Source: an uncultured Bacteroidota bacterium
Lineage (GTDB): Bacteria; Bacteroidota; Bacteroidia; Bacteroidales; VadinHA17
Length of the DNA: 64,000 nt
Reading direction: 5' to 3'
Assembly: GCA_937864815.1 (NCBI GenBank)
Contig: CALMJY010000172.1
Location: 7,322-71,321 of the forward strand
Under the pieces are notes generated by a model. It had not been told where the DNA came from and did not search any database. It saw nothing but the letters and a program-made list of their open reading frames with translations. Within the stretch, counting starts at the first letter, position 1; each line of letters starts with the position of its first letter. This document shows, one piece after another, positions 1 through 64,000 of the stretch. A program made the position numbers and the translations under genes.

Positions 1-218
1 TCAGTTTTGACTACTCGTACATTAAAAACCTCAGTTAGTACAAATCACCCTAAAAGGTTGATATTAAATCATAAAAGGTCTTATTTTTGAACTTATGAAC
101 AGGTTTGGTGGAATTATCTGAGAACTTGTTCAGGTTTTGTCACTTATCGTTCTTTATAATATCCTTCTTCTGTTCCGGAGTCCCGTTCCCTTTATCCCCT
201 AACTCCGGAACTAAGTTT

Positions 219-278
219 CCCCCTTCAAAAGAAATATTCGCACAGAAATCTTAAACCTCCTGAAGGGGGTTCTTTTTT
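219..278 (+). terminator. Hairpin (CCCCCTTCA ... TGAAGGGGG) followed by a T-run; candidate rho-independent terminator and member of the G/C-hairpin repeat family
   Basis: 9-nt perfect inverted repeat at 219-227 / 261-269, followed by ttcttttttc. No CDS in 1-436. A second 10-bp hairpin lies at 172-181 / 202-211. Confidence 0.45.
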
Positions 279-356
279 CTTGTATATTGCACATAAAACT
301 TGCAAATTGCGAAGGGAAGTCAGAAGATGGAAGACCGAAGACATAAGTCAGAAGCC

Positions 357-373
357 GTGAGTCGTGAGTCGTG
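357..373. repeat. Heptamer tandem repeat GTGAGTC x2.4
   Basis: Read directly as gtgagtc gtgagtc gtg. The same unit recurs at 54238-54254. Confidence 0.8.
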
Positions 374-436
374 CGCCCATATCCCAGGGTCAATTTTAAA
401 ATATAGAGTTATCTATTCAATTTAAATATTATTTAT

Positions 437-1144
437 ATGGAAAAAATCAAAATTGGGAGACGTGATTTTCTCAGAAAATCGATAATAGCTGCTCTTGCTC
501 TGGCATTTGTTCCCTTGCATGTGACAGGAGGGAAGGTATCTATTGAACCTGCTGATCAGGAGGAGGGATTTGTTTCCCTTTTTAACGGAAAAAACCTCGA
601 CGGCTGGGTGGGTAACAAATCCTCATATGTACCTGAGGATGGCAACATTGTTGTTAAACCGGGTGGCGGTTCCGGAGGGAATCTTTTTACAGAAAAAGAG
701 TACTCTGATTTTATATTCAGATTTGAATTTCAGCTGACCCCCGGAGCTAATAACGGACTGGGAATAAGAGCTCCTCTTTCAGGCGACGCTGCCTATTCCG
801 GAATGGAGCTTCAGATACTGGATGATGCGGCTCCGGTTTATGCAAATCTTCAGCCTTACCAGTATCATGGTTCCGTGTATGGGGTTATCCCTGCAAAGAA
901 AGGCTATCAGAAGCCGGTAGGTGAATGGAATTACCAGGAAGTTAAGGTACAGGGTACAAGGATTACCATAACACTTAACGGAACAGTTATCGTAGATGGT
1001 GATATTGCTGAACCAAGAGATAAAGGAACAATGGACCATAAGGACCATCCGGGGCTTAAGAATGCAAAGGGGCATATCGGATTTCTTGGTCATGGATCGG
1101 AACTTAAATTCAGGAATATCAGAATAAAAGATCTTTCAAAATAG
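437..1144 (+). CDS. DUF1080 (3-keto-disaccharide hydrolase-like, LamG-fold) secreted protein
   Basis: 235-aa ORF with a Tat-like signal (GRRDFLRKS). GFVSLFNGKNLDGW ... GHIGFLGHGSELKFRNIRIK is the typical DUF1080 pattern. Confidence 0.8.
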   Translation: MEKIKIGRRDFLRKSIIAALALAFVPLHVTGGKVSIEPADQEEGFVSLFNGKNLDGWVGNKSSYVPEDGNIVVKPGGGSGGNLFTEKEYSDFIFRFEFQLTPGANNGLGIRAPLSGDAAYSGMELQILDDAAPVYANLQPYQYHGSVYGVIPAKKGYQKPVGEWNYQEVKVQGTRITITLNGTVIVDGDIAEPRDKGTMDHKDHPGLKNAKGHIGFLGHGSELKFRNIRIKDLSK

Positions 1145-1156
1145 AGTTAAAGTTTA

Positions 1157-1270
1157 ACCACAGATCACGGAGGGAATTCACAAAGATTCACAGAGAATAA
1201 CATGAAATTTTCCTTTGTGTCCTCTGTGTTATCCGAAGCCGCAGGCGAAGGACTTTGTGCACTCTGTGGT
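1157..1270. repeat. ~114-bp imperfect palindromic element built from CACRRAG / CTYYGTG motifs
   Basis: Terminal 8-bp perfect inverted repeat ACCACAGA (1157-1164) / TCTGTGGT (1263-1270). CAC-motifs at 1159, 1166, 1179 and 1189. Inverse motifs at 1213, 1222, 1253 and 1262. Confidence 0.7.
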
Positions 1271-1322
1271 AAAAAAGACTATATTAATCGTGATATTGTA
1301 AATAACCCAATACTTTATTAAA

Positions 1323-2768
1323 ATGAGAAAACTAATCACTTTATCACTTATTCTGTTTTTACTTTTTTCCTGCAAACAGGCATCTCCTCCTGAGCCGGTT
1401 GGTCCGGTACCATCTGAAAGACAACTTGCCTGGCATCAGCTGGAATATTACATGTTCGTGCATTTTACTGTTAATACTTTCACAGACAAGGAATGGGGCT
1501 ATGGTGATGAGAAAGAATCGGTTTTCAATCCCACTGCAATGGATTGCCGCCAATGGGCCAGGGTTGCAAGTGAAGCAGGAATGAAAGGAATCATCATTAC
1601 TGCCAAACATCATGACGGCTTCTGCCTGTGGCCTTCCAAGTATACAGAACATTCGGTAAAGAACTCAGTATGGAAAGATGGCAAAGGAGATGTAGTACGT
1701 GAACTAAGGGCTGCATGTGATGAATTCGGTCTTAAACTTGGAGTTTATCTTTCGCCGTGGGACAGGAACAGTGCCGTTTACGGAACTCCAGAGTATCTTA
1801 CTTATTACCGTAATCAGCTGAATGAGCTGCTATCTGAATATGGTGATGTTTTTGAAGTGTGGTTCGACGGGGCAAATGGAGGTGACGGATACTATGGAGG
1901 AGCCAGGGAGACAAGAAAAATAGATAATAAGACTTACTACGACTGGCCTAATACTCATAAAATAGTAAGAGAGCTCCAGCCTTCAGCAGTCATGTTCAGC
2001 GATGCCGGTCCCGATATCAGGTGGGTTGGCAACGAAAGCGGGATGGGAAGCCTAACCAACTGGTGCCTGCTGAAAAAGGATGAGATGTATCCCGGCGGAA
2101 ATTTTGCAAAGATACTTGGTGAGGGACATGAAGATGGAAATTACTGGATACCGGCAGAGGTTGATGTATCAATTCGTCCGGGATGGTTTTACCATGCGAC
2201 ACAGGATTCTCTTGTAAGGACTCCTGAGAACCTGCTCGGATTATATTATTCATCGGTAGGGAGAAACAGCAATTTGTTGCTGAATGTACCTCCCGACCGC
2301 AGGGGACTTCTGAATGAAAAAGATGTGGAATCACTTCTTGCCTTTAAAGAGCTCAGGCAAAAAGAATTTTCCGTTGAAGTGGCTAAAGGCAAAATAATTA
2401 ATGCCTCTCATTGCAGAGGTAAAGGATATCATTCATCAAATATTAATGATGGTGATCCTTCAACTTACTGGTCAACAGATGATTCTCAGCTGACATCTGA
2501 CTTTACAATTGATCTTGGCGAACCAACTGAAGTCAACAGGATTCTTCTTCAGGAGTATATACAACTGGGGCAGAGGGTTCAGGAATTCAGTGTGGATGCC
2601 ATGGTTGATAATGAGTGGCAGAGAGTCATGGAAGGTACTACGATAGGATATAAAGTGATCCGTAAGTTTCCGGTTGTGAAAGCTACTAAGATTAAAGTGA
2701 CAATCAGCAAGTCTAAAGCTTGTCCTGTGATTTCAAATGCAGAACTTTTCAGGGCGCCGGGTGTGTGA
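1323..2768 (+). CDS. GH29 alpha-L-fucosidase with C-terminal F5/8 type C (discoidin) domain, lipoprotein signal
   Basis: 481 aa. Signal LFLLFSC. HHDGFCLWPS, VYLSPWDRN and EVWFDGANG blocks are typical of the GH29-B type. The C-terminal NINDGDPSTYW ... ISNAELF is discoidin-like. Confidence 0.85.
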   Translation: MRKLITLSLILFLLFSCKQASPPEPVGPVPSERQLAWHQLEYYMFVHFTVNTFTDKEWGYGDEKESVFNPTAMDCRQWARVASEAGMKGIIITAKHHDGFCLWPSKYTEHSVKNSVWKDGKGDVVRELRAACDEFGLKLGVYLSPWDRNSAVYGTPEYLTYYRNQLNELLSEYGDVFEVWFDGANGGDGYYGGARETRKIDNKTYYDWPNTHKIVRELQPSAVMFSDAGPDIRWVGNESGMGSLTNWCLLKKDEMYPGGNFAKILGEGHEDGNYWIPAEVDVSIRPGWFYHATQDSLVRTPENLLGLYYSSVGRNSNLLLNVPPDRRGLLNEKDVESLLAFKELRQKEFSVEVAKGKIINASHCRGKGYHSSNINDGDPSTYWSTDDSQLTSDFTIDLGEPTEVNRILLQEYIQLGQRVQEFSVDAMVDNEWQRVMEGTTIGYKVIRKFPVVKATKIKVTISKSKACPVISNAELFRAPGV

Positions 2769-2778
2769 CCAGGAGAGA

Positions 2779-2810
2779 GGGAGATGGGGAGACTGGGAGA
2801 CCGGGCGATA
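2779..2810 (+). repeat. Octamer tandem repeat GGGAGAYN x4, 11 nt after the stop codon
   Basis: gggagatg gggagact gggagacc gggcgata. Same unit family as 38766-38805. Confidence 0.8.
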
Positions 2811-2825
2811 ATAAGTCACTAATTG

Positions 2826-3470
2826 TTATTTCTTTGGGAATCCTACAGTTTGTGCTAGGATAATATACTGGTTTGATTTCAGCCCCATTTCAGCAGCAAG
2901 CTTCTCTTTTGGAATGGATCCTCTTACAACGCATCCCAGATTTGCTGAGGCACAATAGAGATAAACATTCTGGGCTATAAAAGCTGCATCTGAATATGAC
3001 ATGAACAGATCAGAATCATCAATTTTAACACCCTCTTTTTTTCCTGCTTTGCCCATATCAGCAACATATACCAGGTTTAGGGCAGCATTATTGACATAGG
3101 CCTGGGTTCCTGTAGTTTTTCTGAGATCCTTATTATTAATAAGTTTCAGCGTATGACTTTCACCTAAATACTGATACAGTCCTGTTGGCATTGCAACATA
3201 TACATCTATCTCCTGATAATTCATTGCTGACGGAGCCGTTCTCTTTTTCTGATCTGCCCTGTTTATTCCAAATGCGGCCCACAGGAGGTCGGAAAGCTGC
3301 TGCGGCGTAAGGCTCTCATCAGTGAATGATCGTGTTGTCTGTCTTTCATTAAGCGCCTGCATTAGTGGTTTTCCCCCTTTTTTATCGGGAGCAGGCAAAG
3401 TAATATCCTGTGCAATTATACTGAGGCAAACCGAAAAAATTGTCAACGAGGTTAGAATTATCTTTTTCAT
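2826..3470 (-). CDS. Nitroreductase-family protein with signal peptide
   Basis: 214 aa. LNERQTTRSFTDESLTPQQLSDLLWAAFGINR is a typical nitroreductase N-terminal block. Confidence 0.8.
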   Translation of the reverse strand: MKKIILTSLTIFSVCLSIIAQDITLPAPDKKGGKPLMQALNERQTTRSFTDESLTPQQLSDLLWAAFGINRADQKKRTAPSAMNYQEIDVYVAMPTGLYQYLGESHTLKLINNKDLRKTTGTQAYVNNAALNLVYVADMGKAGKKEGVKIDDSDLFMSYSDAAFIAQNVYLYCASANLGCVVRGSIPKEKLAAEMGLKSNQYIILAQTVGFPKK

Positions 3471-3613
3471 TATACCAGGAATTTAATATAACCGGCTTTG
3501 GATTTTATTGATACAAATATAGAAGAAACCCGAAATAACAAATCCCTCAGATCATTCATTTAATGTTATTTAACAATACCTTTTTTTATATCTTAGCAAC
3601 ACAAACATGAGCC

Positions 3614-4846
3614 ATGGTACTGAACTATATCTGGATTGCCTTCTTCCTGACCGGATTCATTGTTGCACTTGTGCAGCTGCTCTTCTCAGGAAACACCCAA
3701 ATATTCAATGACCTGGTTAATGCTATTTTCTCCAATGCAAAGACAGGTTTTGAAATCTCCCTTGGACTTACTGGTGCTCTAACTCTCTGGATGGGTTTGC
3801 TTAAAGTGGGAGAGAAGGGGGGAGTTGTAACGATAATGGGCAGACTTGTGGGTCCCTTGTTTCAGAGACTTTTCCCCGGACTGCCAAAAGGTCATCCAGC
3901 TTACGGATCAATGATCCTGAATATTTCAGCCAATATGCTCGGACTCGATAATGCCGCAACCCCGGTAGGACTTAAAGCCATGAAGGAGATGCAGGAGGAT
4001 AATCCTCATAAGGAGACAGCTTCAAATGCCCAGATTATGTTTCTTGTTCTGAATGCAGCCGGATTAACAATAATACCAGTAAGCATAATAGTTTACAGAA
4101 CCCAGCTTGGAGCTGTGAATCCGGCAGATGTATTTATCCCATTGCTCATTTCAACATTTGCAGCTTCACTTACAGGCATGATCAGTGTGGCTGTTATCCA
4201 GAAGATTAATCTTTTTGATAAGGTAATCCTGTCGTATCTTGGCGGACTTACAACTATTATTGCAGGGATAATTTATTATTTCAGCCAGCTTCCGAAGGAG
4301 CAGATTTCTTCCCTTTCCACTTTCGCTGCCAATTTCATATTGCTTTCAATAATTGTCACTTTTATTGTCCTTGCAATGGTGAAAAAGATAAATGTCTACG
4401 ATGCATTTATCGAGGGAGCCAAAGAGGGATTTAATATTGCAATAAAGATTATTCCTTTCCTTGTGGCAATACTGGTTGCAATAGGAATTTTCAGGGCTTC
4501 AGGTGCAATGGATTTCATAGTTTCAGGTATTGCAAAATTCTTTGGATGGATGGGATTTGATACGGAATTCACAGGTGCACTTCCGGTGGCATTTATGAAA
4601 CCCTTATCCGGCAGCGGTGCCCGCGGACTGATGATTGATGCCATGACAACTCACGGAGCAGATTCATTTATAGGAAGGTTATCATGCACCCTTCAGGGAA
4701 CAACTGATACAACTTTCTATATTGTTGCCGTTTATTTCGGATCGGTTGGCATAAAAAATACCCGGCATATGATTGGCTGCAGTCTGCTGGCTGATCTGGC
4801 CGGATTTACAACGGCTATTTTCATGGCATATCTGTTTTTTACATGA
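3614..4846 (+). CDS. Nucleoside-recognition (Gate) domain membrane protein, SpmA/SpmB-like fusion
   Basis: 410-aa polytopic membrane ORF. N-terminal MVLNYIWIAFFL... and NISANMLGLDNAATP motifs resemble SpmA/SpmB proteins. Confidence 0.75.
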   Translation: MVLNYIWIAFFLTGFIVALVQLLFSGNTQIFNDLVNAIFSNAKTGFEISLGLTGALTLWMGLLKVGEKGGVVTIMGRLVGPLFQRLFPGLPKGHPAYGSMILNISANMLGLDNAATPVGLKAMKEMQEDNPHKETASNAQIMFLVLNAAGLTIIPVSIIVYRTQLGAVNPADVFIPLLISTFAASLTGMISVAVIQKINLFDKVILSYLGGLTTIIAGIIYYFSQLPKEQISSLSTFAANFILLSIIVTFIVLAMVKKINVYDAFIEGAKEGFNIAIKIIPFLVAILVAIGIFRASGAMDFIVSGIAKFFGWMGFDTEFTGALPVAFMKPLSGSGARGLMIDAMTTHGADSFIGRLSCTLQGTTDTTFYIVAVYFGSVGIKNTRHMIGCSLLADLAGFTTAIFMAYLFFT

Positions 4847-6159
4847 ACCGAAGAGAGATAGCTGAACAGATTTTCCTGGCAGGAGTGGAGAGTGTCCTTC
4901 CCGACAAACTTATTTCACGGAATCTGGCTTTAAAAGGTAACACTCTTCATATTGGTCAGAAGAGAATAAATCTTGACAAAACAGGCAGGGTATTTGTCAT
5001 TGGGGCAGGAAAAGCCAGTGCCATTATGGCCCGGGAGGTTGAAAAAATTCTTGGAGACCGTATAACCAGGGGGCATATCATTGTTAAATATGGCCATTCA
5101 ACCGACCTTAAGAAAATAAAAATCTCTGAAGCAGGGCATCCTTTTCCTGACTCAAATGGAATCAAAGCTACAAAGAGGTTACTTGAAATTGCTTATGAAG
5201 CAGATTCAGACGATCTTGTAATATGTCTTCTTTCAGGCGGAGGATCTTCCCTTCTCTGCGATTGTCCTGATGAGCTTACCCCTGAAGACCTGGTACTGGT
5301 CAATAAGCTTCTTGTGAATTGCGGAGCAGGTATTAGGGAAATAAATGCCGTCAGGAAACATCTTTCGGGTGTTAAGGGAGGAAGGCTGGCGGGTGCAGTT
5401 TATCCTGCCACTCTTGTGAGCCTTATTCTTTCAGATGTAATTGGTGATCATCCTGATATAATTGCCTCAGGACCAACTACGCCCGATCCCACAACATTTG
5501 TGGATGCCATTGAGGTACTCGATAAATATGATATTAAGAGCAGTTTACCTGGCAGGATTATTGATTACCTGTATGAAGGGGCAATTTGCAAAATACCTGA
5601 TACACCAAAACCGGGAGAGGAGATATTTAATAGAACTTCCAATATAATAATAGGTTCAAACAGTATAGCCCTTGAAAGTGCAGGCCGGAAAGCCCTTGAA
5701 TATAATCTGAACGCTATAGTCACAGAAGATCAATTGCAGGGTGATGTGGTTACTGTTTCTGAATTCCTTGTTGATACGGCACTAAAGTACAGGAATGATA
5801 AAAATGAAATAAAACCTGTATGCATACTTATGGGCGGAGAAACAACTGTAAAGATGACCGGTAAGGGAAGCGGAGGCAGAAATCAGCATCTTGCAATGCT
5901 CTGTGCCGGATTACTGGAGAAAATACCAGGGATAACGATCCTGTGTGCAGGCACAGATGGTTCTGATGGTCCTACAAAAGCTGCAGGAGCTGTTGTTGAT
6001 TATGAAACAATAATTGCGGCATTCAATAAAAATATTGACATTCAGGAATATACCAGTGAATTCAATTCCTATAACTTTTTCAGAAAAACAGGTGGCCATA
6101 TAATTACCGGGCCAACAATGACCAATGTGATGGATATAGTATTAATGATTGTAGATTAA
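4843..6159 (+). CDS. Glycerate 2-kinase (DUF4147 + MOFRL family)
   Basis: 438 aa. VIGAGKAS, LLSGGGSSLL, GGETTV, GGRNQ and GTDGSDGPT blocks. ATGA start/stop overlap with the upstream gene. Confidence 0.8.
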   Translation: MNRREIAEQIFLAGVESVLPDKLISRNLALKGNTLHIGQKRINLDKTGRVFVIGAGKASAIMAREVEKILGDRITRGHIIVKYGHSTDLKKIKISEAGHPFPDSNGIKATKRLLEIAYEADSDDLVICLLSGGGSSLLCDCPDELTPEDLVLVNKLLVNCGAGIREINAVRKHLSGVKGGRLAGAVYPATLVSLILSDVIGDHPDIIASGPTTPDPTTFVDAIEVLDKYDIKSSLPGRIIDYLYEGAICKIPDTPKPGEEIFNRTSNIIIGSNSIALESAGRKALEYNLNAIVTEDQLQGDVVTVSEFLVDTALKYRNDKNEIKPVCILMGGETTVKMTGKGSGGRNQHLAMLCAGLLEKIPGITILCAGTDGSDGPTKAAGAVVDYETIIAAFNKNIDIQEYTSEFNSYNFFRKTGGHIITGPTMTNVMDIVLMIVD

Positions 6160-6170
6160 AACTGAACACA

Positions 6171-7730
6171 ATGAACAGATTAATGAATGCAGCAGGTATA
6201 GGAAGAATATCAGTTCTTACAGGTACAATAGTTCCATTATTGGCCGGCTGCAAATCTGAAAAGGAATCTGCCATAAGGCCAAACATAATCATGTTTATGG
6301 TTGATGATATGGGCTGGCAGGATACTTCCGTGCCTTTCTGGAAGGAAAAAACACCTTTCAACCTGAGATACAGGACACCTGCAATGGAGAGGCTTGCCAG
6401 TGAGGGAATGATGTTCACACAGGCCTATGCTTCGAGCGTGAGCTCTCCGACGAGGGTAAGCCTGATGACAGGTATGAATGCAGCCCGCCACAGGGTAACC
6501 AACTGGACCCTGCGCAGAGATACCTCCGTTGACGGACATAGTGATGTCCTTTCTTATCCTCAATGGAACGTAAATGGAGTACAGCCCGTTGATTCCATCG
6601 CCCGATCGGTTTATGCCACAATGCTGCCACAGATACTCAGGGAAAATGGGTATTATACAATTCATTGCGGGAAAGCACATTTCGGTGCCATGACAACACT
6701 AACAGCCAATCCCATCAATTGTGGTTTTGATGTCAATATAGCAGGACATGCGGCCGGAGGACCGGGCAGCTATCTGGGCACTGAGAATTTCGGAAATGCT
6801 GAGGCCGGGACACATACACTTCCATGGGGTGTACCTGGTCTGGAAAAGTACCATAGCGACTCCATCTTTCTTACAGAGGCTCTGACACGGGAGGCCATAG
6901 CAGCCCTGGACAAATCCAGGACAACAGGGAAACCTTTTTATCTGTATATGGCGCATTATGCAGTTCATGCTCCATTCTACGCGGATGAACGATTTTACCA
7001 AAAGTACAGGGATAGTGGAGTTGAAGAATATGAATCAAGATACTCCTCAATGGTTGAGGGTATGGATAAAAGTCTTGGCGACCTTATGGACTTTCTGGAT
7101 AAAAATAATCTTAGTGAAAACACTATAATACTCTTCATGTCAGATAACGGGGGATATAGTCTCAGGCCCAGGGAAGGGGAAATACATACACATAACAAGC
7201 CTCTTAACAGCGGAAAAGGTTCTGCCTATGAAGGCGGTATAAGGGAACCTATGATTGTAAAATGGCCGGGGAAAGTCAAACCAGGGACAAGATGCAGTGA
7301 CTACCTGCTTATTGAGGATTTTTATCCGACAATACTTGAAATGGCCGGGATTACTGAATATAAAACAGTTCAGACTGTCGATGGTAAAAGTTTTGTACCT
7401 ATGCTGCTTCAGTCCGGAACAACTGCTTCAAACAGAGATCTTTTCTGGCATTATCCAAATAACTGGGGACCTACAGGGCCGGGTATAGGAGCCACAAGCA
7501 CGATACGAAGCGGCAACTGGAAGCTTATTTATTTCTATGAAGATAAGCATTTTGAGCTCTATAATATAAATGATGATATTGGAGAGCTTAACAATCTTGC
7601 TGCAGTAAATCCTGATAAAGTGAAAGAGATGGCGGTAAAACTTGGAAGTTACCTTAGGAACGTTGATGCTCAGCGTCCTTCTTTCAAATCAACCGGAAAG
7701 GAGGTGGAATGGCCGGATGAAACATTATAG
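6171..7730 (+). CDS. Sulfatase (Ser-type formylglycine motif)
   Basis: 519 aa. MVDDMGWQD metal site. SSPTRVSLMTG matches S-x-P-x-R-x-x-x-x-T-G. Confidence 0.85.
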   Translation: MNRLMNAAGIGRISVLTGTIVPLLAGCKSEKESAIRPNIIMFMVDDMGWQDTSVPFWKEKTPFNLRYRTPAMERLASEGMMFTQAYASSVSSPTRVSLMTGMNAARHRVTNWTLRRDTSVDGHSDVLSYPQWNVNGVQPVDSIARSVYATMLPQILRENGYYTIHCGKAHFGAMTTLTANPINCGFDVNIAGHAAGGPGSYLGTENFGNAEAGTHTLPWGVPGLEKYHSDSIFLTEALTREAIAALDKSRTTGKPFYLYMAHYAVHAPFYADERFYQKYRDSGVEEYESRYSSMVEGMDKSLGDLMDFLDKNNLSENTIILFMSDNGGYSLRPREGEIHTHNKPLNSGKGSAYEGGIREPMIVKWPGKVKPGTRCSDYLLIEDFYPTILEMAGITEYKTVQTVDGKSFVPMLLQSGTTASNRDLFWHYPNNWGPTGPGIGATSTIRSGNWKLIYFYEDKHFELYNINDDIGELNNLAAVNPDKVKEMAVKLGSYLRNVDAQRPSFKSTGKEVEWPDETL

Positions 7731-7765
7731 TTAATTCTCCTGCACCAACTCTCCGGTGGGCAAAG

Positions 7766-8938
7766 CTATTTTATGTACTCTGCAATATTACCGGAGAAGG
7801 TTTTGTAATTGAGAATGGACCGTTTGCCGGACTGTTCAGTTGAACCATCGTAAATAAGCAGGTCATTATCAACTTCTTTTGAAAACAGTGACTTAAAATA
7901 ATCGAGTCCTTTCATAAAATCCGGATTAAAGGTCTGTGAAGATTTAATTTCAACCGGCAATAATCTCCTTCCTTTCCTGAAGACAATATCAACTTCATTA
8001 TGATGACTATCTCTGAAGAAACTGAGTTTATGATCTAAACCGGAATTGAAGCGGTACTTGATCATTTCCATAATGACCATATTTTCAAATAATGATCCGC
8101 GCAGAGGGTCACGGTTCATCTGAATATTATCATCAATTCCCAGGAGATAAGAGGCAAGGCCAACATCATAGAAATAAAGTTTTGGTGATTTTATCATCCT
8201 TTTCCTTATATTTTCATAGAATGGAGGCAACAGCATAATAATATATGAAGCCTCAAGAACAGACAGCCATGATTTTATTGTAGGAATGGAAAGTCCGGTT
8301 TCGTTAGCAATATTTGCCGTATTGAGTAAGCCACCTGTTCGACCGGCACATATCCGGATGAATTTATCGAAAAGATTCAGATCCTTGATCTGTATTAACT
8401 GACGCACATCTTTTTGCAGATATGTTTCATAATAGTTTCGATGTATTTTGGTTGCTGAGATTTTACTTTTGTAAACAGCAGGATAGAATCCTTTAATTAA
8501 TAAATCATTGGTAGATAACTGGTTGTCTGTCCCCAGCTCATTGAGACTAAAAGGGAGTAGTTTTAAAATCCCTGTGCGGCCGGCAAGTGATTGCGTAACC
8601 TTCTGCATAACAGAAAAATGGTTACTTCCGGTAACTACAAATAATTCATTACTTTTTTTCAGATCAACTACCTCCTGCAGGTAAGAAATCAGATCAGGAA
8701 CATTCTGGATCTCATCAAGTATTGCTCCTTTTGTAAGCTGTGTCAGAAATTTTCGCGGATCGCTTGTTACAAGACTCCTCAGATCGGGATTTTCAAAACT
8801 AAAATATGGTAGATGTCCGAACAGATGTCTGGCAAGAGTTGTTTTACCTGATTGTCTTGGACCTGTAATTGTAAGCACCGGATAATTTTCTGCAAGTTCC
8901 GAGGCTTCCTTTTCTATTTCTCTGGGTATATATATCAT
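7766..8938 (-). CDS. AAA+ ATPase, DUF4143 family
   Basis: 390 aa. Walker A GPRQSGKTT. The C-terminal region has the overall layout of the AAA_14/DUF4143 family. Confidence 0.8.
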   Translation of the reverse strand: MIYIPREIEKEASELAENYPVLTITGPRQSGKTTLARHLFGHLPYFSFENPDLRSLVTSDPRKFLTQLTKGAILDEIQNVPDLISYLQEVVDLKKSNELFVVTGSNHFSVMQKVTQSLAGRTGILKLLPFSLNELGTDNQLSTNDLLIKGFYPAVYKSKISATKIHRNYYETYLQKDVRQLIQIKDLNLFDKFIRICAGRTGGLLNTANIANETGLSIPTIKSWLSVLEASYIIMLLPPFYENIRKRMIKSPKLYFYDVGLASYLLGIDDNIQMNRDPLRGSLFENMVIMEMIKYRFNSGLDHKLSFFRDSHHNEVDIVFRKGRRLLPVEIKSSQTFNPDFMKGLDYFKSLFSKEVDNDLLIYDGSTEQSGKRSILNYKTFSGNIAEYIK

Positions 8939-9040
8939 ATTGTGTATTATTAAAGTTGTACTTCATATTTACACAAATATAATAACTATTTAAATAAAAT
9001 AGAGTGACTATTAATGATTTTCAGATAATTTAATATGCAA

Positions 9041-10156
9041 TTAGTAGAGGCATTCTGTTGCTGCCTCAGCCATAATTTTTATATTCTCAACGGGAGTCTC
9101 AAAGAAATGGTCGGAGCATGCGCAGATATATCCTCCGTCATAACCCACTTTTTCAAAAAGTGTATGTACCATTTTCCTGATCTTGTCAGGAGTACCATCA
9201 GTTAGTACACTGAACTGATCCATACCACCGATCAGAGTGATCCTGTTACCCACTTTTTCCTTTACCTCCCATGGTTCCTGGTTTCCGCCAATGCTTACAG
9301 GAGCCAGGGTTTCAGAACAATCTGCACCATTGGCAATAATATGTTCCTCAATTCCATAGGTCCCGCCGCAGGTATGATAGGTTATCTTAAAACCAAGACC
9401 ATGAAGGGCATCATGCATCCTTTTATCATATGGAAGGCAAAACTCCTTATGCATGTCAGGTGAGATAAGTGTTGAGGATGCTGATCCGCCTCCTGTTTCA
9501 ATAAGGTCAAATTTTGCTCCTTTCATCGATTCGACGAATTGCAGCTTTTTATTCAGCAGTATCTCCATTAATTCATGGACCCATTCAGGATTGACCATAG
9601 TTTTTACGATCAGTTCATTGATGTCCATCAGGCATGCTGCATGCTGCCAGCAGCCTGCCTGGTCGCCCCATACAAATCCTCTTACAATCCCGTTATCGCC
9701 TGTTTCATCATAAACCTTTTTAAGAGGTTTCTTATCGAGCATCGGGACAGGCATATATTTCCTTATAAGGTCAATATCTTCATCCCTTTTGATAAGGTAC
9801 TCGGTTATCCAGGTGGTTTTCCTGTTTCCTGCACTCTTGTAAGTAAGGTTTCCCTCAGGTGTTTTTATTGTATGATGATAGACCCTGTTATCAGGATGGT
9901 CATTTACAATTACAGGTTCATCCTTCCATTCCCTGGTAGAGAATTTTGCAAAATCAGCATCAACAAGCCAGAATTGTCCCATATCGGCAAAATATTGTAT
10001 TGCTGCGTCCATGCCAACCTGTCTGAAAGCTTCGAGAGGTGTAATACCGTTCATGTAGGTATCGAGGTGGTAACCCTGCCACTGATGAACTGTTACCGGT
10101 AGCCTGTCAGGCTTTTCCCCGTTTATGGCACACATCATTCTTTCCTTCGAGTTCAT
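9041..10156 (-). CDS. Uroporphyrinogen decarboxylase (URO-D / MtaA-like) family protein
   Basis: The ORF track gives 447 aa. I place the start at the ATG at 10156 (MNSKERMMCAINGEKPDRLP...) because the longer form overlaps the divergent gene at 10263. URO-D-like blocks run throughout. Confidence 0.7.
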   Translation of the reverse strand: MNSKERMMCAINGEKPDRLPVTVHQWQGYHLDTYMNGITPLEAFRQVGMDAAIQYFADMGQFWLVDADFAKFSTREWKDEPVIVNDHPDNRVYHHTIKTPEGNLTYKSAGNRKTTWITEYLIKRDEDIDLIRKYMPVPMLDKKPLKKVYDETGDNGIVRGFVWGDQAGCWQHAACLMDINELIVKTMVNPEWVHELMEILLNKKLQFVESMKGAKFDLIETGGGSASSTLISPDMHKEFCLPYDKRMHDALHGLGFKITYHTCGGTYGIEEHIIANGADCSETLAPVSIGGNQEPWEVKEKVGNRITLIGGMDQFSVLTDGTPDKIRKMVHTLFEKVGYDGGYICACSDHFFETPVENIKIMAEAATECLY

Positions 10157-10262
10157 GGTATTGGGATATTGTTGTTTAGCTGAATTAAATATATGAAAAA
10201 TGTCAGCAAAAGATATTGGTATTAATCTATTTTTGTTGTGAATAAATTTAAGATATCTTTTT

Positions 10263-11318
10263 ATGCGAAAGTATTTTATATTGACCATAATTTCCATAGG
10301 CCTGTTTTCATGTGTAAATACCACAATTACAAAGGAAAAACCTGCAGCAAAACAACTGCCAGATTCAACAGATATGACAAACAATTTTTATGATAACACC
10401 GAGGTTATTCCTCTGGTAATGAGTGATCTCATTATTGAAGGTGAGATTGCTAATCCCGGTAAAGTTGATTTTTCAGTTCTTCCCCAGCACTCGGTAATAG
10501 TTAAGGAAACACTGCTTGACGAAGCCGGTGGTGACAGATTCGTGGGAGCATACAGGTATGACGGCTATTCATTGTTTGACATTCTGAATGAGCGGATCAT
10601 CAAAAAAGTCAACAGTGAGGAGTTCAATCCGATAATTGATCTCTATATTGAAGTTGAAAACAAAACAGGTGAAAAAGTTGTTTTCAGCTGGGGAGAGATC
10701 TATTATCCCAATAACCTTCATAAGATTATTATTGCCGGTAGTGTATCGCGGATAGTACCTTCCAGGACAAAGGAACTGTGGCCATTACCTGCGACATCTA
10801 AAATAGTAGCATCTAATGACCTCGTGACTGAAAGGAATATATCAGACCCTGTTATGATAACTGTAAAATCAATAAGGAAATCATTCAAGGTTTCAAGGGG
10901 AATGTCCCCAATGTACTCAAAGGAAATCAAACTGTTTGAGGGAGATAAGCAACTTGGTGTTATATCGCCTGTGAAAGATAAAGAGGATATAACATTCTAT
11001 ACAATTTTTTACGGAAGAGGCAAGGGCATTCACAGCACTTCTCCTTTTTATGGCATGTTACTGCGTAATCAGCTTGGCAATTATTACAAAACAGACAGAC
11101 AAAACCTTAAGTCTGGTATGATATGCATAACAGGACTCGATGGTTACAGGAGTGCAGTATCTTTCTCCGAACTGTTTAACAGAAATGATCAGCAGGAATT
11201 CCTCCTGGTTCGTACAGAACCTGATGAAGATGGAGGCTTGTTCCGTGTATTTGCCGCAGCAGATTTTTTCTCCGACAGGGCGATTAAGTCGGTCATTGAG
11301 ATTCATTTGATCAGGTGA
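10263..11318 (+). CDS. Hypothetical lipoprotein with two weakly similar halves
   Basis: 351 aa. Lipobox IGLFSC. No confident family assignment from reading alone. Confidence 0.55.
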   Translation: MRKYFILTIISIGLFSCVNTTITKEKPAAKQLPDSTDMTNNFYDNTEVIPLVMSDLIIEGEIANPGKVDFSVLPQHSVIVKETLLDEAGGDRFVGAYRYDGYSLFDILNERIIKKVNSEEFNPIIDLYIEVENKTGEKVVFSWGEIYYPNNLHKIIIAGSVSRIVPSRTKELWPLPATSKIVASNDLVTERNISDPVMITVKSIRKSFKVSRGMSPMYSKEIKLFEGDKQLGVISPVKDKEDITFYTIFYGRGKGIHSTSPFYGMLLRNQLGNYYKTDRQNLKSGMICITGLDGYRSAVSFSELFNRNDQQEFLLVRTEPDEDGGLFRVFAAADFFSDRAIKSVIEIHLIR

Positions 11319-11340
11319 GGCTACAGGCGACAGGCGACAG
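11319..11340 (+). repeat. Heptamer tandem repeat GGCKACA x3, starting immediately after the stop codon
   Basis: ggctaca ggcgaca ggcgaca g, directly following the TGA at 11316-11318. Confidence 0.8.
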
Positions 11341-11363
11341 ATATCAGGGTTATCTACCTGGTT

Positions 11364-11394
11364 CCCCTCCTTGGAGGGGTTAGGGGTGGGTTGG
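11364..11394 (+). repeat. Partial copy of the G/C-hairpin dispersed element (CCCCTCC-TT-GGAGGGG + TTAGGGGTGGGTTGG)
   Basis: The palindrome is at 11364-11379. The tail TTAGGGGTGG matches the tails of the copies at 54921-55003 and 59395-59485. Confidence 0.6.
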
Positions 11395-11435
11395 TAAAGG
11401 AGTGAGATATGAGATATAAGTGTCAAAAAACAGTG

Positions 11436-11475
11436 AAACTCCGTACAAACTCTGTGCAAATCCGTGGTTAAAAAT
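11436..11475 (+). repeat. Three tandem 11-mers (aaactccgtac / aaactctgtgc / aaatccgtggt) ending in GTGGTTAAAAA
   Basis: Read directly. Related ends occur at 1251-1277 and (reverse strand) 26516-26548. Confidence 0.7.
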
Positions 11476-11500
11476 ATATTACATAAAAAGAGATTACGAA

Positions 11501-11893
11501 ATGATAACATTAATACCTCTGAGCGGTAATTTTACAATTTCCCAGGTGGCTGATTACTCCAAAATCCCGCCTGAAATATTTAAATCTGGATTCTATTCTG
11601 TTACTAAAACCGGAGAGGAAATATCCATTATCTCTGATTGCACAACACGGTTTCCGGATATTAAATCCAGCGAAGGCTGGAAAGCTTTCAGAGTGGAAGG
11701 AATCCTCGATTTTTCACTTGTCGGAATTATTAATGCCATAACCGGTCCCCTGAAAGACAATAAAATAACTGTCAATGTTCTTTCTACATTTAATACAGAT
11801 TATATATTTGTGAAAAATGAATCATTCCGGACGGCTATAGAAGTATTCAGGTCATCCGGATCAATTAAAGTTAAGGAAGAAAGCAAAATATGA
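11501..11893 (+). CDS. ACT-domain (ACT_7-like) small protein
   Basis: The ORF track starts at a GTG at 11420. The ATG at 11501 (MITLIPLSGNFTISQ...) avoids the repeat region. EGILDFSLVGIINAITGPL is ACT-like. Confidence 0.55.
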   Translation: MITLIPLSGNFTISQVADYSKIPPEIFKSGFYSVTKTGEEISIISDCTTRFPDIKSSEGWKAFRVEGILDFSLVGIINAITGPLKDNKITVNVLSTFNTDYIFVKNESFRTAIEVFRSSGSIKVKEESKI

Positions 11894-12528
11894 AGAAGGT
11901 TCTGATACTCGTGATGCTGGCTTATTTATTCAATTATGCAACAGCACAGGATAAAATTGAAACTAAAGACAAAAAGCAGCTTGATGTCAGGATAGTCGAG
12001 AATACCGGCAAGGTGGTGAAATATAAAATGTCAGATTATCCTGATGGACCTGTACTATTCCTTAAGGCTAAAAGAATTTCGAAAATAGAATATAAGAATG
12101 GTGTGGTTGACCTGATGGGAAACCAGAATCCAAGAAAAGCCAGTCCGTTCGGCATAAGTATTGGTGGAGGTAAATGGGTTTCATCGGCAGGACTGATGTT
12201 TACGGCAACAATGGATTATTTCATTACGCCGCAGATTGATATGGAAATCAATATGGGCACTGATTCGCAGAAACCTTTTTATCTGGCTGCCGGTCCACGG
12301 ATACATATTAATTCTCGTAATTCCGAAAACAGGCTCACACCGTTTACCGGCGCTCTTTTCGGATATGAATATGGGAATGAGTTTGTCCAGATACCACTTG
12401 GGGTTAACTATATCTATAAGCTGAAAAAATGGAATTTCAACTTTTCCCTGAGTGTCAATGAGCTGATATTCTCCAATGAGTACCAGACTATAATAGAATT
12501 CAGAGGCGGGTTGAGGTTTAGACTTTGA
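11890..12528 (+). CDS. Hypothetical secreted / outer-membrane beta-barrel-like protein
   Basis: 212 aa with a signal peptide. ATGA overlap with the upstream gene. The C-terminal half alternates hydrophobic residues and ends in ...GGLRFRL. Confidence 0.5.
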   Translation: MKKVLILVMLAYLFNYATAQDKIETKDKKQLDVRIVENTGKVVKYKMSDYPDGPVLFLKAKRISKIEYKNGVVDLMGNQNPRKASPFGISIGGGKWVSSAGLMFTATMDYFITPQIDMEINMGTDSQKPFYLAAGPRIHINSRNSENRLTPFTGALFGYEYGNEFVQIPLGVNYIYKLKKWNFNFSLSVNELIFSNEYQTIIEFRGGLRFRL

Positions 12529-12584
12529 GCGGGTACTTATATTTAACCCGGTGATAGAGGAGAATGTAATTTTGAAGGAAATTG

Positions 12585-12592
12585 TATATTTG
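12585..12592 (+). promoter_or_regulatory. Bacteroidota -7 promoter box TATATTTG (TAnnTTTG)
   Basis: Matches the TAnnTTTG consensus, 17 nt upstream of the ATG at 12609. Confidence 0.4.
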
Positions 12593-12608
12593 TTTAAAAA
12601 AGAAGCAG

Positions 12609-12908
12609 ATGTATCTGGAAATTTATAAAGATGAGATTAAAACTCTTTGTCAGAAAAATAAGGTAAAAAATCTTTATGTTTTCGGTTCTGTTTTAACTGA
12701 CAGATTCACTGATAATAGTGATATTGATTTAATTGTAGATATTGATTCTGACGATCCACTCGATTATGCTGATAACTATTTCAATCTGAAATTTGCGCTT
12801 GAAGAGTTGTTAAAAAGGCAAATTGATCTGTTGGAGAATAAAACAATTAAGAATCCCTTTATCAGGGAGAGCATTGACAGATCCAAATCACTTCTTTATG
12901 CATCCTGA
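12609..12908 (+). CDS. Nucleotidyltransferase-domain protein, MntA-type antitoxin
   Basis: LYVFGSVLTDRFTDNSDIDLIVD is the GS-x10-DxD NTase motif. The ORF track starts at a TTG at 12582, inside the putative -7 box, so the ATG at 12609 is preferred. Confidence 0.75.
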   Translation: MYLEIYKDEIKTLCQKNKVKNLYVFGSVLTDRFTDNSDIDLIVDIDSDDPLDYADNYFNLKFALEELLKRQIDLLENKTIKNPFIRESIDRSKSLLYAS

Positions 12909-12942
12909 AATAAAAGCATGGTTAAAAGATATTGATCCTTGA
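12898..12942 (+). pseudogene. Truncated HepT/DUF86-like toxin remnant (14 codons)
   Basis: ATG overlaps the end of the NTase gene, the typical MntA-HepT geometry. It encodes MHPEIKAWLKDIDP then a stop. There is no continuation in any frame through 13255. Confidence 0.45.
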
Positions 12943-13288
12943 ACAAGAGGTACGAGAACTGCTGAAATAGTCCTTGTCTTTATTAACCATTTATTTTTTT
13001 GATCTTCTGATCAAAGATCCTGGTAAACTTTCGAAACCTGAGAATTAAGAAGTCAAAGCCATCCTGAAAGAGACCTTCGTTGATAAATAAAGGCTTTTAC
13101 AGAAAATAAGTTCCTTATATGCATATTTAGATTCAGGCTTAAAGGATGAACAAAAGACGGGTTATTGTGTTTGTAATTGCAGATACTATGTCAGCTTATC
13201 TGCAGTATCTTTACTGCAAAAATTCAGTGATTGCGGGCAAATAAAGCCGGATATTATGTATAGCTCTGATTTTATAAAAGTGAATATC

Positions 13289-13603
13289 ATGAAAAGAACG
13301 TTTGTTGTTATTGTAATGCTGATCCTTTTCCTGGGTGCATGCAAAAAAGAGGACGAGTTCAATAATTTTTTACGTATCAGAAACTCTCTTACAACAGTTT
13401 CATTTACATGTAAAGTGGGTAATGTGGATTTTGGCGAAATAAAACCCGGTGTTACCACCGATTATAAAGTTGTACCTCAAGGGACCAGTACCCTTAGCGG
13501 CGACCTTACAGGTACAATAACGTTGCCTGACAGCCTTACTGTAGACTACAGGTTTACTTTAAGCCTGAATGCAGATACTACTCTGACCTTAACAGAGGAC
13601 TAA
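13289..13603 (+). CDS. Small hypothetical lipoprotein
   Basis: MKRTFVVIVMLILFLGAC lipobox from the internal ATG at 13289. Confidence 0.5.
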   Translation: MKRTFVVIVMLILFLGACKKEDEFNNFLRIRNSLTTVSFTCKVGNVDFGEIKPGVTTDYKVVPQGTSTLSGDLTGTITLPDSLTVDYRFTLSLNADTTLTLTED

Positions 13604-13611
13604 TCTGTTTA

Positions 13612-15066
13612 TCAATTCTTAGTTCTTCCTGAAAGAGATTCTGTCCATTTCTCAATTGACTCCTTCATCGCCGAGATTATTCCGGTATATTTTAGATCAT
13701 CTGCAATGTTATGCAAATCGCAAATTGTTTCAGATCTGTTATAGAGTTCAGTTTTCAAGACCCCGTTTTTCAGGAATCCCACACATTTCAGGCTGTCTTT
13801 GATAAACATAACCTGGCCATTTTTACCATCGGCTGATCCAATGCTTGAAAATGTAAGATTCTCCCACTTTTCACCCCCTTCAAGCAGCATTCTTAATGAC
13901 CTTGAATCAGCTGAATATGAAACCTCCGGTATTGTGGCATAGTTAAGAAATGTGCTGTATAAGTCTATAAGGTTTACTACCTGCTGATTTCTTTTTCCTT
14001 GGTCATCTTTTCCGGGAGCCTTGATTATAAGCGGAACCTTTACACTGCTTTCGAGCATTGTGCCTTTGCCCAGTTGTGAGAAGTCGCCCATATGATCTCC
14101 GTGATCTGAAGTGAAAACTATCAATGTGTTCTCCCATAATCCTTTATCTTTCAAGGCTTGTAAAATCAGTCCGACCTGTTTGTCAATTGCACTTATATTC
14201 CCGCAGTAGGCAGCAATTATTTTCCTCCAGGTTTCTTCGGGCCATTCCGGTCTTATGCCGGGCTGAGATCCGGGCTGTATTTTGCCGAAAGTGGCTGGAA
14301 GGGTTATCTCTGCCGGATCATACATCTTATCCCAGGGATCGCAGGTGGAGTAGGGATGGTGCGGACCGAAAAACGAAACGTGAAGAAAAAACGGTTGTTT
14401 ATTTTCGTATTTCTCAATGAATGAAACAGCTTCATTACCCGTCCAGGTTGTTATCTGGTGCCTGTCGTCGGTCCAGCTCCAGCCCAGCCAGAACCTTGAG
14501 TCCTTTACACCGCACCGTTCACTTTCACAAGCAAGGGCCGCCAGCCGCTCCGGACTGATCCCCAGATCGTTCGCAGCCCATTTAAGATAATCATTCTCAA
14601 CTATCTCTTCCTTGTCATATAAATCATATGGTGAATCGCAGATTCTCCGGTATTGAAATCCATGATCAGCTGTGACAGGAGTAAGGTGGAGTTTTCCTAT
14701 CATGCCATTATAATAGCCGGCTTCTGACAGTTTCCTTGTCAGAAGTGTTGATTCGTCTTTAAGCTTAACCCAGTTGGTGGTTACTCCATTTCTGAGAGGA
14801 TATTGTCCGGTAAATACTGCAGCTCTTGAGGGTCCGCTTACCGGTGATGCACAATATGCTGATGTGAAAACTGACGAATGTTTTGCAAGTTCATCTATAT
14901 TGGGTGTCTTCACCAGCGGGTGACCCATAAATCCGAAATATCCGGCATTATGCTGGTCGGTCATTATAAGCAGGATATTAGGCTTTGCAGGCTCTTTTGC
15001 ATTTGCATTCATTGTAGTTGCTGCTACAGCAACACCTGAACAGGCAGTTAATAGTTTTAATTTCAT
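13612..15066 (-). CDS. Sulfatase (Ser-type formylglycine motif)
   Basis: 484 aa with a signal peptide. IMTDQH metal site. SGPSRAAVFTG motif. SDHGD block. Confidence 0.85.
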   Translation of the reverse strand: MKLKLLTACSGVAVAATTMNANAKEPAKPNILLIMTDQHNAGYFGFMGHPLVKTPNIDELAKHSSVFTSAYCASPVSGPSRAAVFTGQYPLRNGVTTNWVKLKDESTLLTRKLSEAGYYNGMIGKLHLTPVTADHGFQYRRICDSPYDLYDKEEIVENDYLKWAANDLGISPERLAALACESERCGVKDSRFWLGWSWTDDRHQITTWTGNEAVSFIEKYENKQPFFLHVSFFGPHHPYSTCDPWDKMYDPAEITLPATFGKIQPGSQPGIRPEWPEETWRKIIAAYCGNISAIDKQVGLILQALKDKGLWENTLIVFTSDHGDHMGDFSQLGKGTMLESSVKVPLIIKAPGKDDQGKRNQQVVNLIDLYSTFLNYATIPEVSYSADSRSLRMLLEGGEKWENLTFSSIGSADGKNGQVMFIKDSLKCVGFLKNGVLKTELYNRSETICDLHNIADDLKYTGIISAMKESIEKWTESLSGRTKN

Positions 15067-15077
15067 TTTACTGTTAA

Positions 15078-18000
15078 TTATTTCACAGAAGAATTATAAT
15101 GATTCATTGTTACCGGTCCGATTAATCCCGACCTGATACTCCCCCTGTACCTTGTTGGTATTGAGGTATAGTTATTAGCCAGTGTATTGTAAACCAGTAC
15201 CTCAATCCTGTTCTCACCCGCTTTAACATACCCTGTGATGTCAAACTTCCAGGGAGGGGAGACCCTTATGCCGGCACTTTTTCCATTTATAAAAAGTTCA
15301 GCTGAAGAGACGAGCTCTCCCAGGTCGATTTCAGTTTTACCTGATAATTCTTTCTCATCAATTGAAATGGTTTTGCTGTACAGGACACCTCCTGAATATG
15401 CTCTTAATCCGTCAATCTCAGACCAGTCACCAAGTGTGATTACACCCTCACCACATTCCTGCTCAATGTATTCCGGAATTGCAGCCGCACCTCTGTAACC
15501 CGGCTGATAATCAATTTTTAAGGTAACATCAGAGATTCCCGGATTAATATCTTTGACAGTAATTACATAATCAGTCAGACCATCTTTTCGTTTTTCCCCC
15601 TGATTTATTTTTTGTTCACTGCCATCGATCCACACTTTCAGATTGCCATAGGCTTTGAAGGCAAGTGATTTCAGACCAGGAGCCGACTTAAATCTATAAA
15701 TTCCAGTTGATAAGCCACTAAGATTGAAATCAAACGGAAGAATACCGGTGTCTCCATACCATCGCATAGCCACAGGTTTTCTTTCAGGTGTTTCGGCTTC
15801 AGGAATTCTGAACACAAGGTATGCAGTACATGCTTTATCATACAGCAATACAACTTGATTCGCTCCTTTATTGAGCGTTACCTTAATATTGGTTTTATCA
15901 GTTTGCTTCCCATTTATTAGAATTAAAGAAGGCTTTATGCTATCCGAAAGTATATCAAATTCACCATCATAAGGTGCAATGACAGAGGACTGCAGAACAT
16001 AGTAATTTCCTCCCTTCTCAGGCACCCTGAATCTTGACATTTTAACTTCTTCTATATCACCAAGTCGGATGAATTCATCATATAAACTTCCTTTTAATCC
16101 GTGCCAGCCCTGGTGCCCATAATCTCCCTCAACTCCATACCTCCATGAAAAAGAATACTCTTCCCATTTGTATTTTTTCCCGGAGATCAATAATTCACTG
16201 CCAGCCTGTGTCCCGGTAATTTTAAGGAGTTTATCCGCAGAAGGTTTTTCCTTAAGCGGTCCAAGCTTCATAAACTGCGAACCGAATGAACAGGTTACTT
16301 TTCTCCAGGTACTGTCAGCTCTGATCTCTTCACCCGAATAATTCTGCAACTCCTTAAACCAGATCTGTCTTACCTGTGCACCAAGCATCTCCTTCTTTGC
16401 AGGAAGCTGATAATCACCCCACTTGTTGTCGAGTGATGGTTTTAATTCAAATTCCCAGCTGCCGTCAATGCTTACTGTTTCAGTAACTTCTCTTTTTTCA
16501 AGTACATTATCACTCTTGTTTTTATTTCCGAATACAATTATCTGTATCTCCTTTTCAGTTAAAGGAAGTTCAACTTCGGTTCCTTTTTCAGTTTCCCTGC
16601 AAAATGAAGAGATGCCGGAGGTCTTTCCAGTCCATGGGTTCCATAGCTGAACATTACCCTTTGAACTGAAAAAGCACCTGCTTCCCTTGGGAAAGTTGTA
16701 CAGGGCATAAACATCTCTTTCTCCGATCACACGGTGCATCACATAAGGGTGATTATTCACGTCAGTCAGGAGACTGAAGTCTGCTTCGTATCTGCCTGAT
16801 ATTGAGCCGATTGTCTCTTCCGGATCAGTGATTAAAATAACATTCTTCTTTCCGGAAAAAACTGAGGATGACTGTTTTTTAATATCCTCATTGATTGCTC
16901 CATTTTGCTCGGTAATTTCCGGAATTGATCCTATGCATACCACCAAACCACCTGCATATATGAAATCCTTAATCTTCATAAGTGAAGAATGGCGGATGAT
17001 TTTCATTGAAGGAATAACAAGGACTTTGTATTGTTCTCCTGACACATGAAGCATTTTGTCTTTTATCTCGCATTTTGCAAGAGACTCATAATCAATATAA
17101 TCGAAATCAATTCCTTTGCTGTAAATATTCTCTCCTGCTCTGAATGCAGTCTTTACTGCCTTTTCTCCGTCAATTCCGGCAATTACAGGTTCAGTCGGAT
17201 AAAGAATCCCGACGTCACATCTGTGAACTCCCTGTGACAGTAGATAGGAGAGGCTTTCGGTACACTCCATCAGCGGACCAGCCTGTTGCCAGAACGGATT
17301 TCTGAAGTGGTTATCGGGAGGGGCCCATTCCCACCAGCCTCCCATTGTTGAATAGTAAAGACCATGGAATGACATCAGGTTATAGCCTGCCACATAGTTA
17401 GCTAAAATGGCATCTGTCAGCGCGGCTGATGATGTTCCCCAACCGCTACTGTGAAAGCCTTCGAGCCACACTCTGGGTCTTTCGTAAAGATGTGCTATTG
17501 AGGCCGCTACCTTGGCTTTCACAATATCTTTTGAGAGATAAGGTTGGTCCGATCCTGGACCCTGGTTCCATCTCTGCGTCCTGAAATAATCTCCGAATTC
17601 AGCAACATCCCTTCCACGTCCGCCATGATCGCATCCGAAGATCATGCCTCTGTCCTGGTGCCACTGGTACACAGGCTTGAAGAAGTTTTCCTCGCTGAGA
17701 CTTACAAGCACATCGTTGTAATCTATCCTGATCTTTGGTGCGTCAGGGCCTGTATTAGCGAATAAAGCATCAAGATTGGGAATTATGTCATATCCCTTTC
17801 TTTTTCTGAATTCATCTGCGAAATACCCGTTCCAGAGGTTTCCGCTAACCCTGAAATTAAGTTCATCGGAGAAAAAGAAGTTAAGGGCATCAGAGCCCTG
17901 CCCTTGAAGAGCCTCCTCAAACTTTCCGAAGAAGTACTTATTATAGGATTCACCGCTTTTGGGATGCAAAGGGTCGTATGACGGAACAAGCTTTTCAGAG

Positions 18001-18671
18001 TACACGATGATTACCATTCTGGCAGTATCTCCCAGATTGCTTATAAGTCTGCCATTACTGATTAAGGAAATAAGGTCCTGTCTGCTTTCCGGTATCAAAG
18101 TGCTGTCTTTTTGGAATTTATAAGCTGTTACAGAAAGAATATTTCCATCAGGTTTAATATCCACTTTTCCTTTCAGAACCATGGAGGCATGTTTAAGAAC
18201 TGACCCGTTCATGTCAGGATTGTTCTTAAGGGCCTCATCCATCGAAAATCCCTGTCCGATGCCTATTGTATAATCGCTCAGGCTGACAGTCATACCCCTC
18301 TTTCGGGCTTCAGCTGCGAACCATTTGAAAAGATCCCACCATGCATCACTGAAGAGTGCCGGTTTGCTTGGATTTGACCAGCCGTATGACAATCCTCCGT
18401 AGTCAAGGTGACTGTAATTGATCTGCAGACTGGATATTTTTTTACCGGTCAGCTGGTCAAGCTGCCAAAGCAATCTCTCCTTCGTAAGGGTATCTCCCTG
18501 CCACCAGTAGAAAGGAACCTCTCCATATCCTTTGGGCGGGTTTCTGAAACCGGGCAGAACATCCATTTCAGGACTCCTGTCGGGGTAACCAGCCGGTAAC
18601 TCCGGATTGACAGTACATCTCGTAAGGAGAATATGAAGGGTGAGGAACAGAATTATTCTGGCGATTTTCAT
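15078..18671 (-). CDS. Large secreted glycoside-hydrolase-like protein with C-terminal galactose-binding-like domain
   Basis: Start placed at the ATG at 18671 (MKIARIILFLTLHILLTRC signal). The C-terminal AELFINGKSAGIRVSPPWKFDITGYVKAGENRIEVLVYN resembles a GH2-type sugar-binding domain. The exact GH family is not assignable by eye. Confidence 0.7.
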   Translation of the reverse strand: MKIARIILFLTLHILLTRCTVNPELPAGYPDRSPEMDVLPGFRNPPKGYGEVPFYWWQGDTLTKERLLWQLDQLTGKKISSLQINYSHLDYGGLSYGWSNPSKPALFSDAWWDLFKWFAAEARKRGMTVSLSDYTIGIGQGFSMDEALKNNPDMNGSVLKHASMVLKGKVDIKPDGNILSVTAYKFQKDSTLIPESRQDLISLISNGRLISNLGDTARMVIIVYSEKLVPSYDPLHPKSGESYNKYFFGKFEEALQGQGSDALNFFFSDELNFRVSGNLWNGYFADEFRKRKGYDIIPNLDALFANTGPDAPKIRIDYNDVLVSLSEENFFKPVYQWHQDRGMIFGCDHGGRGRDVAEFGDYFRTQRWNQGPGSDQPYLSKDIVKAKVAASIAHLYERPRVWLEGFHSSGWGTSSAALTDAILANYVAGYNLMSFHGLYYSTMGGWWEWAPPDNHFRNPFWQQAGPLMECTESLSYLLSQGVHRCDVGILYPTEPVIAGIDGEKAVKTAFRAGENIYSKGIDFDYIDYESLAKCEIKDKMLHVSGEQYKVLVIPSMKIIRHSSLMKIKDFIYAGGLVVCIGSIPEITEQNGAINEDIKKQSSSVFSGKKNVILITDPEETIGSISGRYEADFSLLTDVNNHPYVMHRVIGERDVYALYNFPKGSRCFFSSKGNVQLWNPWTGKTSGISSFCRETEKGTEVELPLTEKEIQIIVFGNKNKSDNVLEKREVTETVSIDGSWEFELKPSLDNKWGDYQLPAKKEMLGAQVRQIWFKELQNYSGEEIRADSTWRKVTCSFGSQFMKLGPLKEKPSADKLLKITGTQAGSELLISGKKYKWEEYSFSWRYGVEGDYGHQGWHGLKGSLYDEFIRLGDIEEVKMSRFRVPEKGGNYYVLQSSVIAPYDGEFDILSDSIKPSLILINGKQTDKTNIKVTLNKGANQVVLLYDKACTAYLVFRIPEAETPERKPVAMRWYGDTGILPFDFNLSGLSTGIYRFKSAPGLKSLAFKAYGNLKVWIDGSEQKINQGEKRKDGLTDYVITVKDINPGISDVTLKIDYQPGYRGAAAIPEYIEQECGEGVITLGDWSEIDGLRAYSGGVLYSKTISIDEKELSGKTEIDLGELVSSAELFINGKSAGIRVSPPWKFDITGYVKAGENRIEVLVYNTLANNYTSIPTRYRGSIRSGLIGPVTMNHYNSSVK

Positions 18672-18685
18672 AAGTGGCGTTTTAC

Positions 18686-18693
18686 CAAAGATA
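18686..18693 (-). promoter_or_regulatory. Candidate -7 box TATCTTTG for the large GH-like gene
   Basis: The reverse complement of caaagata matches TAnnTTTG, 14 nt upstream of the ATG at 18671. Confidence 0.35.
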
Positions 18694-18750
18694 ATAATTA
18701 GAATCAGGTCAATGTATTTATTATATTTGTTCGGAACAGTTATTTGGAGT

Positions 18751-18873
18751 AATCGGTAATCAGCAACAATTTTAAATTGAAATAACTTTGAACCTGGAAC
18801 CTGGAACCTGGAACTGTCAACAAATACCCAGCACCTAGCACCTAGCATCCAGAACCCAGCAACCAGCAACAAA
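18751..18873. repeat. ~120 nt of period-7 sequence (AATCGGT/AATCAGC; GAACCTG x3; CACCTAG x2; CATCCAG; AACCCAG; CAACCAG ...)
   Basis: Read directly. The phase is kept over 12 consecutive heptamers from 18790 to 18873. Confidence 0.8.
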
Positions 18874-18883
18874 ATCCAACCCC

Positions 18884-20200
18884 ATGCCTCTAGTAATCGT
18901 CCTCTGCGGAATCTCACTCTTCCTGTTACTTATCCTGGTATTTAAGCTCAATCCATTCATATCAGTAATGATCGTTGCTATCCTGGTTGCACTTGCTTCC
19001 GGAATGAATGTGACAGATGCGGTTGCAACAATACAGAAAGGTATAGGAAGCACAATGGGGGTTATTGTACCGGTACTCGGTTTGGGAGCCATGCTTGGGA
19101 AACTTGTTGCAGAAAGCGGTGCAGCACAGACAATTACATCAAGATTTCTTAAGAATGCCAATAAGAAAAGGATACAGACATCAATAATGATTGCCGGCTT
19201 TATTATCGGGGTGGCACTTTTTTACGAGATAGGCTTTTTTATAATGATTCCCCTGGTATTTACAATTGCGGCTTCCACAGGGCTGCCATTAATATATGTA
19301 GGGCTTCCTATGCTTGCTTCGTTATCTGTCACGCATGGTTTGTTGCCACCTCATCCTGCTCCCACAGCACTTACCACCATATTCGGAGCTGACCTTGGAA
19401 CTACTTTGATTTATGGTTTATTAATAGCTGTACCTACAATTCTTGTATCAGGTCCCTTTCTGGCAAAATACCTTAGCAGGGTCAATGCAAAACCATTAAG
19501 CGAGTTTGTTAGCGAGAATCGGATGAAGGAAGAAGAATTGCCGGGTTTCTGGATAAGTATCATATCAGCATTGTTTCCGGTCTTTTTGATCACTCTGGCA
19601 ACTATTGCCGGGTTTATACTACCTGAAGAAAATCTGTTCAGGAAGATTCTTGCCGGTATTGGCAATCCTATTGTAGCCATGCTTCTTTCCGTGCTTTTTG
19701 CAATTTACACACTTGGTATTGCAAGAGGAAAAAAGATGAGTGATATAATGAAGTCACTTGCTCATTCAGTAGGCAGCATAGCTATGATAATGTTGTTGAT
19801 ATCCGGTGCAGGAGCACTTAAGCAGGTTCTGGTGGACGGAGGTGTAAGTAACTATATCGGCGATTTGTTAAGCAGTTCAGGACTATCACCTTTATTTCTC
19901 GGATGGCTTATTGCAACAATACTCAGGATTTGCATCGGATCGGCAACTGTTTCAGGACTTACTGCTGCTGGCATTGTACTCCCTCTGGTTACTGGTACTG
20001 ATGTCAGGCCTGAGCTTATGGTTCTGGCAGTTGGCTCAGGCAGCATAATGTGCAGTCATGTTAATGATACCGGTTTCTGGCTCTTCAAGGAGTATTTCAG
20101 TCTGAGCGTGAAGGAAACCCTTAAAACATGGACAGTTATGGAGACTTCCATAGGTATAACAGGTTTAATCGGCGTTTTAATCCTTAATCAGTTGCTTTAA
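18884..20200 (+). CDS. GntP-family (gluconate/glycerate-type) permease
   Basis: 438-aa polytopic ORF. The N-terminus and overall pattern are typical of GntP transporters. Confidence 0.8.
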   Translation: MPLVIVLCGISLFLLLILVFKLNPFISVMIVAILVALASGMNVTDAVATIQKGIGSTMGVIVPVLGLGAMLGKLVAESGAAQTITSRFLKNANKKRIQTSIMIAGFIIGVALFYEIGFFIMIPLVFTIAASTGLPLIYVGLPMLASLSVTHGLLPPHPAPTALTTIFGADLGTTLIYGLLIAVPTILVSGPFLAKYLSRVNAKPLSEFVSENRMKEEELPGFWISIISALFPVFLITLATIAGFILPEENLFRKILAGIGNPIVAMLLSVLFAIYTLGIARGKKMSDIMKSLAHSVGSIAMIMLLISGAGALKQVLVDGGVSNYIGDLLSSSGLSPLFLGWLIATILRICIGSATVSGLTAAGIVLPLVTGTDVRPELMVLAVGSGSIMCSHVNDTGFWLFKEYFSLSVKETLKTWTVMETSIGITGLIGVLILNQLL

Positions 20201-20238
20201 AGTACAAATATTCTCTGTTTTATTTGTACTTTTAAAAT
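20201..20238 (+). terminator. Rho-independent terminator
   Basis: Perfect 10-bp stem AGTACAAATA / TATTTGTACT (20201-20210 / 20221-20230), 10-nt loop, then TTTAAAAT. It starts 1 nt after the stop codon. Confidence 0.7.
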
Positions 20239-20247
20239 CCTTCTCAC

Positions 20248-23200
20248 ATGATTATAAAGGATGAAAACAGAGATATGAAAAAGCTTATATCATTACTTTT
20301 ATTTTCACAGGTTGTCATCAGTCTTCTCAGAGGACAGGATGGAGCTGTGCCGCTTTCTCATTTCCGTGAAAGCAGGGAGATAGAAAACCAGAGCTGGGCT
20401 ATTTGTCAGGACGGTGAAGGTATAATGTTATTTGCCAACAGACGCGGCATTATGACTTTTGATGGTCAGGAATGGAATTTCATAAGGATGCCTGCTGTTC
20501 CATATTCGATTTACTACAGTGCGGTTAACAATCGGGTTTATGCCGGTTGTGAAAATAACTATGGATTTCTTGAAAAGGATGATAAAGGTTTTTACACCTA
20601 TACATCTCTTTCTGGTGATTCTGTTGAAGTCGGTCTTGTTTCAAGGATAAATATAACTGATTCCACTATATGGTTTTACAGTGAATCTGTTATAAGCCGG
20701 CATAATCTAAAAACCAGTCAGCTTGAAAAAAGATTTAAGAGTGAAGTGACAAGGCCATTTACAGGAATGTTCCTGACCCCAACAAATGCCTTTATAAATG
20801 TAGCATCGAAAGGTCTTTTCAGAGTGGAAGCAGATACTCTATTTCCAATTGTTACAGGTTATCTTCTGGAAGATGAGGAGGTATTGTTCTCTCTTCCCTA
20901 CAACAATAAAATGGTACTCCTTGGTTTGGGGAATGGTTCTCTCTCCCAATTTGACGGGATTAAATTCTATGATTTCGGTATAAAAGATGATGGCTACCTG
21001 CGGGATAATATACTTACAGATGGGATTGTGGTATCTGATAGTCTTTATGCTTTTTCAACAATTGCCGGTGGAGCAATTGTTGTAGAAAAGAATACAGGGA
21101 AACTTACAGCCACCATCAATTATCAGAATGGGTTGCCCGATGATGAAGTATATGCGATTGCTGCAGATAACAGAAAAGGATTATGGCTCTCACATCAGTA
21201 TGGATTGAGCAGGGCCGCTTTACGCCTGCCGGTTGGTAACTTCAGCATTTATCCCGGTTTACTTGGAAATCTCTCCGGATCGCTCTGGCATGAGAATGAG
21301 CTGTATGTTTCAACAAGTGAGGGGGTATTTTATCTGGATGAAGTAAAGAATTATGGTGAAGTTGAGGTACTTGTGAAAAATGAAAAAGCTACATCTGGTC
21401 CCGCTGCAGAGGCATCTAAGCCTGTACAGCAACCTCAGGAAGCAACAAAAACAAAGAAAAGATTACTATCAAGAATTTTCGGAAAGAAAGATTCCCCTGA
21501 AGCTCAACCTACGGCTGCAGTCCCCGGAAAGCCGGCAGAAACAAAACCTGAAGAACCTCAATTTGTCAAAAAAAGAGTCAGCAGGCTAAAATCAATAAAC
21601 TACATATACCGGAAAGTTGAAGGTATAAACGATAAATGCAAGCAACTTGTATCCACACCAGGAGGCATACTTGTATCAACTAACTCAGGACTATATTCAA
21701 TATCGGATCACAGGGCAAAACCTGTTGTTAAGGATATATATGTAAATCACATCAGTCAGAAGCTGTCAGGAAACAGATATTATATCGCTACATCTGAGGG
21801 TTATTTATACGCAACAAACAATTCAGGATCATGGAATGCTGTATATCCGGACAAAGAATTTACTCAGCCAATGTATTCAATAACCACAGGAGGAAAAGGT
21901 ATTTTATGGGCAGGAGGAAACAGTACAGCTTACAGGATTACAGCAGGAGGATCAGATGGAACATACGATTATAAGAGCTACACAGTAAAGAATGATTACC
22001 CGAACAAGTATCTGCTGGAAAGTGCAAATGACTCTGTTTTCCTGTTCACTGAAGGTGGTATCTATTATTACAACAGTTCAGGTGACAAATTTGAAGAATA
22101 CAGGAGAGGAGATTTCCATCCTGCTGCACCAATGAGTTATATAATTTCCCAACCGGGTATTCCCTGGTATAATAACGGTGATGAATGGGTTTATTTGCCA
22201 GGTGATGATCGGGTAACAAAAGATGAAGCTGCCATGCTAAAGCTGTTGGACGATGTTTTATCTGTTGACTTATCAGATAATTACCTATGGGTTGTATCGG
22301 GTAATAATCAGATATTCCGGATAGCACTGAATAAAAACCTTTCAGTTAAGACAGACATCAATCTGTTTGTTAAAAGCGCTACAAATGAGGATGGAACCTA
22401 CTTCGAGTTAACCGATATTGTATTCGAAAGGGGTGACAATACTGTCTATTTTGAACTGGCATCACCAGGATATTTTAAGCAGAATTCAACACAGTATCAG
22501 TACCTGCTTGAAAAGGTAATGACCGACTGGTCAAAATGGAGCAGTTCTTCCACAATTACCTTAATGCCGCCGCCTGGTGATCACACTCTGAAAGTACGTG
22601 CAAAGGACATTTGGGGAAATGTGAGTGCCACCAGAACTTATCACTTCAGTATTAAAGCACCACTGACTCAGACTACAGGTTTTTATATACTGATTCTTTT
22701 AGTTGTTGCCCTTGCCATTTTGCTCACTGCAAGAATTAGGGAAACAAGACTCAAAAGGGAAAAAATGATTCTTGAGGAGAAAGTCCGTGAACGGACAAAA
22801 GAGATTCAGGCACAAAAGGAGGAGATAACTTCAAGCATAGCATATGCCAGCAGGATTCAGATGGCGATGTTACCCACCGAAGATCTTTTTAAAAACAGTT
22901 TTTCAGAACATTTTATAATATTTAAACCAAGAGATATAGTAAGTGGTGATTTTTACTGGATAGGTGAGGATGATAATAAAGTATTTTTTACAGTAGCTGA
23001 TTGCACAGGGCATGGAGTTCCCGGAGCATTCATGAGCACACTTGGGATCTCAACCCTGAATGAGATTATTGCAGGCGGTAACGATTATAAGGCTAATATG
23101 GTGCTGAATCAGTTGAGGAAGAAAGTAAAAACCTCCCTGCATCAGACAGGAAAGGAGGGGGAGGCTGCCGATGGGATGGATATTGCCTTATGTCTTTTTC

Positions 23201-23574
23201 ACAGGAAGAAAATGATGCTTGAATTTGCAGGTGCTTATAATCCTCTGTTGATTTTCCAGGATGGGGCTCTGAAAGAGTATAAGGGAGACAGAATGCCTAT
23301 AGGAATACATTACGTAGAAAAAGATACATTTACAAATAATGAGATCAAAGTTAAAAAAGGTGATGCAATTTACCTTTTTTCAGACGGTTTCTGCGACCAG
23401 TTCGGCGGACCTGACGGTGTAAAATACAAACTTGCAAATCTGAAAAAGTTACTTACTGAGATCAGCCATGAGCCAATGATCACTCAGAAAACAATTATTG
23501 AAGAGGAGCTTGAAAGTTGGAAAGGAAAATTTGCTCAGGTTGATGATATAAGTATAGTCGGAGTCAGAATTTAA
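20248..23574 (+). CDS. Periplasmic beta-propeller/Y_Y_Y sensor fused through one TM helix to a SpoIIE/PP2C phosphatase
   Basis: 1108 aa, with an alternative start at 20275 (MKKLISLLLF). Propeller-like repeats, then TM helix GFYILILLVVALAILL, then PP2C motifs SGDFYW, DCTGHGVPGAF, SDGFCDQ and DDISIVG. Confidence 0.8.
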   Translation: MIIKDENRDMKKLISLLLFSQVVISLLRGQDGAVPLSHFRESREIENQSWAICQDGEGIMLFANRRGIMTFDGQEWNFIRMPAVPYSIYYSAVNNRVYAGCENNYGFLEKDDKGFYTYTSLSGDSVEVGLVSRINITDSTIWFYSESVISRHNLKTSQLEKRFKSEVTRPFTGMFLTPTNAFINVASKGLFRVEADTLFPIVTGYLLEDEEVLFSLPYNNKMVLLGLGNGSLSQFDGIKFYDFGIKDDGYLRDNILTDGIVVSDSLYAFSTIAGGAIVVEKNTGKLTATINYQNGLPDDEVYAIAADNRKGLWLSHQYGLSRAALRLPVGNFSIYPGLLGNLSGSLWHENELYVSTSEGVFYLDEVKNYGEVEVLVKNEKATSGPAAEASKPVQQPQEATKTKKRLLSRIFGKKDSPEAQPTAAVPGKPAETKPEEPQFVKKRVSRLKSINYIYRKVEGINDKCKQLVSTPGGILVSTNSGLYSISDHRAKPVVKDIYVNHISQKLSGNRYYIATSEGYLYATNNSGSWNAVYPDKEFTQPMYSITTGGKGILWAGGNSTAYRITAGGSDGTYDYKSYTVKNDYPNKYLLESANDSVFLFTEGGIYYYNSSGDKFEEYRRGDFHPAAPMSYIISQPGIPWYNNGDEWVYLPGDDRVTKDEAAMLKLLDDVLSVDLSDNYLWVVSGNNQIFRIALNKNLSVKTDINLFVKSATNEDGTYFELTDIVFERGDNTVYFELASPGYFKQNSTQYQYLLEKVMTDWSKWSSSSTITLMPPPGDHTLKVRAKDIWGNVSATRTYHFSIKAPLTQTTGFYILILLVVALAILLTARIRETRLKREKMILEEKVRERTKEIQAQKEEITSSIAYASRIQMAMLPTEDLFKNSFSEHFIIFKPRDIVSGDFYWIGEDDNKVFFTVADCTGHGVPGAFMSTLGISTLNEIIAGGNDYKANMVLNQLRKKVKTSLHQTGKEGEAADGMDIALCLFHRKKMMLEFAGAYNPLLIFQDGALKEYKGDRMPIGIHYVEKDTFTNNEIKVKKGDAIYLFSDGFCDQFGGPDGVKYKLANLKKLLTEISHEPMITQKTIIEEELESWKGKFAQVDDISIVGVRI

Positions 23575-23602
23575 TTTGGAAGAATCTTATAATAAATAAT
23601 AA

Positions 23603-25003
23603 ATGAAAATAAAATTTATAGGCGCCGCACGGGAAGTTACGGGAAGTAAACATCTCATCACCACTGAATCAGGCAAAAGAATACTTCTCGATTGCGGAAT
23701 GTTCCAGGGAAAGGGACTTGAAACTGACGGTATGAACAGGGATCTTATGTTTGACCCGTCACTTATTGATCATATAATACTTACACACGCCCATATTGAC
23801 CATGCAGGACTTATACCTTATATGTATAAGATGGGATTCAGAGGATCGGTTGTCTGCTCAAGTGCAACCCGTGACCTTTGTGCAATAATGCTTACCGATT
23901 CAGCCTTTATCCAGGAGCATGATACCTATACTTTCAATAAAAGAAGAGCAAAGAAGGGACTGCCACTGGTAACTCCCATATATACACAGGATGACGCACG
24001 TCAGTGTATGAACCTGTTCATTGGGGTGCCAATTAATATGAAATTCCGCATAGATGACAATATAAAGGTGAAATTCACGAATACCGGACATATGCTTGGT
24101 AGCGGAGTGGCAAATATTCAGATCATTGAGAACGGGCAGATTAAAAGAATCGCCTATACCGGCGATATAGGAAGACCTGTTGACAGGATACTTGCTACAC
24201 CTGAACCATTTCCTCAGACTGATATTCTTATAACAGAATCAACATATGGTGACAGACTTCACACAACAAACGAAGATGCCGAGGAGGAATTACTGAGTGT
24301 CGTTGTAGATACCTGTGTTAGCAAAGGAGGGAAACTCATTATACCTGCATTCAGTGTCGGCAGGACACAGGAAGTGGTTTATGCTTTAAATAATTTTTTC
24401 AATTCAGGCAGGCTTCCTAAAGTTGACATTTTTGTTGATAGTCCCCTGGCAGTAAATGCCACTGCTGTCTTCAGAACTCATCCGGAGTGCTTCAATAAGG
24501 AGTTTCTTAAGGTAATGGAGACCGATCCCGATCCTTTCGGATTCAATAACCTGTTCTTTATAACCCGTCAGCAGGATTCCAAAAAGCTGAATGAACATAA
24601 AAAGCCCTGTGTTATCATTTCTGCATCAGGCATGATGGAGGCAGGCAGGGTAAAGCATCACCTTGCCAATAATATTTCTAATCCTAAAAATACCGTTCTG
24701 GCAGTCGGATACTGTTCACCCTCAACCCTTGGAGCAAGAATTCTGAGAGGCGATAAAGAGGTATCTATTCATGGTACCGTTTATGAAGTTAAGGCTGAAG
24801 TTAAAAAGATTGATTCATTCAGCGGACATGCTGACTACAAGGAAATGATCGGCTTTCTGGGTTGCCAGGATAAAGCCACTGTTGAAAAGACTTTTGTTGT
24901 ACACGGAGAATATGAAACGCAAAAGAAATATGCAGGCGTCCTAGCTGAAGAAGGATATAAAAATATTGAGGTACCTGCCCGCGGACAGGAATATATTGTC
25001 TGA
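23603..25003 (+). CDS. MBL-fold / beta-CASP RNA-metabolising hydrolase
   Basis: 466 aa. HAHIDHAG motif and beta-CASP layout. Confidence 0.8.
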
Positions 25004-25050
25004 AAATATTATTTTTGCCGGGCATTTTAAAAGGATTAATACTTCAGTTT

Positions 25051-25761
25051 ATGGGAAGAGCATTTGAATACAGACGGGCTTCTAAAGAGAAACGGTGGGA
25101 CAAAATGTCAAAACTGTTTCCCAAACTTGCAAAGAATATTACAATTGCAGCAAAGGAAGGAGGTGCAGATCCCGACCTTAATGCCAAGCTCAGGACAGCA
25201 ATAATGAATGCCAAGGCCCAGAATATGCCAAAAGATAATATTGAGGCAGCAATAAAAAGAGCTTCCGGAAAAGATTCAGAATCATTTGCTGAGATATGCT
25301 ATGAAGGCAAAGGCCCACATGGAGTGCTTGTATTTGTCGAATGTGCTACAGATAACAATACCAGAACAGTAGCAAATATTAAATCGTATTTCAATAAATC
25401 AGGTGGCAGCACTGTTCCTACCGGATCACTGGAATTCATGTTCTCCAGGAAATCTGTATTTGAATTTGATCTTCCCGATGACAAAAGTGTTGAAGATATT
25501 GAACTTGAACTTATTGAAGCAGGGCTTGAAGAGATAGAGAAATATGATGAGACAGTTTTTGTATATGGAGATTATACCAACTTCGGTTCGCTTTCCCATG
25601 CTCTCGAACAGATGGGAGTTGAAGTAAAAAAAGCCACACTGAAAAGACTTCCCCTTAACCAGGTTGAATTTACCGAAGAACAGCTTGCTGATATTGAAAA
25701 GCTCATCGACCGTATCGAAGATGACGATGATGTACAGGCTGTTTATACTAATATTGCATAA
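25051..25761 (+). CDS. yebC: YebC/PmpR-family transcriptional regulator
   Basis: [21 protein letters not shown]... is the highly conserved YebC N-terminus. The ORF-track start at 25015 is a TTG extension. Confidence 0.9.
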
Positions 25762-26513
25762 TCCTTCATCTCTTTTCTGACACTTTTCCACTCAGGATAG
25801 AGCTCCGACAGAAGCTCATAGAATTTTGGTCCGTGATTATGATGCCTTAGGTGGCATAATTCATGAACAATAACATATTCTATATATTTGTTACTGAGTC
25901 TTATAAGTTCACTGCTAAGAGTTATCTTTCCCTTGTTTGAACAGCTTCCCCATCTTCTCTTCATGGATCTGATAACCAGTCCTGTTGGCTTAAAACCGTA
26001 ATTATCATGTGTTTCAAGGATACCATTGAACAGAACAGGGATATGCTCAGTTGCTTTAATCTTATATGCTTTCTGAAGAAGTTTTCTGACAGAAATTTCA
26101 TCTGGTTTTTCTAGTCCGATATCAATTGAATCTCTATTTAATTTTACAAATTTTTTTCTTGATTCGCATATATTCAGTATATAAGCATTGCCTCTGAAAA
26201 GATGAGAAGATCCGTTGGTATATGATCTTTCAGGTTTCTCCTTCCGGTTTTTTATGAAATAATCCCTGTGTCTGATTATCCATGCCGATTTCTCCTCCAC
26301 CAATCTGGTAATTGTTCTGGCAGAAGTTCGATATGGAACTCTTACAACAACTGAAGAATCCGGAAGAACACTTATTCCTAGTGTTCTTCTCCGGGAAAAA
26401 ACAATTCTGTATTCGATGCTTTCAGATATATAATTCCCTTCTTTGCCAGCCATAAGAATTTTCTCATTGTATTTATTATGAAATTCTTTGTGACTTGATG
26501 TCTTGGTGGCCAT
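25743..26513 (-). CDS. YgjP-like (DUF45/M48-type) zinc metallopeptidase
   Basis: RWGSCS ... [12 protein letters not shown] HExxH block. The 3' end overlaps the convergent yebC by 19 nt. The start is uncertain. Confidence 0.75.
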
Positions 26514-26515
26514 TA

Positions 26516-26548
26516 TTTTTTTGCCACGAAGGCACTAAGTTTCACAAA
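26516..26548 (-). repeat. Reverse-strand copy of the ...GTG-periodic / CGTGGCAAAAAAA element
   Basis: The reverse complement reads atttgtgaaacttagtgccttcgtggcaaaaaaa. It lies between two co-directional minus-strand genes. Confidence 0.55.
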
Positions 26549-26569
26549 TTATTTTAATTATTTTACCAC

Positions 26570-27349
26570 CTACAGTTCTGAAAATGAATGAAAACTGTAT
26601 CCCTTATTTTCGAGGTATGTCAGTATAGAATCAAGATGGTAATATAATTTATCAGTTCTTTTTGGATCAGTTCCTGGATGTATAAGAAGTATATATCCAT
26701 TTAATCCCCTGCTTTTTTCAAAATCAAGAAGATTTTTCTTAAGATAATCACTCGTATAATATGGCTTGCCATCCGGCACTGTCCAGTCCTGGCTGATTTT
26801 TGTGCCGGATGATATGTTTATAAGTGTCAGTCCGGCCTCTTTTGTCCATGCAGATATTGAATCATTATACCATTCATATGGAGGCATAAATACAGGTGCC
26901 ATTTCCTTTGTAATTCCATGCTTCTCAAGAGCTTTGTAATTATTCAGAAGATCTGTCATAAACTCTTCCTTAGTAACAAGAAGTGAATCCCTTTTTGTCC
27001 AGTCACAATATAGAAGATGCCTGTCAGAATGAGCTCCAATATAATGACCATCTGCTTTGAGTCTATTTATTAGCCTGTCATAACCTTCAATCCTTGTAAA
27101 ATCGCCTGTCAGAAAAAATGATGCTTTTGCATTATGATGGCTTAGTGTATTGAGTACAGTATCAAATCCATCAGCAAATTCGTGTGCTGTAAAAGTGAGC
27201 CATATTTCCCTCTGGGTTGTGTCCATTCTGACAATGCCACCATGAGAAATTATGATAAAATGATTTTCAGATGCTTTATCGGTACATGAAGTCAATGCAG
27301 GGAGATAAAACATGAGAAAGGCTGTTGCAGCAAGAAACAGATTTTTCAT
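26570..27349 (-). CDS. Polysaccharide deacetylase (NodB-like) family lipoprotein
   Basis: 259 aa. Signal LTSC. FTAHEFADGF ... ASFFLTGDF ... IGAHSDRH blocks. Confidence 0.7.
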   Translation of the reverse strand: MKNLFLAATAFLMFYLPALTSCTDKASENHFIIISHGGIVRMDTTQREIWLTFTAHEFADGFDTVLNTLSHHNAKASFFLTGDFTRIEGYDRLINRLKADGHYIGAHSDRHLLYCDWTKRDSLLVTKEEFMTDLLNNYKALEKHGITKEMAPVFMPPYEWYNDSISAWTKEAGLTLINISSGTKISQDWTVPDGKPYYTSDYLKKNLLDFEKSRGLNGYILLIHPGTDPKRTDKLYYHLDSILTYLENKGYSFHSFSEL

Positions 27350-27359
27350 TTCGTGGAAA

Positions 27360-28541
27360 TTAATCTTTTTTTAATGTGATCACTGATATTTCAGGAGGCA
27401 TCCAGATCCGGAATGGTATTGCCAGTACTCCAAGACCTCTGTTAACATAATGATACTGATCACCTTCCGAGAATAGTCCGCTCCAGTGGGGGTAGAAGTA
27501 TTTTGAGGGACTCCATTTAAGCTTTTTGGTATAAATGCCCATTTGCATTCCATGTGTGTGCCCAGAAAGGGTAATATCAATATCGGTTTTACCTGCTACT
27601 GCAAGCTCCCATTGATTCGGATCATGAGAGAGCAATATTTTCAGATCCACACTATCAAGGTCTATTACTGCTTTTTCCAGATCTCCATGTACAATATCTG
27701 GATGACGTCCCATTGTTGTTATTCCGATTATACCGATTTTTGCCCCTTGCACCGGGAGCACAAAGTGTTCATCATTCATGACTTTGTAGCCTGATGATTC
27801 TGTAAGCTGATTGATCCTTAATACATTGTTTCTACTGTCAGTTTCGGTAAAGAACGGATGGTAGGTGCCAAAATCATGATTTCCGAGTACTGCAAAACTT
27901 CCAAGTTTGCCTCCGGCTTTGGAAAGTATTGTATCGAAATTGTTAAATTCACGCCATCCGAAGGTCACAAAATCACCGGTGTTTAATAGGATGTCAGGTT
28001 CAAGACTGTTTACCAGCTGCATCTGCTTAGCCAGAAGATCCCTGTGATGGTGGAAAGTGGAAAGGTGAATATCTGAAAGCTGAACAATTCTGATGCCATC
28101 AAGGTCAGGATGCAGGTCCTTTATTCTGATCTCAGTATAATCAGTTTTGAAATTGAATCTGCCATAGAGCGTACCGGCTGCAATTATCAGGAAAATTGTC
28201 AGTGATATAACCAGTCCTGTATTTGTTAGCCAGTTGATATGTCCACCGGTCTTGTACCGTAGCAGTTTGCCTGTGAAATGCAAAACTATAAGTATTATCC
28301 TCGGTACGATTACCCCTGTAATCATACCTGCCAGCTGTGTGATGCCCCATATATGTCCGGGTGAGTCGAAGGGTCCGTTATTGCTGGTTACAGTAACAAA
28401 AAGTATCCAGAACCAGAAACTCAGAATCACGTGTGCGATGATAAGAATATAGAAAAGCGCTTTGGATCGCTGGTAAAAATGCTGACGCAAAGCGACTGGA
28501 GCAAAAAGTTCGGTTGCTATCAGGATAAGAAGAAGAATCAT
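27360..28541 (-). CDS. Membrane-anchored metallophosphoesterase
   Basis: 393 aa. N-terminal TM helices, then the motifs SDIHLS, GDFV, GNHD and GHTH. Confidence 0.8.
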   Translation of the reverse strand: MILLLILIATELFAPVALRQHFYQRSKALFYILIIAHVILSFWFWILFVTVTSNNGPFDSPGHIWGITQLAGMITGVIVPRIILIVLHFTGKLLRYKTGGHINWLTNTGLVISLTIFLIIAAGTLYGRFNFKTDYTEIRIKDLHPDLDGIRIVQLSDIHLSTFHHHRDLLAKQMQLVNSLEPDILLNTGDFVTFGWREFNNFDTILSKAGGKLGSFAVLGNHDFGTYHPFFTETDSRNNVLRINQLTESSGYKVMNDEHFVLPVQGAKIGIIGITTMGRHPDIVHGDLEKAVIDLDSVDLKILLSHDPNQWELAVAGKTDIDITLSGHTHGMQMGIYTKKLKWSPSKYFYPHWSGLFSEGDQYHYVNRGLGVLAIPFRIWMPPEISVITLKKD

Positions 28542-28616
28542 GGCACAGTTTTAGCGTTTAAAAGTACTCAATAATTATTTATGATTAAATTCGCCGATTA
28601 CTGATAAATTTAATAA

Positions 28617-29048
28617 ATGACAGAGGTAAAATTCTTCAATACTGATTATAATCCTGGAGTTAAACTTACATATTCAGTAATATCAGCACGTTACAAAGAT
28701 AAATGGATATTTGTAAGACATCACAAAAGGTCCACATTTGAGATTGCCGGAGGTCATATAGAAGAGGGGGAGACCGCAAATGAAGCTGCTTCAAGGGAGT
28801 TGTCGGAAGAGACAGGAGCCATTAAGTTTTACATAGAATGCATCGCCACCTATTCAGTGAAGAAAGATGGAGAGACAGAGTGGGGGCGTCTTTATTTCGC
28901 GGAAGTTTATGAGAAAGGACCTGTGCCTGATATTTCGGAGATAGTAGAGGTCGTGTTACTTGATCGTATCCCTGATCATCCTACCCATCCTGATATACAG
29001 CCTCATTTGTTCCGACGTACCATTGAGTATCTTGAGGGTATCCGGTAA
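28617..29048 (+). CDS. NUDIX hydrolase
   Basis: Nudix box GGHIEEGETANEAASRELSEETG. Confidence 0.85.
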   Translation: MTEVKFFNTDYNPGVKLTYSVISARYKDKWIFVRHHKRSTFEIAGGHIEEGETANEAASRELSEETGAIKFYIECIATYSVKKDGETEWGRLYFAEVYEKGPVPDISEIVEVVLLDRIPDHPTHPDIQPHLFRRTIEYLEGIR

Positions 29049-29084
29049 TCAGTAAACAGTAATCAGTAAACAGTAATCGGTATA
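29043..29084 (+). repeat. Heptamer tandem repeat CRGTAAW x6, overlapping the stop codon of the NUDIX gene
   Basis: cggtaat cagtaaa cagtaat cagtaaa cagtaat cggtata. Confidence 0.85.
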
Positions 29085-29094
29085 CTAGGTTGTA

Positions 29095-29136
29095 GGTGCC
29101 TGACGCCTGTCGCCCGTCGCCTGTCGCCTTTCGCCT
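29095..29136 (-). repeat. Heptamer tandem repeat GTCGCCT x6 (AGGCGAC on the minus strand), ending 1 nt from the stop of the PP2C gene
   Basis: ggtgcct gacgcct gtcgccc gtcgcct gtcgcct ttcgcct. Same unit as 11319-11340 and 55611-55659. Confidence 0.85.
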
Positions 29137-29137
29137 T

Positions 29138-30322
29138 TTATATATACTCAAAAGTGACCTTTTTAAGCCATTTTTCTTCCAGTAAACGGGCTATCCTTTT
29201 TACGACTGTTCTTCTGATCTCCAGTTCAACAGGCAGGTTAGGGTCCTGGTGTGCGATATTTATTCTGGTACCTATAATGAAATGAATTTCGTCGCTCTCC
29301 ATGAACATCTTTACAATTTTATCAGCTGGCCCCCTCCCGAGTCTGACGCTGTTATTGAAAGTTTTAAGAAGTTCGTTAACCTTTTGCAGCGTCAGGATTC
29401 CTTCTGTCACCAGGTCAATTCCTTCAAGGAAGCTTTCGGGTGGCAGTTCGGGATCTTCAAATATAAGTTCATCAACAATTTTCCGGTTTAGCTCTCTGGC
29501 AACAATGTCTGCTGTTGTTCCGCCGCAAAGGATAACCTTACCATTATAACCGGTTACCCTGGCAGCCAGCTCCCTGTCCTTTTCCTTGTCGAAAGGAGGT
29601 CCGGTACATAAAAGCAGTTTTCTTGGTTCACGGAAATAAATTGTCGCACAGCTTATATCATCCCTGGCTTTGTAATTATCATTCTTATGAGCCATGGTCA
29701 CTATCTTACCTGAAAGCATGCTTGCCGAAATTGAAGACTCACTGGCTACAAGCCTGGCTGCATATGTTTCAATATTTTCTCTTTCCCAGCCGAAAGGAAA
29801 TTCCTCACTTCCCATCCCGCTCTGGGAGACTCCGTCGGAGCAGAATATTATCCTGTCTTCCTTTTCCGGTAAAAAGGTGCAGGTTTTAAGTACTTTACCG
29901 GCATGTTTACCCTTTTCAAGGACTACCTTTTCCCAGGCAGGCTCAAATACTGTTTTTCCCCTGAGAATAATTGATGAAGGATTATCATACTCCAGGATTG
30001 TTGCCTTTCCGCTGCTTTCAATATCAACTATGGTGAACGTGGAGTAGCTTATTTTTCTCTCGCTGCAGACAGGCAGGGTATTCATTATGATTTCAGCAAT
30101 CCTTTCAACCTGTTTGTGTTCGCGGGTAAAATTTATAGCCATTGTTGAAGTGAGTGTGGCAAGGATGTTTGCTTTTACTCCATGACCCATGCCATCTGAC
30201 AATACAGCGACCACCCTGTCTTCCTCCTTTATATACCTGTATAGGAACACATCTCCGCAGATCCTTTCCCCGTCATGGTTTCTCTGCTGACTGTTTATCT
30301 CTATGAAAAAATCGCGGTTCAC
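29138..30322 (-). CDS. SpoIIE/PP2C-type protein phosphatase with an uncharacterised ~160-aa C-terminal domain
   Basis: 394 aa. Motifs CGDVF, SDGMGHG, CSDGVSQ and DDISCATIYF. It lies 8 nt downstream of the HydS-like gene. Confidence 0.8.
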   Translation of the reverse strand: MNRDFFIEINSQQRNHDGERICGDVFLYRYIKEEDRVVAVLSDGMGHGVKANILATLTSTMAINFTREHKQVERIAEIIMNTLPVCSERKISYSTFTIVDIESSGKATILEYDNPSSIILRGKTVFEPAWEKVVLEKGKHAGKVLKTCTFLPEKEDRIIFCSDGVSQSGMGSEEFPFGWERENIETYAARLVASESSISASMLSGKIVTMAHKNDNYKARDDISCATIYFREPRKLLLCTGPPFDKEKDRELAARVTGYNGKVILCGGTTADIVARELNRKIVDELIFEDPELPPESFLEGIDLVTEGILTLQKVNELLKTFNNSVRLGRGPADKIVKMFMESDEIHFIIGTRINIAHQDPNLPVELEIRRTVVKRIARLLEEKWLKKVTFEYI

Positions 30323-30330
30323 ACTTATTT

Positions 30331-32211
30331 TCAGGTTTTTTTTGGTCTGACCTTCCTGGTTTTGTACGATTCAATGATCGAGTTCAGCATCTGTTCTGTT
30401 TCTGAAGCTCCTTCTCCCAGAAGGAATCCTATCTTCTGAACCATTTCAAGGTTCTTCTCGATAACCTCGCTTACCCTGTTGGTCACCTCCTCTCCCTGCA
30501 CTTCAGGGGAGAAGATGTCACGGATAATGGCACCGCATATTTTGTTTTTTCTGATAGGAAAGATTGAGATATTCAGTACCCTGTCCTCGAAATGAACATC
30601 CTTGCTTACAACCGGCTCATCCTCCTTTAATACAAAAGAGAACATGTTGTATACATTGAACGGGATAAGAGTCTTGAGGTCAGCACCGGCAAGACCTGGT
30701 ATTATGTCTGCAATTGCCTTTGCGTCTTCACCAATGGTGTTTATAAAACTCTGGTTTGAATGAAGTATTTTGAGACTGCTGTCAACAATGACCACTCCGG
30801 TAGGAAGCTTTTCAAGCATGTTATTCATCATGTCGGAGGCACTCTGGGCCATATCTTTTTCTTTCCTGGCCATCTCTTCCGATTCTTTAAGTGCTTTTTT
30901 GGTTTCAGCAAGCTTTTTATTGGTCTGTCGCAGCGATTCGATATACTCCTGCTTATTCCTTAGATTGAAAGTATGACACATCTCAGGTATGGCCAGACCT
31001 TTTGCCACTGTTGCCGCAAACTCACGGCATGAAAGATATCCGCAGGCTCCGCAGTTAACCTCATCATCAGGATTATCCTTTCCCACGATCTTAAGCACCT
31101 CCTGTATAGCCTCTTCCGGTGGATCGGGAATACGATGATCATCGTTCTTAAAGCTTCTTGTAAAGTCCAGCTTTGACCATTTGTCGATATCCTTCTGCCA
31201 TCTGGCTTTGTCAATTGCAGCTGATCTCTTTTCGGCATATTTTCTTACAAGGGCTCTTCTTTTGAACCTCTCTGTATGCAACTGCATTGCAGGTCCGAGA
31301 AGACAACCATGGCAGAAAAAGAGGTTGAAGTGATGCTTAATTGTATCTATGTATTTGTCGAAATCATTTACTGCTTCGAGAATATCTTCCTTCCCTGCGG
31401 CGGTGATCACACTGCTGGAAACCATATCGCGTTTTATCCCGCCTGCCTGTATTATTCCCGGTGGCAGCGGATATAATGCTCCCCAGTTACCATGCGGAGG
31501 ATCGAAATCGGAGAGTTTAACCAGTCTTTCCTGTATCTTGAACTCATCAAAGAGCTGCCTTAACTCCACAAATGTAAGTACACATTCAATAAGTTTGCCA
31601 TCATTATACTGAAGCACCTCATCCTTGGCGTCTATACATGGACCTATCTGTACTGAGGCAACCTCCGGTCCGTAAAGCTCCTTCACAACCATTGCAGTGG
31701 CAATCATTGGCGACACCAGGGGAGCAAGGTTGGGTATCATCTCGGGATGGAATTTTTCAATGAGCTTTACGATTGCAGGGCAATTGGCTGTAATCATATA
31801 TTTCCCCTCAGCTTTTGAGAACAGCATTGCATATTCCCTGGCAATGAGATCTACACCAAAGGAAACCTCATGAACATAGTCGAAGCCAAGCGATCTTATC
31901 ATGGCTACAAACTTCCTGTAATCAGTAATATCATCAAATTCAGAAGCTATGCTGGGTTCAATCAGGGCGGCTGTCTTTCTTCCCGATGAAAGCAAAGCCC
32001 TGACCTCTGTTTTCGAATCACGGAATTCAATTGCATGAGGAGAACATGATACGTAGCAGAGTCCGCAACCAATACAACGCCCGGGAATAATATACGGATG
32101 TGCCCGTTGTGGCTTAACTTCTATTGCATTTACAGGGCAGACACGTACACAGGAATAAGAATTTCTGCACTTTGCATCATTGATATATAGAACAGGCTTC
32201 CGTTCTGTCAT
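30331..32211 (-). CDS. hydS: HydS-like putative sensory [FeFe]-hydrogenase (2x[4Fe-4S] + H-cluster domain + CGACGYxxC Fe-S motif + PAS-like C-terminus)
   Basis: 626 aa. CIGCGLCYVSCSP. H-domain motifs TANCP / GPCIDAKDE / FFCHGCLLG. VNCGACGYLSCREFA...EMC. The C-terminal LPTGVVIVDSSLKILHSNQSF is PAS-like. Confidence 0.8.
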   Translation of the reverse strand: MTERKPVLYINDAKCRNSYSCVRVCPVNAIEVKPQRAHPYIIPGRCIGCGLCYVSCSPHAIEFRDSKTEVRALLSSGRKTAALIEPSIASEFDDITDYRKFVAMIRSLGFDYVHEVSFGVDLIAREYAMLFSKAEGKYMITANCPAIVKLIEKFHPEMIPNLAPLVSPMIATAMVVKELYGPEVASVQIGPCIDAKDEVLQYNDGKLIECVLTFVELRQLFDEFKIQERLVKLSDFDPPHGNWGALYPLPPGIIQAGGIKRDMVSSSVITAAGKEDILEAVNDFDKYIDTIKHHFNLFFCHGCLLGPAMQLHTERFKRRALVRKYAEKRSAAIDKARWQKDIDKWSKLDFTRSFKNDDHRIPDPPEEAIQEVLKIVGKDNPDDEVNCGACGYLSCREFAATVAKGLAIPEMCHTFNLRNKQEYIESLRQTNKKLAETKKALKESEEMARKEKDMAQSASDMMNNMLEKLPTGVVIVDSSLKILHSNQSFINTIGEDAKAIADIIPGLAGADLKTLIPFNVYNMFSFVLKEDEPVVSKDVHFEDRVLNISIFPIRKNKICGAIIRDIFSPEVQGEEVTNRVSEVIEKNLEMVQKIGFLLGEGASETEQMLNSIIESYKTRKVRPKKT

Positions 32212-32228
32212 ATGCTTTATTTTCAGAT

Positions 32229-32483
32229 TTATAATAATCCGGAAAGCTCTTTTTCAAGAATGCTTTCAATTCTGGAAATTGTAACTCCTTCTATAGTAAC
32301 GCCGTTGATATTAAGGTTGGGTCCATTACTGCAAAGGCCCATGCATCTTGCTCCTCTGAAGATAACTTTATCATCAAGGTGATTCTTCCTGAGATACTCC
32401 CTGATAAAGTTGACTACATCCTTGTTACCTCTTGAGAAACAGGAACTACCAAGGCATATCTGCATCTCGATCCTTATTGCCAT
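32229..32483 (-). CDS. Thioredoxin-like [2Fe-2S] ferredoxin
   Basis: Start at the ATG at 32483 (MAIRIEMQICLGSSC...). C-x4-C ... C-x3-C pattern (CLGSSC ... CMGLC). Confidence 0.7.
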   Translation of the reverse strand: MAIRIEMQICLGSSCFSRGNKDVVNFIREYLRKNHLDDKVIFRGARCMGLCSNGPNLNINGVTIEGVTISRIESILEKELSGLL

Positions 32484-32509
32484 TTTCTGTTCAGAAATAA
32501 ACAACAAAT

Positions 32510-32517
32510 CAAAAGTA
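32510..32517 (-). promoter_or_regulatory. Candidate -7 box TACTTTTG for the minus-strand fdx-hydS-PP2C operon
   Basis: The reverse complement of caaaagta matches TAnnTTTG, 26 nt upstream of the ATG at 32483. Confidence 0.4.
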
Positions 32518-32556
32518 ATAAAAAATTACACCTGATAATATTTTTATTAAATTTTA

Positions 32557-32591
32557 TTGTTAATAAAATAACATTGTTTATTTTGTAACAA
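32557..32591. promoter_or_regulatory. Two adjacent Rex-operator-like 18-mers (TTGTTAATAAAATAACAT and TTGTTTATTTTGTAACAA)
   Basis: Both keep TTGT-N10-ACA(A/T) spacing, with G at position 3 and C at position 16, as in the generic Rex box TTGTGAAnnnnTTCACAA. They sit in the divergent promoter region, and a rex gene lies in the same cluster. Confidence 0.45.
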
Positions 32592-32601
32592 TAAAATATT
32601 T

Positions 32602-32609
32602 TATCTTTG
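32602..32609 (+). promoter_or_regulatory. Candidate -7 box TATCTTTG for the hydCBA-hydS/HK operon
   Basis: Matches TAnnTTTG, 26 nt upstream of the ATG at 32636. TTTG at 32582-32585 is a possible -33 element. Confidence 0.45.
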
Positions 32610-32635
32610 TGAGTGTTCAGATGCCTTAAACAGGA

Positions 32636-33109
32636 ATGATGGGAACAGATTTTGACACAATCCTGAAGAAGTATAAACAGGGAAAAAGGGAAGACCTGAT
32701 TCCTATGCTTCAGGAAATACAGGAACATACAGGTTACCTTTCAGAGGAGGCAATTGTAAAGGTTGGAAGCTACCTGGGACTCAGCACTACCAAAATTTAC
32801 GGACTGGCAACATTTTATGACAGGTTCAGGTTTTTTCCTGCAGGAAAGATCCGGATATTTGTTTGTAATGGTACATCCTGCTATCTTAACGGCTCACAGT
32901 CAATTATCAACAAGATTAAGGAGGAAGTAGGGGTTCAGCCCGGCTACACAACAAGGGACGGTAATTTCAGCTATGAAGTAGTATCATGCATGGGTGGTTG
33001 TCATAACGGCCCTGTAGTAAGTATGAACGGAGAGTACCATACCCATGTAAAAGCCTCACAGCTACCCGAGCTGCTTAAGAAACTGAAATACATTATTGAG
33101 AACGATTAA
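32636..33109 (+). CDS. hydC: NuoE-like [2Fe-2S] subunit of NAD(P)H-dependent [FeFe]-hydrogenase
   Basis: 157 aa. CNGTSC ... CMGGCHNGP is the thioredoxin-like 2Fe-2S pattern. The protein shows NuoE/HndA-type similarity throughout. Confidence 0.85.
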   Translation: MMGTDFDTILKKYKQGKREDLIPMLQEIQEHTGYLSEEAIVKVGSYLGLSTTKIYGLATFYDRFRFFPAGKIRIFVCNGTSCYLNGSQSIINKIKEEVGVQPGYTTRDGNFSYEVVSCMGGCHNGPVVSMNGEYHTHVKASQLPELLKKLKYIIEND

Positions 33110-33127
33110 GTCAAGTAAGTTCCGCAG

Positions 33128-35062
33128 ATGGAAGATATTAAGACATTCCTGGTAAATAAGGTTCTGCTTTTTGAATCGGATACACTGCCGCCTGAAACAG
33201 AAAAAAAACTGCAGCAGGTAAGACGGGAAAAACCTGATAATCCTGTTATTTATATTTCGTCTGGTACAAGCAGTATTATTGCCGGTTCGGAAAAGACCTG
33301 TGCTGCAATAAAAGAACATATTGACGAAAATGGACTTGCAGCCGACTTTGTGAAAGTGGGCTGTACCGGTCCTGCAAATTTTGAACCACTGGTATGCATT
33401 CACCTGCCGGGTAAAAACAAACTCTTTTTCAGGAATATAACTGAGGAGAAAGTTGAACCGCTGCTTAACGGGGTGTTTCATAATGATTTAAGTGAAGAGG
33501 ATATTGCCGGCCAGGCAGGAACCAGGGGATTTGAACTCTGGCCCGGTATTCCATTTATGGATGAACTTCCTTTCTTTGTAAACCAGAAGAGGATAATACT
33601 TGGAAACTGCGGATGTTATGATCCCGAAAGCATTGAGGAATACATTGCAAGGGGAGGATACAGGGCATATGCAAAAGCTATTCGTCATTACACCTTCGAG
33701 GAGGTTTGTGACATAGTTGAAAGAAGCGGGCTGCGGGGAAGGAGCGGAGGCGGATATCTCACAGGATTAAAATGGAAGCATGCCCTGAATACCTCAGCTA
33801 ATGCCAGGTATCTTATCTGTAATGCCAAGGAGAGCGACCCCGGGGCATTTACCGACAGAACGATCCTCGAAAGTGATCCGCACAGACTGCTGGAGGGTAT
33901 AGCCATAGCCTCTTATGCGATCGGAGCTGCAAACGCAATAATATTTATGAGGTCAGGATCTGATCATGCAAAAAGCAGGCTTCAGAATGCAATTGACCGT
34001 GCAAGGGAATATGGACTTTTCGGACACAATATCTTCTCCAGCGGATACAATCTTGACATAGTGATCAGGATCGAACCAGGGGCTTTCGTGTGCGGTGAGG
34101 AGACGGCACTTATCAATACTCTTGAAGGAAAAAGGGGTATGCCCAGGCTGAAACCTCCATATCCGACAAGTTCCGGTCTCTTTGGAAAACCAACAGTTAT
34201 CAATAATGTTGAGACACTGATGAATGTTCCTGTGATTATGCAGAACGGCCCCGAATGGTTCCGCAGTATAGGTACGGAAAATAGTCCTGGGACGAAGGTA
34301 TTTGCCATTGCAGGGAAAGGCCGCATGTCGGGAGTTGTTGAAGTCGAAATGGGAACATCAGTCCGGAAAATCATTGATGAAATTGCAGACGGTATTCGCG
34401 AAAGCAGGGAATTCAAAGCTGTTCAGCTCGGAGGAGCATCCGGATCCTTCCTGACAAAGGAAAACCTCGATGTTAAAATTGATTATGAGGCTCTGAGAGA
34501 AAAAGGTATAGGTATGGGAGCCGGTGGCTTTGTAATCATTGACGAGAATACCTGCATGGTTGATCTTGTGAGATATTACATGGAGTTTATCAGGAACGAG
34601 AGTTGTGGCAAGTGCATCCCATGCAGGGAAGGAACCGGAAGAATGCTCGAGATACTCGACGGCGTAATCAGAAAACCGCAGAATGAAGAATCAGGTACTA
34701 CCCTCGAAAGGTTTAAGGGAGTCATGCAGCTTGAAACAATAGCTTCAGTAATGCGTGATGCATCCCTTTGCGGTCTTGGACAGACAGCTCCAAATCCGTT
34801 TATCAGCGCTCTCAGCAACTTCAGGGATGAATTCGAGGAGCATATTTTCGACAGGAAATGCCAGGCTAACATATGCCGCGGACTGAGATCATTTTCAATT
34901 GATGTCGACAAATGTACCGGTTGTACGGCCTGTGCTGCCAAATGTCCTGTTAATGCAATTTATGGCACAAGGTTGCAGCCATTCTTTATTGTCGAGGAAA
35001 AATGCATAGGATGCGGTGTATGCTATGACATATGTAAATTCAGTGCAATTAACGTCAAATAG
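33128..35062 (+). CDS. hydB: NuoF-like FMN/NAD(H)-binding Fe-S subunit of [FeFe]-hydrogenase
   Basis: 644 aa. GRSGGGYLTGLKW, ESDPGAF, ESCGKCIPCREG and two C-terminal CxxCxxCxxxCP ferredoxin motifs. Confidence 0.9.
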   Translation: MEDIKTFLVNKVLLFESDTLPPETEKKLQQVRREKPDNPVIYISSGTSSIIAGSEKTCAAIKEHIDENGLAADFVKVGCTGPANFEPLVCIHLPGKNKLFFRNITEEKVEPLLNGVFHNDLSEEDIAGQAGTRGFELWPGIPFMDELPFFVNQKRIILGNCGCYDPESIEEYIARGGYRAYAKAIRHYTFEEVCDIVERSGLRGRSGGGYLTGLKWKHALNTSANARYLICNAKESDPGAFTDRTILESDPHRLLEGIAIASYAIGAANAIIFMRSGSDHAKSRLQNAIDRAREYGLFGHNIFSSGYNLDIVIRIEPGAFVCGEETALINTLEGKRGMPRLKPPYPTSSGLFGKPTVINNVETLMNVPVIMQNGPEWFRSIGTENSPGTKVFAIAGKGRMSGVVEVEMGTSVRKIIDEIADGIRESREFKAVQLGGASGSFLTKENLDVKIDYEALREKGIGMGAGGFVIIDENTCMVDLVRYYMEFIRNESCGKCIPCREGTGRMLEILDGVIRKPQNEESGTTLERFKGVMQLETIASVMRDASLCGLGQTAPNPFISALSNFRDEFEEHIFDRKCQANICRGLRSFSIDVDKCTGCTACAAKCPVNAIYGTRLQPFFIVEEKCIGCGVCYDICKFSAINVK

Positions 35063-35067
35063 CTATT

Positions 35068-36789
35068 ATGCTTTTTACCATACAGGTTAACAATAAAAAG
35101 ATAAAGGCAGAAAAGGGGGAAACAATACTCTCTGCCCTGAACAAGAACGGAATCATGATTCCGACTCTTTGCAGGATGAAAGATTTTACCCCTACGGGTG
35201 CATGCAGGATGTGCGTTGTTGAGGTGGAGGGTCGCGACAGGCTGGTTACCGCCTGTTCTCAGCCTGTTGAGGAGTGGATGAAGATCCATACTCATTCTCC
35301 CAGAGTGATTCAGGCTAGGAAAACCACAGTTGAACTGCTTCTTTCGAACCATCCTGACGATTGCCTCTATTGTGAACGCAATCTGAGTTGCGAACTTCAG
35401 AATCTTTCTGATGAGCTTAATATCCGGGAGCGACGAATCAGGGGCAAGAAGATAAAACCCCGCCTTGACCAGTCAAGTCCTGCCATTGTACGCGAGCTTT
35501 CAAAATGTATATTATGCGGCCGATGTGTCAGGGTATGCGAGGAGGTGGTTACTGCAAATACACTGGATTTTATAAGGAGAGGGAGGAATACGCATATCGG
35601 AGCCTCCATGGACAGGGATTTCAACTTTTCGAGCTGTATTCACTGCGGACAGTGTCTTCAGGTATGTCCCACCGGAGCACTGCATGAGAAACATAATATA
35701 ACAGAGATCCAGGAATTCCTGCATAAACCTGATATTATTAAAGTTATACAATATTCACCACAGGTTACAGCAGGAATTGCCGAGGAGCTTGGTATCAGGT
35801 ACAACAGGGATACTGACAGGATATTGAATGCAATACTTCGTAAAATAGGATTTGACAAGGTTTTTACAACAGGTTCCGGAACTGACATTTGTATTAAAGA
35901 GGTTACTGACCAGTTGCAGGAAAAGCTTGAAAAGAAGATAAGTACACCTGTTTATATCTCAGCCTGCCCGGCCTGGGTAAAATACTGTGAGCAGTTCATG
36001 CCATCATATATCCCCATGCTTTCAACAGTTAAATCTCCGCAGCAGATAACCGGGGTCCTGATAAAAACACTCGTTGCAACACAGCATAAGGTAAAACCTG
36101 AAAATATCTATTCCGTTTCTGCCACTCCATGCCTGGCAATGAAATTTGAAGCCCGTCGCGATGGTATGATGAGAAAGGGAATAAGTGACGTTGATTCAGT
36201 ATTAACAGTGAGAGAGCTTTCCAGGCTGATAAGACTTTACGGTATTGATTCTTCCAATATAGAACCAGAACCTGCAGACGAACCATTGTCAGGACGAAGT
36301 TCATCCGCAGTCCTTGCTGAGGTCTCCGGAGGATTGACAGAAGCTATTCTGAGGTCGCTTCATTTTCAAATGATTAAAAAAGAGGCGGACAGGCAGTTAT
36401 TCAGAAAACTGAGATCACCCGGTGTATTCAGGGAGGTGACTATGTTGGTTGGTGATCTGGAGGTAAAGGCTGCAGTTGTTGACGGATTGACAGGTCTGGA
36501 AAAACTGAAATCTGCAGTTGCATCAGGTAAAAACTATGATCTGATAGAAGTAATGACCTGTCCCGGAGGATGCGTTCACGGTGCAGGTCTTCCTTTCAGC
36601 GCTTCAAAAGATGACCTGAAGAGCAGGGCAAAACTTATCTATCAGACTGACGATACCGAACCTGTAAACCTTCCATGCAAATCCCCATGTCTGATAAATA
36701 TGTACGAAAAGCTCCTGAAGGAGAATTCTGAGATATCCGACAGAAAAATTTTCCACACTCATTTCGAGAAACGGAATGTCTTACTCTGA
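35068..36789 (+). CDS. hydA: [FeFe]-hydrogenase large subunit, M3 architecture (2Fe-2S, His-ligated 4Fe-4S, 2x4Fe-4S, H-domain), atypical L1 motif
   Basis: 573 aa. HPDDCLYCERNLSC, CILCGRCVRVC and CIHCGQCLQVCP. H-domain motifs ISACPAW / TPCLAMKFE / EVMTCPGGCVHG. Confidence 0.85.
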   Translation: MLFTIQVNNKKIKAEKGETILSALNKNGIMIPTLCRMKDFTPTGACRMCVVEVEGRDRLVTACSQPVEEWMKIHTHSPRVIQARKTTVELLLSNHPDDCLYCERNLSCELQNLSDELNIRERRIRGKKIKPRLDQSSPAIVRELSKCILCGRCVRVCEEVVTANTLDFIRRGRNTHIGASMDRDFNFSSCIHCGQCLQVCPTGALHEKHNITEIQEFLHKPDIIKVIQYSPQVTAGIAEELGIRYNRDTDRILNAILRKIGFDKVFTTGSGTDICIKEVTDQLQEKLEKKISTPVYISACPAWVKYCEQFMPSYIPMLSTVKSPQQITGVLIKTLVATQHKVKPENIYSVSATPCLAMKFEARRDGMMRKGISDVDSVLTVRELSRLIRLYGIDSSNIEPEPADEPLSGRSSSAVLAEVSGGLTEAILRSLHFQMIKKEADRQLFRKLRSPGVFREVTMLVGDLEVKAAVVDGLTGLEKLKSAVASGKNYDLIEVMTCPGGCVHGAGLPFSASKDDLKSRAKLIYQTDDTEPVNLPCKSPCLINMYEKLLKENSEISDRKIFHTHFEKRNVLL

Positions 36790-36801
36790 AATAATTGATC
36801 T

Positions 36802-38763
36802 ATGCTTGTTTACACAATAAAAGAGCTTTGCAGAACCTGCTATACCTGTGTCAGGGAATGTCCGGCAAAAGCAATCCGGATTGTAGGAGGCCAGGCTGAA
36901 GTTATTGATGAACGCTGCATTGTATGTGGTAATTGCACCAAAGTGTGCAGCCAGGGTGCAAAAGTCTTCCTTAATACTGTCGACAGGGTTAAGAAGATAC
37001 TTGATAGCGATGCGAAAATAGCAGCTATTGTTGCACCAAGCTTTCCTGCCGAGTTCTCTGACTTTCCGGATCACAGGGTACTGGTCGGTATGATACGGTC
37101 CTTAGGATTTGATTATGTAGCGGAAGTATCTTTCGGTGCTGACCTGGTTGCTGATAAATTCAGGCAGCTGATTGAACAGAATGAAAGATTTTATATTTCG
37201 TCCGATTGTCCTTCAATTGTAAATTACGTTAAATATTACCATCCGTCACTGTCTGACAAGCTTGCCCCCATTGTTTCACCAATGGTTGCAATGTCGAGAG
37301 TTATGAGGGAAAAATATGGCAGGGATCTTAAGATTGTTTTTATTGGTCCGTGTGTTGCCAAGAAAGCTGAGAGTCCTGAAGTTGATGAAGCTATTACATT
37401 TACAGAACTAAGGGATTTTTTTACCGAATTGAATGTTTCTGCAGACAGGGCTATAACCTCTGATTTTGATGAACCCACAGGAGGCAGAGGAGCAATATTC
37501 CCCGTTACGAGAGGATTGCTGCAGACAGCCAATATTAACGATGATGCAGTGACAGGTAATATAATTGCTGCTGAGGGGAGGATTGATTTCCAGAGTGCTC
37601 TTAAGGAGATGGAAGCAGGCCTTATTCAGGACCAGCATATGGAACTTCTTTGCTGTGAGGGATGTATTATGGGGCCCGGTTTGTCGAAGAATGGTAAACA
37701 GTATAACCGGAGATCACTTGTCAGCTCGTACGCCGGTAAGAAAATGAGCAGCCTTGATTCAAAAAAATGGAAAGAAGCAATCGAAAGTTTCAGTAAACTC
37801 GACCTTAGCTGCCAGCATAAGCCTGAAGCTCCGCGGATAGATGATCTGGGAGAAAATGATGTGGCAGATATCCTCGCCAGAATCAACAAGAAATCAAAGA
37901 AAGATCAGCTGGACTGCGGGGCATGCGGGTATGAAACATGTGTTGAACATGCCATAGCTATAAAGAAAGGAATTGCTGAAGTTGAGATGTGCCTGCCATA
38001 TACAATTGAAAAACTTCACAGATCTGTTAAGGATCTTGCTTTATCGAATGAGAAGTTGTCATCGATGAAGCAGGCACTTAAACAATCTGAAAAGCTTGCA
38101 CATATGGGACAGCTTTCTGCCGGAATAGCGCATGAGCTGAATAATCCTCTTGGAGTGGTAATAATGTACAGCAATATACTTCTGGAAGAAGCTAAAGAAG
38201 GAGATCCTGTAAGTGAGGATCTCAAGTTGATTGTAGAACAGGCCGGAAGATGCAAGAAAATCGTTGCAGGACTTCTCAATTTTGCAAGAAAAAATCAGGT
38301 CAATCACCAGTTGCTTGGTATCCGCGAGCTAATAAACAGCAGTCTTGAAGGGGTAATTATACCTGCAAAAGTAAAGATCAGCATTAATGATCAGACAACA
38401 AATCCCCAAGCGATGCTGGATCATGAGCAGATGATGCAGGTAATAACCAACCTGATTAAAAACGCGATTGATGCCATGCCATCAGACGGTGAAATAAGAA
38501 TAATGCTTGAAGATACACTTAGTGATGTAATAATAACGATATCTGATACAGGTACAGGTATAAAAGAAGAGGACAGGGCAAAAATATTTGAGCCATTCTT
38601 TACAACAAAAAGCATAGGACATGGAACCGGACTTGGACTTGCAACAGCCTATGGCATAGTTAAGATGCATAAGGGACAGATAACAGCCGAGTCGAATGAT
38701 GATCCCGAAAAAGGACCGACCGGTACAAAATTTAAAATTGTCTTACCCAGAGGGAAGGAATGA
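36802..38763 (+). CDS. hydS: HydS-like sensory [FeFe]-hydrogenase domain fused to a histidine kinase (HisKA + HATPase_c)
   Basis: 653 aa. CRTCYTCVRECP and CIVCGNCTKVCS. H-domain motifs SSDCP / GPCVAKKAE / LLCCEGCIMG. LDCGACGYETC...EMC. H-box AHELNNPL, N-box NLIKNAIDA, DTGTGI and GTGLGLA. Confidence 0.85.
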   Translation: MLVYTIKELCRTCYTCVRECPAKAIRIVGGQAEVIDERCIVCGNCTKVCSQGAKVFLNTVDRVKKILDSDAKIAAIVAPSFPAEFSDFPDHRVLVGMIRSLGFDYVAEVSFGADLVADKFRQLIEQNERFYISSDCPSIVNYVKYYHPSLSDKLAPIVSPMVAMSRVMREKYGRDLKIVFIGPCVAKKAESPEVDEAITFTELRDFFTELNVSADRAITSDFDEPTGGRGAIFPVTRGLLQTANINDDAVTGNIIAAEGRIDFQSALKEMEAGLIQDQHMELLCCEGCIMGPGLSKNGKQYNRRSLVSSYAGKKMSSLDSKKWKEAIESFSKLDLSCQHKPEAPRIDDLGENDVADILARINKKSKKDQLDCGACGYETCVEHAIAIKKGIAEVEMCLPYTIEKLHRSVKDLALSNEKLSSMKQALKQSEKLAHMGQLSAGIAHELNNPLGVVIMYSNILLEEAKEGDPVSEDLKLIVEQAGRCKKIVAGLLNFARKNQVNHQLLGIRELINSSLEGVIIPAKVKISINDQTTNPQAMLDHEQMMQVITNLIKNAIDAMPSDGEIRIMLEDTLSDVIITISDTGTGIKEEDRAKIFEPFFTTKSIGHGTGLGLATAYGIVKMHKGQITAESNDDPEKGPTGTKFKIVLPRGKE

Positions 38764-38765
38764 GG

Positions 38766-38805
38766 GGGAGAATGGGAGAATGGGAGAATGGGAGAATGGG
38801 AGAAA
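38766..38805 (+). repeat. Octamer tandem repeat GGGAGAAT x5, starting 3 nt after the stop codon
   Basis: Four perfect gggagaat units and one gggagaaa unit. Confidence 0.9.
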
Positions 38806-38842
38806 AGAACCTGGGATGAACAAGAATGTACTTTAGGGAATT

Positions 38843-38875
38843 CCCCCTTTGAAGGGGGCCAGGGGGATGTTGAAA
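38843..38875 (+). repeat. G/C-hairpin element copy (CCCCCTT-TG-AAGGGGG + CCAGGGGGATGTTGAA)
   Basis: 7-bp inverted repeat at 38843-38849 / 38852-38858. Same architecture as 11364-11394. Confidence 0.55.
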
Positions 38876-38895
38876 GAAGGAGAAATAAATGTTTA

Positions 38896-38913
38896 TTGTG
38901 AAAAATGTAACAA
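38896..38913. promoter_or_regulatory. Rex-operator-like 18-mer TTGTGAAAAATGTAACAA upstream of the REC/REC-HK/rex operon
   Basis: The left half TTGTGAA is a perfect generic Rex half-site. The flanking arms TTATTGT / ACAATAA are a perfect 7-bp inverted repeat. The site is 60 nt upstream of the ATG at 38974. Confidence 0.45.
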
Positions 38914-38973
38914 TAAATCATATTTATCATAAAAAATGCTAGGATTCAGGAAATTGTTGAAATTTGTAGAAAG

Positions 38974-39369
38974 ATGAAAAAGAGCGATATTACGATACTG
39001 GTTGCAGATGATGATCCGGATTATCTTTTTCAGACAGTTTTTAATTTAAAGAAGGAAGGCTATAAAACTATGGCCGTGGAGAGCCAGGCAGAAGCAGAGG
39101 CAGTTATTGCACGATTTAAGCCCGATCTGGCTATTTTTGACCTGATGATGGAGAGTGATGACAGTGGTTTTATTCTTTGTTACAAGATAAAGAAAAAATA
39201 CCCTGATGTCCCGGTGATACTTGCCACAGCAGTATCATATGAGACCGGACTGTCATTCAGCCTCGATTCCGATCAGGCTAAATCATGGATAAGGGCAGAT
39301 CTTTATCTTGAAAAAGGAATAAGGCCTGAGCAGCTTGACCAGGAGATTATGAAACTCTTAAAACTTTGA
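38974..39369 (+). CDS. Stand-alone response-regulator receiver (CheY-like)
   Basis: 131 aa. ADDD acidic pocket, FDLMM phospho-Asp context. No output domain. Confidence 0.85.
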   Translation: MKKSDITILVADDDPDYLFQTVFNLKKEGYKTMAVESQAEAEAVIARFKPDLAIFDLMMESDDSGFILCYKIKKKYPDVPVILATAVSYETGLSFSLDSDQAKSWIRADLYLEKGIRPEQLDQEIMKLLKL

Positions 39370-39370
39370 A

Positions 39371-40507
39371 ATGGCAGTATTAAAAGTACTGGTAATCGAT
39401 GATGAACCAGGAATCCGTTCTGGTGTTTTACGGATACTGAACAATTTTCATGTCACTTATCCTTTTATGGATGAAGATTTCACATTTGAAGTTTTTGAAG
39501 CAGGTACAGGAGAGGATGGGTTGTCATTCATTGAAAAGGAGGTTCCCGACCTTCTTCTTCTCGATAACAAATTGCCGGGTATGCAGGGTATTGAAGTTCT
39601 GGAGTACATCCGAAAGAGGAATTATGATATAATGGTGGCGATGATAACCTCTTACGCTTCTCTCGATGTGGCAATACGTGCTACAAAGGATGGCGCAATT
39701 GATTTTATCCCGAAACCATTCACCCCTCAGGAACTGAAGTCGAGCATTGAAAACATCACCAAGCAGCTGTATCTTAAGCGTATTACACATAAAATGAACC
39801 AGGAGGGAAAGAAAATACGTTATCAGTTCCTTTCGGTTTTGTCACATGAGTTAAAGGCTCCCCTCAATGCACTTGAAGGTTATCTGCGGATGATGCAGGA
39901 AAAGCAGGCAGGCGACCGGATTGAAGATTATGCAACTCCTATTGAGAGATCGCTTCAACGTGTGCAGGGGATGAGAAATCTTATTATGGATCTGCTTGAT
40001 TTTACAAAGATACGTCTCGAAAGAAAAGAGGAAAAGATTCAGGAGGTAAACCTTGCAGAAGTTGCATCAAATGCAATGGTTACAATACAGCCTTATGCAA
40101 TACAAATGGATGTCATAATGAACCTTGATGTCAGGTCTGATGTTATTATAATGGCTGACCCCGATGATATGGAAATAGTTTTCAATAATCTTATATCAAA
40201 TGCTGTTAAGTATAACAAAAGAGGAGGTAAGGTTGAACTAACAATTGACAATTCAGATAATGAGGCAATTGTGATCTTTGCCGATACAGGAATCGGTATT
40301 ACAAAGGATGATACGGAAAATCTCTTTACTGAATTTGTCAGGATAAAGAATGAAAAGACAAGGAATATCTCCGGAAGTGGTCTGGGACTATCCATTGTGA
40401 AGAAAGTCATAGGGCTATACCATGGTACGATTAAGGTGGAAAGTACTCCTGAGGTAGGCACTGTATTTACTGTCAGATTACCTAAAAAACAATTAACAAT
40501 AAGCTGA
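39371..40507 (+). CDS. REC-HisKA-HATPase hybrid kinase (N-terminal receiver)
   Basis: 378 aa. VIDDEPG / LLLLDNKLPG receiver. H-box SHELKAPLN, NLISNAVKYN, DTGIGI and GSGLGLS. Confidence 0.85.
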   Translation: MAVLKVLVIDDEPGIRSGVLRILNNFHVTYPFMDEDFTFEVFEAGTGEDGLSFIEKEVPDLLLLDNKLPGMQGIEVLEYIRKRNYDIMVAMITSYASLDVAIRATKDGAIDFIPKPFTPQELKSSIENITKQLYLKRITHKMNQEGKKIRYQFLSVLSHELKAPLNALEGYLRMMQEKQAGDRIEDYATPIERSLQRVQGMRNLIMDLLDFTKIRLERKEEKIQEVNLAEVASNAMVTIQPYAIQMDVIMNLDVRSDVIIMADPDDMEIVFNNLISNAVKYNKRGGKVELTIDNSDNEAIVIFADTGIGITKDDTENLFTEFVRIKNEKTRNISGSGLGLSIVKKVIGLYHGTIKVESTPEVGTVFTVRLPKKQLTIS

Positions 40508-40515
40508 AATGAATT

Positions 40516-41130
40516 ATGAAACTACCAGGAAAAACAGTTGAAAGACTTAGTGAATACAGAAGAACCCTTCTGGATTGCCTTAATGAGAAGAGAAACTTTA
40601 TCTTCTCTCATGATCTTGCAGCCCGGCTGCATATTACGGCCGTACAGGTCAGACGCGATCTGATGCTGATCGGATATTCAAGTGTTCTCCGCAAAGGTTA
40701 TGATGTGAGGGAGCTGATCGATACAATCGGTAAGATCATTGACTCTGAAAAGAGTTTGAATGTTGCTGTTGTCGGTATTGGTAATCTCGGCAGAGCAGTT
40801 GCCGGCTACTTCAGGGGAAAACGTTCAAAGCTCAACCTTGTAGCCTCTTTCGACAATGACCCTCACAAGGTTAATAAAGTTATATCAGGTGTTAAATGCT
40901 ATTCATATGCTGATTGCGAAAAACTGGTAAAGGAACTCAATATCAGAATTGCTATTCTTACCGTTCCGCCTGAATTTGCTAAAGAGATAACTGAGGAAAT
41001 CGTCAGATTTGGCATTAAAGGGATTCTCAATTTTACTACTATTCCTCTCAATGTTCCATCCGGTGTATATCTTGAGGAATATGATATGATTACATCCATC
41101 GAGAAGGTTGCATATTTTGTGAAAGAATAA
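40516..41130 (+). CDS. rex: Redox-sensing transcriptional repressor Rex
   Basis: 204 aa. N-terminal winged-helix (ERLSEYRRTL...). Rossmann motif VAVVGIGNLGRA. Confidence 0.9.
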   Translation: MKLPGKTVERLSEYRRTLLDCLNEKRNFIFSHDLAARLHITAVQVRRDLMLIGYSSVLRKGYDVRELIDTIGKIIDSEKSLNVAVVGIGNLGRAVAGYFRGKRSKLNLVASFDNDPHKVNKVISGVKCYSYADCEKLVKELNIRIAILTVPPEFAKEITEEIVRFGIKGILNFTTIPLNVPSGVYLEEYDMITSIEKVAYFVKE

Positions 41131-41151
41131 ATCTAGCTTTCACGGGGAGTA

Positions 41152-42072
41152 ATGAATGTTTACAGAAGCTTTGAGGAGGCCAGGAATATAAGGAATCCGG
41201 TGGTCACCACTGGTTCATTTGATGGTGTCCACATTGGACATAAAACCATACTTAAAAGGCTGAGAACTCTGGCAGAAATAAACAATGGCGAATCAGTACT
41301 TATTACTTTCGATCCCCATCCCAGGAAGGTTCTGTATCCTGAAACTGCAGGTAAAGGGCTTAAGCTAATTAACTCACAACAGGAAAAACTGGAACTGCTG
41401 GCAAAAGCAGGACTCGATAATGTCATAATAATAAGATTTTCACTTGAGTTTTCCAGAATAACAAGTGAGAACTTTGTCAGGGATTTTCTTCATGATATTC
41501 TTAAAGCCAGAGTTATCGTTGCTGGTTTTAATCACCATTTCGGATTCAATCAGGAAGGTGACTACAAACAATTATGGGGATGGCAGGAAAAATATAACTT
41601 TTTGGCTGAAGAAATTCCTGAACAGGAGGTCGAGAATGAAACTGTCAGTTCAACCAAGATCCGCAAAGCTATAAGTGAAGGTTATATTCAGAGGGCTAAT
41701 GCCTATCTAGATCATTATTATATTGTTATTGGAACCCCCATAAATTATCAATCAGAACAGGAAACCGGTTTACCTGTTCTTTGGGAAATACCGATAACTG
41801 AAGAGTGCAAATTACTGCCCTCACCCGGAATCTATGCTGTATCAGCAGAGTCAGTTAACTTTTATTCCAGAGCAATGGTTATTGTTAGTCCGAAAGAAGA
41901 CAGCCAGCCTGAATTGCTGGCACATTTCTTTGACGCACCACCAGACGGGGATAATCTTAACATTACCATGTCATTTCACAAGAAAATCCATAGTGCAGTT
42001 AATTATTCCGAACCAAAGGATGTTTCAAGGATACAATCTGCAAGAGAGGAGATATCAGAGCTTATTTACTGA
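41152..42072 (+). CDS. ribF: RibF-like FMN adenylyltransferase with a degenerate riboflavin-kinase module
   Basis: 306 aa. The N-terminal GSFDGVHIGH FMNAT motif is intact. The C-terminal module has GLPVLW where GxPTAN is expected. Confidence 0.8.
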   Translation: MNVYRSFEEARNIRNPVVTTGSFDGVHIGHKTILKRLRTLAEINNGESVLITFDPHPRKVLYPETAGKGLKLINSQQEKLELLAKAGLDNVIIIRFSLEFSRITSENFVRDFLHDILKARVIVAGFNHHFGFNQEGDYKQLWGWQEKYNFLAEEIPEQEVENETVSSTKIRKAISEGYIQRANAYLDHYYIVIGTPINYQSEQETGLPVLWEIPITEECKLLPSPGIYAVSAESVNFYSRAMVIVSPKEDSQPELLAHFFDAPPDGDNLNITMSFHKKIHSAVNYSEPKDVSRIQSAREEISELIY

Positions 42073-42104
42073 TATCCATCATAACAATTAGCCTGTTTTT
42101 TGAT

Positions 42105-42112
42105 TAAATTTG
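42105..42112 (+). promoter_or_regulatory. Candidate -7 box TAAATTTG upstream of hydG
   Basis: Matches TAnnTTTG, 22 nt upstream of the ATG at 42135. Confidence 0.4.
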
Positions 42113-42134
42113 CACCTTCAGAAATAACAGTCGA

Positions 42135-43559
42135 ATGAGGTTTTCACCGGAAAAATTAAATATACCCGATCAGAGGATGAAGCCGTTTATCGATCCCTCT
42201 GAGTTATGGGACCTGATAAACAATACCAGGCCCGATAAGATCCTTGTAAGGGAAGTTATTGCCAAATCTCTTGATAAAAATCGTCTTACCCTGAAGGAAA
42301 CTGCAGTGCTTATCAATGCTGTAGGAACTGATCTTGCTGATGAAATTAAAGAAGGAGCAAGGGAGCTAAAGCAGCGTGTGTATGGAAACAGGATTGTACT
42401 TTTTGCCCCGCTTTATGTTGGCAACAGATGCACCAATAATTGCAAATACTGCGGATTCAGGGCTTCAAATGCCGATGCAGTTCGTAAAACCCTTGATGAT
42501 AACGAGATCATACAGGAAGTTGAAGCACTTGAGGATAACGGACAGAAACGACTGATTCTTGTGTATGGTGAGCATCCTGAATATTCTCCCGAATATATTG
42601 CACATACAGTAAGGCTGGTATATGGTGTAAAAAAAGGACCGGGTGAAATCCGGAGAGTTAATATAAATGCTGCTCCACTTGATATTGAAGGTTATAGAAA
42701 AGTAGGAGAGGCCGGGATTGGTACATATCAGGTATTCCAGGAGACCTACCATCCTGAAGCCTACACCTGGTATCACCTGGGGGGTAAAAAGAAAGATTAT
42801 GAATGGCGTCTCACTTCACTTGACAGAGCCCAGGAAGCCGGAATTGATGATGTTGGAATTGGCGCCCTCTTCGGCCTGTACGACTGGAGATTTGAAGTGC
42901 TTGGACTGGTAAGACATACAAATCACCTTGAAGCATGCTACAATGTAGGACCTCATACCATTTCATTCCCCAGGATAAAAGACGCGCAAACTCTTAACCT
43001 CGACAAAAAATACGAAACAAGCGACGATGATTTCAAAAAGCTTGTTGCTATACTGAGGCTGGCTGTTCCATATACAGGACTTATTCTTACTGCCAGGGAA
43101 ACTCCTGATGTAAGAAGAGAGGTTTTGCAGTATGGTGTTTCACAAATAGACGGCGGTACAAAACTTGAACTTGGCTCTTATTCTGATTCAAAAAACGAAG
43201 AACAGAACCTGAACAGGGAACAATTCAAAATCAATGATCCACGGTCGCTGGCCGAGGTGATTGATGAGCTGCTTACAAACGATTATCTTCCTTCTTTCTG
43301 CACATCATGCTACCGCATGGGAAGAACCGGAGAACACTTCATGGAATTCTCAGTTCCGGGATTTATAAAAAGATTCTGCACACCGAATGCCATACTCACA
43401 CTTTCCGAATACATTTGTGACTATGGAAGAGGAGACACCATAAATAAAGGATGGATGGTAATAGAAAAAAACCTTGAGAAGCTTGAACCTCCTGTTGCTG
43501 AAAAGACCAGGGAAAAAATAACACGAATAAAAGCCGGAGAACGCGACCTTTATTTCTAA
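42135..43559 (+). CDS. hydG: [FeFe]-hydrogenase maturase HydG (radical SAM tyrosine lyase)
   Basis: 474 aa. CTNNCKYCGF CX3CX2C motif. C-terminal CTSCYRMGRTGEHFMEF...FC auxiliary-cluster motif. Confidence 0.9.
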   Translation: MRFSPEKLNIPDQRMKPFIDPSELWDLINNTRPDKILVREVIAKSLDKNRLTLKETAVLINAVGTDLADEIKEGARELKQRVYGNRIVLFAPLYVGNRCTNNCKYCGFRASNADAVRKTLDDNEIIQEVEALEDNGQKRLILVYGEHPEYSPEYIAHTVRLVYGVKKGPGEIRRVNINAAPLDIEGYRKVGEAGIGTYQVFQETYHPEAYTWYHLGGKKKDYEWRLTSLDRAQEAGIDDVGIGALFGLYDWRFEVLGLVRHTNHLEACYNVGPHTISFPRIKDAQTLNLDKKYETSDDDFKKLVAILRLAVPYTGLILTARETPDVRREVLQYGVSQIDGGTKLELGSYSDSKNEEQNLNREQFKINDPRSLAEVIDELLTNDYLPSFCTSCYRMGRTGEHFMEFSVPGFIKRFCTPNAILTLSEYICDYGRGDTINKGWMVIEKNLEKLEPPVAEKTREKITRIKAGERDLYF

Positions 43560-43584
43560 GAAATTACATTAACTATAATCAATA

Positions 43585-44109
43585 ATGATAAGAATCCTTG
43601 GCATAAAGATCATTGACAGAATCAAGGAAGCAGGCTTAACTCAGGGCATTCTTTCGGAACATGCTTCTGTAATTACAACAAGACTGGGATTTCATGAGGT
43701 GACTGATGAGGTTTGCAGCCGCGAAGCTTACCTGGTAATACATCTGAACGGAGATACTGACGAATATCTGATTCTGGAGAATGAGCTTAAGCTTATTGGT
43801 GGAATTGAGCTGAGGGAAATGATTTTCAATGCTGATAAAGAGCCTCTGAATGTTCTTAAAGACGGTACTCAGACTGAGATCATGGGAATTCTTGTTGAGC
43901 GCGAAAAAGAAGTGGTGCAGACAGTCCAGAAAATTCTCACATCCTATGGATGCAATATACGCACACGCCTGGGTGTCAATGAGATTTTCTTCGGACAACC
44001 TGCAGGACTGATAATCCTTGAACTCAAGGGAGATGCCGTGCAACGATCACTTCTCGAGAAGGATCTCAAGGCACTTGAAAAAGTTCATGTGAGAACGATG
44101 GTTTTTTAA
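43585..44109 (+). CDS. TM1266-like 'iron-only hydrogenase system regulator' family protein, tandem two-domain form
   Basis: 174 aa. The two halves align (I.GI ... IL ... I.TRLG..E ... L.GD ... LE..LK ... R.M.F). The position directly after hydG is typical for this family. Confidence 0.55.
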   Translation: MIRILGIKIIDRIKEAGLTQGILSEHASVITTRLGFHEVTDEVCSREAYLVIHLNGDTDEYLILENELKLIGGIELREMIFNADKEPLNVLKDGTQTEIMGILVEREKEVVQTVQKILTSYGCNIRTRLGVNEIFFGQPAGLIILELKGDAVQRSLLEKDLKALEKVHVRTMVF

Positions 44110-44110
44110 C

Positions 44111-46681
44111 TTATTCATTCTCCTCCGATCTGCCCCTGCCAAGCAACTGCCCGAAGAAAATGGCATTCATAAATATCTTATTTGTACCGTACCAGGTTGC
44201 CCTGAAGTTTGTGTTATCATAAATTGAGACAATACGGTTTCCATGGACACTTGCAAAAGAGGCTCCCTTTATTCGTTCAATGTTTTCAGGCGTACAATAT
44301 CCGCTTAATAAAGGATTTTCAGTATAAACAACCGGGTTATTATATCTGACAGTATCTTTTTTTGCCACAACCACTCCGGTTTTAAAAACCGGTAAACGGT
44401 TCCTTGTATAACCATAACAGAGAGGATGGGAAAGATCGAGTCTGGTTTCAAAAATGGAGCCGGCTATCTGGTGTATCTGCCTGTCATTCTGCATTTTTAC
44501 GTATATTCCATCCTCTTTATTCTGTTTCACTTCATCCACATAATTTATCTGGGTTATCTTGTTGTTCGCAATCCAGCGGTTACCGCTCTCGTACCCTATA
44601 ATTGTGCCACCTCCTCTGTTCCAGGCTTTAAGTTTTTCAATAAAGGCAGGAGAGACTGATGGATTGCCTGTCACAATGATTACGTTATATTTCTGAAGAC
44701 TTATATTGTTTGCCCTTGATGGAGTAACCATAGTTACCGGTATTCTGAACCTGGTATCGAGCAGATGCCATATCTCGCCTGCATCTGTGCTATTAGATCC
44801 ATCTCCAGAGAACATCATAACCGAAGGCTGCTGGATGTTTACAAACAGGTTGCTGCCCAGGTCCATTCCTTTCGGAGTAAGTCCTGTACTTACTCCATAG
44901 ACAGTTATTCCGCAATTCTTTGCAACGGATTCAACCAGTTTTAAAAGGTCGTTTCCATCCATAGACTGTCCCTGTGTGTGAATAAGAACAGTGCCAAAGG
45001 AAAATTCCTTAATAATCGTACCATCATTACAGGTAAACCTGTCTGTGGCAATTTTTACCCTTATGCCTGCACTCTGGAGTTCATACAAAGCTTTAGGTGC
45101 CAGGTATTCATTCCATTCAAAAAGATAGGCATATGGATCTCTTGATCCTGTTATGCCTCCTGAAGGCAACGGCGGATTGATAACTTCCTCACCGAAAAGT
45201 CCGTCAAGCGATTTAATATCACTTACAGGAGAATACGTTAGATTGAATGCCATTGGAAGAACCCATGTGGACACATCATAGAAAGTACTGTCGGCAAAAC
45301 TCAGCACAGGTTCGAACAGACACCTGACGAACCTGTGCTCATTCTGCTTAAGAGGTACGACATAACTGTCAGATGCTTTGTAGCTTATACCATCTTTGGA
45401 ATAATCCTTGCCAAGCCGATAGACATTTATTTTATGCTCATTCAGGATCCTTATAAATTCAGCGGTTCTTCCTTTATCGGTTGTTTCTGTAAATATATAT
45501 GCCTTTACAGGATGACTGTTTGCCAGGGTTGCTGCATCACGGTAAAAATTCCTCTGACTTTCAAGCAGCTTTTTTTTCATCTGAAGGCCTGCTTCAAGCG
45601 AAGAGAGAGAAACAGTGACCTGGTTCCTGATAGCAAAAGGAAATGATATCTGTCCTCCCGAAGTATTTCTCAGATGACCTTTAACTCCTGCCTGTTCAAA
45701 CAAAATTCCGACCGATCCGTGAATATCAGGATAGGAGGACCCCTTACCAACATAATAATCATCGAATGACTCTTCTGTATAATAAAGACTCCCGATGGAA
45801 TTCAGGTATTTTTCATGATATGTTCCAATTTCTGATGTCAGCTGATGGACATTGACCGGAGTGAGGGGATTATTTCTCCTTTGCACACCAGGCTGAAAGA
45901 AAAAGGTTGAGCCTGCATCCATCTCGTGATGGTCAGTTACAATATTGGGTCTCCACCGGTAGAAAGCTGCTACCCTTCCTGCCGTCTCCGGTTGCTGAAG
46001 GAAAAGATAGTCGCGGTTCAGGTCGAACCAGTAGTGGTTGGTCCTTCCTCCTGGCCATGTCTCTGCAAATTCCCAGGAATCCGGATCAGGGTTATTGTTC
46101 AGGCTTCTTGTGGAATTAACCCATGATGAATGTCTCTGCATTCCATCAGGATTAAGGGAAGGATCCAGAAGAATTACTGTGTTTTTCAGGAGCAGGTCAA
46201 TTTTTTCATCCTCTCCGGCAATTAAATAGTAAGCCACAATTGCCGATGCATTCTGGGCACTCGATTCATTGCCATGAATTCCGTACCCAAGCTTTACAAA
46301 AACAGGCATTTTCTCAATGTCAGCATCTCCAGAAACAACAGGATCGCAAAGTTTAAGGTGCTCGGTTCTCAGTTGTTCGATATTCTTTATGTTCTCAGGC
46401 GAACTGATTATCAGCTGCCCCAGGGGACGGTTTTCATGACTCTTACCATATTCCTCCCATAAGGCCCTGTCGGAGATTCTGGCCAGTTCGGTGATGTAAA
46501 CATAGAGTCTATCGTGCGAAAGATGCCATTCACCGGATTCATGACTAAAAAACTGCTGGGGTGTAGGAATATCCTGGATGTACCTGGTTCCTGAAGGAAG
46601 ATAATAATCAAGTGTTTGCTGCCCTTTTAAGAATGATAAAGCAAATATGGACACTGTCAGGAGAACTAGCCTTTTCATCAT
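44111..46681 (-). CDS. Secreted M14-family zinc carboxypeptidase-like protein (large, multi-domain)
   Basis: 856 aa with a signal peptide. HGNESS and DHHEM zinc-ligand contexts. Confidence 0.75.
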   Translation of the reverse strand: MMKRLVLLTVSIFALSFLKGQQTLDYYLPSGTRYIQDIPTPQQFFSHESGEWHLSHDRLYVYITELARISDRALWEEYGKSHENRPLGQLIISSPENIKNIEQLRTEHLKLCDPVVSGDADIEKMPVFVKLGYGIHGNESSAQNASAIVAYYLIAGEDEKIDLLLKNTVILLDPSLNPDGMQRHSSWVNSTRSLNNNPDPDSWEFAETWPGGRTNHYWFDLNRDYLFLQQPETAGRVAAFYRWRPNIVTDHHEMDAGSTFFFQPGVQRRNNPLTPVNVHQLTSEIGTYHEKYLNSIGSLYYTEESFDDYYVGKGSSYPDIHGSVGILFEQAGVKGHLRNTSGGQISFPFAIRNQVTVSLSSLEAGLQMKKKLLESQRNFYRDAATLANSHPVKAYIFTETTDKGRTAEFIRILNEHKINVYRLGKDYSKDGISYKASDSYVVPLKQNEHRFVRCLFEPVLSFADSTFYDVSTWVLPMAFNLTYSPVSDIKSLDGLFGEEVINPPLPSGGITGSRDPYAYLFEWNEYLAPKALYELQSAGIRVKIATDRFTCNDGTIIKEFSFGTVLIHTQGQSMDGNDLLKLVESVAKNCGITVYGVSTGLTPKGMDLGSNLFVNIQQPSVMMFSGDGSNSTDAGEIWHLLDTRFRIPVTMVTPSRANNISLQKYNVIIVTGNPSVSPAFIEKLKAWNRGGGTIIGYESGNRWIANNKITQINYVDEVKQNKEDGIYVKMQNDRQIHQIAGSIFETRLDLSHPLCYGYTRNRLPVFKTGVVVAKKDTVRYNNPVVYTENPLLSGYCTPENIERIKGASFASVHGNRIVSIYDNTNFRATWYGTNKIFMNAIFFGQLLGRGRSEENE

Positions 46682-46723
46682 TTAATTTTTGATAATGATC
46701 AGGCAAAGTAATAAAAATAATTG

Positions 46724-47815
46724 TCAAACTTTTTTCCTCCGTGTATTATAATGTGCAGAATCGCCCCATTCACCATAGATTATTTCGGCATCAGCGAGAC
46801 TTATACGGGCCTCCAGACAGCTCTGGCAGTCCTCTGCTGAATCATCGGTACAAGGCTTATTATCATATAGTTTATAACTGTCGCGGTATTTCCCGGGAGT
46901 TATATTTGGCATCACAATATTGGCTCCTATCTTCACAGCTTTCTCCCTGCCAATAGGGTCTATTGCCTGGAGAGCTGTGGCTGCCACAATATTGATATCT
47001 TTCATCATCAGGCGTATGACAGCAATCATTTTAAGGGTCAGGTCAAACCTCTGTCTGAGTGGCATAAGTTCTCCTGAATATTTTATGAGCGGAGTATCGG
47101 CGTGCTCAATATATGGCCCCATTCCGCACATATCAATATCAAATTCCCTCATAAAGAGCAGATCATCTGCAAGGTCATCTGTGGTCTGAAACGGAAGCCC
47201 GATCATTACACCTGTCCCTGTCTGGTAGCCTGTATCCTGCAATATTTTGAGACACTCAAGTCTTCGTGTAAAACTGTGTTTGTCATCATTAGGGTGGATT
47301 TTGGAGTAGAGTTCCTTATTTGTTGATTCAACACGCAGAAGGTACCTGTGAGCACCTGCCTCGAACCATCTCCTGTAAACATCAGGTTCCTGTTCTCCAA
47401 CAGATAATGTAATTCCAAGCTCTCCGTTTGACATTACCTTTATTCTGTGAAGAAGGTTTTCAATCCTGTCTGTCACAAACGGACTCTCAAGCTCACCCGA
47501 TTGAAGTGCAATCGACCCGTACCTGTTGATATATGCAAATCTTGCAGCTTCAAGTATTTCATCATCCGAAAGATTATACCTGTGAAGATCTTTATTTCCC
47601 TTTCTGATGCCGCAGTACAGGCAATCCTTTCCGCAGATATTTGAGAATTCTATGAGTCCTCTGAACCAGACCTTCCTGCCGATGTATTTTTCCTTTATTT
47701 CAGCTGACTTCGTGAAAAGAAGAGTCCTTTCCTCACCTTCACATTTCAGAAGTCGCAGAATCTCTTCCTTTGAATAGCTTTCTCTTTCTAGAATATCTTT
47801 TATAATACTTGTCAT
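46724..47815 (-). CDS. hydE: [FeFe]-hydrogenase maturase HydE (radical SAM, BioB-like)
   Basis: 363 aa. CGKDCLYCGIR CX3CX2C motif. HydE-like blocks throughout. Confidence 0.8.
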   Translation of the reverse strand: MTSIIKDILERESYSKEEILRLLKCEGEERTLLFTKSAEIKEKYIGRKVWFRGLIEFSNICGKDCLYCGIRKGNKDLHRYNLSDDEILEAARFAYINRYGSIALQSGELESPFVTDRIENLLHRIKVMSNGELGITLSVGEQEPDVYRRWFEAGAHRYLLRVESTNKELYSKIHPNDDKHSFTRRLECLKILQDTGYQTGTGVMIGLPFQTTDDLADDLLFMREFDIDMCGMGPYIEHADTPLIKYSGELMPLRQRFDLTLKMIAVIRLMMKDINIVAATALQAIDPIGREKAVKIGANIVMPNITPGKYRDSYKLYDNKPCTDDSAEDCQSCLEARISLADAEIIYGEWGDSAHYNTRRKKV

Positions 47816-47995
47816 TTTTAACTTATTGGGCTGACAAAATTAATAAAAGAAAAGATACAGAGTCTTTTTAATTCTGTTGAGTACATTTTTGATTCTTCCC
47901 GGCAAATGATCTTAAACATGTTTTAGGGCAGTTAATTTTTACTATCTTGCTTTAGAAATAGTAGTTACAATTAAGTCAGAATTATTGTATTTATT

Positions 47996-50053
47996 ATGAT
48001 AAATGAAAAACTTATTAATCCGTCGGGTATTGTAGTTGTTGGCGGTTCAGATGATCTTTTTAAACCCGGGGGGAAAGTTCTCAGAAATATAATTGAAGGC
48101 GGATATAAAGGCAGTCTTTATGTTGTAAATCCAAAGCATGACAAGGTTCAGGGTATTAAATCCTGGAAAAGCATAGAAGATATTCCTTCTGCTGATCTTG
48201 CTATTCTGGCTATCTCAGCAAATTTATGCCTTCAGGCTGTCGAAACTCTTATCAGAAAAAAGAGTACAAGGGCATTTATAATAATTTCAGCAGGTTTCAG
48301 TGAGGCTGGTGAAGATGGTAAAAAACTTGAAAATGAAATTGTTACGCTTATTTCGGAATCAGGGGGCTGCCTGATAGGACCAAACTGCATCGGGGTTGTG
48401 ACCCAGTCATACCAGGGAGTCTTTACATCACCTGTTCCGAAGCTCGATCGTGAAGGATGCGACTTTGTTTCCGGTTCGGGAGCTACAGCTGTATTTATAT
48501 TTGAGTCTGCAATGCCTAAGGGGCTAAAGTTTGCAAGTGTTTTTTCAGTTGGGAACAGTGCTCAGACAGGGGTAGAGGAAGTACTTGAATTCTGGGATAA
48601 GACTTTTGATCCGGTGTCAAGCTCCAGGATTAAGCTTATTTATGTTGAGAGCATAAGGAACCCGGATAAGCTTCTGCATCATGCTTCATCACTTATTCGA
48701 AAAGGATGCCGTATAGCCGCTATTAAAGCAGGTACCACTGAAGCCGGAAGCAGGGCTGCCTCATCACATACCGGTGCAATGGCTTCTTCCGATTCAGCGG
48801 TGGAAGCTCTGTTCAGGAAGGCTGGTATAGTGCGGTGCTCAGGCAGGGAGGAACTTGCTACCGTGGCTTCCGTATTCATGCATAAACCGCTTAATGGTAA
48901 AAATATTGCAATCATTACCCATGCCGGAGGTCCGGCAGTAATGCTTACAGATGCACTTTCGGCAGGGGGTATGAATATTCCGAGAATTACAGGTACGCAT
49001 CATGATGTTTTACTCAGTATGATGAATCCTGGGGCTTCAGCTGACAATCCAATCGATATGATTGCTACTGCCACAACAGAACAGCTTGAAAATGTGATTG
49101 AGTACGTTGATAAGAAAATCCCCATGCTCGATGGAATGAGCGTAATCTTCGGCAGTAACGGATTAAATGATATGACTGAGATCTATGATCTTCTTCACAG
49201 CAAGATCAATAAGTGCAATAAACCGCTTTATCCCATTCTTCCTTCAATTACAAGTTCATCAAAGGAGCTGGCAGATTTCCTTGATAAAGGACATGTGAAT
49301 TTCCCGGATGAGGTCGTGCTTGGACAGGCTTTGACAAAAATTTTCAACACACCACTGCCGGCTGATGATAAAATTTTATTTGATAAGGTGGATGTTCCTC
49401 ATATCAGAAAGATTATTGAAAAGTCTCCTGATGGATATCTGGAACCATCTGTTATCCAGGAGCTTCTTGCTGCTGCCAGTATACCGGTAGTAAAGGAAGC
49501 CGTGGCTAAAACTAAAAAGGAACTTTTTGGTCTGGCAAAGAAGACAGGTTATCCGCTTGCACTTAAGGTAGTCGGACCTGTACACAAGTCGGATGTTGGA
49601 GGGGTTACTCTTAATATCAAATCTGAAAAACATCTTGAGGCTGAATTCACCAGGATGATGAAAATAAAGGGTGTAAAAGCAGTGCTTGTCCAGCAGATGC
49701 TTTCAGGTACTGAGCTTTTTATCGGCGCAAAATATGAACCCCGTTTCGGGCATGTTATCCTTTGCGGACTGGGAGGTATCTTTGTTGAGGTACTTAAGGA
49801 TGTTTCATCAGGTCTTGCTCCTCTTACATTTAATGAAGCAGAATCGATGATCAGAAGCATAAAGAGTTATAAGATTATTCATGGAACCAGAGGAAAGCCT
49901 GGTATCAATGAGACAATGTTTGCCGATATAATTGTGAGGCTCTCAACCCTGCTTAGGTATGCAACAGAGATTAAAGAGATGGACTTAAATCCATTGATGG
50001 GCAGTCCTGAAAATCTGACAGTTGTTGATGCAAGAATAAGGATTGAGAAATAG
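47996..50053 (+). CDS. ADP-forming acetyl/acyl-CoA synthetase (fused alpha/beta, CoA-binding + ATP-grasp)
   Basis: 685 aa. N-terminal CoA-binding VVGGSDD..KPG, ligase-CoA domain, C-terminal ATP-grasp. Confidence 0.85.
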   Translation: MINEKLINPSGIVVVGGSDDLFKPGGKVLRNIIEGGYKGSLYVVNPKHDKVQGIKSWKSIEDIPSADLAILAISANLCLQAVETLIRKKSTRAFIIISAGFSEAGEDGKKLENEIVTLISESGGCLIGPNCIGVVTQSYQGVFTSPVPKLDREGCDFVSGSGATAVFIFESAMPKGLKFASVFSVGNSAQTGVEEVLEFWDKTFDPVSSSRIKLIYVESIRNPDKLLHHASSLIRKGCRIAAIKAGTTEAGSRAASSHTGAMASSDSAVEALFRKAGIVRCSGREELATVASVFMHKPLNGKNIAIITHAGGPAVMLTDALSAGGMNIPRITGTHHDVLLSMMNPGASADNPIDMIATATTEQLENVIEYVDKKIPMLDGMSVIFGSNGLNDMTEIYDLLHSKINKCNKPLYPILPSITSSSKELADFLDKGHVNFPDEVVLGQALTKIFNTPLPADDKILFDKVDVPHIRKIIEKSPDGYLEPSVIQELLAAASIPVVKEAVAKTKKELFGLAKKTGYPLALKVVGPVHKSDVGGVTLNIKSEKHLEAEFTRMMKIKGVKAVLVQQMLSGTELFIGAKYEPRFGHVILCGLGGIFVEVLKDVSSGLAPLTFNEAESMIRSIKSYKIIHGTRGKPGINETMFADIIVRLSTLLRYATEIKEMDLNPLMGSPENLTVVDARIRIEK

Positions 50054-50170
50054 TTAAAATGTTGTTGAGAGTTTTTCAAGAGGAGATTGATAATGATCAT
50101 CTTTGAATGGTTTTTAATATTATTATATTTGATGCCTTAATTTTAGCGTGGACTGTTATTTAATAATGAG

Positions 50171-51487
50171 ATGGGACAAATTCCATTTGACAGGAATACG
50201 GTAAGCAGAGTAATTGCTGAAAGTGGTGTAAATTCACTTTCAATTGCTTCAATCAGAGAGATAGCCCGGCTGGTAAATCTCCTTGAAAAGGCGACAGGGG
50301 AGAAGTATATCAGAATGGAGATGGGTGTTCCGGGTCTTACAGCTGCAAAAGCAGGCATTGAAGCCGAGATAGAAGCGCTTAAAAGCGGTGTTGCTTCCTT
50401 TTATCCCGATATAGAAGGTGTTCCTGCTTTTAAAGAAGAAGCATCAAGGTTTATCAAACTGTTTCTTAATCTTGATATTAGTCCCAAAGGATGCATCCCT
50501 ACTGTTGGTTCAATGATGGGCGCAATGGCAGCTTTCCTGGTGGCCAACAGGAATGACAGGAGAAAAGAGGGCTCACTGTTTCTGGATCCGGGTTTCCCTG
50601 TCCAGAAGAAACAGGTAAAGCTGCTCGGACACGATTATACTCATTTTGATATTTTACAATTCAGAGGTGAAAAACTTAGGGATAAGCTGGAATCATTCCT
50701 TACCAGCGGAAAGGTTTCTTCAATAGTATATTCAAATCCGAATAATCCGACGTGGATGTGCCTCAATGAGCATGAACTTTCCATTATCGGAGAACTTTCG
50801 AGTAAATATGATGTTATAGTAATTGAAGACCTTGCCTATTTCGGAATGGATTTCAGAAGCGATTATTCCAAACCCGGAGTGCCTCCATATCAGCCATCAA
50901 TAGGCAGATACACAGAAAATTACATACTCCTGGTTTCAAGCTCTAAAGTATTCAGCTATGCCGGGCAGAGGATAGGTTTGATGGCAATATCCGATCATCT
51001 TTTTAACAGGAGCTATCCTGACCTTCTGAGATATTATTCATCTGATAAGTTCGGACATTCAATGGTATATGGCGCTCTTTACGCCTTGTCGGCAGGCGCG
51101 ACTCACTCAGTTCAGTACGGAATGGCTGCTATTCTGAAAGAAGCCAATGAAGGACGATACAATTTTATTGATGAGGTAAAGGAATATGGTGAGAAGGCGA
51201 AGGTTATGAAATCCCTCTTTACAGCAAATGGATTCATTATTGCCTACGACACTGATATTGACCAGCCAATCGCTGATGGATTCTATTTTACAATAGCGTA
51301 CCCAGGAATGAAGAGCTATGAGCTCCTTGAAGAGCTTTTATATTACGGAATAAGCGCTATTACACTTGATATTACAGGCAGCAGCAGGGATGATGGCCTG
51401 AGGGCTTGTGTTTCACATGTTTCAAGGGACCAGTTTGGTGACCTTGAAGAGAGGCTGAAGAGTTTCAGAAAAAATAATCCGGTTTAA
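50171..51487 (+). CDS. PLP-dependent aminotransferase (class I/II)
   Basis: 438 aa. SNPNNPT and SSSKVFSYAGQRIG (PLP-Lys context). Confidence 0.8.
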   Translation: MGQIPFDRNTVSRVIAESGVNSLSIASIREIARLVNLLEKATGEKYIRMEMGVPGLTAAKAGIEAEIEALKSGVASFYPDIEGVPAFKEEASRFIKLFLNLDISPKGCIPTVGSMMGAMAAFLVANRNDRRKEGSLFLDPGFPVQKKQVKLLGHDYTHFDILQFRGEKLRDKLESFLTSGKVSSIVYSNPNNPTWMCLNEHELSIIGELSSKYDVIVIEDLAYFGMDFRSDYSKPGVPPYQPSIGRYTENYILLVSSSKVFSYAGQRIGLMAISDHLFNRSYPDLLRYYSSDKFGHSMVYGALYALSAGATHSVQYGMAAILKEANEGRYNFIDEVKEYGEKAKVMKSLFTANGFIIAYDTDIDQPIADGFYFTIAYPGMKSYELLEELLYYGISAITLDITGSSRDDGLRACVSHVSRDQFGDLEERLKSFRKNNPV

Positions 51488-51507
51488 GATTACAACAGGA
51501 AAGAGAT

Positions 51508-51732
51508 ATGGCAAAGATAAAAGGTAGTATTGTAGTTGATGTTGAAAAATGCAAAGGGTGCGAAGTATGTATGGTATCATGTCCAACAGGTACCATCGCA
51601 ATGGCAAAGGAGGTAAACAGCAAGGGCTATTTCAATGCATATCCTGCTAATCCTGATCTGTGTATTGGCTGTGCCAGCTGTGCTATTGTATGTCCTGACG
51701 GAGTAATAACAGTCTTTAAAACAAAAATATAG
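51508..51732 (+). CDS. 2-oxoacid:ferredoxin oxidoreductase delta subunit (2x[4Fe-4S] ferredoxin)
   Basis: 74 aa. CKGCEVCMVSCP and CIGCASCAIVCP. Confidence 0.85.
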   Translation: MAKIKGSIVVDVEKCKGCEVCMVSCPTGTIAMAKEVNSKGYFNAYPANPDLCIGCASCAIVCPDGVITVFKTKI

Positions 51733-51738
51733 GCGCCG

Positions 51739-52812
51739 ATGGAAAAGGAACTAAGGTTAATGAAAGGCAATGAGGCTATAGCCGAAGCAGCCATACGTGC
51801 CGGTGCAGACGGATATTTTAGTTACCCCATAACGCCACAGAGTGAAATACTGGAATATCTGATGGAGGCAAATCCATTTGAAAGAACCGGTATGGTTGTC
51901 CTGCAGGCTGAAAGTGAAATAGCTGCTATAAATATGGTATATGGTGGTGCCGGTTGCGGAAAGAAGGTGATGACATCGTCCTCTTCCCCGGGGATTAGTC
52001 TTAAGCAGGAAGGAATCTCTTATATAGCAGGCGCGGAATTACCCTGTCTTATTGTAAATGTTGCCAGGGGCGGTCCGGGACTTGGTACAATTCAGCCTGC
52101 CCAGTCTGATTATTTTCAGTCTGTGAAAGGAGGAGGACATGGTGATTATCATCTTATTGTTCTTGCACCGGCTTCAGTGCAGGAAATGGCTGATTTTGTA
52201 GAGCTGGGATTCGATCTCGCATTCAAATACAGAAATCCTGTGCTTATCCTGTCCGATGGTGCCATCGGGCAGATGATGGAGAAAGTTTACCTTAAGCCGC
52301 AAAAACAAAGATCAACAGAGCTTTTGGAATGGGCAACCACAGGCAAAGGTAAAAGGGAAGAGAGGAATATTATCACATCACTTGATCTGGATCCTGACGG
52401 ACAGGAAGATTTTAATCACAGGCTTCAGGCAAAATATGCTGAAATTCAGAAAAATGAAGTTCGTTATGAGGAGTTTCAGTGTGATGATGCTGATTATCTT
52501 CTGGTAGCATATGGCACCAGCGCCAGGGTTTGCCAGAAATCAGTACAGATTGCCCGCGAACATGGCATAAAAGCCGGTCTTCTCCGACCAATTACATTAT
52601 TCCCCTTCCCATCCGTGAGAATCAAAGAGCTGGGTGAAAGGGTCAAAGGTATACTTTCAGTTGAAATGAGCTGTGGTCAGATGGTCGAAGATGTGATGCT
52701 GGCTGTTGGATGCAAGGTGCCTGTAAAACATTTCGGCAGAATGGGCGGAATTGTTACTACACCTGATGAGGTGGTTGAACAGCTTAAAACAATATTTAGT
52801 GGAGGGAAATAA
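51739..52812 (+). CDS. 2-oxoacid:ferredoxin oxidoreductase alpha subunit (Vor/Kor type)
   Basis: 357 aa. MKGNEAIAEAAIRAGADGYFSYPITPQSE is the typical N-terminus. Confidence 0.85.
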   Translation: MEKELRLMKGNEAIAEAAIRAGADGYFSYPITPQSEILEYLMEANPFERTGMVVLQAESEIAAINMVYGGAGCGKKVMTSSSSPGISLKQEGISYIAGAELPCLIVNVARGGPGLGTIQPAQSDYFQSVKGGGHGDYHLIVLAPASVQEMADFVELGFDLAFKYRNPVLILSDGAIGQMMEKVYLKPQKQRSTELLEWATTGKGKREERNIITSLDLDPDGQEDFNHRLQAKYAEIQKNEVRYEEFQCDDADYLLVAYGTSARVCQKSVQIAREHGIKAGLLRPITLFPFPSVRIKELGERVKGILSVEMSCGQMVEDVMLAVGCKVPVKHFGRMGGIVTTPDEVVEQLKTIFSGGK

Positions 52813-52813
52813 G

Positions 52814-53629
52814 ATGAAGGTAGTAACCGGATTAAAAGAAATTATTAAGCCTGAAAACCTGGCTTACCACAGGTCGGAAGTACTTGTCGATAATACACTT
52901 TCATATTGTCCCGGGTGCGGACACGGTACAGTCCACCGTATACTGGCAGAGCTTATAGAAGAACTCGGACTGCAGGAGAAAACGATAGGAGTATCTCCCG
53001 TTGGTTGTTCTGTTCTGCTTTACCACTACCTTGATGTTGACATCCAGCAGGCAGCTCACGGAAGAGCTCCCGCTGTAGCTACGGCGATCAAAAGGCTCCT
53101 TCCTGACAGATTTGTTTTTACTTACCAGGGTGACGGAGATCTTGCTGCAATAGGTACATCTGAGACAATTCATGCCTGTAACAGGGGCGAGAATATTCTG
53201 ATCATTTTTGTTAATAATGGTATTTATGGAATGACCGGAGGCCAGATGGCTCCAACCACCATTCCGGGGATGAAATCATCTACATCACCTCTCGGAAGGG
53301 ATGTACGAACTATGGGTAATCACCTAAAAATGACGGATATTGTAGCAACTCTCGATGGAACCTATTTTGTGACACGACAGAGTGTTCATACTCCTGCAAA
53401 TGTTAGAAGAACAAAGAAAGCAATGCGTAAAGCAATAGAATATCAGAAGCTTAACAGAGGTACCTGCTTTATTGAGATTGTTTCAAACTGCCCGTCAGGA
53501 TGGAAAATGACACCTGTGGAGTCGAACAAATGGATGGAAGCCAATATGTTTCCGTATTATCCTCTGGGTGACCTCAAGGTTCCGGCAGAAGAAAAGGAAA
53601 AGCAACAAAAAAGCAACAACAATGACTGA
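52814..53629 (+). CDS. 2-oxoacid:ferredoxin oxidoreductase beta subunit (TPP-binding)
   Basis: Start at the ATG at 52814, 2 nt after the alpha-subunit stop. YCPGCGHG and GDGD TPP motifs. Confidence 0.85.
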   Translation: MKVVTGLKEIIKPENLAYHRSEVLVDNTLSYCPGCGHGTVHRILAELIEELGLQEKTIGVSPVGCSVLLYHYLDVDIQQAAHGRAPAVATAIKRLLPDRFVFTYQGDGDLAAIGTSETIHACNRGENILIIFVNNGIYGMTGGQMAPTTIPGMKSSTSPLGRDVRTMGNHLKMTDIVATLDGTYFVTRQSVHTPANVRRTKKAMRKAIEYQKLNRGTCFIEIVSNCPSGWKMTPVESNKWMEANMFPYYPLGDLKVPAEEKEKQQKSNNND

Positions 53630-54179
53630 AGAGATTATTATAGCAGGTTTCGGAGGACAGGGTGTTCTGTCGATGGGGAAAATAATGGCATATTCCGCAG
53701 TGATGCAGAATATGGAAGTCAGCTGGATGCCTGCATACGGCCCTGAAATGAGAGGTGGAACAGCAAATGTTACTGTTATAATTAGCAGCGAGAGGATCAG
53801 TTCACCCATTATCAGACACTTTGATACGGCCATAATACTCAATCAGCAATCTCTCGACAAATTTGAACCGTCAATAAAACCAGGAGGAGTTCTTATTTAT
53901 GACGGTAATGGCATAACAAGACATCCTGAACGTAAAGACATTTCAGTTTACAGGGTTGATGCTGCAGAAGAAGCCGGCAGGATGAATATGTCGAAGGTAT
54001 TCAATATGATAGTGCTGGGAGGATTTATTAAAGTACGGCCTGTTATAAAGCTGGAGTATGTAATACAAGGGCTTAAAAAATCCCTCCCTGAACGTTATCA
54101 CAGCCTTATTCCCTTGAATGAGAAGGCACTTATACGTGGAGAAGAGATAATCCATGAGGTCCAGAAATCAAAGAATTAG
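53622..54179 (+). CDS. 2-oxoacid:ferredoxin oxidoreductase gamma subunit
   Basis: Start at the ATG at 53622 (MTEEIIIAGFGGQGV), overlapping the beta-subunit stop (ATGACTGA). Confidence 0.85.
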   Translation: MTEEIIIAGFGGQGVLSMGKIMAYSAVMQNMEVSWMPAYGPEMRGGTANVTVIISSERISSPIIRHFDTAIILNQQSLDKFEPSIKPGGVLIYDGNGITRHPERKDISVYRVDAAEEAGRMNMSKVFNMIVLGGFIKVRPVIKLEYVIQGLKKSLPERYHSLIPLNEKALIRGEEIIHEVQKSKN

Positions 54180-54270
54180 GACACCCGACACAAGGCGCAC
54201 GACACAAGGCTCAAGGCAATGCAGGATTTTTAGCCCTGAGTCGTGAGTCGTGAGCCCTGTGCCCTGTGCC
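54180..54270. repeat. Two short-period repeat arrays facing each other between convergent genes (CGACACAAGGCKCA x2; GAGTCGT/GCCCTGT heptamers)
   Basis: Left arm 54180-54217 and right arm 54233-54270 match as an inverted repeat at 28 of 38 positions. Both arms abut stop codons. Confidence 0.75.
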
Positions 54271-54271
54271 G

Positions 54272-54874
54272 TTATTTCCTGTAGAAATGCATTTCCTGTA
54301 TATAGTTCCAGACTTCCGGAGACAGATAGTAGGACATATCCTTGCCATCTTTTATCCCTTTACGTATAAAGGTTCCTGAAATATCCATCAATGGTGCCCT
54401 TACAAAGTGTATTTCCGCAGATGATATCAGGTTTTCCAGCATTTGTGATGAAGGTTTAACCGTATCTGGCCGGGGATAGACGTAAACAGGGTGTTCCCTG
54501 AGAATTTCCCTTGCATTCTTCCATTTATGAAGGGTATAAAGATTATCCTCACCCATAACCAGACAAAACTTAATCTTCTGATATTTCTCTTTAAGGTATG
54601 CAAGTGTATCAATTGTATATGAGGGAACAGGAAGTTTGAATTCGATGTCTGATGCTTTAAGTTTCATATTGTCCCCAATGGCCAGTTGTGTCATATACAG
54701 CCTTTGATGATCATTGAGGAGTGTCTCCTTTTTTTTAAGCGGATTATGCGGACTTACAACAAACCAGACCTGTTCCAGTCCGGCAAATTCGGTCATATAG
54801 CCTGCAATTGCCATGTGGCCAATGTGTACCGGATTAAATGATCCGAAATATAGTCCCACTCTGGTCATAAACAA
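54272..54874 (-). CDS. nadD: Nicotinate-nucleotide adenylyltransferase
   Basis: 200 aa. GSFNPVHIGH motif. Confidence 0.9.
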   Translation of the reverse strand: MFMTRVGLYFGSFNPVHIGHMAIAGYMTEFAGLEQVWFVVSPHNPLKKKETLLNDHQRLYMTQLAIGDNMKLKASDIEFKLPVPSYTIDTLAYLKEKYQKIKFCLVMGEDNLYTLHKWKNAREILREHPVYVYPRPDTVKPSSQMLENLISSAEIHFVRAPLMDISGTFIRKGIKDGKDMSYYLSPEVWNYIQEMHFYRK

Positions 54875-54920
54875 CTATTTCTTATTCAATAGTAAAAGGT
54901 TGTTTCAAAAGTTCATTTAT

Positions 54921-55003
54921 TTCAAACCACCCCTAAATCCCCCAGGGGGGACTTATTGAAATACAGCAACTTTCAAAGCCCCCCTTGGGGGGTTGGGGGG
55001 TCA
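54921..55003 (-). repeat. Dispersed G/C-hairpin element, copy A (~83 bp)
   Basis: The reverse complement aligns to 59395-59485. It has a 24-nt identical block (cccccaaccccccaaggggggctt), then 20 of 25 matches, then a 12-nt identical block (cccccctggggg) and a shared AGGGGTGG tail. Confidence 0.8.
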
Positions 55004-55593
55004 AAATCTAAATAAGGCACAGCCTCATTAATATTTAAAAAATCTCTAACTAATTCATAGACCTCCTTTTTTGCAGATTCAAGAATGTCGTTTACCACAA
55101 TTTTATCGAATCTGTCAGCAAGATCTATTTCTTCCTTAGCTTTTTCAATTCTCATCCTGATCTTTTCATGAGTATCAGTGCCTCTGCCTCTTAACCTTTT
55201 TTCCAGGTCAGCCACAGACGGAGGCATTATAAAAATGGACAGAGAATTCTTTCCGAATATTTTTTTTAGGTTAATTCCTCCCTTAACATCCACATCAAAA
55301 AGGACTGATTTCCCTTCGTTCCATATTCTTTCCAGTTCACTTTTCAGTGTTCCATAGTATAGATCCCTGTAAACTTCCTGCCACTCAACCAGTTCCTTAT
55401 TTTCAATCTTCTTATTAAACTCCGGTACTGAAAGATAGAAATAATCCGTTCCGTCTTTTTCCGTTCCTCTTATTGGTCTCGTAGTTGCAGATACTGAAAA
55501 TGAGAGGTTAAGACCTTTTTCCAGCAGATGCCTGACTATTGTAGTCTTTCCTGCACCCGATGGCGCTGATATTATTACCAGTTTGCCTCTCAT
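54973..55593 (-). CDS. gmk: Guanylate kinase
   Basis: 206 aa. P-loop SAPSGAGKTT. The last ~10 codons (FDPPTPQGGL) and the stop lie inside repeat copy A. Confidence 0.9.
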   Translation of the reverse strand: MRGKLVIISAPSGAGKTTIVRHLLEKGLNLSFSVSATTRPIRGTEKDGTDYFYLSVPEFNKKIENKELVEWQEVYRDLYYGTLKSELERIWNEGKSVLFDVDVKGGINLKKIFGKNSLSIFIMPPSVADLEKRLRGRGTDTHEKIRMRIEKAKEEIDLADRFDKIVVNDILESAKKEVYELVRDFLNINEAVPYLDFDPPTPQGGL

Positions 55594-55610
55594 TGATTTA
55601 TATTTTTCCT

Positions 55611-55659
55611 TAAGCCTTCCGCCTGTCGCCGGTTGCCGGTTGCCGGTTGCCTGTCGCCT
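55611..55659 (-). repeat. Heptamer tandem repeat GT(C/T)GCC(G/T) x7, ending at the stop codon of the yicC-like gene
   Basis: taagcct tccgcct gtcgccg gttgccg gttgccg gttgcct gtcgcct. Confidence 0.85.
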
Positions 55660-56535
55660 TTATAATATATTTAACGTTTGTTCTTTTATCTTTTCCAGTT
55701 CATCCTTCATCATAACCACGAGTTTCTGTATGGAGGCATCATTTGCCTTTGATCCGATGGTATTTATCTCCCTGCCAATTTCCTGACAGATAAAATTAAG
55801 TAGTTTTCCATTGGGAGCGTCTGTTTTTATTGTTTCAAGAAAATAATCACAATGTGTCCTGAGTCTGACTTTTTCCTCATTGATATCGAACTTTTCAATA
55901 TAGTATATCAGCTCCTGTTCGAATCTGTTTTTGTCAATATTTTCATTTCCAATATTATCAGAAAGAACAGAATCCAGTTTTTCCTTCACCTTTTTAATTC
56001 TTCCCTCCTCAAAAGGTCCTATCTGGTCGAGAAGGGTGAGAATTTTATCTATACATTTTATTATGTCAGTCATTATTGAATTACCTTCTTCGATCCTGTA
56101 CTGGTCAATGATCTGGAGAGATTCTGATATCTTATTCTTTACCAGATTCCATTCTTCTTCAGGTATCTCGTTCTTATCGGTCTTAAGAGTATCCGGAAGC
56201 TTCATTATTACTGAAAAAATCTGATCATCAAGTTTAATGTCCAGTTCAGAGGCAATCTCTTTGAACTGGTTATAATAGTTCTTTACAGTTCCTTTATTTA
56301 TTACTGTAGCGAGCTCCTGGTCGGCTGAATCGACATAGATTGAAAAATCAATTTTCCCTCTGTCGAGTTTCTGACTTATCAATGATCTGATTTCAGGTTC
56401 CTTTTCTTTAAAGAGCCAGGGGAGTTTAATGTTAAGATCAAACTGTTTTGAGTTCAGTGATTTTATCTCGATTGTGATCTTTTTCTGAGGAGTTTCTGCA
56501 ATGGCTTTTCCAAAGCCTGTCATCGATTTTATCAT
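55660..56535 (-). CDS. YicC-family stress-induced protein
   Basis: 291 aa. MIKSMTGFGKA N-terminus and conserved C-terminal EIGREINTIGSKAND block. Confidence 0.85.
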   Translation of the reverse strand: MIKSMTGFGKAIAETPQKKITIEIKSLNSKQFDLNIKLPWLFKEKEPEIRSLISQKLDRGKIDFSIYVDSADQELATVINKGTVKNYYNQFKEIASELDIKLDDQIFSVIMKLPDTLKTDKNEIPEEEWNLVKNKISESLQIIDQYRIEEGNSIMTDIIKCIDKILTLLDQIGPFEEGRIKKVKEKLDSVLSDNIGNENIDKNRFEQELIYYIEKFDINEEKVRLRTHCDYFLETIKTDAPNGKLLNFICQEIGREINTIGSKANDASIQKLVVMMKDELEKIKEQTLNIL

Positions 56536-56577
56536 TTCAACTTATTCATTTGGGGTTTAATATTAATTCAATGAAAG

Positions 56578-57924
56578 TTACTTATTATTGCCATATTTCA
56601 CAACGGCTTTGTTCTTCCATCGACCTGATTTATAATAGAAATATGACAGTGCAAATCCAACTGCCCATCCAGCCGGAATAGACCACCATATACCTGTTAC
56701 ACCTATTTCACCTGAAAAATACCAGGCAAAAGGAATCCTTATTATCCAGAGGGATAATATTGAGAATAACATCGGCAGCATAGTGTCTCCCGCACCTCTG
56801 GTGACACCATTGTAAATGAACATCATGGTGAAGGTGATATAGAAAATACTTACTATTGTAAGATATTGGTCACCAAGCCGAATGACTTCCGGGTCGTTAG
56901 TGAACATTTTCATTACCACATGCCCCCAAATTACAATGAATATCGTTGTAACAATTGTCACAATACCTGACATTTTAATTGTAGCAGTAAGACCGGCTTT
57001 TATACGCTCGGGTTTATTTGCGCCGATATTTTGTCCCACAAATGTAGAGAGTGCCTGAGAAAACGACATAGCAGGAATAAGAGCAAACATGTCAAGCCTG
57101 CTTGCAACCGAGTATCCTGCTATTACATCGGTGCCAAACTTGTTGACAATATCTAAAAGAGCCAGACCTCCCATAGCGACCAGAGTCTGCTGAATGCCTG
57201 TTGGCAGACCAATTCTGAGGCTTTGCTGGAAGGTTACTTTGTCGAAATGAAGTCCTTTAATGGCTATCCTTATAAGTTTGTGAGTCTTGTTTAGCCACCA
57301 TATTGCCAGACCGAAAGCAATCCCGTTTGCCAGGAGAGTTGCATATGCGGCACCGGCAACTCCCCATCTGAATACCCCGACAAATAGGAGAACTAATATA
57401 ATGTTGGATATGCTCGCAATAATCAGGAAGTAAAGAGGTGTCTTTGAATCACCTAATCCCCTTAAGACTGCACTGGTTCCGTTGAAACCAAAGAATATTA
57501 ATATTCCTCCTAAATATATTTTAAGATATAATACAGCCTGGGGCATAATCTCTTCAGGCAGATCGAGAAGCCTTAAAAGAGGTTCACTTATAAGGATACC
57601 AATTATTGTTGTGATGATACCAATAATTGTGCTATAGATATACATTGTATCTATAGCCCTTTTTACTTTGACATAGTCTTTCGCTCCGAAATATTGGGAG
57701 ATTACGACAGTTGTTCCCATTACGAGACCAATTATCATAGAAACCATTACAAAGATTACAGGGAAGGATGCCCCTACTGCAGCAAGGGCTTCTTTGCCAA
57801 TGAATTTTCCAACAACAATACTATCGACCACGCTGAAAAGTTGCTGGAAGATATTTCCAATCAGCATCGGAGCTGCAAATTTGAATATGAGCTTTCCCTC
57901 ATGACCTTCAGTGAAATCCTGCAT
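56578..57924 (-). CDS. MATE-family efflux transporter
   Basis: 448-aa protein with 12-TM-like hydrophobicity. N-terminal ...PMLIGNIFQQLFSVVDSIVVGKFIG is typical of MATE. Confidence 0.85.
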   Translation of the reverse strand: MQDFTEGHEGKLIFKFAAPMLIGNIFQQLFSVVDSIVVGKFIGKEALAAVGASFPVIFVMVSMIIGLVMGTTVVISQYFGAKDYVKVKRAIDTMYIYSTIIGIITTIIGILISEPLLRLLDLPEEIMPQAVLYLKIYLGGILIFFGFNGTSAVLRGLGDSKTPLYFLIIASISNIILVLLFVGVFRWGVAGAAYATLLANGIAFGLAIWWLNKTHKLIRIAIKGLHFDKVTFQQSLRIGLPTGIQQTLVAMGGLALLDIVNKFGTDVIAGYSVASRLDMFALIPAMSFSQALSTFVGQNIGANKPERIKAGLTATIKMSGIVTIVTTIFIVIWGHVVMKMFTNDPEVIRLGDQYLTIVSIFYITFTMMFIYNGVTRGAGDTMLPMLFSILSLWIIRIPFAWYFSGEIGVTGIWWSIPAGWAVGFALSYFYYKSGRWKNKAVVKYGNNK

Positions 57925-57975
57925 TTTTGGATGCTTTATCCTGCAAAGGAAATCAATAAAGGGAACTTATCAAAA

Positions 57976-59358
57976 CTACTTCATAATCCTTTCCAGTTCT
58001 ACTGTGAAATGCCTCAGAATCAGGGCTTCCCTTTTTATTCTCATGCCTCTTGTAATTGAATTTCTCCGTTCAAATACATTTTTAACTACAGCAGCAGTAT
58101 AATCCATATGGTTGTATGTATAAACCCTCCTTGGAATAGCCAGCCTAACCATTTCAAGATCGGGATACCTGTTTTCACGGGTAACCGGATCTCTGTCGGC
58201 CATGAGGGCTCCAACCTCTACACCCCGGACACCTCCTTCTGTATATAGCTCAACAGCAAGAGTCTGTGCAGGGAATTCTTCACGCGGAATTGAATTAAGG
58301 AAGCTCTTTGCATCTATAAAAATTGCATGGCCTCCAAATGGTTCTATAATAGGAATTCCTGATTCCTTCAGCCTGTTACCCAGATATTCAACCTGCTTTA
58401 TCCTTGATTCAAGGTATGTAAATTCGGTTCCTTCGTATAATCCCTGAGCAAGTGCATTCATATCCCTGCCCGACATTCCTCCATAAGTAATGAATCCTTC
58501 AAAGATTATATTAAACGTTGAAGCCTGCCTGAATAGCTTCTCTTCCCTGAATGCAATAAAACCGCCCATATTCACAATTGCATCTTTCTTTGAACTCATC
58601 GTCATGCCGTCAGCATATGAGAACATCTCCCTCGTGATTTCAGAGATCTGCATATTTGAGAATCCCTTTTCCCTTGTTTTGATGAAATAGGCATTTTCAG
58701 CAAACCTGGCACCGTCAATAATGAGTTTTATCCCGTAGCGTCGGGCAAGTTCTGATACTCCCCTGATATTGGACATACTTACAGGCTGACCCCCGGAGGT
58801 GTTATTGGTTACCGTGACTATTATAAATGGTATTTTACCGGATGGATTATTCTTAAGAACATTTTCCAGTTTTTCCAGATCAACATTCCCTTTAAATGGA
58901 TGAATGGCAGAAGGATCTCTTGCAACATCTATTGTACAATCAACAGCTTTTGCCTTTCTGAATTCTATATGACCCTTTGTAGTATCGAAGTGAGAATTGC
59001 CGGGCACGATATCACCCTCTTTTACAAGTACCGAAAAGAGCACATTTTCTGCAGCCCTTCCCTGGTGTGCAGGCAGGAAATACTGAAAACCTGTAATATC
59101 CCAGATGGCATCCTTCAGGTTATAATATGAGGAAGCTCCTGCATAACTTTCATCGCCGGTCATGATAGCTCCCCACTGCTTATCACTCATAGCACCTGTA
59201 CCTGAGTCGGTAAGTAGATCAATGTATACTTCTTCCGATCTGAGGTTGAAGAGATTAAAGGAGGCATCCCTGATCCATCGTTCTCTCTCCTGAAGTGTGC
59301 TCCTGTAAATCTTTTCAACCATCTTTATTTTGAATGGTTCTGCAAAAGGTAATTTCAT
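57976..59358 (-). CDS. Beta-eliminating lyase (tryptophanase / tyrosine phenol-lyase family)
   Basis: 460 aa. DLLTDSGTGAMS, HQGRAAE and MSSKKDAIVNMGG (PLP-Lys). I cannot separate TnaA from TPL by eye. Confidence 0.85.
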   Translation of the reverse strand: MKLPFAEPFKIKMVEKIYRSTLQERERWIRDASFNLFNLRSEEVYIDLLTDSGTGAMSDKQWGAIMTGDESYAGASSYYNLKDAIWDITGFQYFLPAHQGRAAENVLFSVLVKEGDIVPGNSHFDTTKGHIEFRKAKAVDCTIDVARDPSAIHPFKGNVDLEKLENVLKNNPSGKIPFIIVTVTNNTSGGQPVSMSNIRGVSELARRYGIKLIIDGARFAENAYFIKTREKGFSNMQISEITREMFSYADGMTMSSKKDAIVNMGGFIAFREEKLFRQASTFNIIFEGFITYGGMSGRDMNALAQGLYEGTEFTYLESRIKQVEYLGNRLKESGIPIIEPFGGHAIFIDAKSFLNSIPREEFPAQTLAVELYTEGGVRGVEVGALMADRDPVTRENRYPDLEMVRLAIPRRVYTYNHMDYTAAVVKNVFERRNSITRGMRIKREALILRHFTVELERIMK

Positions 59359-59394
59359 AGTTGCTTTTTATTAAAATATTTATTGTACTTGAAA

Positions 59395-59485
59395 ACCCCC
59401 AACCCCCCAAGGGGGGCTTAGTAAGTTATTGTCTTTCAATAAGTCCCCCCTGGGGGTCCCGATAGCCATCGGGATAGGGGTGGAT
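59395..59485 (+). repeat. Dispersed G/C-hairpin element, copy B (~90 bp), with a nested extra hairpin
   Basis: Aligns to the reverse complement of copy A. It carries an additional TCCCGAT-AGCC-ATCGGGA hairpin (59457-59474) that copy A lacks. Confidence 0.8.
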
Positions 59486-59712
59486 TTTCGAAAACAGACT
59501 TAATTGTTGCACGCCGTGGGAAAAACAGACAGGCGAATTCCTCAATCCATGAAAGATCGATTCTACTAATCTGAAAAAAAATCCCTGTTTTTGATATTTC
59601 TGTATATATCAGTCACCGGATTCTGCGTTATAATGGAAGGTAAAACCAATTTTGATAGATTTGGTTAGTAAAAATAATAGTTATTTGTGATATATTCAAC
59701 CGGTAAAACAAG

Positions 59713-61455
59713 ATGATAAAATCTGGTGAAATGAAAAAAATCTTTTCCAAATTATTTTTTATAACAGTCTACCTGTGTTTCGAATTAACTGCTGTTTCAC
59801 AAGATGTTAATGATAGTATTATGACTGCAGGAGAAATAATCGATTCGCTTAAAAGAATTGGGGTAATTTATAGTGATATCCATAAAAAGCCTGAGATAGT
59901 GCTTACCACCAGGCAGGCTATCAGGTTCCTGGAGCAAAGACTGCAGCCTCACTTCTGGCAAAAGACTGATGATCCACTGCGCAAAGCTTTAATGCAACTC
60001 GTATTTCAGGCATCCAATCCGCCATATGATTCATCTGATGTATATCTTAAGAAATATCCTTATGATTCCCTCAAAGTTTCCTGGGATAAGTTTTATATAT
60101 GGGAGCCTCAAAGATTCAAGATTCAGGATACAACAGCATTCAGGCTGCCTGAAGGTGGAGTTAAGGATACATCCATACTGGTAATAATTGATACATTAAA
60201 TGAGGCATCATCCTCAAATTCCCTTTTTCCATTCCGGTATCTCAATTATCCCTACCAGGGTGATTCAATTGAAGTAGCTGCAAAATCTCTTCTGAAATTC
60301 ATGGAGGATCGGGATTCTTCAATCATTAATTTCACTGGTATAAGCAATACAATGACTCCCTTATGGCTTAATTCAAAAGCAGATAATATGTCGCGTTACT
60401 GGCTCAGGAACGAATTTGATGATTCTGTTACCGTATGGCTTGGTAATAATGGCAGAAATACTGTAGGCCTTTATCTTGAGCAGGGAGTTAATTTCAAACG
60501 TCCGCCAAAACAGGAAACAGGTAATGCTGAGGCAAGGATAAATGTGCAGCAGCAGGATAAATCAAAACTCCTTGAAGTTCAGCGAATTGTTGTAAAGCAG
60601 AAATACTGGAAATACAGGACTGAGGCAAACCTTGTCTTTAGCCAGTCAGCACTTTTTAACTGGGTTAAAGGAGGTGAAAAAAGTATTGCATCCTTACTTG
60701 ATGTTACAGGATATGCCGATTATAACAATAAACAGTTAAAACTTTCATCAAACAACTTCGCCAGGATAAAGCTGGGTTTTCTTGCTTCAGGCGATAATCC
60801 TGTAAGGAAGAATACCGATATAATTGAGACCAACTCTAAACTGAACCATAAGGCATTCGGGAAGTTTGATTTTAGTGCAATCCTTCTTTTTAAAACTCAG
60901 CTGGCGCCGGGCTATTCCTATGTCAAAGTTAAAGATAAACCTGATACTGCTATTCTGGTTTCAAAGATGATAAATCCTGCCATTCTTACTACCGGTTTCG
61001 GTCTTGATTATAAACCAAATGCAAATACATCGCTAAACTTTTCACCATTGTCGTATAAAGGAACTTATATGACAGATACAACTAACATTGATCAGACCAA
61101 ACATGGTATTGAAGCTGGCAAAAAGTCGAGACATGAGCCTGGTGTGAGCATTATGGTTACTCATAGCTGGAAACCTAAAAAATCTCTTACAATGACAAAC
61201 AGGCTCCAGCTCTTTACCAATTATATTAACAATCCTCAGAACATTGATATTGACTGGGAAATGATTTTTACGGCAAACCTTAACTGGTTTACAGATCTCA
61301 GGATTAACACACACCTGATTTTTGATGATGATACAAAGACTGCAGTTATCGGCGATGATGGCCTGCCTGTAAAGAATCCGGATGGTTCAGTAAAGAAAAC
61401 CGCCCGTGTCCAGTTCAAGGAGATGGTAGGTATTTCGCTTGCTTTCAGGTTTTAA
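59713..61455 (+). CDS. DUF3078-domain outer-membrane protein
   Basis: 580 aa, with an alternative start at 59731 (MKKIFSKLFF). ANLVFSQSALFNWVKGGEKS is the characteristic DUF3078 block. Confidence 0.7.
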   Translation: MIKSGEMKKIFSKLFFITVYLCFELTAVSQDVNDSIMTAGEIIDSLKRIGVIYSDIHKKPEIVLTTRQAIRFLEQRLQPHFWQKTDDPLRKALMQLVFQASNPPYDSSDVYLKKYPYDSLKVSWDKFYIWEPQRFKIQDTTAFRLPEGGVKDTSILVIIDTLNEASSSNSLFPFRYLNYPYQGDSIEVAAKSLLKFMEDRDSSIINFTGISNTMTPLWLNSKADNMSRYWLRNEFDDSVTVWLGNNGRNTVGLYLEQGVNFKRPPKQETGNAEARINVQQQDKSKLLEVQRIVVKQKYWKYRTEANLVFSQSALFNWVKGGEKSIASLLDVTGYADYNNKQLKLSSNNFARIKLGFLASGDNPVRKNTDIIETNSKLNHKAFGKFDFSAILLFKTQLAPGYSYVKVKDKPDTAILVSKMINPAILTTGFGLDYKPNANTSLNFSPLSYKGTYMTDTTNIDQTKHGIEAGKKSRHEPGVSIMVTHSWKPKKSLTMTNRLQLFTNYINNPQNIDIDWEMIFTANLNWFTDLRINTHLIFDDDTKTAVIGDDGLPVKNPDGSVKKTARVQFKEMVGISLAFRF

Positions 61456-61490
61456 CCGGTTGCCGGTTGCCGGTAGCCGGTAGCCGGAAA
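61456..61490. repeat. Heptamer tandem repeat CCGGTTG x2 / CCGGTAG x2 / CCGGAAA, filling the 42-nt gap between convergent genes
   Basis: Starts 1 nt after the TAA at 61453-61455. Same unit, on the same strand, as the core of 55611-55659. Confidence 0.85.
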
Positions 61491-61497
61491 ACCGCTT

Positions 61498-62619
61498 TTA
61501 TAAATCTTTCTCGTAGATCCTGAATTTTTTAACGACCTGACAACCAACACGTTCGTATTCACCCCTCATTTTTGTGTTGTTTTCCAAAACAAGGTGACTA
61601 TCGAGAGTTTCCATTTTATGTTTTATAGCTGACTGTAGTATTTTTACTCCCATCAGCACATCGAGTCCTTTACCCCTGTATTCTTTCTTTACCCCGCCCA
61701 GCATCATTAGAAGTTTCTTTGATCTTTTGGAATCAATCAGGATGCGGATAATACCAAAAGGAAAAATTCTTCCTTTTGCCTGTCTTATCCCTCTGCTGAA
61801 ATCCGGCATTCCGATCGCAAACCCTACAAGTGTATTATTGGTCTTAATTAACTTGATGAATTTTGGGTCAAGAACTGGCAGGTACCTGTTAGCAAACTCA
61901 ATCTTTTCGTTGTCGTTAAGAGGAACAAACCCATATATTTCGTTGAATGTTTCATTCATAAGTTCCAGTACTTCAAGAATATACGGTTTCAATTCCTTAA
62001 TCGATTTAAATTCGATGATCTTATACTCCATCATGTGCTCCATTCTTGAGAGCACTTTTTCATATACAAGCGGAAATTTCTCCGGTATTTTTCCAAGGTA
62101 GTTAACCAGATCGACTTTCTTGAGATATCCTTCACTCTCAAGATATTCTGGCATGTAGGGTGAATTATTTGCACTTGTCATAAACTGAGGGTATTCAAAT
62201 CCTTCAATCTGAAAACCCTGAGGGTCCTTGTCTGAAAATCCCAGAGGACCAATAATTTTTTTCATTCCCCTTTCTTTCAGCCATTTCTCAACCGCACTGA
62301 TCAGTTCATGGAATACCTCCTTATCATCGTAGCATTCCATGAAGCAGAATCTTCCGTTTTGCTCATTATGGATTTCATTATACCTGTTATTTATGATACC
62401 CATAATTCTGCCAACAGGCTTTTTGTCTCTGTATGCAAGAAGTAAAACAGCATCGGCATATTTATACGACTTGTTCTTATCCTTGTTGAAGAGAAGCTTT
62501 TCATCCATATATATTGGATGAAGCCATTCCGGTTCGTTCTTATGTACTTTTTCAGGAAGGAAAACAAAAATCTGCCTTTCTTTTTTTGTCTGAACCTCTT
62601 TAATGACAATCTGCCCCAT
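61498..62619 (-). CDS. GNAT-like N-acetyltransferase family protein
   Basis: 373 aa. C-terminal KKEYRGKGLD is a motif-A-like segment. The family call is tentative. Confidence 0.55.
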   Translation of the reverse strand: MGQIVIKEVQTKKERQIFVFLPEKVHKNEPEWLHPIYMDEKLLFNKDKNKSYKYADAVLLLAYRDKKPVGRIMGIINNRYNEIHNEQNGRFCFMECYDDKEVFHELISAVEKWLKERGMKKIIGPLGFSDKDPQGFQIEGFEYPQFMTSANNSPYMPEYLESEGYLKKVDLVNYLGKIPEKFPLVYEKVLSRMEHMMEYKIIEFKSIKELKPYILEVLELMNETFNEIYGFVPLNDNEKIEFANRYLPVLDPKFIKLIKTNNTLVGFAIGMPDFSRGIRQAKGRIFPFGIIRILIDSKRSKKLLMMLGGVKKEYRGKGLDVLMGVKILQSAIKHKMETLDSHLVLENNTKMRGEYERVGCQVVKKFRIYEKDL

Positions 62620-62690
62620 ATTTGAAAATTATTACTACTGAAAGAAACAAAAAAATCCTAAATCATCCAAATTGTCTGAAAATGCAATTG

Positions 62691-63566
62691 TTATCGGAAT
62701 CTGAAATACAGGTCCGCTATTACAAATAGGGCAAAAATAATACTTCCAATTCCATTTGTTGTACCGAATGCCAGGTTGACCCGGCTCAGATCATTATGCT
62801 TAACAATCAGATGCTGGTATAGAAGCAAAGCTGAAAAGAGAGCAGCTCCGGTCCAGAATAATAATCCCGTATCTCCGGTTATTCCGGCTCCTGCAACAAG
62901 AATAAATGTTAATACATGCAATCCTGAGGAAACAAACAGAGCCTTTTGCCTGCCAATAAGTGAGGGAATAGAATAAAGGTTAGCCGACCTGTCAAAATCG
63001 TCATCCTGCAATGCATATATTATATCAAATCCGCTTGACCATGTAAGAACAATGAATGAGTAAATAAGAGGGAGAAAATCAAATCTGCCTGTTACAGAAA
63101 TATATGCGCCGATAGGAGCCAGGCTGAGTCCGATGCCCAGAACAAGGTGGCATAATGCAGTGATCCTCTTTGTAAGGCTGTAGCCCAGTATCACCAGAAG
63201 TGCAACAGGAGAAAGCCAGAAAGCAAGCCGGTTAATAAAAAAGGTTGTCAGAATGAATAAGCCTGCATTTATTATCACGAATAAAGATGCTGCTTTGGCC
63301 GAAATAATTCCGGAGGGTATTTCCCGGGTTTTTGTCCTGGGATTAAGTGCATCAAAATTTCTGTCAGCAAGGCGGTTAAAACCCATGGCTGCATTCCTTG
63401 CGAAGACCATACACAATATAATCAGAATAAGAAGTTTCAGGCTGAAGTGGAATTCACCTGCCGATATTCCAAGTGCAAATCCGATCATTGCAAATGGCAT
63501 TGCAAAGACGGTATGGCTGAACCTGACAAGAGAAAAGTACTTACCAAGCGGTTGTAGGAAATTCAT
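62691..63566 (-). CDS. UbiA-family aromatic prenyltransferase
   Basis: 291-aa polytopic ORF. NRLADRNFD and YALQDDDFD Asp-rich motifs. Confidence 0.85.
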   Translation of the reverse strand: MNFLQPLGKYFSLVRFSHTVFAMPFAMIGFALGISAGEFHFSLKLLILIILCMVFARNAAMGFNRLADRNFDALNPRTKTREIPSGIISAKAASLFVIINAGLFILTTFFINRLAFWLSPVALLVILGYSLTKRITALCHLVLGIGLSLAPIGAYISVTGRFDFLPLIYSFIVLTWSSGFDIIYALQDDDFDRSANLYSIPSLIGRQKALFVSSGLHVLTFILVAGAGITGDTGLLFWTGAALFSALLLYQHLIVKHNDLSRVNLAFGTTNGIGSIIFALFVIADLYFRFR

Positions 63567-63568
63567 AA

Positions 63569-64000
63569 TCAGTCGAGAAGCTTACTGTAAGTTTCAAAGT
63601 GCTCATCAGAAAAAGCAACAAATGTTACCTTCTCCGGATATTTGTTTTTCTGAAGAAACCGTTTTGTTTCATTTACAGCTATAAAGGCAGCAAGATCCTT
63701 TGGAAAACCGTATACACCTGTTGAAATTCCCGGGAAAGCAAGGGTTTTTATTTTATTGTCCCTGGCTATCTCAAGCGACGACTTATAACACGATGCCAGC
63801 ATTTCAGTCTCATCCCGGTGCCCTCCGTACCATATGGGGCCGACTGCATGGATAATATGCTTCGCTTTAAGCTGATAACCCCTGGTGATCTTTGCTTTTC
63901 CGGTTTCACATCCGTTAAGATTTCTGCATTCCTGAAGGAGATCAGGGCCGGCAGCTGCATGAATAGCGCCGTCAACTCCTCCACCTCCAAGCAGCCTGGT
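63569..64000 (-). CDS. Macro-domain protein (O-acetyl-ADP-ribose deacetylase-like), 5' end beyond the window
   Basis: My manual translation of the frame upstream of 63802 stays open to 64000. It reads ...LLGGGGVDGAIHAAAGPDLL...HAVGPIWYGG..., a classic macro domain. Confidence 0.85.
   Translation of the reverse strand, partial: TRLLGGGGVDGAIHAAAGPDLLQECRNLNGCETGKAKITRGYQLKAKHIIHAVGPIWYGGHRDETEMLASCYKSSLEIARDNKIKTLAFPGISTGVYGFPKDLAAFIAVNETKRFLQKNKYPEKVTFVAFSDEHFETYSKLLD

Follow-up and report, generated by a model that had tools for sequence, protein, structure and literature searches.

The locus described here raises the question of why one HydABC-type [FeFe]-hydrogenase should be encoded between two different sensory-type (HydS) hydrogenase paralogs, and what this arrangement could regulate. 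It lies in a window (the whole stretch of DNA analysed) of 64,000 nucleotides from an uncultured vadinHA17 Bacteroidales bacterium. An earlier note on this DNA had proposed a multi-input controller of electron-bifurcating H2 metabolism, acting through a kinase, a phosphatase and Rex, and this interpretation was partly supported by our analysis. From the domains, catalytic motifs, gene order and conserved operators observed here, we consider it probable, if well short of certain, that the locus represents the form taken in Bacteroidales by a HydABC (Bfu-type) [FeFe]-hydrogenase regulon equipped with sensors, in which H2 feedback is layered on Rex.

Gene identities were assigned by Pfam, NCBIfam and PDB searches, which confirmed every gene named before (PP2C, kinase relay, Rex and maturases included) at the same coordinates. 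The three H-domain genes, previously placed within about 8.4 kb, span 8,433 bp in total. The structural genes are located on the plus strand: hydC (32636..33109) encodes a NuoE-like [2Fe-2S] subunit (PF01257, E 1.3e-45), hydB (33128..35062) a NuoF-like FMN/NADH subunit that carries 2x[4Fe-4S] at its C-terminus besides an N-terminal domain, and hydA (35068..36789) a protein of M3 architecture (Fe_hyd_lg_C, E 1e-64). HydB residues 42-641 align to the bifurcating B subunits 7t2r_B, 7q4v_B and 7p5h_B (E 1e-173 to 1e-155). The kinase-fused sensor gene hydS(HK) (36802..38763, plus strand) comes next; the intergenic gaps are 18, 5 and 12 bp, and hydC-hydB-hydA-hydS(HK) appears to be a single transcription unit. 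Further downstream, all on the plus strand, are genes for a stand-alone REC protein (38974..39369; PF00072, E 2.1e-14), a hybrid REC-HisKA-HATPase kinase (39371..40507), the NADH/NAD+-sensing repressor Rex (40516..41130; NCBIfam NF003995, 194.1 bits against a cut-off of 126), a RibF-like protein (41152..42072), the maturase HydG (42135..43559; equivalog TIGR03955, 484.7 bits against 312) and a small TM1266/CPF_0552-family protein, a putative iron-only hydrogenase system regulator (43585..44109; NF052672, 129.6 bits against 85). The RibF-like gene is present as described, but its product, with a strong FAD synthetase domain and a weak riboflavin-kinase part, scores under all NCBIfam RibF cut-offs. 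The maturase gene hydE (46724..47815, minus strand; equivalog TIGR03956, 348.5 bits against 254.6) also lies downstream, but an unrelated M14 peptidase gene (44111-46681, minus strand) splits it from the TM1266-like gene. No HydF was found within the 64-kb window.

A search of related genomes for the same gene order, which the earlier note had suggested, found it repeated in about 200 species-level Bacteroidales genomes. The phosphatase-linked sensor module is present in 58 of 61 loci, and the REC protein, REC-kinase, Rex and RibF-like gene in 63 of 65, the RibF-like gene following rex. The REC gene adjoins hydS(HK) in 78 of 80 loci, and hydS(HK), which in the window begins 12 bp past hydA, is always co-located with it. 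Because synteny holds in 80 related loci, chance co-location is excluded.

Upstream of hydC, two neighbouring Rex-operator-like palindromes, TTGTTAATAAAATAACAT and TTGTTTATTTTGTAACAA (32557..32591), are followed directly by a Bacteroidetes-type -7 box, TATCTTTG (32602-32609), and a third such palindrome, TTGTGAAAAATGTAACAA (38896..38913), lies 61 bp 5' of the REC gene. Within the 64-kb window, matches to TTGTTAANNNNTTAACAA with at most two mismatches occur at these three sites of the locus only. With a consensus taken from Firmicutes and in AT-rich DNA, two points that count against our reading, at least one Rex-like site (≤2 mismatches) was found in the hydC promoter in 60/60 divergent regions, the background frequency being 0.2 sites per kb. 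In most loci the distance to the hydC start is ~70-95 bp, the sites stay with hydC in sampled loci without the PAS module, and upstream of hydC no block other than the palindromes and the -7 box is conserved. Upstream of the REC gene, a site ~87-90 bp from the start was found in roughly 30 of 76 orthologous spacers. Judged from sequence, these conserved operator-like palindromes back the proposed Rex link to hydC, and given their tandem arrangement in the promoter, a low NADH/NAD+ ratio should keep the operon repressed.

The electron-bifurcating part of the earlier proposal fared less well. HydA has the M3 architecture assigned to it, and its closest PDB match is T. kivui HydA1 (E 2.9e-127), but the H-cluster pocket is non-canonical, with Ala299, Val279, Gln282, Lys286, Thr353, Met358 and Glu418. 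The canonical proton path and Lys358 are missing across all 74 orthologs, and Cys at 299 is found in none of the 74. Given that HydA is without canonical proton-transfer residues, electron-bifurcating H2 metabolism is an assumption, and the unusual pocket leaves doubt over which flux is regulated. It is conceivable, although we think it unlikely, that this HydABC is not a conventional high-flux bifurcating enzyme: it may be slow, biased, dependent on an alternative proton path, or itself an NADH/ferredoxin-coupled sensor, with bulk H2 coming from a hydrogenase elsewhere and the locus serving mainly redox/H2 homeostasis. The pocket speaks for this, Ala299 being the residue found at TmHydS position 131, and any substitution of Cys299 other than Asp cripples group A enzymes (Chongdar/Birrell 2023). 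HydA also scores under both NCBIfam group A cut-offs (578.8 vs 765; 341 vs 406) and forms a separate 50%-identity cluster, and the proteins closest to it, likewise of M3 type, also lack Cys299. The ‘A3’ catalytic subunit of B. thetaiotaomicron, likened here by description, is scarcely transcribed and gives ~0.26 nmol H2/min/OD, compared with 2-40 for group B. Against this, HydA has an intact electron-transfer chain and its partners HydB and HydC are complete and of the bifurcating type, with conservation at 69-89%; HydA also retains Met497, Ser319, Glu361 and the four ligands of the H-cluster, and Hyd genes have been reported to be consistently expressed in uncultured vadinHA17 Bacteroidales. 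In addition, the clade-invariant Glu418, beside a Phe417-to-Ala change, could by analogy with Glu252 of TamHydS provide a substitute proton path.

The two flanking proteins had been described as sensory-type, and this description holds at the level of motifs. Sensor 1 (30331..32211, minus strand; HfsB/TmHydS-like; 2x Fer4, Fe_hyd_lg_C E 1.7e-37, PF04060 FeS) has the L1 motif TANCP (Cys299 to Asn), the L2 motif GPCIDAK (Met353 to Gly, Lys358 to Ala), the L3 motif FFCHGC and the C-terminal motif CGACGYLSC-x16-C. In sensor 2 (Fer4, H-domain E 1.6e-41, FeS, HisKA, HATPase_c) the corresponding motifs are SSDCP (Cys299 to Asp), GPCVAKK (Gly at 353), LLCCEGC and CGACGYETC-x16-C. These motifs are almost invariant among 81 orthologs and 60 orthologs, respectively. 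With the H-cluster cysteines, the replacement of Cys299 and Met353 and an exact Cx2Cx4Cx16C motif, both proteins carry the hallmarks of putative sensory (group C) [FeFe]-hydrogenases, the group C/D hallmarks being defined after Land 2020, Chongdar/Birrell 2023 and Cabotaje 2023. A division into kinase-linked C1 and phosphatase-linked C3 types is putative here, and Zheng & Huang 2024 (PMC11406978) place both PAS-type and kinase-type sensors in HydDB group C3. H-cluster binding by both sensors is an assumption as well, since their L3 spacing is C-x2-C and not the C-x3-C of group A.

This spacing, and the lack of Lys358 in the sensor 1 pocket, which counts against our preferred reading, would also suit an alternative that we regard as quite improbable, namely that the HydS-like proteins do not sense H2 but either use their Fe-S clusters to read out the redox state of the ferredoxin/NADH pool or serve HydABC as additional electron-transfer subunits (‘BfuT’). 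Zheng & Huang indeed name HydS-like proteins T subunits of BfuABC clusters and barely detected H-cluster motifs in Hydrogenedentota C1 proteins; the constant position of hydS(HK) behind hydA and the three or four Fe-S sites that each HydS-like protein has besides the H-cluster point the same way. However, both sensors retain the four cysteine positions of the H-cluster almost without variation, HydG and HydE are encoded in the locus, TmHydS and TamHydS, which share this architecture, carry a working H-cluster and react with H2, and kinase or phosphatase output domains are ill-suited to a pure electron-transfer subunit.

Returning to the two proteins as H2 sensors, their outputs differ. Sensor 1 comprises 2x[4Fe-4S], the H-domain, the Cx2Cx4Cx16C motif, a coiled coil and a PAS-like tail. 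For the tail, noted earlier as PAS-like, three Pfam PAS families match, but at E 0.007-0.011 and each under its cut-off; this weak detection of a PAS domain and the very low confidence of the AlphaFold model (pLDDT 35) also count against our reading. The thioredoxin-like [2Fe-2S] ferredoxin gene beside it (32229..32507, minus strand; HfsA-like; PF01257, E 5.7e-11) probably starts at the ATG at 32483, giving 84 aa, and an 84-aa gene is called on JGI contig Ga0212089_10002744. On the other side is the gene of a PP2C/SpoIIE-type Ser/Thr phosphatase (29138..30322, minus strand; Pfam SpoIIE, E 2.9e-13), whose catalytic domain covers residues 34-226, with the metal-binding motifs DGMGHG, CSDG and DDIS readable in the translation. 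Its conserved C-terminal domain of ~160 aa has no fold assigned, and in Foldseek searches with a low-confidence model, SpoIIE and PPM phosphatases match the N-terminal domain alone; homologs are 85-98% identical and nearly all 394 aa long. The kinase of sensor 2 has the H-box AHELNNPL and intact N, G1 and G2 boxes, the stand-alone REC protein has the acidic pocket and Asp56, and the hybrid kinase, whose H-box is SHELKAPL, has Asp65. Among the genes of the locus there is none for a DNA-binding response regulator, a STAS partner or a Ser/Thr kinase. Given that an output regulator is missing from the locus, the proposed control of this operon is read from gene position.

That the two sensors are redundant duplication products without distinct roles, their order kept merely by recent common ancestry, is very unlikely: they are clearly paralogous and all 80 loci belong to one order, but they are just 36% identical over 496 residues, with a shared layout that diverges only past the coiled coil, and they differ in their output domains and at residues 299 (Asn vs Asp), 358 (Ala vs Lys) and 497 (Phe vs Leu), while each is 75-91% conserved between species, and some lineages (L051, L054 and L069) have lost the PAS module alone, which fits separable sensor functions.

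In the regulon that we favour, NADH build-up would lift Rex repression of hydC-hydB-hydA-hydS(HK). Both sensors share one module, made up of an F-cluster domain, an H-cluster domain that lacks the canonical proton relay, the [4Fe-4S] Cx2Cx4Cx16C domain and the coiled coil. H2, the presumed ligand, would reduce the H-cluster and accessory clusters, and a redox or conformational change might then travel by way of the C-terminal cluster and the coiled coil. In sensor 2 this signal would set autophosphorylation of the histidine kinase, from which the phosphoryl group may move to the neighbouring REC protein, the REC-kinase hybrid or both, and from there to a regulator whose gene lies outside the locus. 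In the hfsA/hfsB/hfsC-like module of sensor 1, the PAS-like tail would relay the signal to the PP2C phosphatase, which would act on some phospho-Ser/Thr protein. The direction of regulation, phosphotransfer partners and targets are likewise inferred. The net effect would be that H2 partial pressure feeds back on hydrogenase and fermentation genes, over the NADH/NAD+ control by Rex.

The combined circuit had been called uncharacterised, but its layout has been reported before. Two sensor genes flanking bfuCBA are already published for three cultured Bacteroidales, Perlabentimonas gracilis, Tenuifilum thalassicum and Williamwhitmania taraxaci (Zheng & Huang 2024, mSystems, PMC11406978), and Rex control of the sensory-hydrogenase operon hfsABCD and of hydG has been predicted in Thermoanaerobacterium. 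By their published description, the bfuT-bfuCBA-bfuT clusters resemble the window, with a sensory [FeFe]-hydrogenase gene 5' of bfuC/hydC and a kinase-domain one 3' of bfuA/hydA; the arrangement is covered in two sentences that call its implications unclear, and Rex, PP2C, the REC proteins and the HydA pocket are absent from that treatment. Added here are candidate Rex operator-like sites upstream of hydC at every locus examined, a relay without a DNA-binding response regulator in the locus, and a structural HydA without the canonical proton path and Lys358 in 74 orthologs, with a clade-invariant Glu418.

In T. saccharolyticum, hfsABCD has the same succession of thioredoxin-like ferredoxin, PAS-type HydS homolog (hfsB) and SpoIIE/PP2C-like gene; a TTGTTAATAAATTAAC-type predicted Rex box lies ~78 bp upstream, another precedes hydG, both being nearly identical to the sites in the window, and genetic evidence, that for hfsB included, suggests a regulatory role. 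Unlike the window, this Firmicute locus has hfsD, a second hydrogenase, and no kinase-fused sensor, and rex lies outside it. Thermotoga maritima HydS (group C, M2f), encoded near HydABC, shares with the window sensors the order of 2x[4Fe-4S], H-domain and Cx2Cx4Cx16C, the loss of Cys299 and Met353, and Gly at 353, but has Ala 299 and Ser 497 where they have Asn/Asp and Phe/Leu; its C-terminal PAS domain resembles the weakly matching tail of sensor 1, whereas sensor 2 has a complete histidine kinase instead. Sub-type V BfuABC-T (Hydrogenedentota, Caldithrix abyssi) likewise has a kinase-domain HydS (HydDB C3) directly 3' of bfuA, but only one sensor, and its BfuA reportedly keeps the first Cys in TSC(S)P where the window HydA has SACP. 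Thermoanaerobacter mathranii TamHydS (group D, M2e) resembles the window HydA in Ala 299, a hydroxyl residue at 353 and a pocket whose alternative proton path runs via a Glu (hydrophobic in group A), but it is a small M2e protein without NuoE/NuoF partners, whereas the window HydA is a full M3 Bfu-type subunit keeping Met497. The system HoxBC-HoxJ-HoxA of Cupriavidus necator is alike in principle, a low-activity hydrogenase that senses H2 and controls a histidine kinase governing hydrogenase genes; it differs in being [NiFe], with an unrelated metal site and proteins, in having sensor and kinase as separate proteins, and in its known response regulator, HoxA.

The genes of this locus fall into two divergent groups. 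On the minus strand lie a PP2C/SpoIIE phosphatase gene (29138-30322), found by Pfam and NCBIfam scans of the ORF list, the gene of a PAS-type HydS-like protein of 626 aa (sensor 1, 30331-32211) with 2x[4Fe-4S], an [FeFe]-hydrogenase H-domain and a PF04060 Fe-S motif, and the gene of a thioredoxin-like [2Fe-2S] ferredoxin (32229-32507; its ATG is probably at 32483, which gives 84 aa according to the JGI contig gene call). Divergent from this trio, the plus strand carries hydC (NuoE-like), hydB (NuoF-like) and an M3-type hydA (35068-36789), and only 12 bp past hydA begins the gene of a second HydS-like protein of 653 aa (sensor 2, 36802-38763), in which the N-terminal architecture of sensor 1 is fused to HisKA and HATPase_c. 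After a 210-bp spacer follow the genes of a stand-alone receiver, a REC-HisKA-HATPase hybrid, Rex, a RibF-like protein, HydG and a TM1266/CPF_0552-family protein, while HydE is separated from the rest by an unrelated M14 peptidase gene. The ORF list and the Pfam and NCBIfam scans bore out the gene list that had been read from the sequence in the earlier note, and Rex (194.1 against a cut-off of 126), HydG and HydE exceeded their curated NCBIfam cut-offs. The ribF-like gene after rex was present as described, but its product (41152-42072) scored below every NCBIfam RibF cut-off, with a strong FAD-synthetase domain and a weak riboflavin-kinase part. A scan for the motif CxHx40-60HCxxC, together with Pfam scans of the remaining window, found no HydF within the window.

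A search for relatives of the kinase-fused sensor, with one genome per species, returned 201 stretches; the best 80 of them were 75-86% identical, and all belonged to MAGs of uncultured Bacteroidales or Bacteroidota sampled in fens, sediments, lakes and digesters. All window proteins were compared by tblastn with those 80 loci, and modules were counted only in loci whose flanks were long enough. Upstream of hydC, 58 of 61 loci had the PP2C and PAS-sensor module, and downstream 63 of 65 had the REC, REC-kinase, Rex and RibF-like genes, so that the neighbourhood is clearly conserved; its absence from every related genome had been named in the earlier note as the result that would speak against its reading. 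The place of the RibF-like gene after rex, kept in 63 of 65 loci, hints that its function belongs with the locus, perhaps as flavin supply for HydB. Three of the related loci (L051, L054 and L069) carried the hydCBA-sensor operon without the upstream PP2C and PAS-sensor module. Synteny across 80 independent assemblies rules out chance co-location and assembly artefact as explanations of the arrangement. One MAG, fen_982, had two hydrogenase-sensor loci on separate contigs (L007 on PLMC01000084 and L008 on PLMC01000041), either by real duplication or because two strains were binned together.

Adjoining hydE, the region 47996-54179 encodes an ADP-forming acyl-CoA synthetase, an aminotransferase and a three-subunit 2-oxoacid:ferredoxin oxidoreductase, which together make up a ferredoxin-reducing amino-acid fermentation module and could supply the hydrogenase; 26 of the 80 related loci also had the synthetase, in many cases directly past hydE. 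Tandem arrays of 7-8 bp units (3.6-6.1 copies, 80-100% matching, with a different unit in each array) occur at gene ends at 18790-18868, 29045-29136, 38766-38804 and 61456-61487. Three of the four are intergenic and directly past stop codons, including GGGAGAAT x4.9 immediately 3' of the sensor 2 stop, and the arrays at 18790-18868 overlap the start of ORF 15078-18917. Scans for sigma-70 promoters and terminators gave counts at chance level, as expected for Bacteroidetes.

Placement of the sensor H-domains by HMM, proposed in the earlier note, matched PF02906 in both proteins (E 1.7e-37 for sensor 1 and 1.6e-41 for sensor 2), and sensory hallmarks were present. The four H-cluster Cys ligands are kept in both, and across 60 and 81 orthologs the Cys of the H-cluster motifs L1, L2 and L3 hardly vary. 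Both sensors have lost the proton-relay Cys299 as well as Met353 and Met497: sensor 1 has Asn299, Gly353 and Phe497 and lacks Lys358 (Ala358-Lys359), and sensor 2 has Asp299, Gly353 and Leu497. Asp is the sole replacement of Cys299 with which group A enzymes are reported to stay active (Chongdar/Birrell 2023). The L3 motif is C-x2-C in both sensors (FCHGC and CCEGC), against C-x3-C around the bridging Cys of group A/B enzymes, which makes the loop one residue shorter. Fer4 families matched the N-terminal 2x[4Fe-4S] region and PF04060 the C-terminal Fe-S motif of both proteins, and the Cx2Cx4Cx16C spacing was exact in both translations. The two proteins thereby display the features that define putative sensory group C/D [FeFe]-hydrogenases (Land 2020; Chongdar/Birrell 2023; Cabotaje 2023), and from their sequences they are predicted to bind an H-cluster and to react with H2.

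The sensors are paralogs with 36% identity over 496 residues, and they diverge only past a coiled coil situated after the C-terminal Fe-S motif. Here sensor 2 has HisKA/HATPase in place of PAS. The tail of sensor 1 matched PAS_9, PAS and PAS_10 at E 0.007-0.011, under the Pfam cut-offs, and the AlphaFold model of this protein was unusable (pLDDT 35), a probable consequence of a shallow alignment whose members were 82-91% identical to the query; this leaves the PAS fold as a candidate assignment.

The catalytic motifs of the signalling proteins are intact in the kinase, in both receivers and in the PP2C domain, and the H-box, the N, G1 and G2 boxes and the receiver Asp that make up a two-component phosphorelay are all in place. 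No response regulator with a DNA-binding output was found among the locus genes or the Pfam-scanned window ORFs of at least 150 aa. For the PP2C protein, AlphaFold gave a model of pLDDT 56, in which Foldseek supported the PP2C domain alone. Its C-terminal 160 aa (29138-29650) are conserved and match no Pfam family; the model, of low confidence, points to an alpha/beta fold, and this part could serve the phosphatase for partner binding or regulation. Flavodoxin-like matches of the domain were weak and were discarded as untrustworthy. A second SpoIIE/PP2C phosphatase is encoded at 20248-23574; it is 1108 aa long and combines a two-component-regulator propeller repeat with a phosphatase domain at the C-terminus, and its presence indicates that PP2C signalling is used elsewhere in the genome too.

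At most two mismatches to the consensus TTGTTAANNNNTTAACAA were found at only three sites in the 64-kb window, and all three lie at this locus: two adjacent predicted Rex sites in the divergent promoter region (32557-32591) and one (38896-38913) 61 bp upstream of the REC gene. The enrichment of the TTGTTAA-type consensus was significant, unlike that of the classical Rex consensus TTGTGAANNNNTTCACAA, which at three mismatches gave 11 matches where 6.4 were expected. In Thermoanaerobacterium saccharolyticum, hfsABCD, hydG, adhE and ech are preceded by predicted Rex boxes of nearly the same sequence. All 60 orthologous divergent regions contained predicted sites, against a background of 0.2 sites per kb; in most loci their distance to the hydC start is about 70-95 bp, they are frequently paired in tandem, and the sampled loci without the PAS module retained such sites beside hydC. 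When 66 upstream regions were aligned, a TAnnTTTG -7 box and both palindromes were the only conserved blocks. As 11 bp separate the end of the second palindrome from this box, Rex would be expected to block the hydC promoter when bound. The link between Rex and the structural operon, claimed in the earlier note, is strengthened by a Rex protein above its family cut-off and by inverted repeats, predicted to be operators, at a conserved position in the target promoter of every one of these loci.

The identification of hydA as an M3-type gene held for its architecture and its partners. The enzyme has a HydABC layout, with an M3-type HydA, a NuoE-like HydC and a NuoF-like HydB with an N-terminal domain and C-terminal 2x[4Fe-4S]; HydB aligned over its full length with 7t2r_B, 7q4v_B, 7p5h_B and 8a6t_B, B subunits of bifurcating enzymes with solved structures, and the best PDB match of HydA was T. 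kivui HydA1 (E 2.9e-127). The active-site pocket, the proton path and the family score of HydA depart from canonical group A. Compared with the canonical set Cys299, Glu279, Glu282, Arg286, Ser319, Met353 and Lys358, and with residues numbered by offset from conserved motifs, HydA has Ala299, Val279, Gln282, Lys286, Thr353 and Met358 and keeps Ser319, and its GGGQP motif is changed to GAGLP. Position 299 is Ala, Ser, Val, Thr or Phe, and never Cys, in 74 HydA orthologs; relative to 57 canonical representatives, the orthologs also replace Phe417 with Ala and carry an invariant Glu418 where group A has Gly. HydA scored below the NCBIfam group A cut-offs (NF040763, 578.8 against 765; TIGR02512, 341.2 against 405.95) and stood alone in its cluster at the 50%-identity level, with at most 49% identity to the next representatives. 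Many of the nearest representatives, some of them from Bacteroidales, likewise lack Cys299. Ala299 is also carried by TmHydS (Chongdar/Birrell 2023) and TamHydS (Cabotaje 2023).

We tentatively raise the possibility, which we hold to be rather unlikely, that the M3-type HydA of this widespread Bacteroidales clade, lacking the canonical Cys-Glu-Ser-Glu-Arg path and Lys358, either uses a new path via Glu418 or is a deliberately slow, sensor-like NADH/ferredoxin-coupled hydrogenase. If so, all three H-cluster proteins of the locus would be "non-prototypical", and the cluster would be an H2/redox homeostat, not a simple production enzyme with regulators. Such a reading could also account for the low activity of the Bacteroides "A3" enzyme; in B. 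thetaiotaomicron both activity and transcription of this enzyme are very low (Welsh et al. 2025). By contrast, Hyd genes are reported to be expressed in vadinHA17 Bacteroidales. The unusual pocket matters for metagenomic surveys in which all genes of this kind are counted as "group A3 bifurcating hydrogenase".

The domain content, motifs, synteny and operator conservation observed here are best accommodated by a three-part model. The NADH/NAD+ ratio would gate transcription of hydCBA and the kinase-fused hydS via Rex, H2 would act on both H-cluster sensor modules, and one sensor would signal to the histidine-kinase relay and the other to the PP2C phosphatase, the targets of both outputs probably being encoded outside the locus. 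In this model we infer the ligand H2, the direction of regulation and the targets. As one sensor is fused to a complete histidine kinase, its output is measurable in vitro (autophosphorylation with or without H2), which bears on signalling by putative sensory [FeFe]-hydrogenases, and the PAS-type paralog encoded nearby can serve as an internal comparison. Among environmental Bacteroidales of fens, sediments and digesters the cluster is common, and in these habitats fermentation and methanogenesis are controlled by H2 partial pressure.

The observation made in the earlier note is real and sound; its gene layout has been published before, and the components belong to known kinds. HydDB divides the sensory enzymes into subgroups C1 (kinase-linked), C2 and C3 (phosphatase-linked). 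Zheng & Huang (2024), who name HydABC BfuABC, described sub-type V BfuABC clusters with a kinase-domain sensor downstream, and in three Bacteroidota, Perlabentimonas, Williamwhitmania and Tenuifilum (the last a member of Bacteroidales), an extra sensor gene upstream of bfuC with "implications unclear"; the PAS-type and kinase-type sensors of these syntenic clusters were both classed C3. The combined circuit, which the earlier note took to be uncharacterised, had thus been reported as far as its two flanking sensors are concerned. Rex, PP2C and response regulators receive no mention in Zheng & Huang (2024). Our analysis adds the conservation of the predicted Rex operators, the spread of the cluster over about 200 species representatives, the finding that no output regulator is encoded with it, and the departure of HydA from the canonical pocket. 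The T. saccharolyticum hfsABCD operon differs from this locus in having hfsD, a second hydrogenase with no counterpart here; its hfsA/hfsB/hfsC module, for which genetics suggests a regulatory role, has the same order as the upstream module described here, namely thioredoxin-like ferredoxin, PAS-type HydS and PP2C.

What the first reader, a model, noticed from the sequence alone, without database searches (positions are those of the whole stretch)
35956..35970. The NuoE/NuoF-coupled HydA lacks the proton-relay cysteine (ISACP instead of TSCCP)
Seen: the canonical H-cluster motifs are L1 TSCCPxW, L2 MPCxxKxxE and L3 ExMxCxxGCxxG. The structural HydA here reads ISACPAW (Ala299-Cys300), TPCLAMKFE and EVMTCPGGCVHGAGLP. 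The Ala codon GCC is at 35962-35964, so a single-base error from TGC is not enough to explain it.

The two sensor paralogs read TANCP (31777-31791, minus strand) and SSDCP (37198-37212), with GPC in L2. All four [4Fe-4S]H-ligating Cys are retained in all three proteins.

Established: the first Cys of TSCCP (C299 in Clostridium pasteurianum CpI numbering) is the proton-transfer residue next to the bridging amine. Its replacement strongly impairs turnover in prototypical enzymes.

Inference: the window contains no canonical catalytic H-domain despite full-length NuoE/F partners and the hydE/hydG maturases. Either this HydA uses an alternative proton path, or it is a slow or sensory-like enzyme.
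Basis: partly seen in the sequence, partly recalled or inferred. Interest (0 to 1): 0.65.

Follow-up and report, generated by a model that had tools for sequence, protein, structure and literature searches.

The report
Hydrogenase subunit with dismantled proton relay
In a large group of uncultured soil and sediment Bacteroidales, the gene annotated as the catalytic subunit of an NADH/ferredoxin-linked [FeFe] hydrogenase has lost the proton-delivery residues and several cofactor contacts of fast hydrogenases, so it is probably not an ordinary hydrogen-producing enzyme, although annotation pipelines count it as one.

Summary
HydA (35068-36789) reads I297-S298-A299-C300-P301, and Ala299 aligns without gaps to the proton-relay Cys299 of C. 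pasteurianum CpI.

It is not an error. None of 120 close homologues and none of 80 species-level genomes has Cys there. The gene is under strong purifying selection (dN/dS about 0.04).

- E279, E282 and R286 of the relay are also replaced.
- So are K358 (now Met), M353, S232, F417 and G418.
- The four [4Fe-4S]H cysteines stay invariant.
- The protein scores below all three NCBIfam group-A cut-offs.

The gene sits in a conserved cassette: HydC-HydB-HydA-HydS(kinase)-RR-RR/HK-Rex-RibF. In other phyla, and in some Bacteroidota, this cassette carries a fully canonical HydA. One Bacteroidales lineage shows a graded series from canonical to this state. In that lineage HydABC evolves faster than its own regulators, the reverse of the canonical pattern.

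The window's clade has fixed a new acidic residue, Glu418, next to the position that faces the amine bridge.

Best reading: a low-turnover, sensory-like module with a rewired proton route. Main rival: a hydrogenase-like Fe-S protein with no di-iron site. No characterised relative exists.

The parts
35068..36789 (+). HydA*: M3/NuoG-type [FeFe]-hydrogenase homologue of 573 aa, with a non-canonical H-cluster pocket
   Evidence: Pfam finds Fer2_4, NADH-G_4Fe-4S_3, Fer4 and Fe_hyd_lg_C (1e-64). It aligns over its full length to 8a6t_A, 7q4v_A, 7p5h_A and CpI. It scores below the NCBIfam cut-offs: 578.8 vs 765, 414.7 vs 900, 341.2 vs 405.95.
35956..35970 (+). L1 motif ISACP: Ala299 in place of the proton-relay Cys; Cys300 ([4Fe-4S]H ligand) kept
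   Evidence: Clade counts for position 299 are.
35902..35925 (+). Positions of CpI E279, E282 and R286, here V279, Q282 and K286 (inner proton pathway lost)
   Evidence: Ungapped alignment to CpI. In the clade, 279 is I/L/V/T/M, 282 is mostly Q, and 286 is R/K/N.
35755..35763 (+). S230-P231-Q232 in place of CpI A230-P231-S232 (contact region of the proximal cyanide)
   Evidence: Position 232 is hypervariable in the clade: L30, M28, A12, V4, Q2, F2, I1, S1.
36124..36150 (+). L2 motif TPCLAMKFE: M353T, C355 kept, K358M, K359 and E361 kept
   Evidence: In the clade M358 is 77/80 and K359 and E361 are 80/80.
36316..36321 (+). A417-E418 in place of CpI F417-G418; Glu418 is the candidate start of an alternative proton route
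   Evidence: E418 is 79 Glu + 1 Asp of 80; A417 is 74/80. The CpI F417 position lies near the amine bridge (PMC10055695).
36547..36594 (+). L3 motif EVMTCPGGCVHGAGLP: M497, C499 and C503 equivalents kept; N505H; GGQ changed to AGL
33128..35062 (+). HydB (NuoF-like, 644 aa). FMN/NADH core, N3-type [4Fe-4S] and C-terminal 2x[4Fe-4S] are kept. [quoted passage not shown] NAKE replaces NADE (33821-33832).
   Evidence: Cluster naming follows PMC8880783.
32636..33109 (+). HydC (NuoE-like [2Fe-2S] thioredoxin-like ferredoxin); all four Cys kept
36802..38763 (+). HydS-HK: H-domain (SSDCP, GPCVAKKAE) + Cys-rich FeS domain + HisKA/HATPase. A group C1-type putative H2 sensor kinase, 12 nt downstream of hydA.
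   Evidence: Its pocket motifs are conserved across all cassettes.
30331..32211 (-). HydS-PAS-type sensor paralogue (TANCP, GPCIDAKDE), divergently transcribed
29138..30322 (-). PP2C/SpoIIE-family phosphatase, partner of the HydS-PAS sensor
   Evidence: Synteny is shown.
38974..40507 (+). Response regulator (38974-39369) and hybrid response-regulator/histidine kinase (39371-40507)
   Evidence: Synteny is shown.
40516..42072 (+). Rex-type redox-sensing repressor (40516-41130) and RibF FAD synthetase (41152-42072)
   Evidence: Both are fixed members of the Bacteroidales cassette.
42135..44109 (+). HydG maturase (42135-43559) and a TM1266/CPF_0552-family small protein (43585-44109)
46724..47815 (-). 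HydE maturase
   Evidence: TIGR03956, 348.5 bits vs cut-off 254.6.

Best explanation
HydA here is the orthologue of the catalytic subunit of a sensor-linked group-A3 HydABC cassette. In one Bacteroidales lineage it has been remodelled away from the fast group-A design.

Shown:
- The group-A proton pathway (C299, E279, E282, R286, and the entry His in most of the clade) and several first-shell contacts of the di-iron subsite (K358, M353, S232, F417, G418) are replaced.
- The [4Fe-4S]H cysteines, M497, P324/Q325 and the whole N-terminal Fe-S relay are kept.
- The protein is under strong purifying selection.

Inferred (my committed mechanism): the protein still accepts an H-cluster made by HydE/HydG. 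It works as a low-turnover, 'sensory-like' H2-converting module, as the Ala-bearing group C and D enzymes do. Electrons pass through its Fe-S chain to and from the HydB flavin and ferredoxin-like domains. Protons reach the amine bridge by a different route, whose best candidate first residue is the clade-invariant Glu418 beside the shrunken residue 417. It is therefore not a high-flux electron-bifurcating hydrogenase. It more likely couples slowly to the NAD(H)/ferredoxin pools, alongside the co-transcribed HydS kinase and Rex.
For: - Alignment register and substitutions.
- Clade-wide fixation.
- Purifying selection: median dN/dS is HydA 0.037, HydB 0.029, HydS-HK 0.039.
- Glu418 is 79 Glu + 1 Asp of 80, although mean consensus frequency in the H-domain is only 0.795. 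A299, M358, T268, T272, A417, Q325, S319 and M497 are each 74-80 of 80.
- Orthology to canonical enzymes: the same cassette and the shared HPDDCLYC signature occur with a canonical HydA in many phyla. Among 113 non-redundant cassette-type HydA, 68 are canonical, 15 intermediate and 30 have lost C299.
- Precedent: group C TmHydS and group D TamHydS carry Ala at this position, lack the group-A pathway, still bind the H-cluster, and have low activity with alternative routes proposed (PMC10407848, PMC10055695).
- Thr at position 353 occurs in the active enzyme CpII.
- HydG and HydE are encoded nearby.
Against: - K358 anchors the distal cyanide and is kept in the co-encoded HydS-HK and in the canonical group-A sequences compared here, as well as in the one group-B motif I found quoted. 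Here it is Met.
- Position 232 is occupied by bulky, variable residues (L, M, F).
- Across the wider lineage the di-iron pocket positions are as variable as average sites, or more so. Residue 299 can be Phe, His or Leu in sister lineages. This fits loss of the subsite before the window's clade arose.
- The maturases are explained by the two HydS sensors alone.
- I could not inspect a three-dimensional model, so the position of Glu418 relative to the cofactor is inferred from its sequence neighbour only.
Confidence: 0.45

Rival explanations
1. Pseudo-hydrogenase. The H-domain binds only the [4Fe-4S] cubane and no di-iron subsite, as in eukaryotic Nar1/NARF-type proteins. HydA*BC is then an NAD(H)/ferredoxin-linked Fe-S/flavin module with no H2 chemistry of its own. 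It could act as an electron sink or redox input for the HydS kinase encoded immediately downstream.
For: - In the 20-member family, first-shell positions sit at the 56th-92nd percentile of H-domain variability (A272 92nd, F417 78th, K358 70th, I268 69th, V423 65th, G418 56th). They are nearly invariant in 70 canonical sequences. The four Cys are invariant, and the N-terminal Fe-S domain is more conserved than in canonical enzymes (mean entropy 1.40 vs 2.00).
- The decay is graded across syntenic orthologues: SSCCP, then loss of K358, then SSDCP, ISSCP, ISNCP, SSFCP, STLCP and ISACP.
- HydA, HydB and HydC evolve faster than their regulators in this lineage (HydA minus HydS-HK identity -12.1, vs +8.5 in canonical cassettes).
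- K358M, with bulky variable residues at 232.
- HydS-HK keeps its pocket (APS, SPM, GPCxAKKxE) in the same genomes, so the maturases are accounted for.
Against: - Within the window's clade the pocket is not decaying. Most pocket residues are at least as conserved as the domain average, Glu418 is invariant, and dN/dS is 0.04.
- M497, P324 and Q325 are retained.
- The H-domain has no deletions.
- The co-encoded HydS-PAS sensor also has Lys at Cys+4 rather than Cys+3 in 67 orthologues, so loss of K358 may be tolerated.
- Residue 299 also varies between phyla in HydS-HK.
Confidence: 0.33
2. Ordinary, physiologically competent electron-bifurcating or confurcating hydrogenase that has simply swapped to an equally efficient alternative proton pathway.
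For: - HydC and HydB are intact, with the FMN core and the C-terminal ferredoxin-like domain.
- Selection is strongly purifying.
- A conserved acidic residue at 418 could serve as the relay.
- C299D shows that a carboxylate can replace the Cys in CpI (PMC6226526).
Against: - Too many independent first-shell changes. E279A/Q or C299A/S alone give below 1% activity in CpI.
- K358, M353 and F417 are also changed.
- The entry His is Tyr or Phe in 64 of 80.
- The protein scores below every NCBIfam group-A cut-off.
- The pocket differs between sister lineages sharing the same operon, which is not expected for a conserved high-flux catalyst.
- HydB has lost its N-terminal cluster and changed the NADE motif.
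Confidence: 0.1
3. Sequencing or assembly error, or a pseudogene.
For: None found.
Against: - The ORF is intact.
- Two base changes are needed to go from TGC to GCC.
- The same state is found in 120 close protein clusters and in the 79 species genomes of the clade examined.
- dN/dS is about 0.04.
Confidence: 0.01

Closest known systems
Group A3 electron-bifurcating [FeFe]-hydrogenase HydABC (T. kivui 8A6T, A. woodii 7Q4V, T. maritima 7P5H)
   Same: - M3/NuoG-type HydA with [2Fe-2S], a His-ligated [4Fe-4S], 2x[4Fe-4S] and an H-domain.
- Adjacent NuoE-like HydC and NuoF-like HydB with a C-terminal 2x[4Fe-4S] domain.
- Full-length alignment (E 2.9e-127 to 8a6t_A).
- The same sensor-linked cassette as canonical members in many phyla.
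   Different: - Relay residues C299, E279, E282 and R286 are replaced.
- K358, M353, S232, F417 and G418 are replaced.
- The score falls below the NCBIfam group-A cut-offs.
- HydB lacks its N-terminal [2Fe-2S] ligands and reads NAKE for NADE.
Putative sensory [FeFe]-hydrogenases, group C (TmHydS) and group D (TamHydS)
   Same: - Ala at the C299 position.
- Group-A proton-pathway residues replaced by non-protonatable ones.
- A small residue at M353.
- Low activity, with alternative proton routes proposed from residues on the 417-423 segment (Y223 and E252).
   Different: - Those enzymes are M2-type proteins with a C-terminal Cys-rich/PAS module and no NuoE/NuoF partners.
- The HydS-HK sensor encoded in this window and the Firmicutes HydS-like proteins recovered keep the Lys at Cys+3, and HydS-HK also keeps the APS motif.
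- HydA* is phylogenetically a group-A3 orthologue, not a group C or D member.
CpI C299A and E279A/Q variants (e.g. PDB 6GLY)
   Same: The same residue type at 299 and loss of the carboxylate at 279. 6gly_A is the best-scoring CpI sequence.
   Different: Those are laboratory single mutants, with below 1% activity. Here the changes are natural, multiple, and fixed under selection in about 200 species.
H-cluster-less relatives: HydA of NiFe-HydABCSL (7T2R) and eukaryotic Nar1/NARF-type hydrogenase-like proteins
   Same: A hydrogenase-derived subunit that serves as an Fe-S module without H2 catalysis. Nar1-type proteins keep the cubane cysteines (from my own knowledge).
   Different: NiFe-HydA lacks the H-cluster motifs altogether and matches only residues 4-205 here. 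HydA* keeps a complete H-domain, M497 and the L3 motif.

Membership tests
[FeFe]-hydrogenase group A (prototypical or A3 bifurcating) | H-domain (Fe_hyd_lg_C) with the four [4Fe-4S]H/bridging cysteines | tested here: met
   PF02906 at 1e-64. C300, C355, C498 and C502 are invariant in 80/80.
[FeFe]-hydrogenase group A (prototypical or A3 bifurcating) | L1 TSCCPxW (TSCSP in many A3) with the proton-relay Cys299 | tested here: not met
   The motif reads ISACPAW. Cys299 is absent from all 120 close homologues and all 80 clade sequences.
[FeFe]-hydrogenase group A (prototypical or A3 bifurcating) | L2 MPCxxKxxE with Met353 and Lys358 | tested here: not met
   The motif reads TPCLAMKFE: T353 and M358, with only K359 and E361 kept.
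[FeFe]-hydrogenase group A (prototypical or A3 bifurcating) | L3 ExMxCxxGCxxG | tested here: met
   The motif reads EVMTCPGGCVHG.
[FeFe]-hydrogenase group A (prototypical or A3 bifurcating) | Proton pathway E279-S319-E282(-R286) | tested here: not met
   The residues are V279, S319, Q282 and K286. Only S319 is kept.
[FeFe]-hydrogenase group A (prototypical or A3 bifurcating) | Curated family score cut-offs (NCBIfam NF040763, NF040762, TIGR02512) | tested here: not met
   Scores are 578.8 < 765, 414.7 < 900 and 341.2 < 405.95.
[FeFe]-hydrogenase group A (prototypical or A3 bifurcating) | M3 N-terminal Fe-S domains and adjacent NuoE/NuoF-like subunits | tested here: met
[FeFe]-hydrogenase group A (prototypical or A3 bifurcating) | High H2 turnover; NADH + ferredoxin-coupled H2 evolution or uptake | not testable with these tools
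   No characterised or cultured member was found. All named hits are MAGs.
Bfu-type bifurcating HydBC core | NuoF FMN/NADH core, N3-type [4Fe-4S], C-terminal 2x[4Fe-4S] domain, and HydC [2Fe-2S] | tested here: met
   However, conserved loops are altered (GRSGGGY for GRGGGGF; NAKE for NADE).
Bfu-type bifurcating HydBC core | [quoted passage not shown] | tested here: not met
   The domain reads SSGTSS...GCTGPA, against TCG...GCxGxC in canonical cassettes. This is an accessory cluster, so its loss alone does not exclude bifurcation.
Sensory [FeFe]-hydrogenases (groups C and D) | Relay Cys replaced (mostly by Ala) and group-A pathway absent | tested here: met
   The feature is described in PMC10407848.
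Sensory [FeFe]-hydrogenases (groups C and D) | M2-type architecture with a C-terminal Cys-rich FeS domain and a PAS or kinase output | tested here: not met
   HydA has no PF04060, PAS or HisKA domain. The two neighbouring HydS genes do.
Sensory [FeFe]-hydrogenases (groups C and D) | H-cluster bound, low activity, signalling role | not testable with these tools
   This needs maturation, FTIR and activity assays.

The most novel reading that the evidence does not exclude
HydA*BC is not a hydrogenase at all. It is a di-iron-free, hydrogenase-derived Fe-S/flavin complex that works with the co-translated HydS histidine kinase. It either drains the electrons released when the sensor oxidises H2 into NAD+/ferredoxin, or feeds the cellular redox state into the sensor. 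That would make it a signalling complex built from a decommissioned bifurcating hydrogenase.
Probability: 0.15. Interest if true: 0.8.

Novelty: new variant of a known kind. Interest (0 to 1): 0.62.

Why it matters
1. Annotation. Pipelines name these proteins 'iron-only hydrogenase group A' or 'HndD'. Metagenomic surveys would therefore count them as H2-producing bifurcating hydrogenases. The clade covers at least 193 GTDB species of fen, soil, sediment and digester Bacteroidales, so H2 budgets inferred from gene counts could be wrong for an abundant guild.

2. A natural experiment. The graded series of syntenic orthologues, from canonical to fully remodelled, shows which outer-sphere residues the H-cluster needs and in what order they can be lost.

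3. A testable proton-route hypothesis. An NuoEF-coupled enzyme with a group C/D-like active site and a clade-invariant Glu418 gives a concrete case for alternative proton routes. That question is still open for the sensory hydrogenases.

4. A new class of pseudo-enzyme, if the di-iron site is gone. It would be a bacterial counterpart of Nar1-type proteins inside an electron-bifurcation scaffold.

Tried and rejected
- B. thetaiotaomicron. Its 'group A3' catalytic subunit gave 0.22% of CrHydA1 activity and about 5 TPM (PMC12578642). I could not obtain its sequence, so I do not know whether it belongs to this lineage. It did not appear in any of the three genome scans, and all named relatives are MAGs.
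- Expression. No RNA run holds the gene. Only partial DNA matches in soil metagenomes were found.
- Structure modelling was not run. The tool returns confidence and secondary structure, not coordinates, so a proton route could not be traced.
- My own error, corrected. I first called the lost HydB N-terminal cluster 'B2' and read it as evidence against bifurcation. PMC8880783 shows that the N-terminal cluster is B5, and that B2 is ligated by Cys in the core and linker. Three of the four Cys named for B2, and the candidate His, are present here; the fourth Cys is absent from every cassette-type HydB compared, canonical ones included. I withdrew that argument.
- The human-gut MAG hit L227 is a chance match in a non-coding frame.
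- Literature searches for 'SACP', 'TSCSP', and group A3 plus Bacteroid* found no description of this variant. The only SACP hit is a Chlorella ASACPGW conjecture.
- Relaxed-selection decay inside the window's own clade is rejected. dN/dS is 0.04 and pocket residues are conserved. The acceleration lies on deeper branches.
Full report
**What is in the sequence.** The ORF 35068-36789 (+) encodes a 573-aa M3/NuoG-type [FeFe]-hydrogenase homologue. Its domains are Fer2_4, NADH-G_4Fe-4S_3, two ferredoxin-type clusters, Fe_hyd_lg_C at 1e-64, and a weak small-subunit tail. Bases 35956-35970 read ATC TCA GCC TGC CCG, which is I297 S298 A299 C300 P301. HMMER aligns the protein without gaps through this region to T. 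kivui HydA1 (8a6t_A, E 2.9e-127), A. woodii HydA1, T. maritima HydA and CpI. The best-scoring CpI entry is 6gly_A, whose own sequence carries Ala at this position. Between residues 230 and 361 the numbering happens to coincide with CpI. A tblastn search with four canonical HydA sequences finds only these three H-domains in the window. hydG and hydE are present.

**The change is much larger than one residue.** Read against CpI:

| CpI residue | Here |
|---|---|
| A230 | S |
| S232 | Q |
| E279 | V |
| E282 | Q |
| R286 | K |
| C299 | A |
| M353 | T |
| K358 | M |
| F417 | A |
| G418 | E |
| V423 | L |
| N505 | H |

- Kept: C300, C355, C499, C503, P231, S319, P324, Q325, K359, E361 and M497.
- The CpI H569 position, recently proposed as the proton entry point (preprint 10.64898/2026.09.22.753672), is Tyr or Phe in 64 of 80 clade members.
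- In CpI, E279A/Q or C299A/S alone give below 1% activity. E282Q gives 8% (PMC6226526).
- The protein scores below all three curated NCBIfam cut-offs for group-A hydrogenases.

**It is a clade, not an accident.**
- Of the 120 best protein clusters (79-95% identity, Bacteroidales/Rikenellaceae-labelled MAGs), none has Cys299. The counts are Ala 108, Val 6, Thr 3, Ser 2.
- A genome scan found 193 relatives among GTDB species genomes. In the clade alignment (79 of the best 80 loci plus the window), position 299 is Ala 74, Val 3, Ser 2, Ile 1 and position 358 is Met 77. The four Cys, K359, E361, Q325 and S319 are invariant.
- Pairwise dN/dS in the clade is 0.037 for hydA, against 0.029 for hydB and 0.039 for hydS-HK. 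The gene is functional and constrained.
- Position 418 is Glu in 79 and Asp in 1 of 80, although the mean consensus frequency in the H-domain is only 0.795.
- Position 232 is hypervariable (L, M, A, V, Q, F...). Position 279 is always hydrophobic or Thr.

**Genomic setting.** The loci of the clade long enough to show it (of 80 species) share one arrangement:
- PP2C and HydS-PAS on the minus strand.
- Then HydC-HydB-HydA-HydS(HisKA)-RR-RR/HK-Rex-RibF.
- Usually followed by HydG, a TM1266-like gene and HydE.

Distant relatives at 40-45% HydA identity keep the eight-gene core; one of them (L085) lacks RibF. They read STLCP, ISSCP, ISNCP, SSFCP and SSCCP at L1.

**Origin.** The core (Rex)-HydC-HydB-HydA-HydS-HK-RR-RR/HK also occurs in MAGs labelled Verrucomicrobiota, Planctomycetota, Hydrogenedentota, Elusimicrobia, Ignavibacteria-type lineages, Neomarinimicrobiota and Myxococcota, and in some Bacteroidota.
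- There HydA is fully canonical: TSC[C/S]P, E279/E282/R286/S319, MPCTAKKFE and APxAFGV.
- Canonical and remodelled proteins share the N-terminal signature HPDDCLYC, which other HydABC types lack.
- Among 113 non-redundant cassette-type HydA, 68 are canonical, 15 keep C299 but have lost E279, E282 or K358, and 30 have lost C299. The 80 loci of the window's clade are not counted here.
- Nearly all intermediate and remodelled forms are Bacteroidota-labelled and carry Rex-RibF downstream. The main exception seen is L228, labelled Lentisphaeria.
- This is a graded series within one orthologous gene.

**Tests of constraint.**
- I compared a 20-member sample of the remodelled lineage with 70 canonical 50%-cluster representatives.
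  - First-shell positions that are almost invariant in canonical enzymes fall at the 56th-92nd percentile of H-domain variability in the lineage (A272, F417, G418, V423, K358, I268).
  - The four Cys stay invariant.
  - The N-terminal Fe-S domain is more conserved than in canonical enzymes (mean entropy 1.40 vs 2.00). The H-domain is less conserved (2.30 vs 1.67).
  - C299, E279, E282 and K358 were used to define the canonical set, so only the other positions are an independent test.
- I also compared each subunit's pairwise identity with that of HydS-HK, the sensor kinase in the same operon.
  - In canonical cassettes the differences are +8.5 points for HydA, +11.2 for HydB and +4.5 for HydC.
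  - In the remodelled lineage they are -12.1, -5.3 and -14.8.
  - The whole enzymatic module sped up relative to the regulators.
- The HydS-HK pocket motifs (APSFPAEF, SxxCP, SPM, GPCxAKKxE, CCxGCIMGPG) are conserved in both settings.

**The partners.**
- HydC keeps its four Cys.
- HydB keeps the FMN/NADH core, the N3-type cluster motif, the HxxxxxC-x4-C linker motif and the C-terminal 2x[4Fe-4S] domain.
- HydB's N-terminal thioredoxin-like domain has lost the Cys that canonical cassette-type HydB conserve. It reads SSGTSS...GCTGPA against TCG...GCxGxC.
- Its NADE motif reads NAKE. The same N-terminal loss occurred independently in L081, L099, L101 and L118.
- According to PMC8880783 this N-terminal cluster is B5, an accessory cluster. 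I therefore draw no conclusion about bifurcation from it.

**How it most likely works.**

*Shown:* the group-A proton route and several cofactor contacts are gone, the cubane site and the electron-relay domains are kept, and the protein is under purifying selection.

*Inferred:* two readings remain.
1. The protein still binds an H-cluster and behaves like the Ala-bearing group C and D enzymes, which bind the cofactor, turn over slowly and use other proton routes (PMC10407848, PMC10055695).
   - The clade-invariant Glu418 sits next to residue 417. The equivalent of that residue in TmHydS lies near the amine bridge. This makes Glu418 the obvious candidate relay.
   - Thr353 occurs in the active enzyme CpII.
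   - I give this reading 0.45.
2. The di-iron subsite is lost and only the cubane remains.
   - Supporting points: K358M, bulky variable residues at 232, the lineage-wide variability of the pocket, and Phe, His or Leu at 299 in sister lineages.
   - Weakening points: the pocket is well conserved inside the window's clade, and the co-encoded HydS-PAS sensor also has Lys at Cys+4 instead of Cys+3 in 67 orthologues.
   - I give this reading 0.33.

An ordinary fast enzyme with a perfect substitute pathway gets 0.1. An artefact gets about 0.

**Comparison with what is known.**
- By ancestry and architecture this is a group-A3 HydABC.
- By active-site chemistry it resembles the group C and D sensory enzymes.
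- By the most radical reading it resembles H-cluster-less relatives.
- It fails four sequence-defined membership tests for group A: L1, L2, the proton pathway and the curated score cut-offs.
- It fails the architectural test for groups C and D.
- I found no paper describing an NuoEF-coupled M3 HydA with this active site.
- The nearest experimental lead is that the B. thetaiotaomicron 'A3' catalytic subunit showed 0.22% of CrHydA1 activity and minimal transcription (PMC12578642). I could not obtain its sequence, so the link is untested.

**Verdict.** This is a new variant of a known kind, present in about 200 species, with a clear evolutionary trajectory and direct experimental tests. Interest 0.62.

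Noticed in passing
window 36802-38763 (HydS-HK), residue 135: The sensor kinase has Asp at the relay-Cys position (SSDCP) in all Bacteroidota cassettes examined. Other phyla have Thr, Ser, Asn, Pro or Ala. C299D is the one relay substitution that keeps activity in CpI (PMC6226526), so this sensor may be more proton-competent than the 'enzyme' next to it.
   Followed up: partly
window 30331-32211 (-), L2 motif GPCIDAKDE: The HydS-PAS paralogue lacks Lys at Cys+3 and has it at Cys+4 in 67 orthologues. This is the same shift as in HydA*. It may mean that Lys359 can take over the cyanide contact.
   Followed up: partly
window 33257-33274 and 33821-33832 (HydB): [quoted passage not shown] The conserved NADE motif of the flavin/NADH pocket reads NAKE. 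Sister lineages read NAVE, NAAE or NAGE. The N-terminal loss recurs independently in L081, L099, L101 and L118.
   Followed up: partly
PDB 7q4v_A and loci L093-L166: Many canonical A3 HydA, including A. woodii HydA1, read TSCSP. That puts Ser at the position of the [4Fe-4S]H ligand Cys300. The variant is mentioned in PMC11406978, but I did not find how the cubane is ligated.
   Followed up: no
window 41152-42072: RibF (FAD synthetase/riboflavin kinase) is a fixed last gene of the Bacteroidales cassette, directly after Rex. A flavin-supply gene tied to an FMN-dependent complex is suggestive, but I did not explore it.
   Followed up: no
loci L113, L117, L118, L120: Ignavibacteria/Melioribacteraceae loci carry two HydC-HydB-HydA sets, one on each side of the HydS-HK/RR genes.
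   Followed up: no
locus L040 (JBLNAO010000350.1): A 4.4-kb contig labelled Chloroflexota carries a HydA 77% identical to the Bacteroidales clade. This is probably a binning error.
   Followed up: no
protein P0122: A 4122-aa predicted protein has seven HydA-like stretches and scores nearly as high as the clade representative. It may be a fusion or mis-call of repeated hydrogenase domains.
   Followed up: no
window 47996-50053 and 51739-54179: An ADP-forming acyl-CoA synthetase and a VorAB-type 2-oxoacid:ferredoxin oxidoreductase lie next to the hyd locus. They are a source of reduced ferredoxin. No hydF was seen among the ORFs I scanned.
   Followed up: partly
window 20248-23574: A 1108-aa protein whose only recognised domain is a C-terminal SpoIIE/PP2C phosphatase. 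It is a second PP2C-type signalling protein about 6 kb from the hyd regulators.
   Followed up: no
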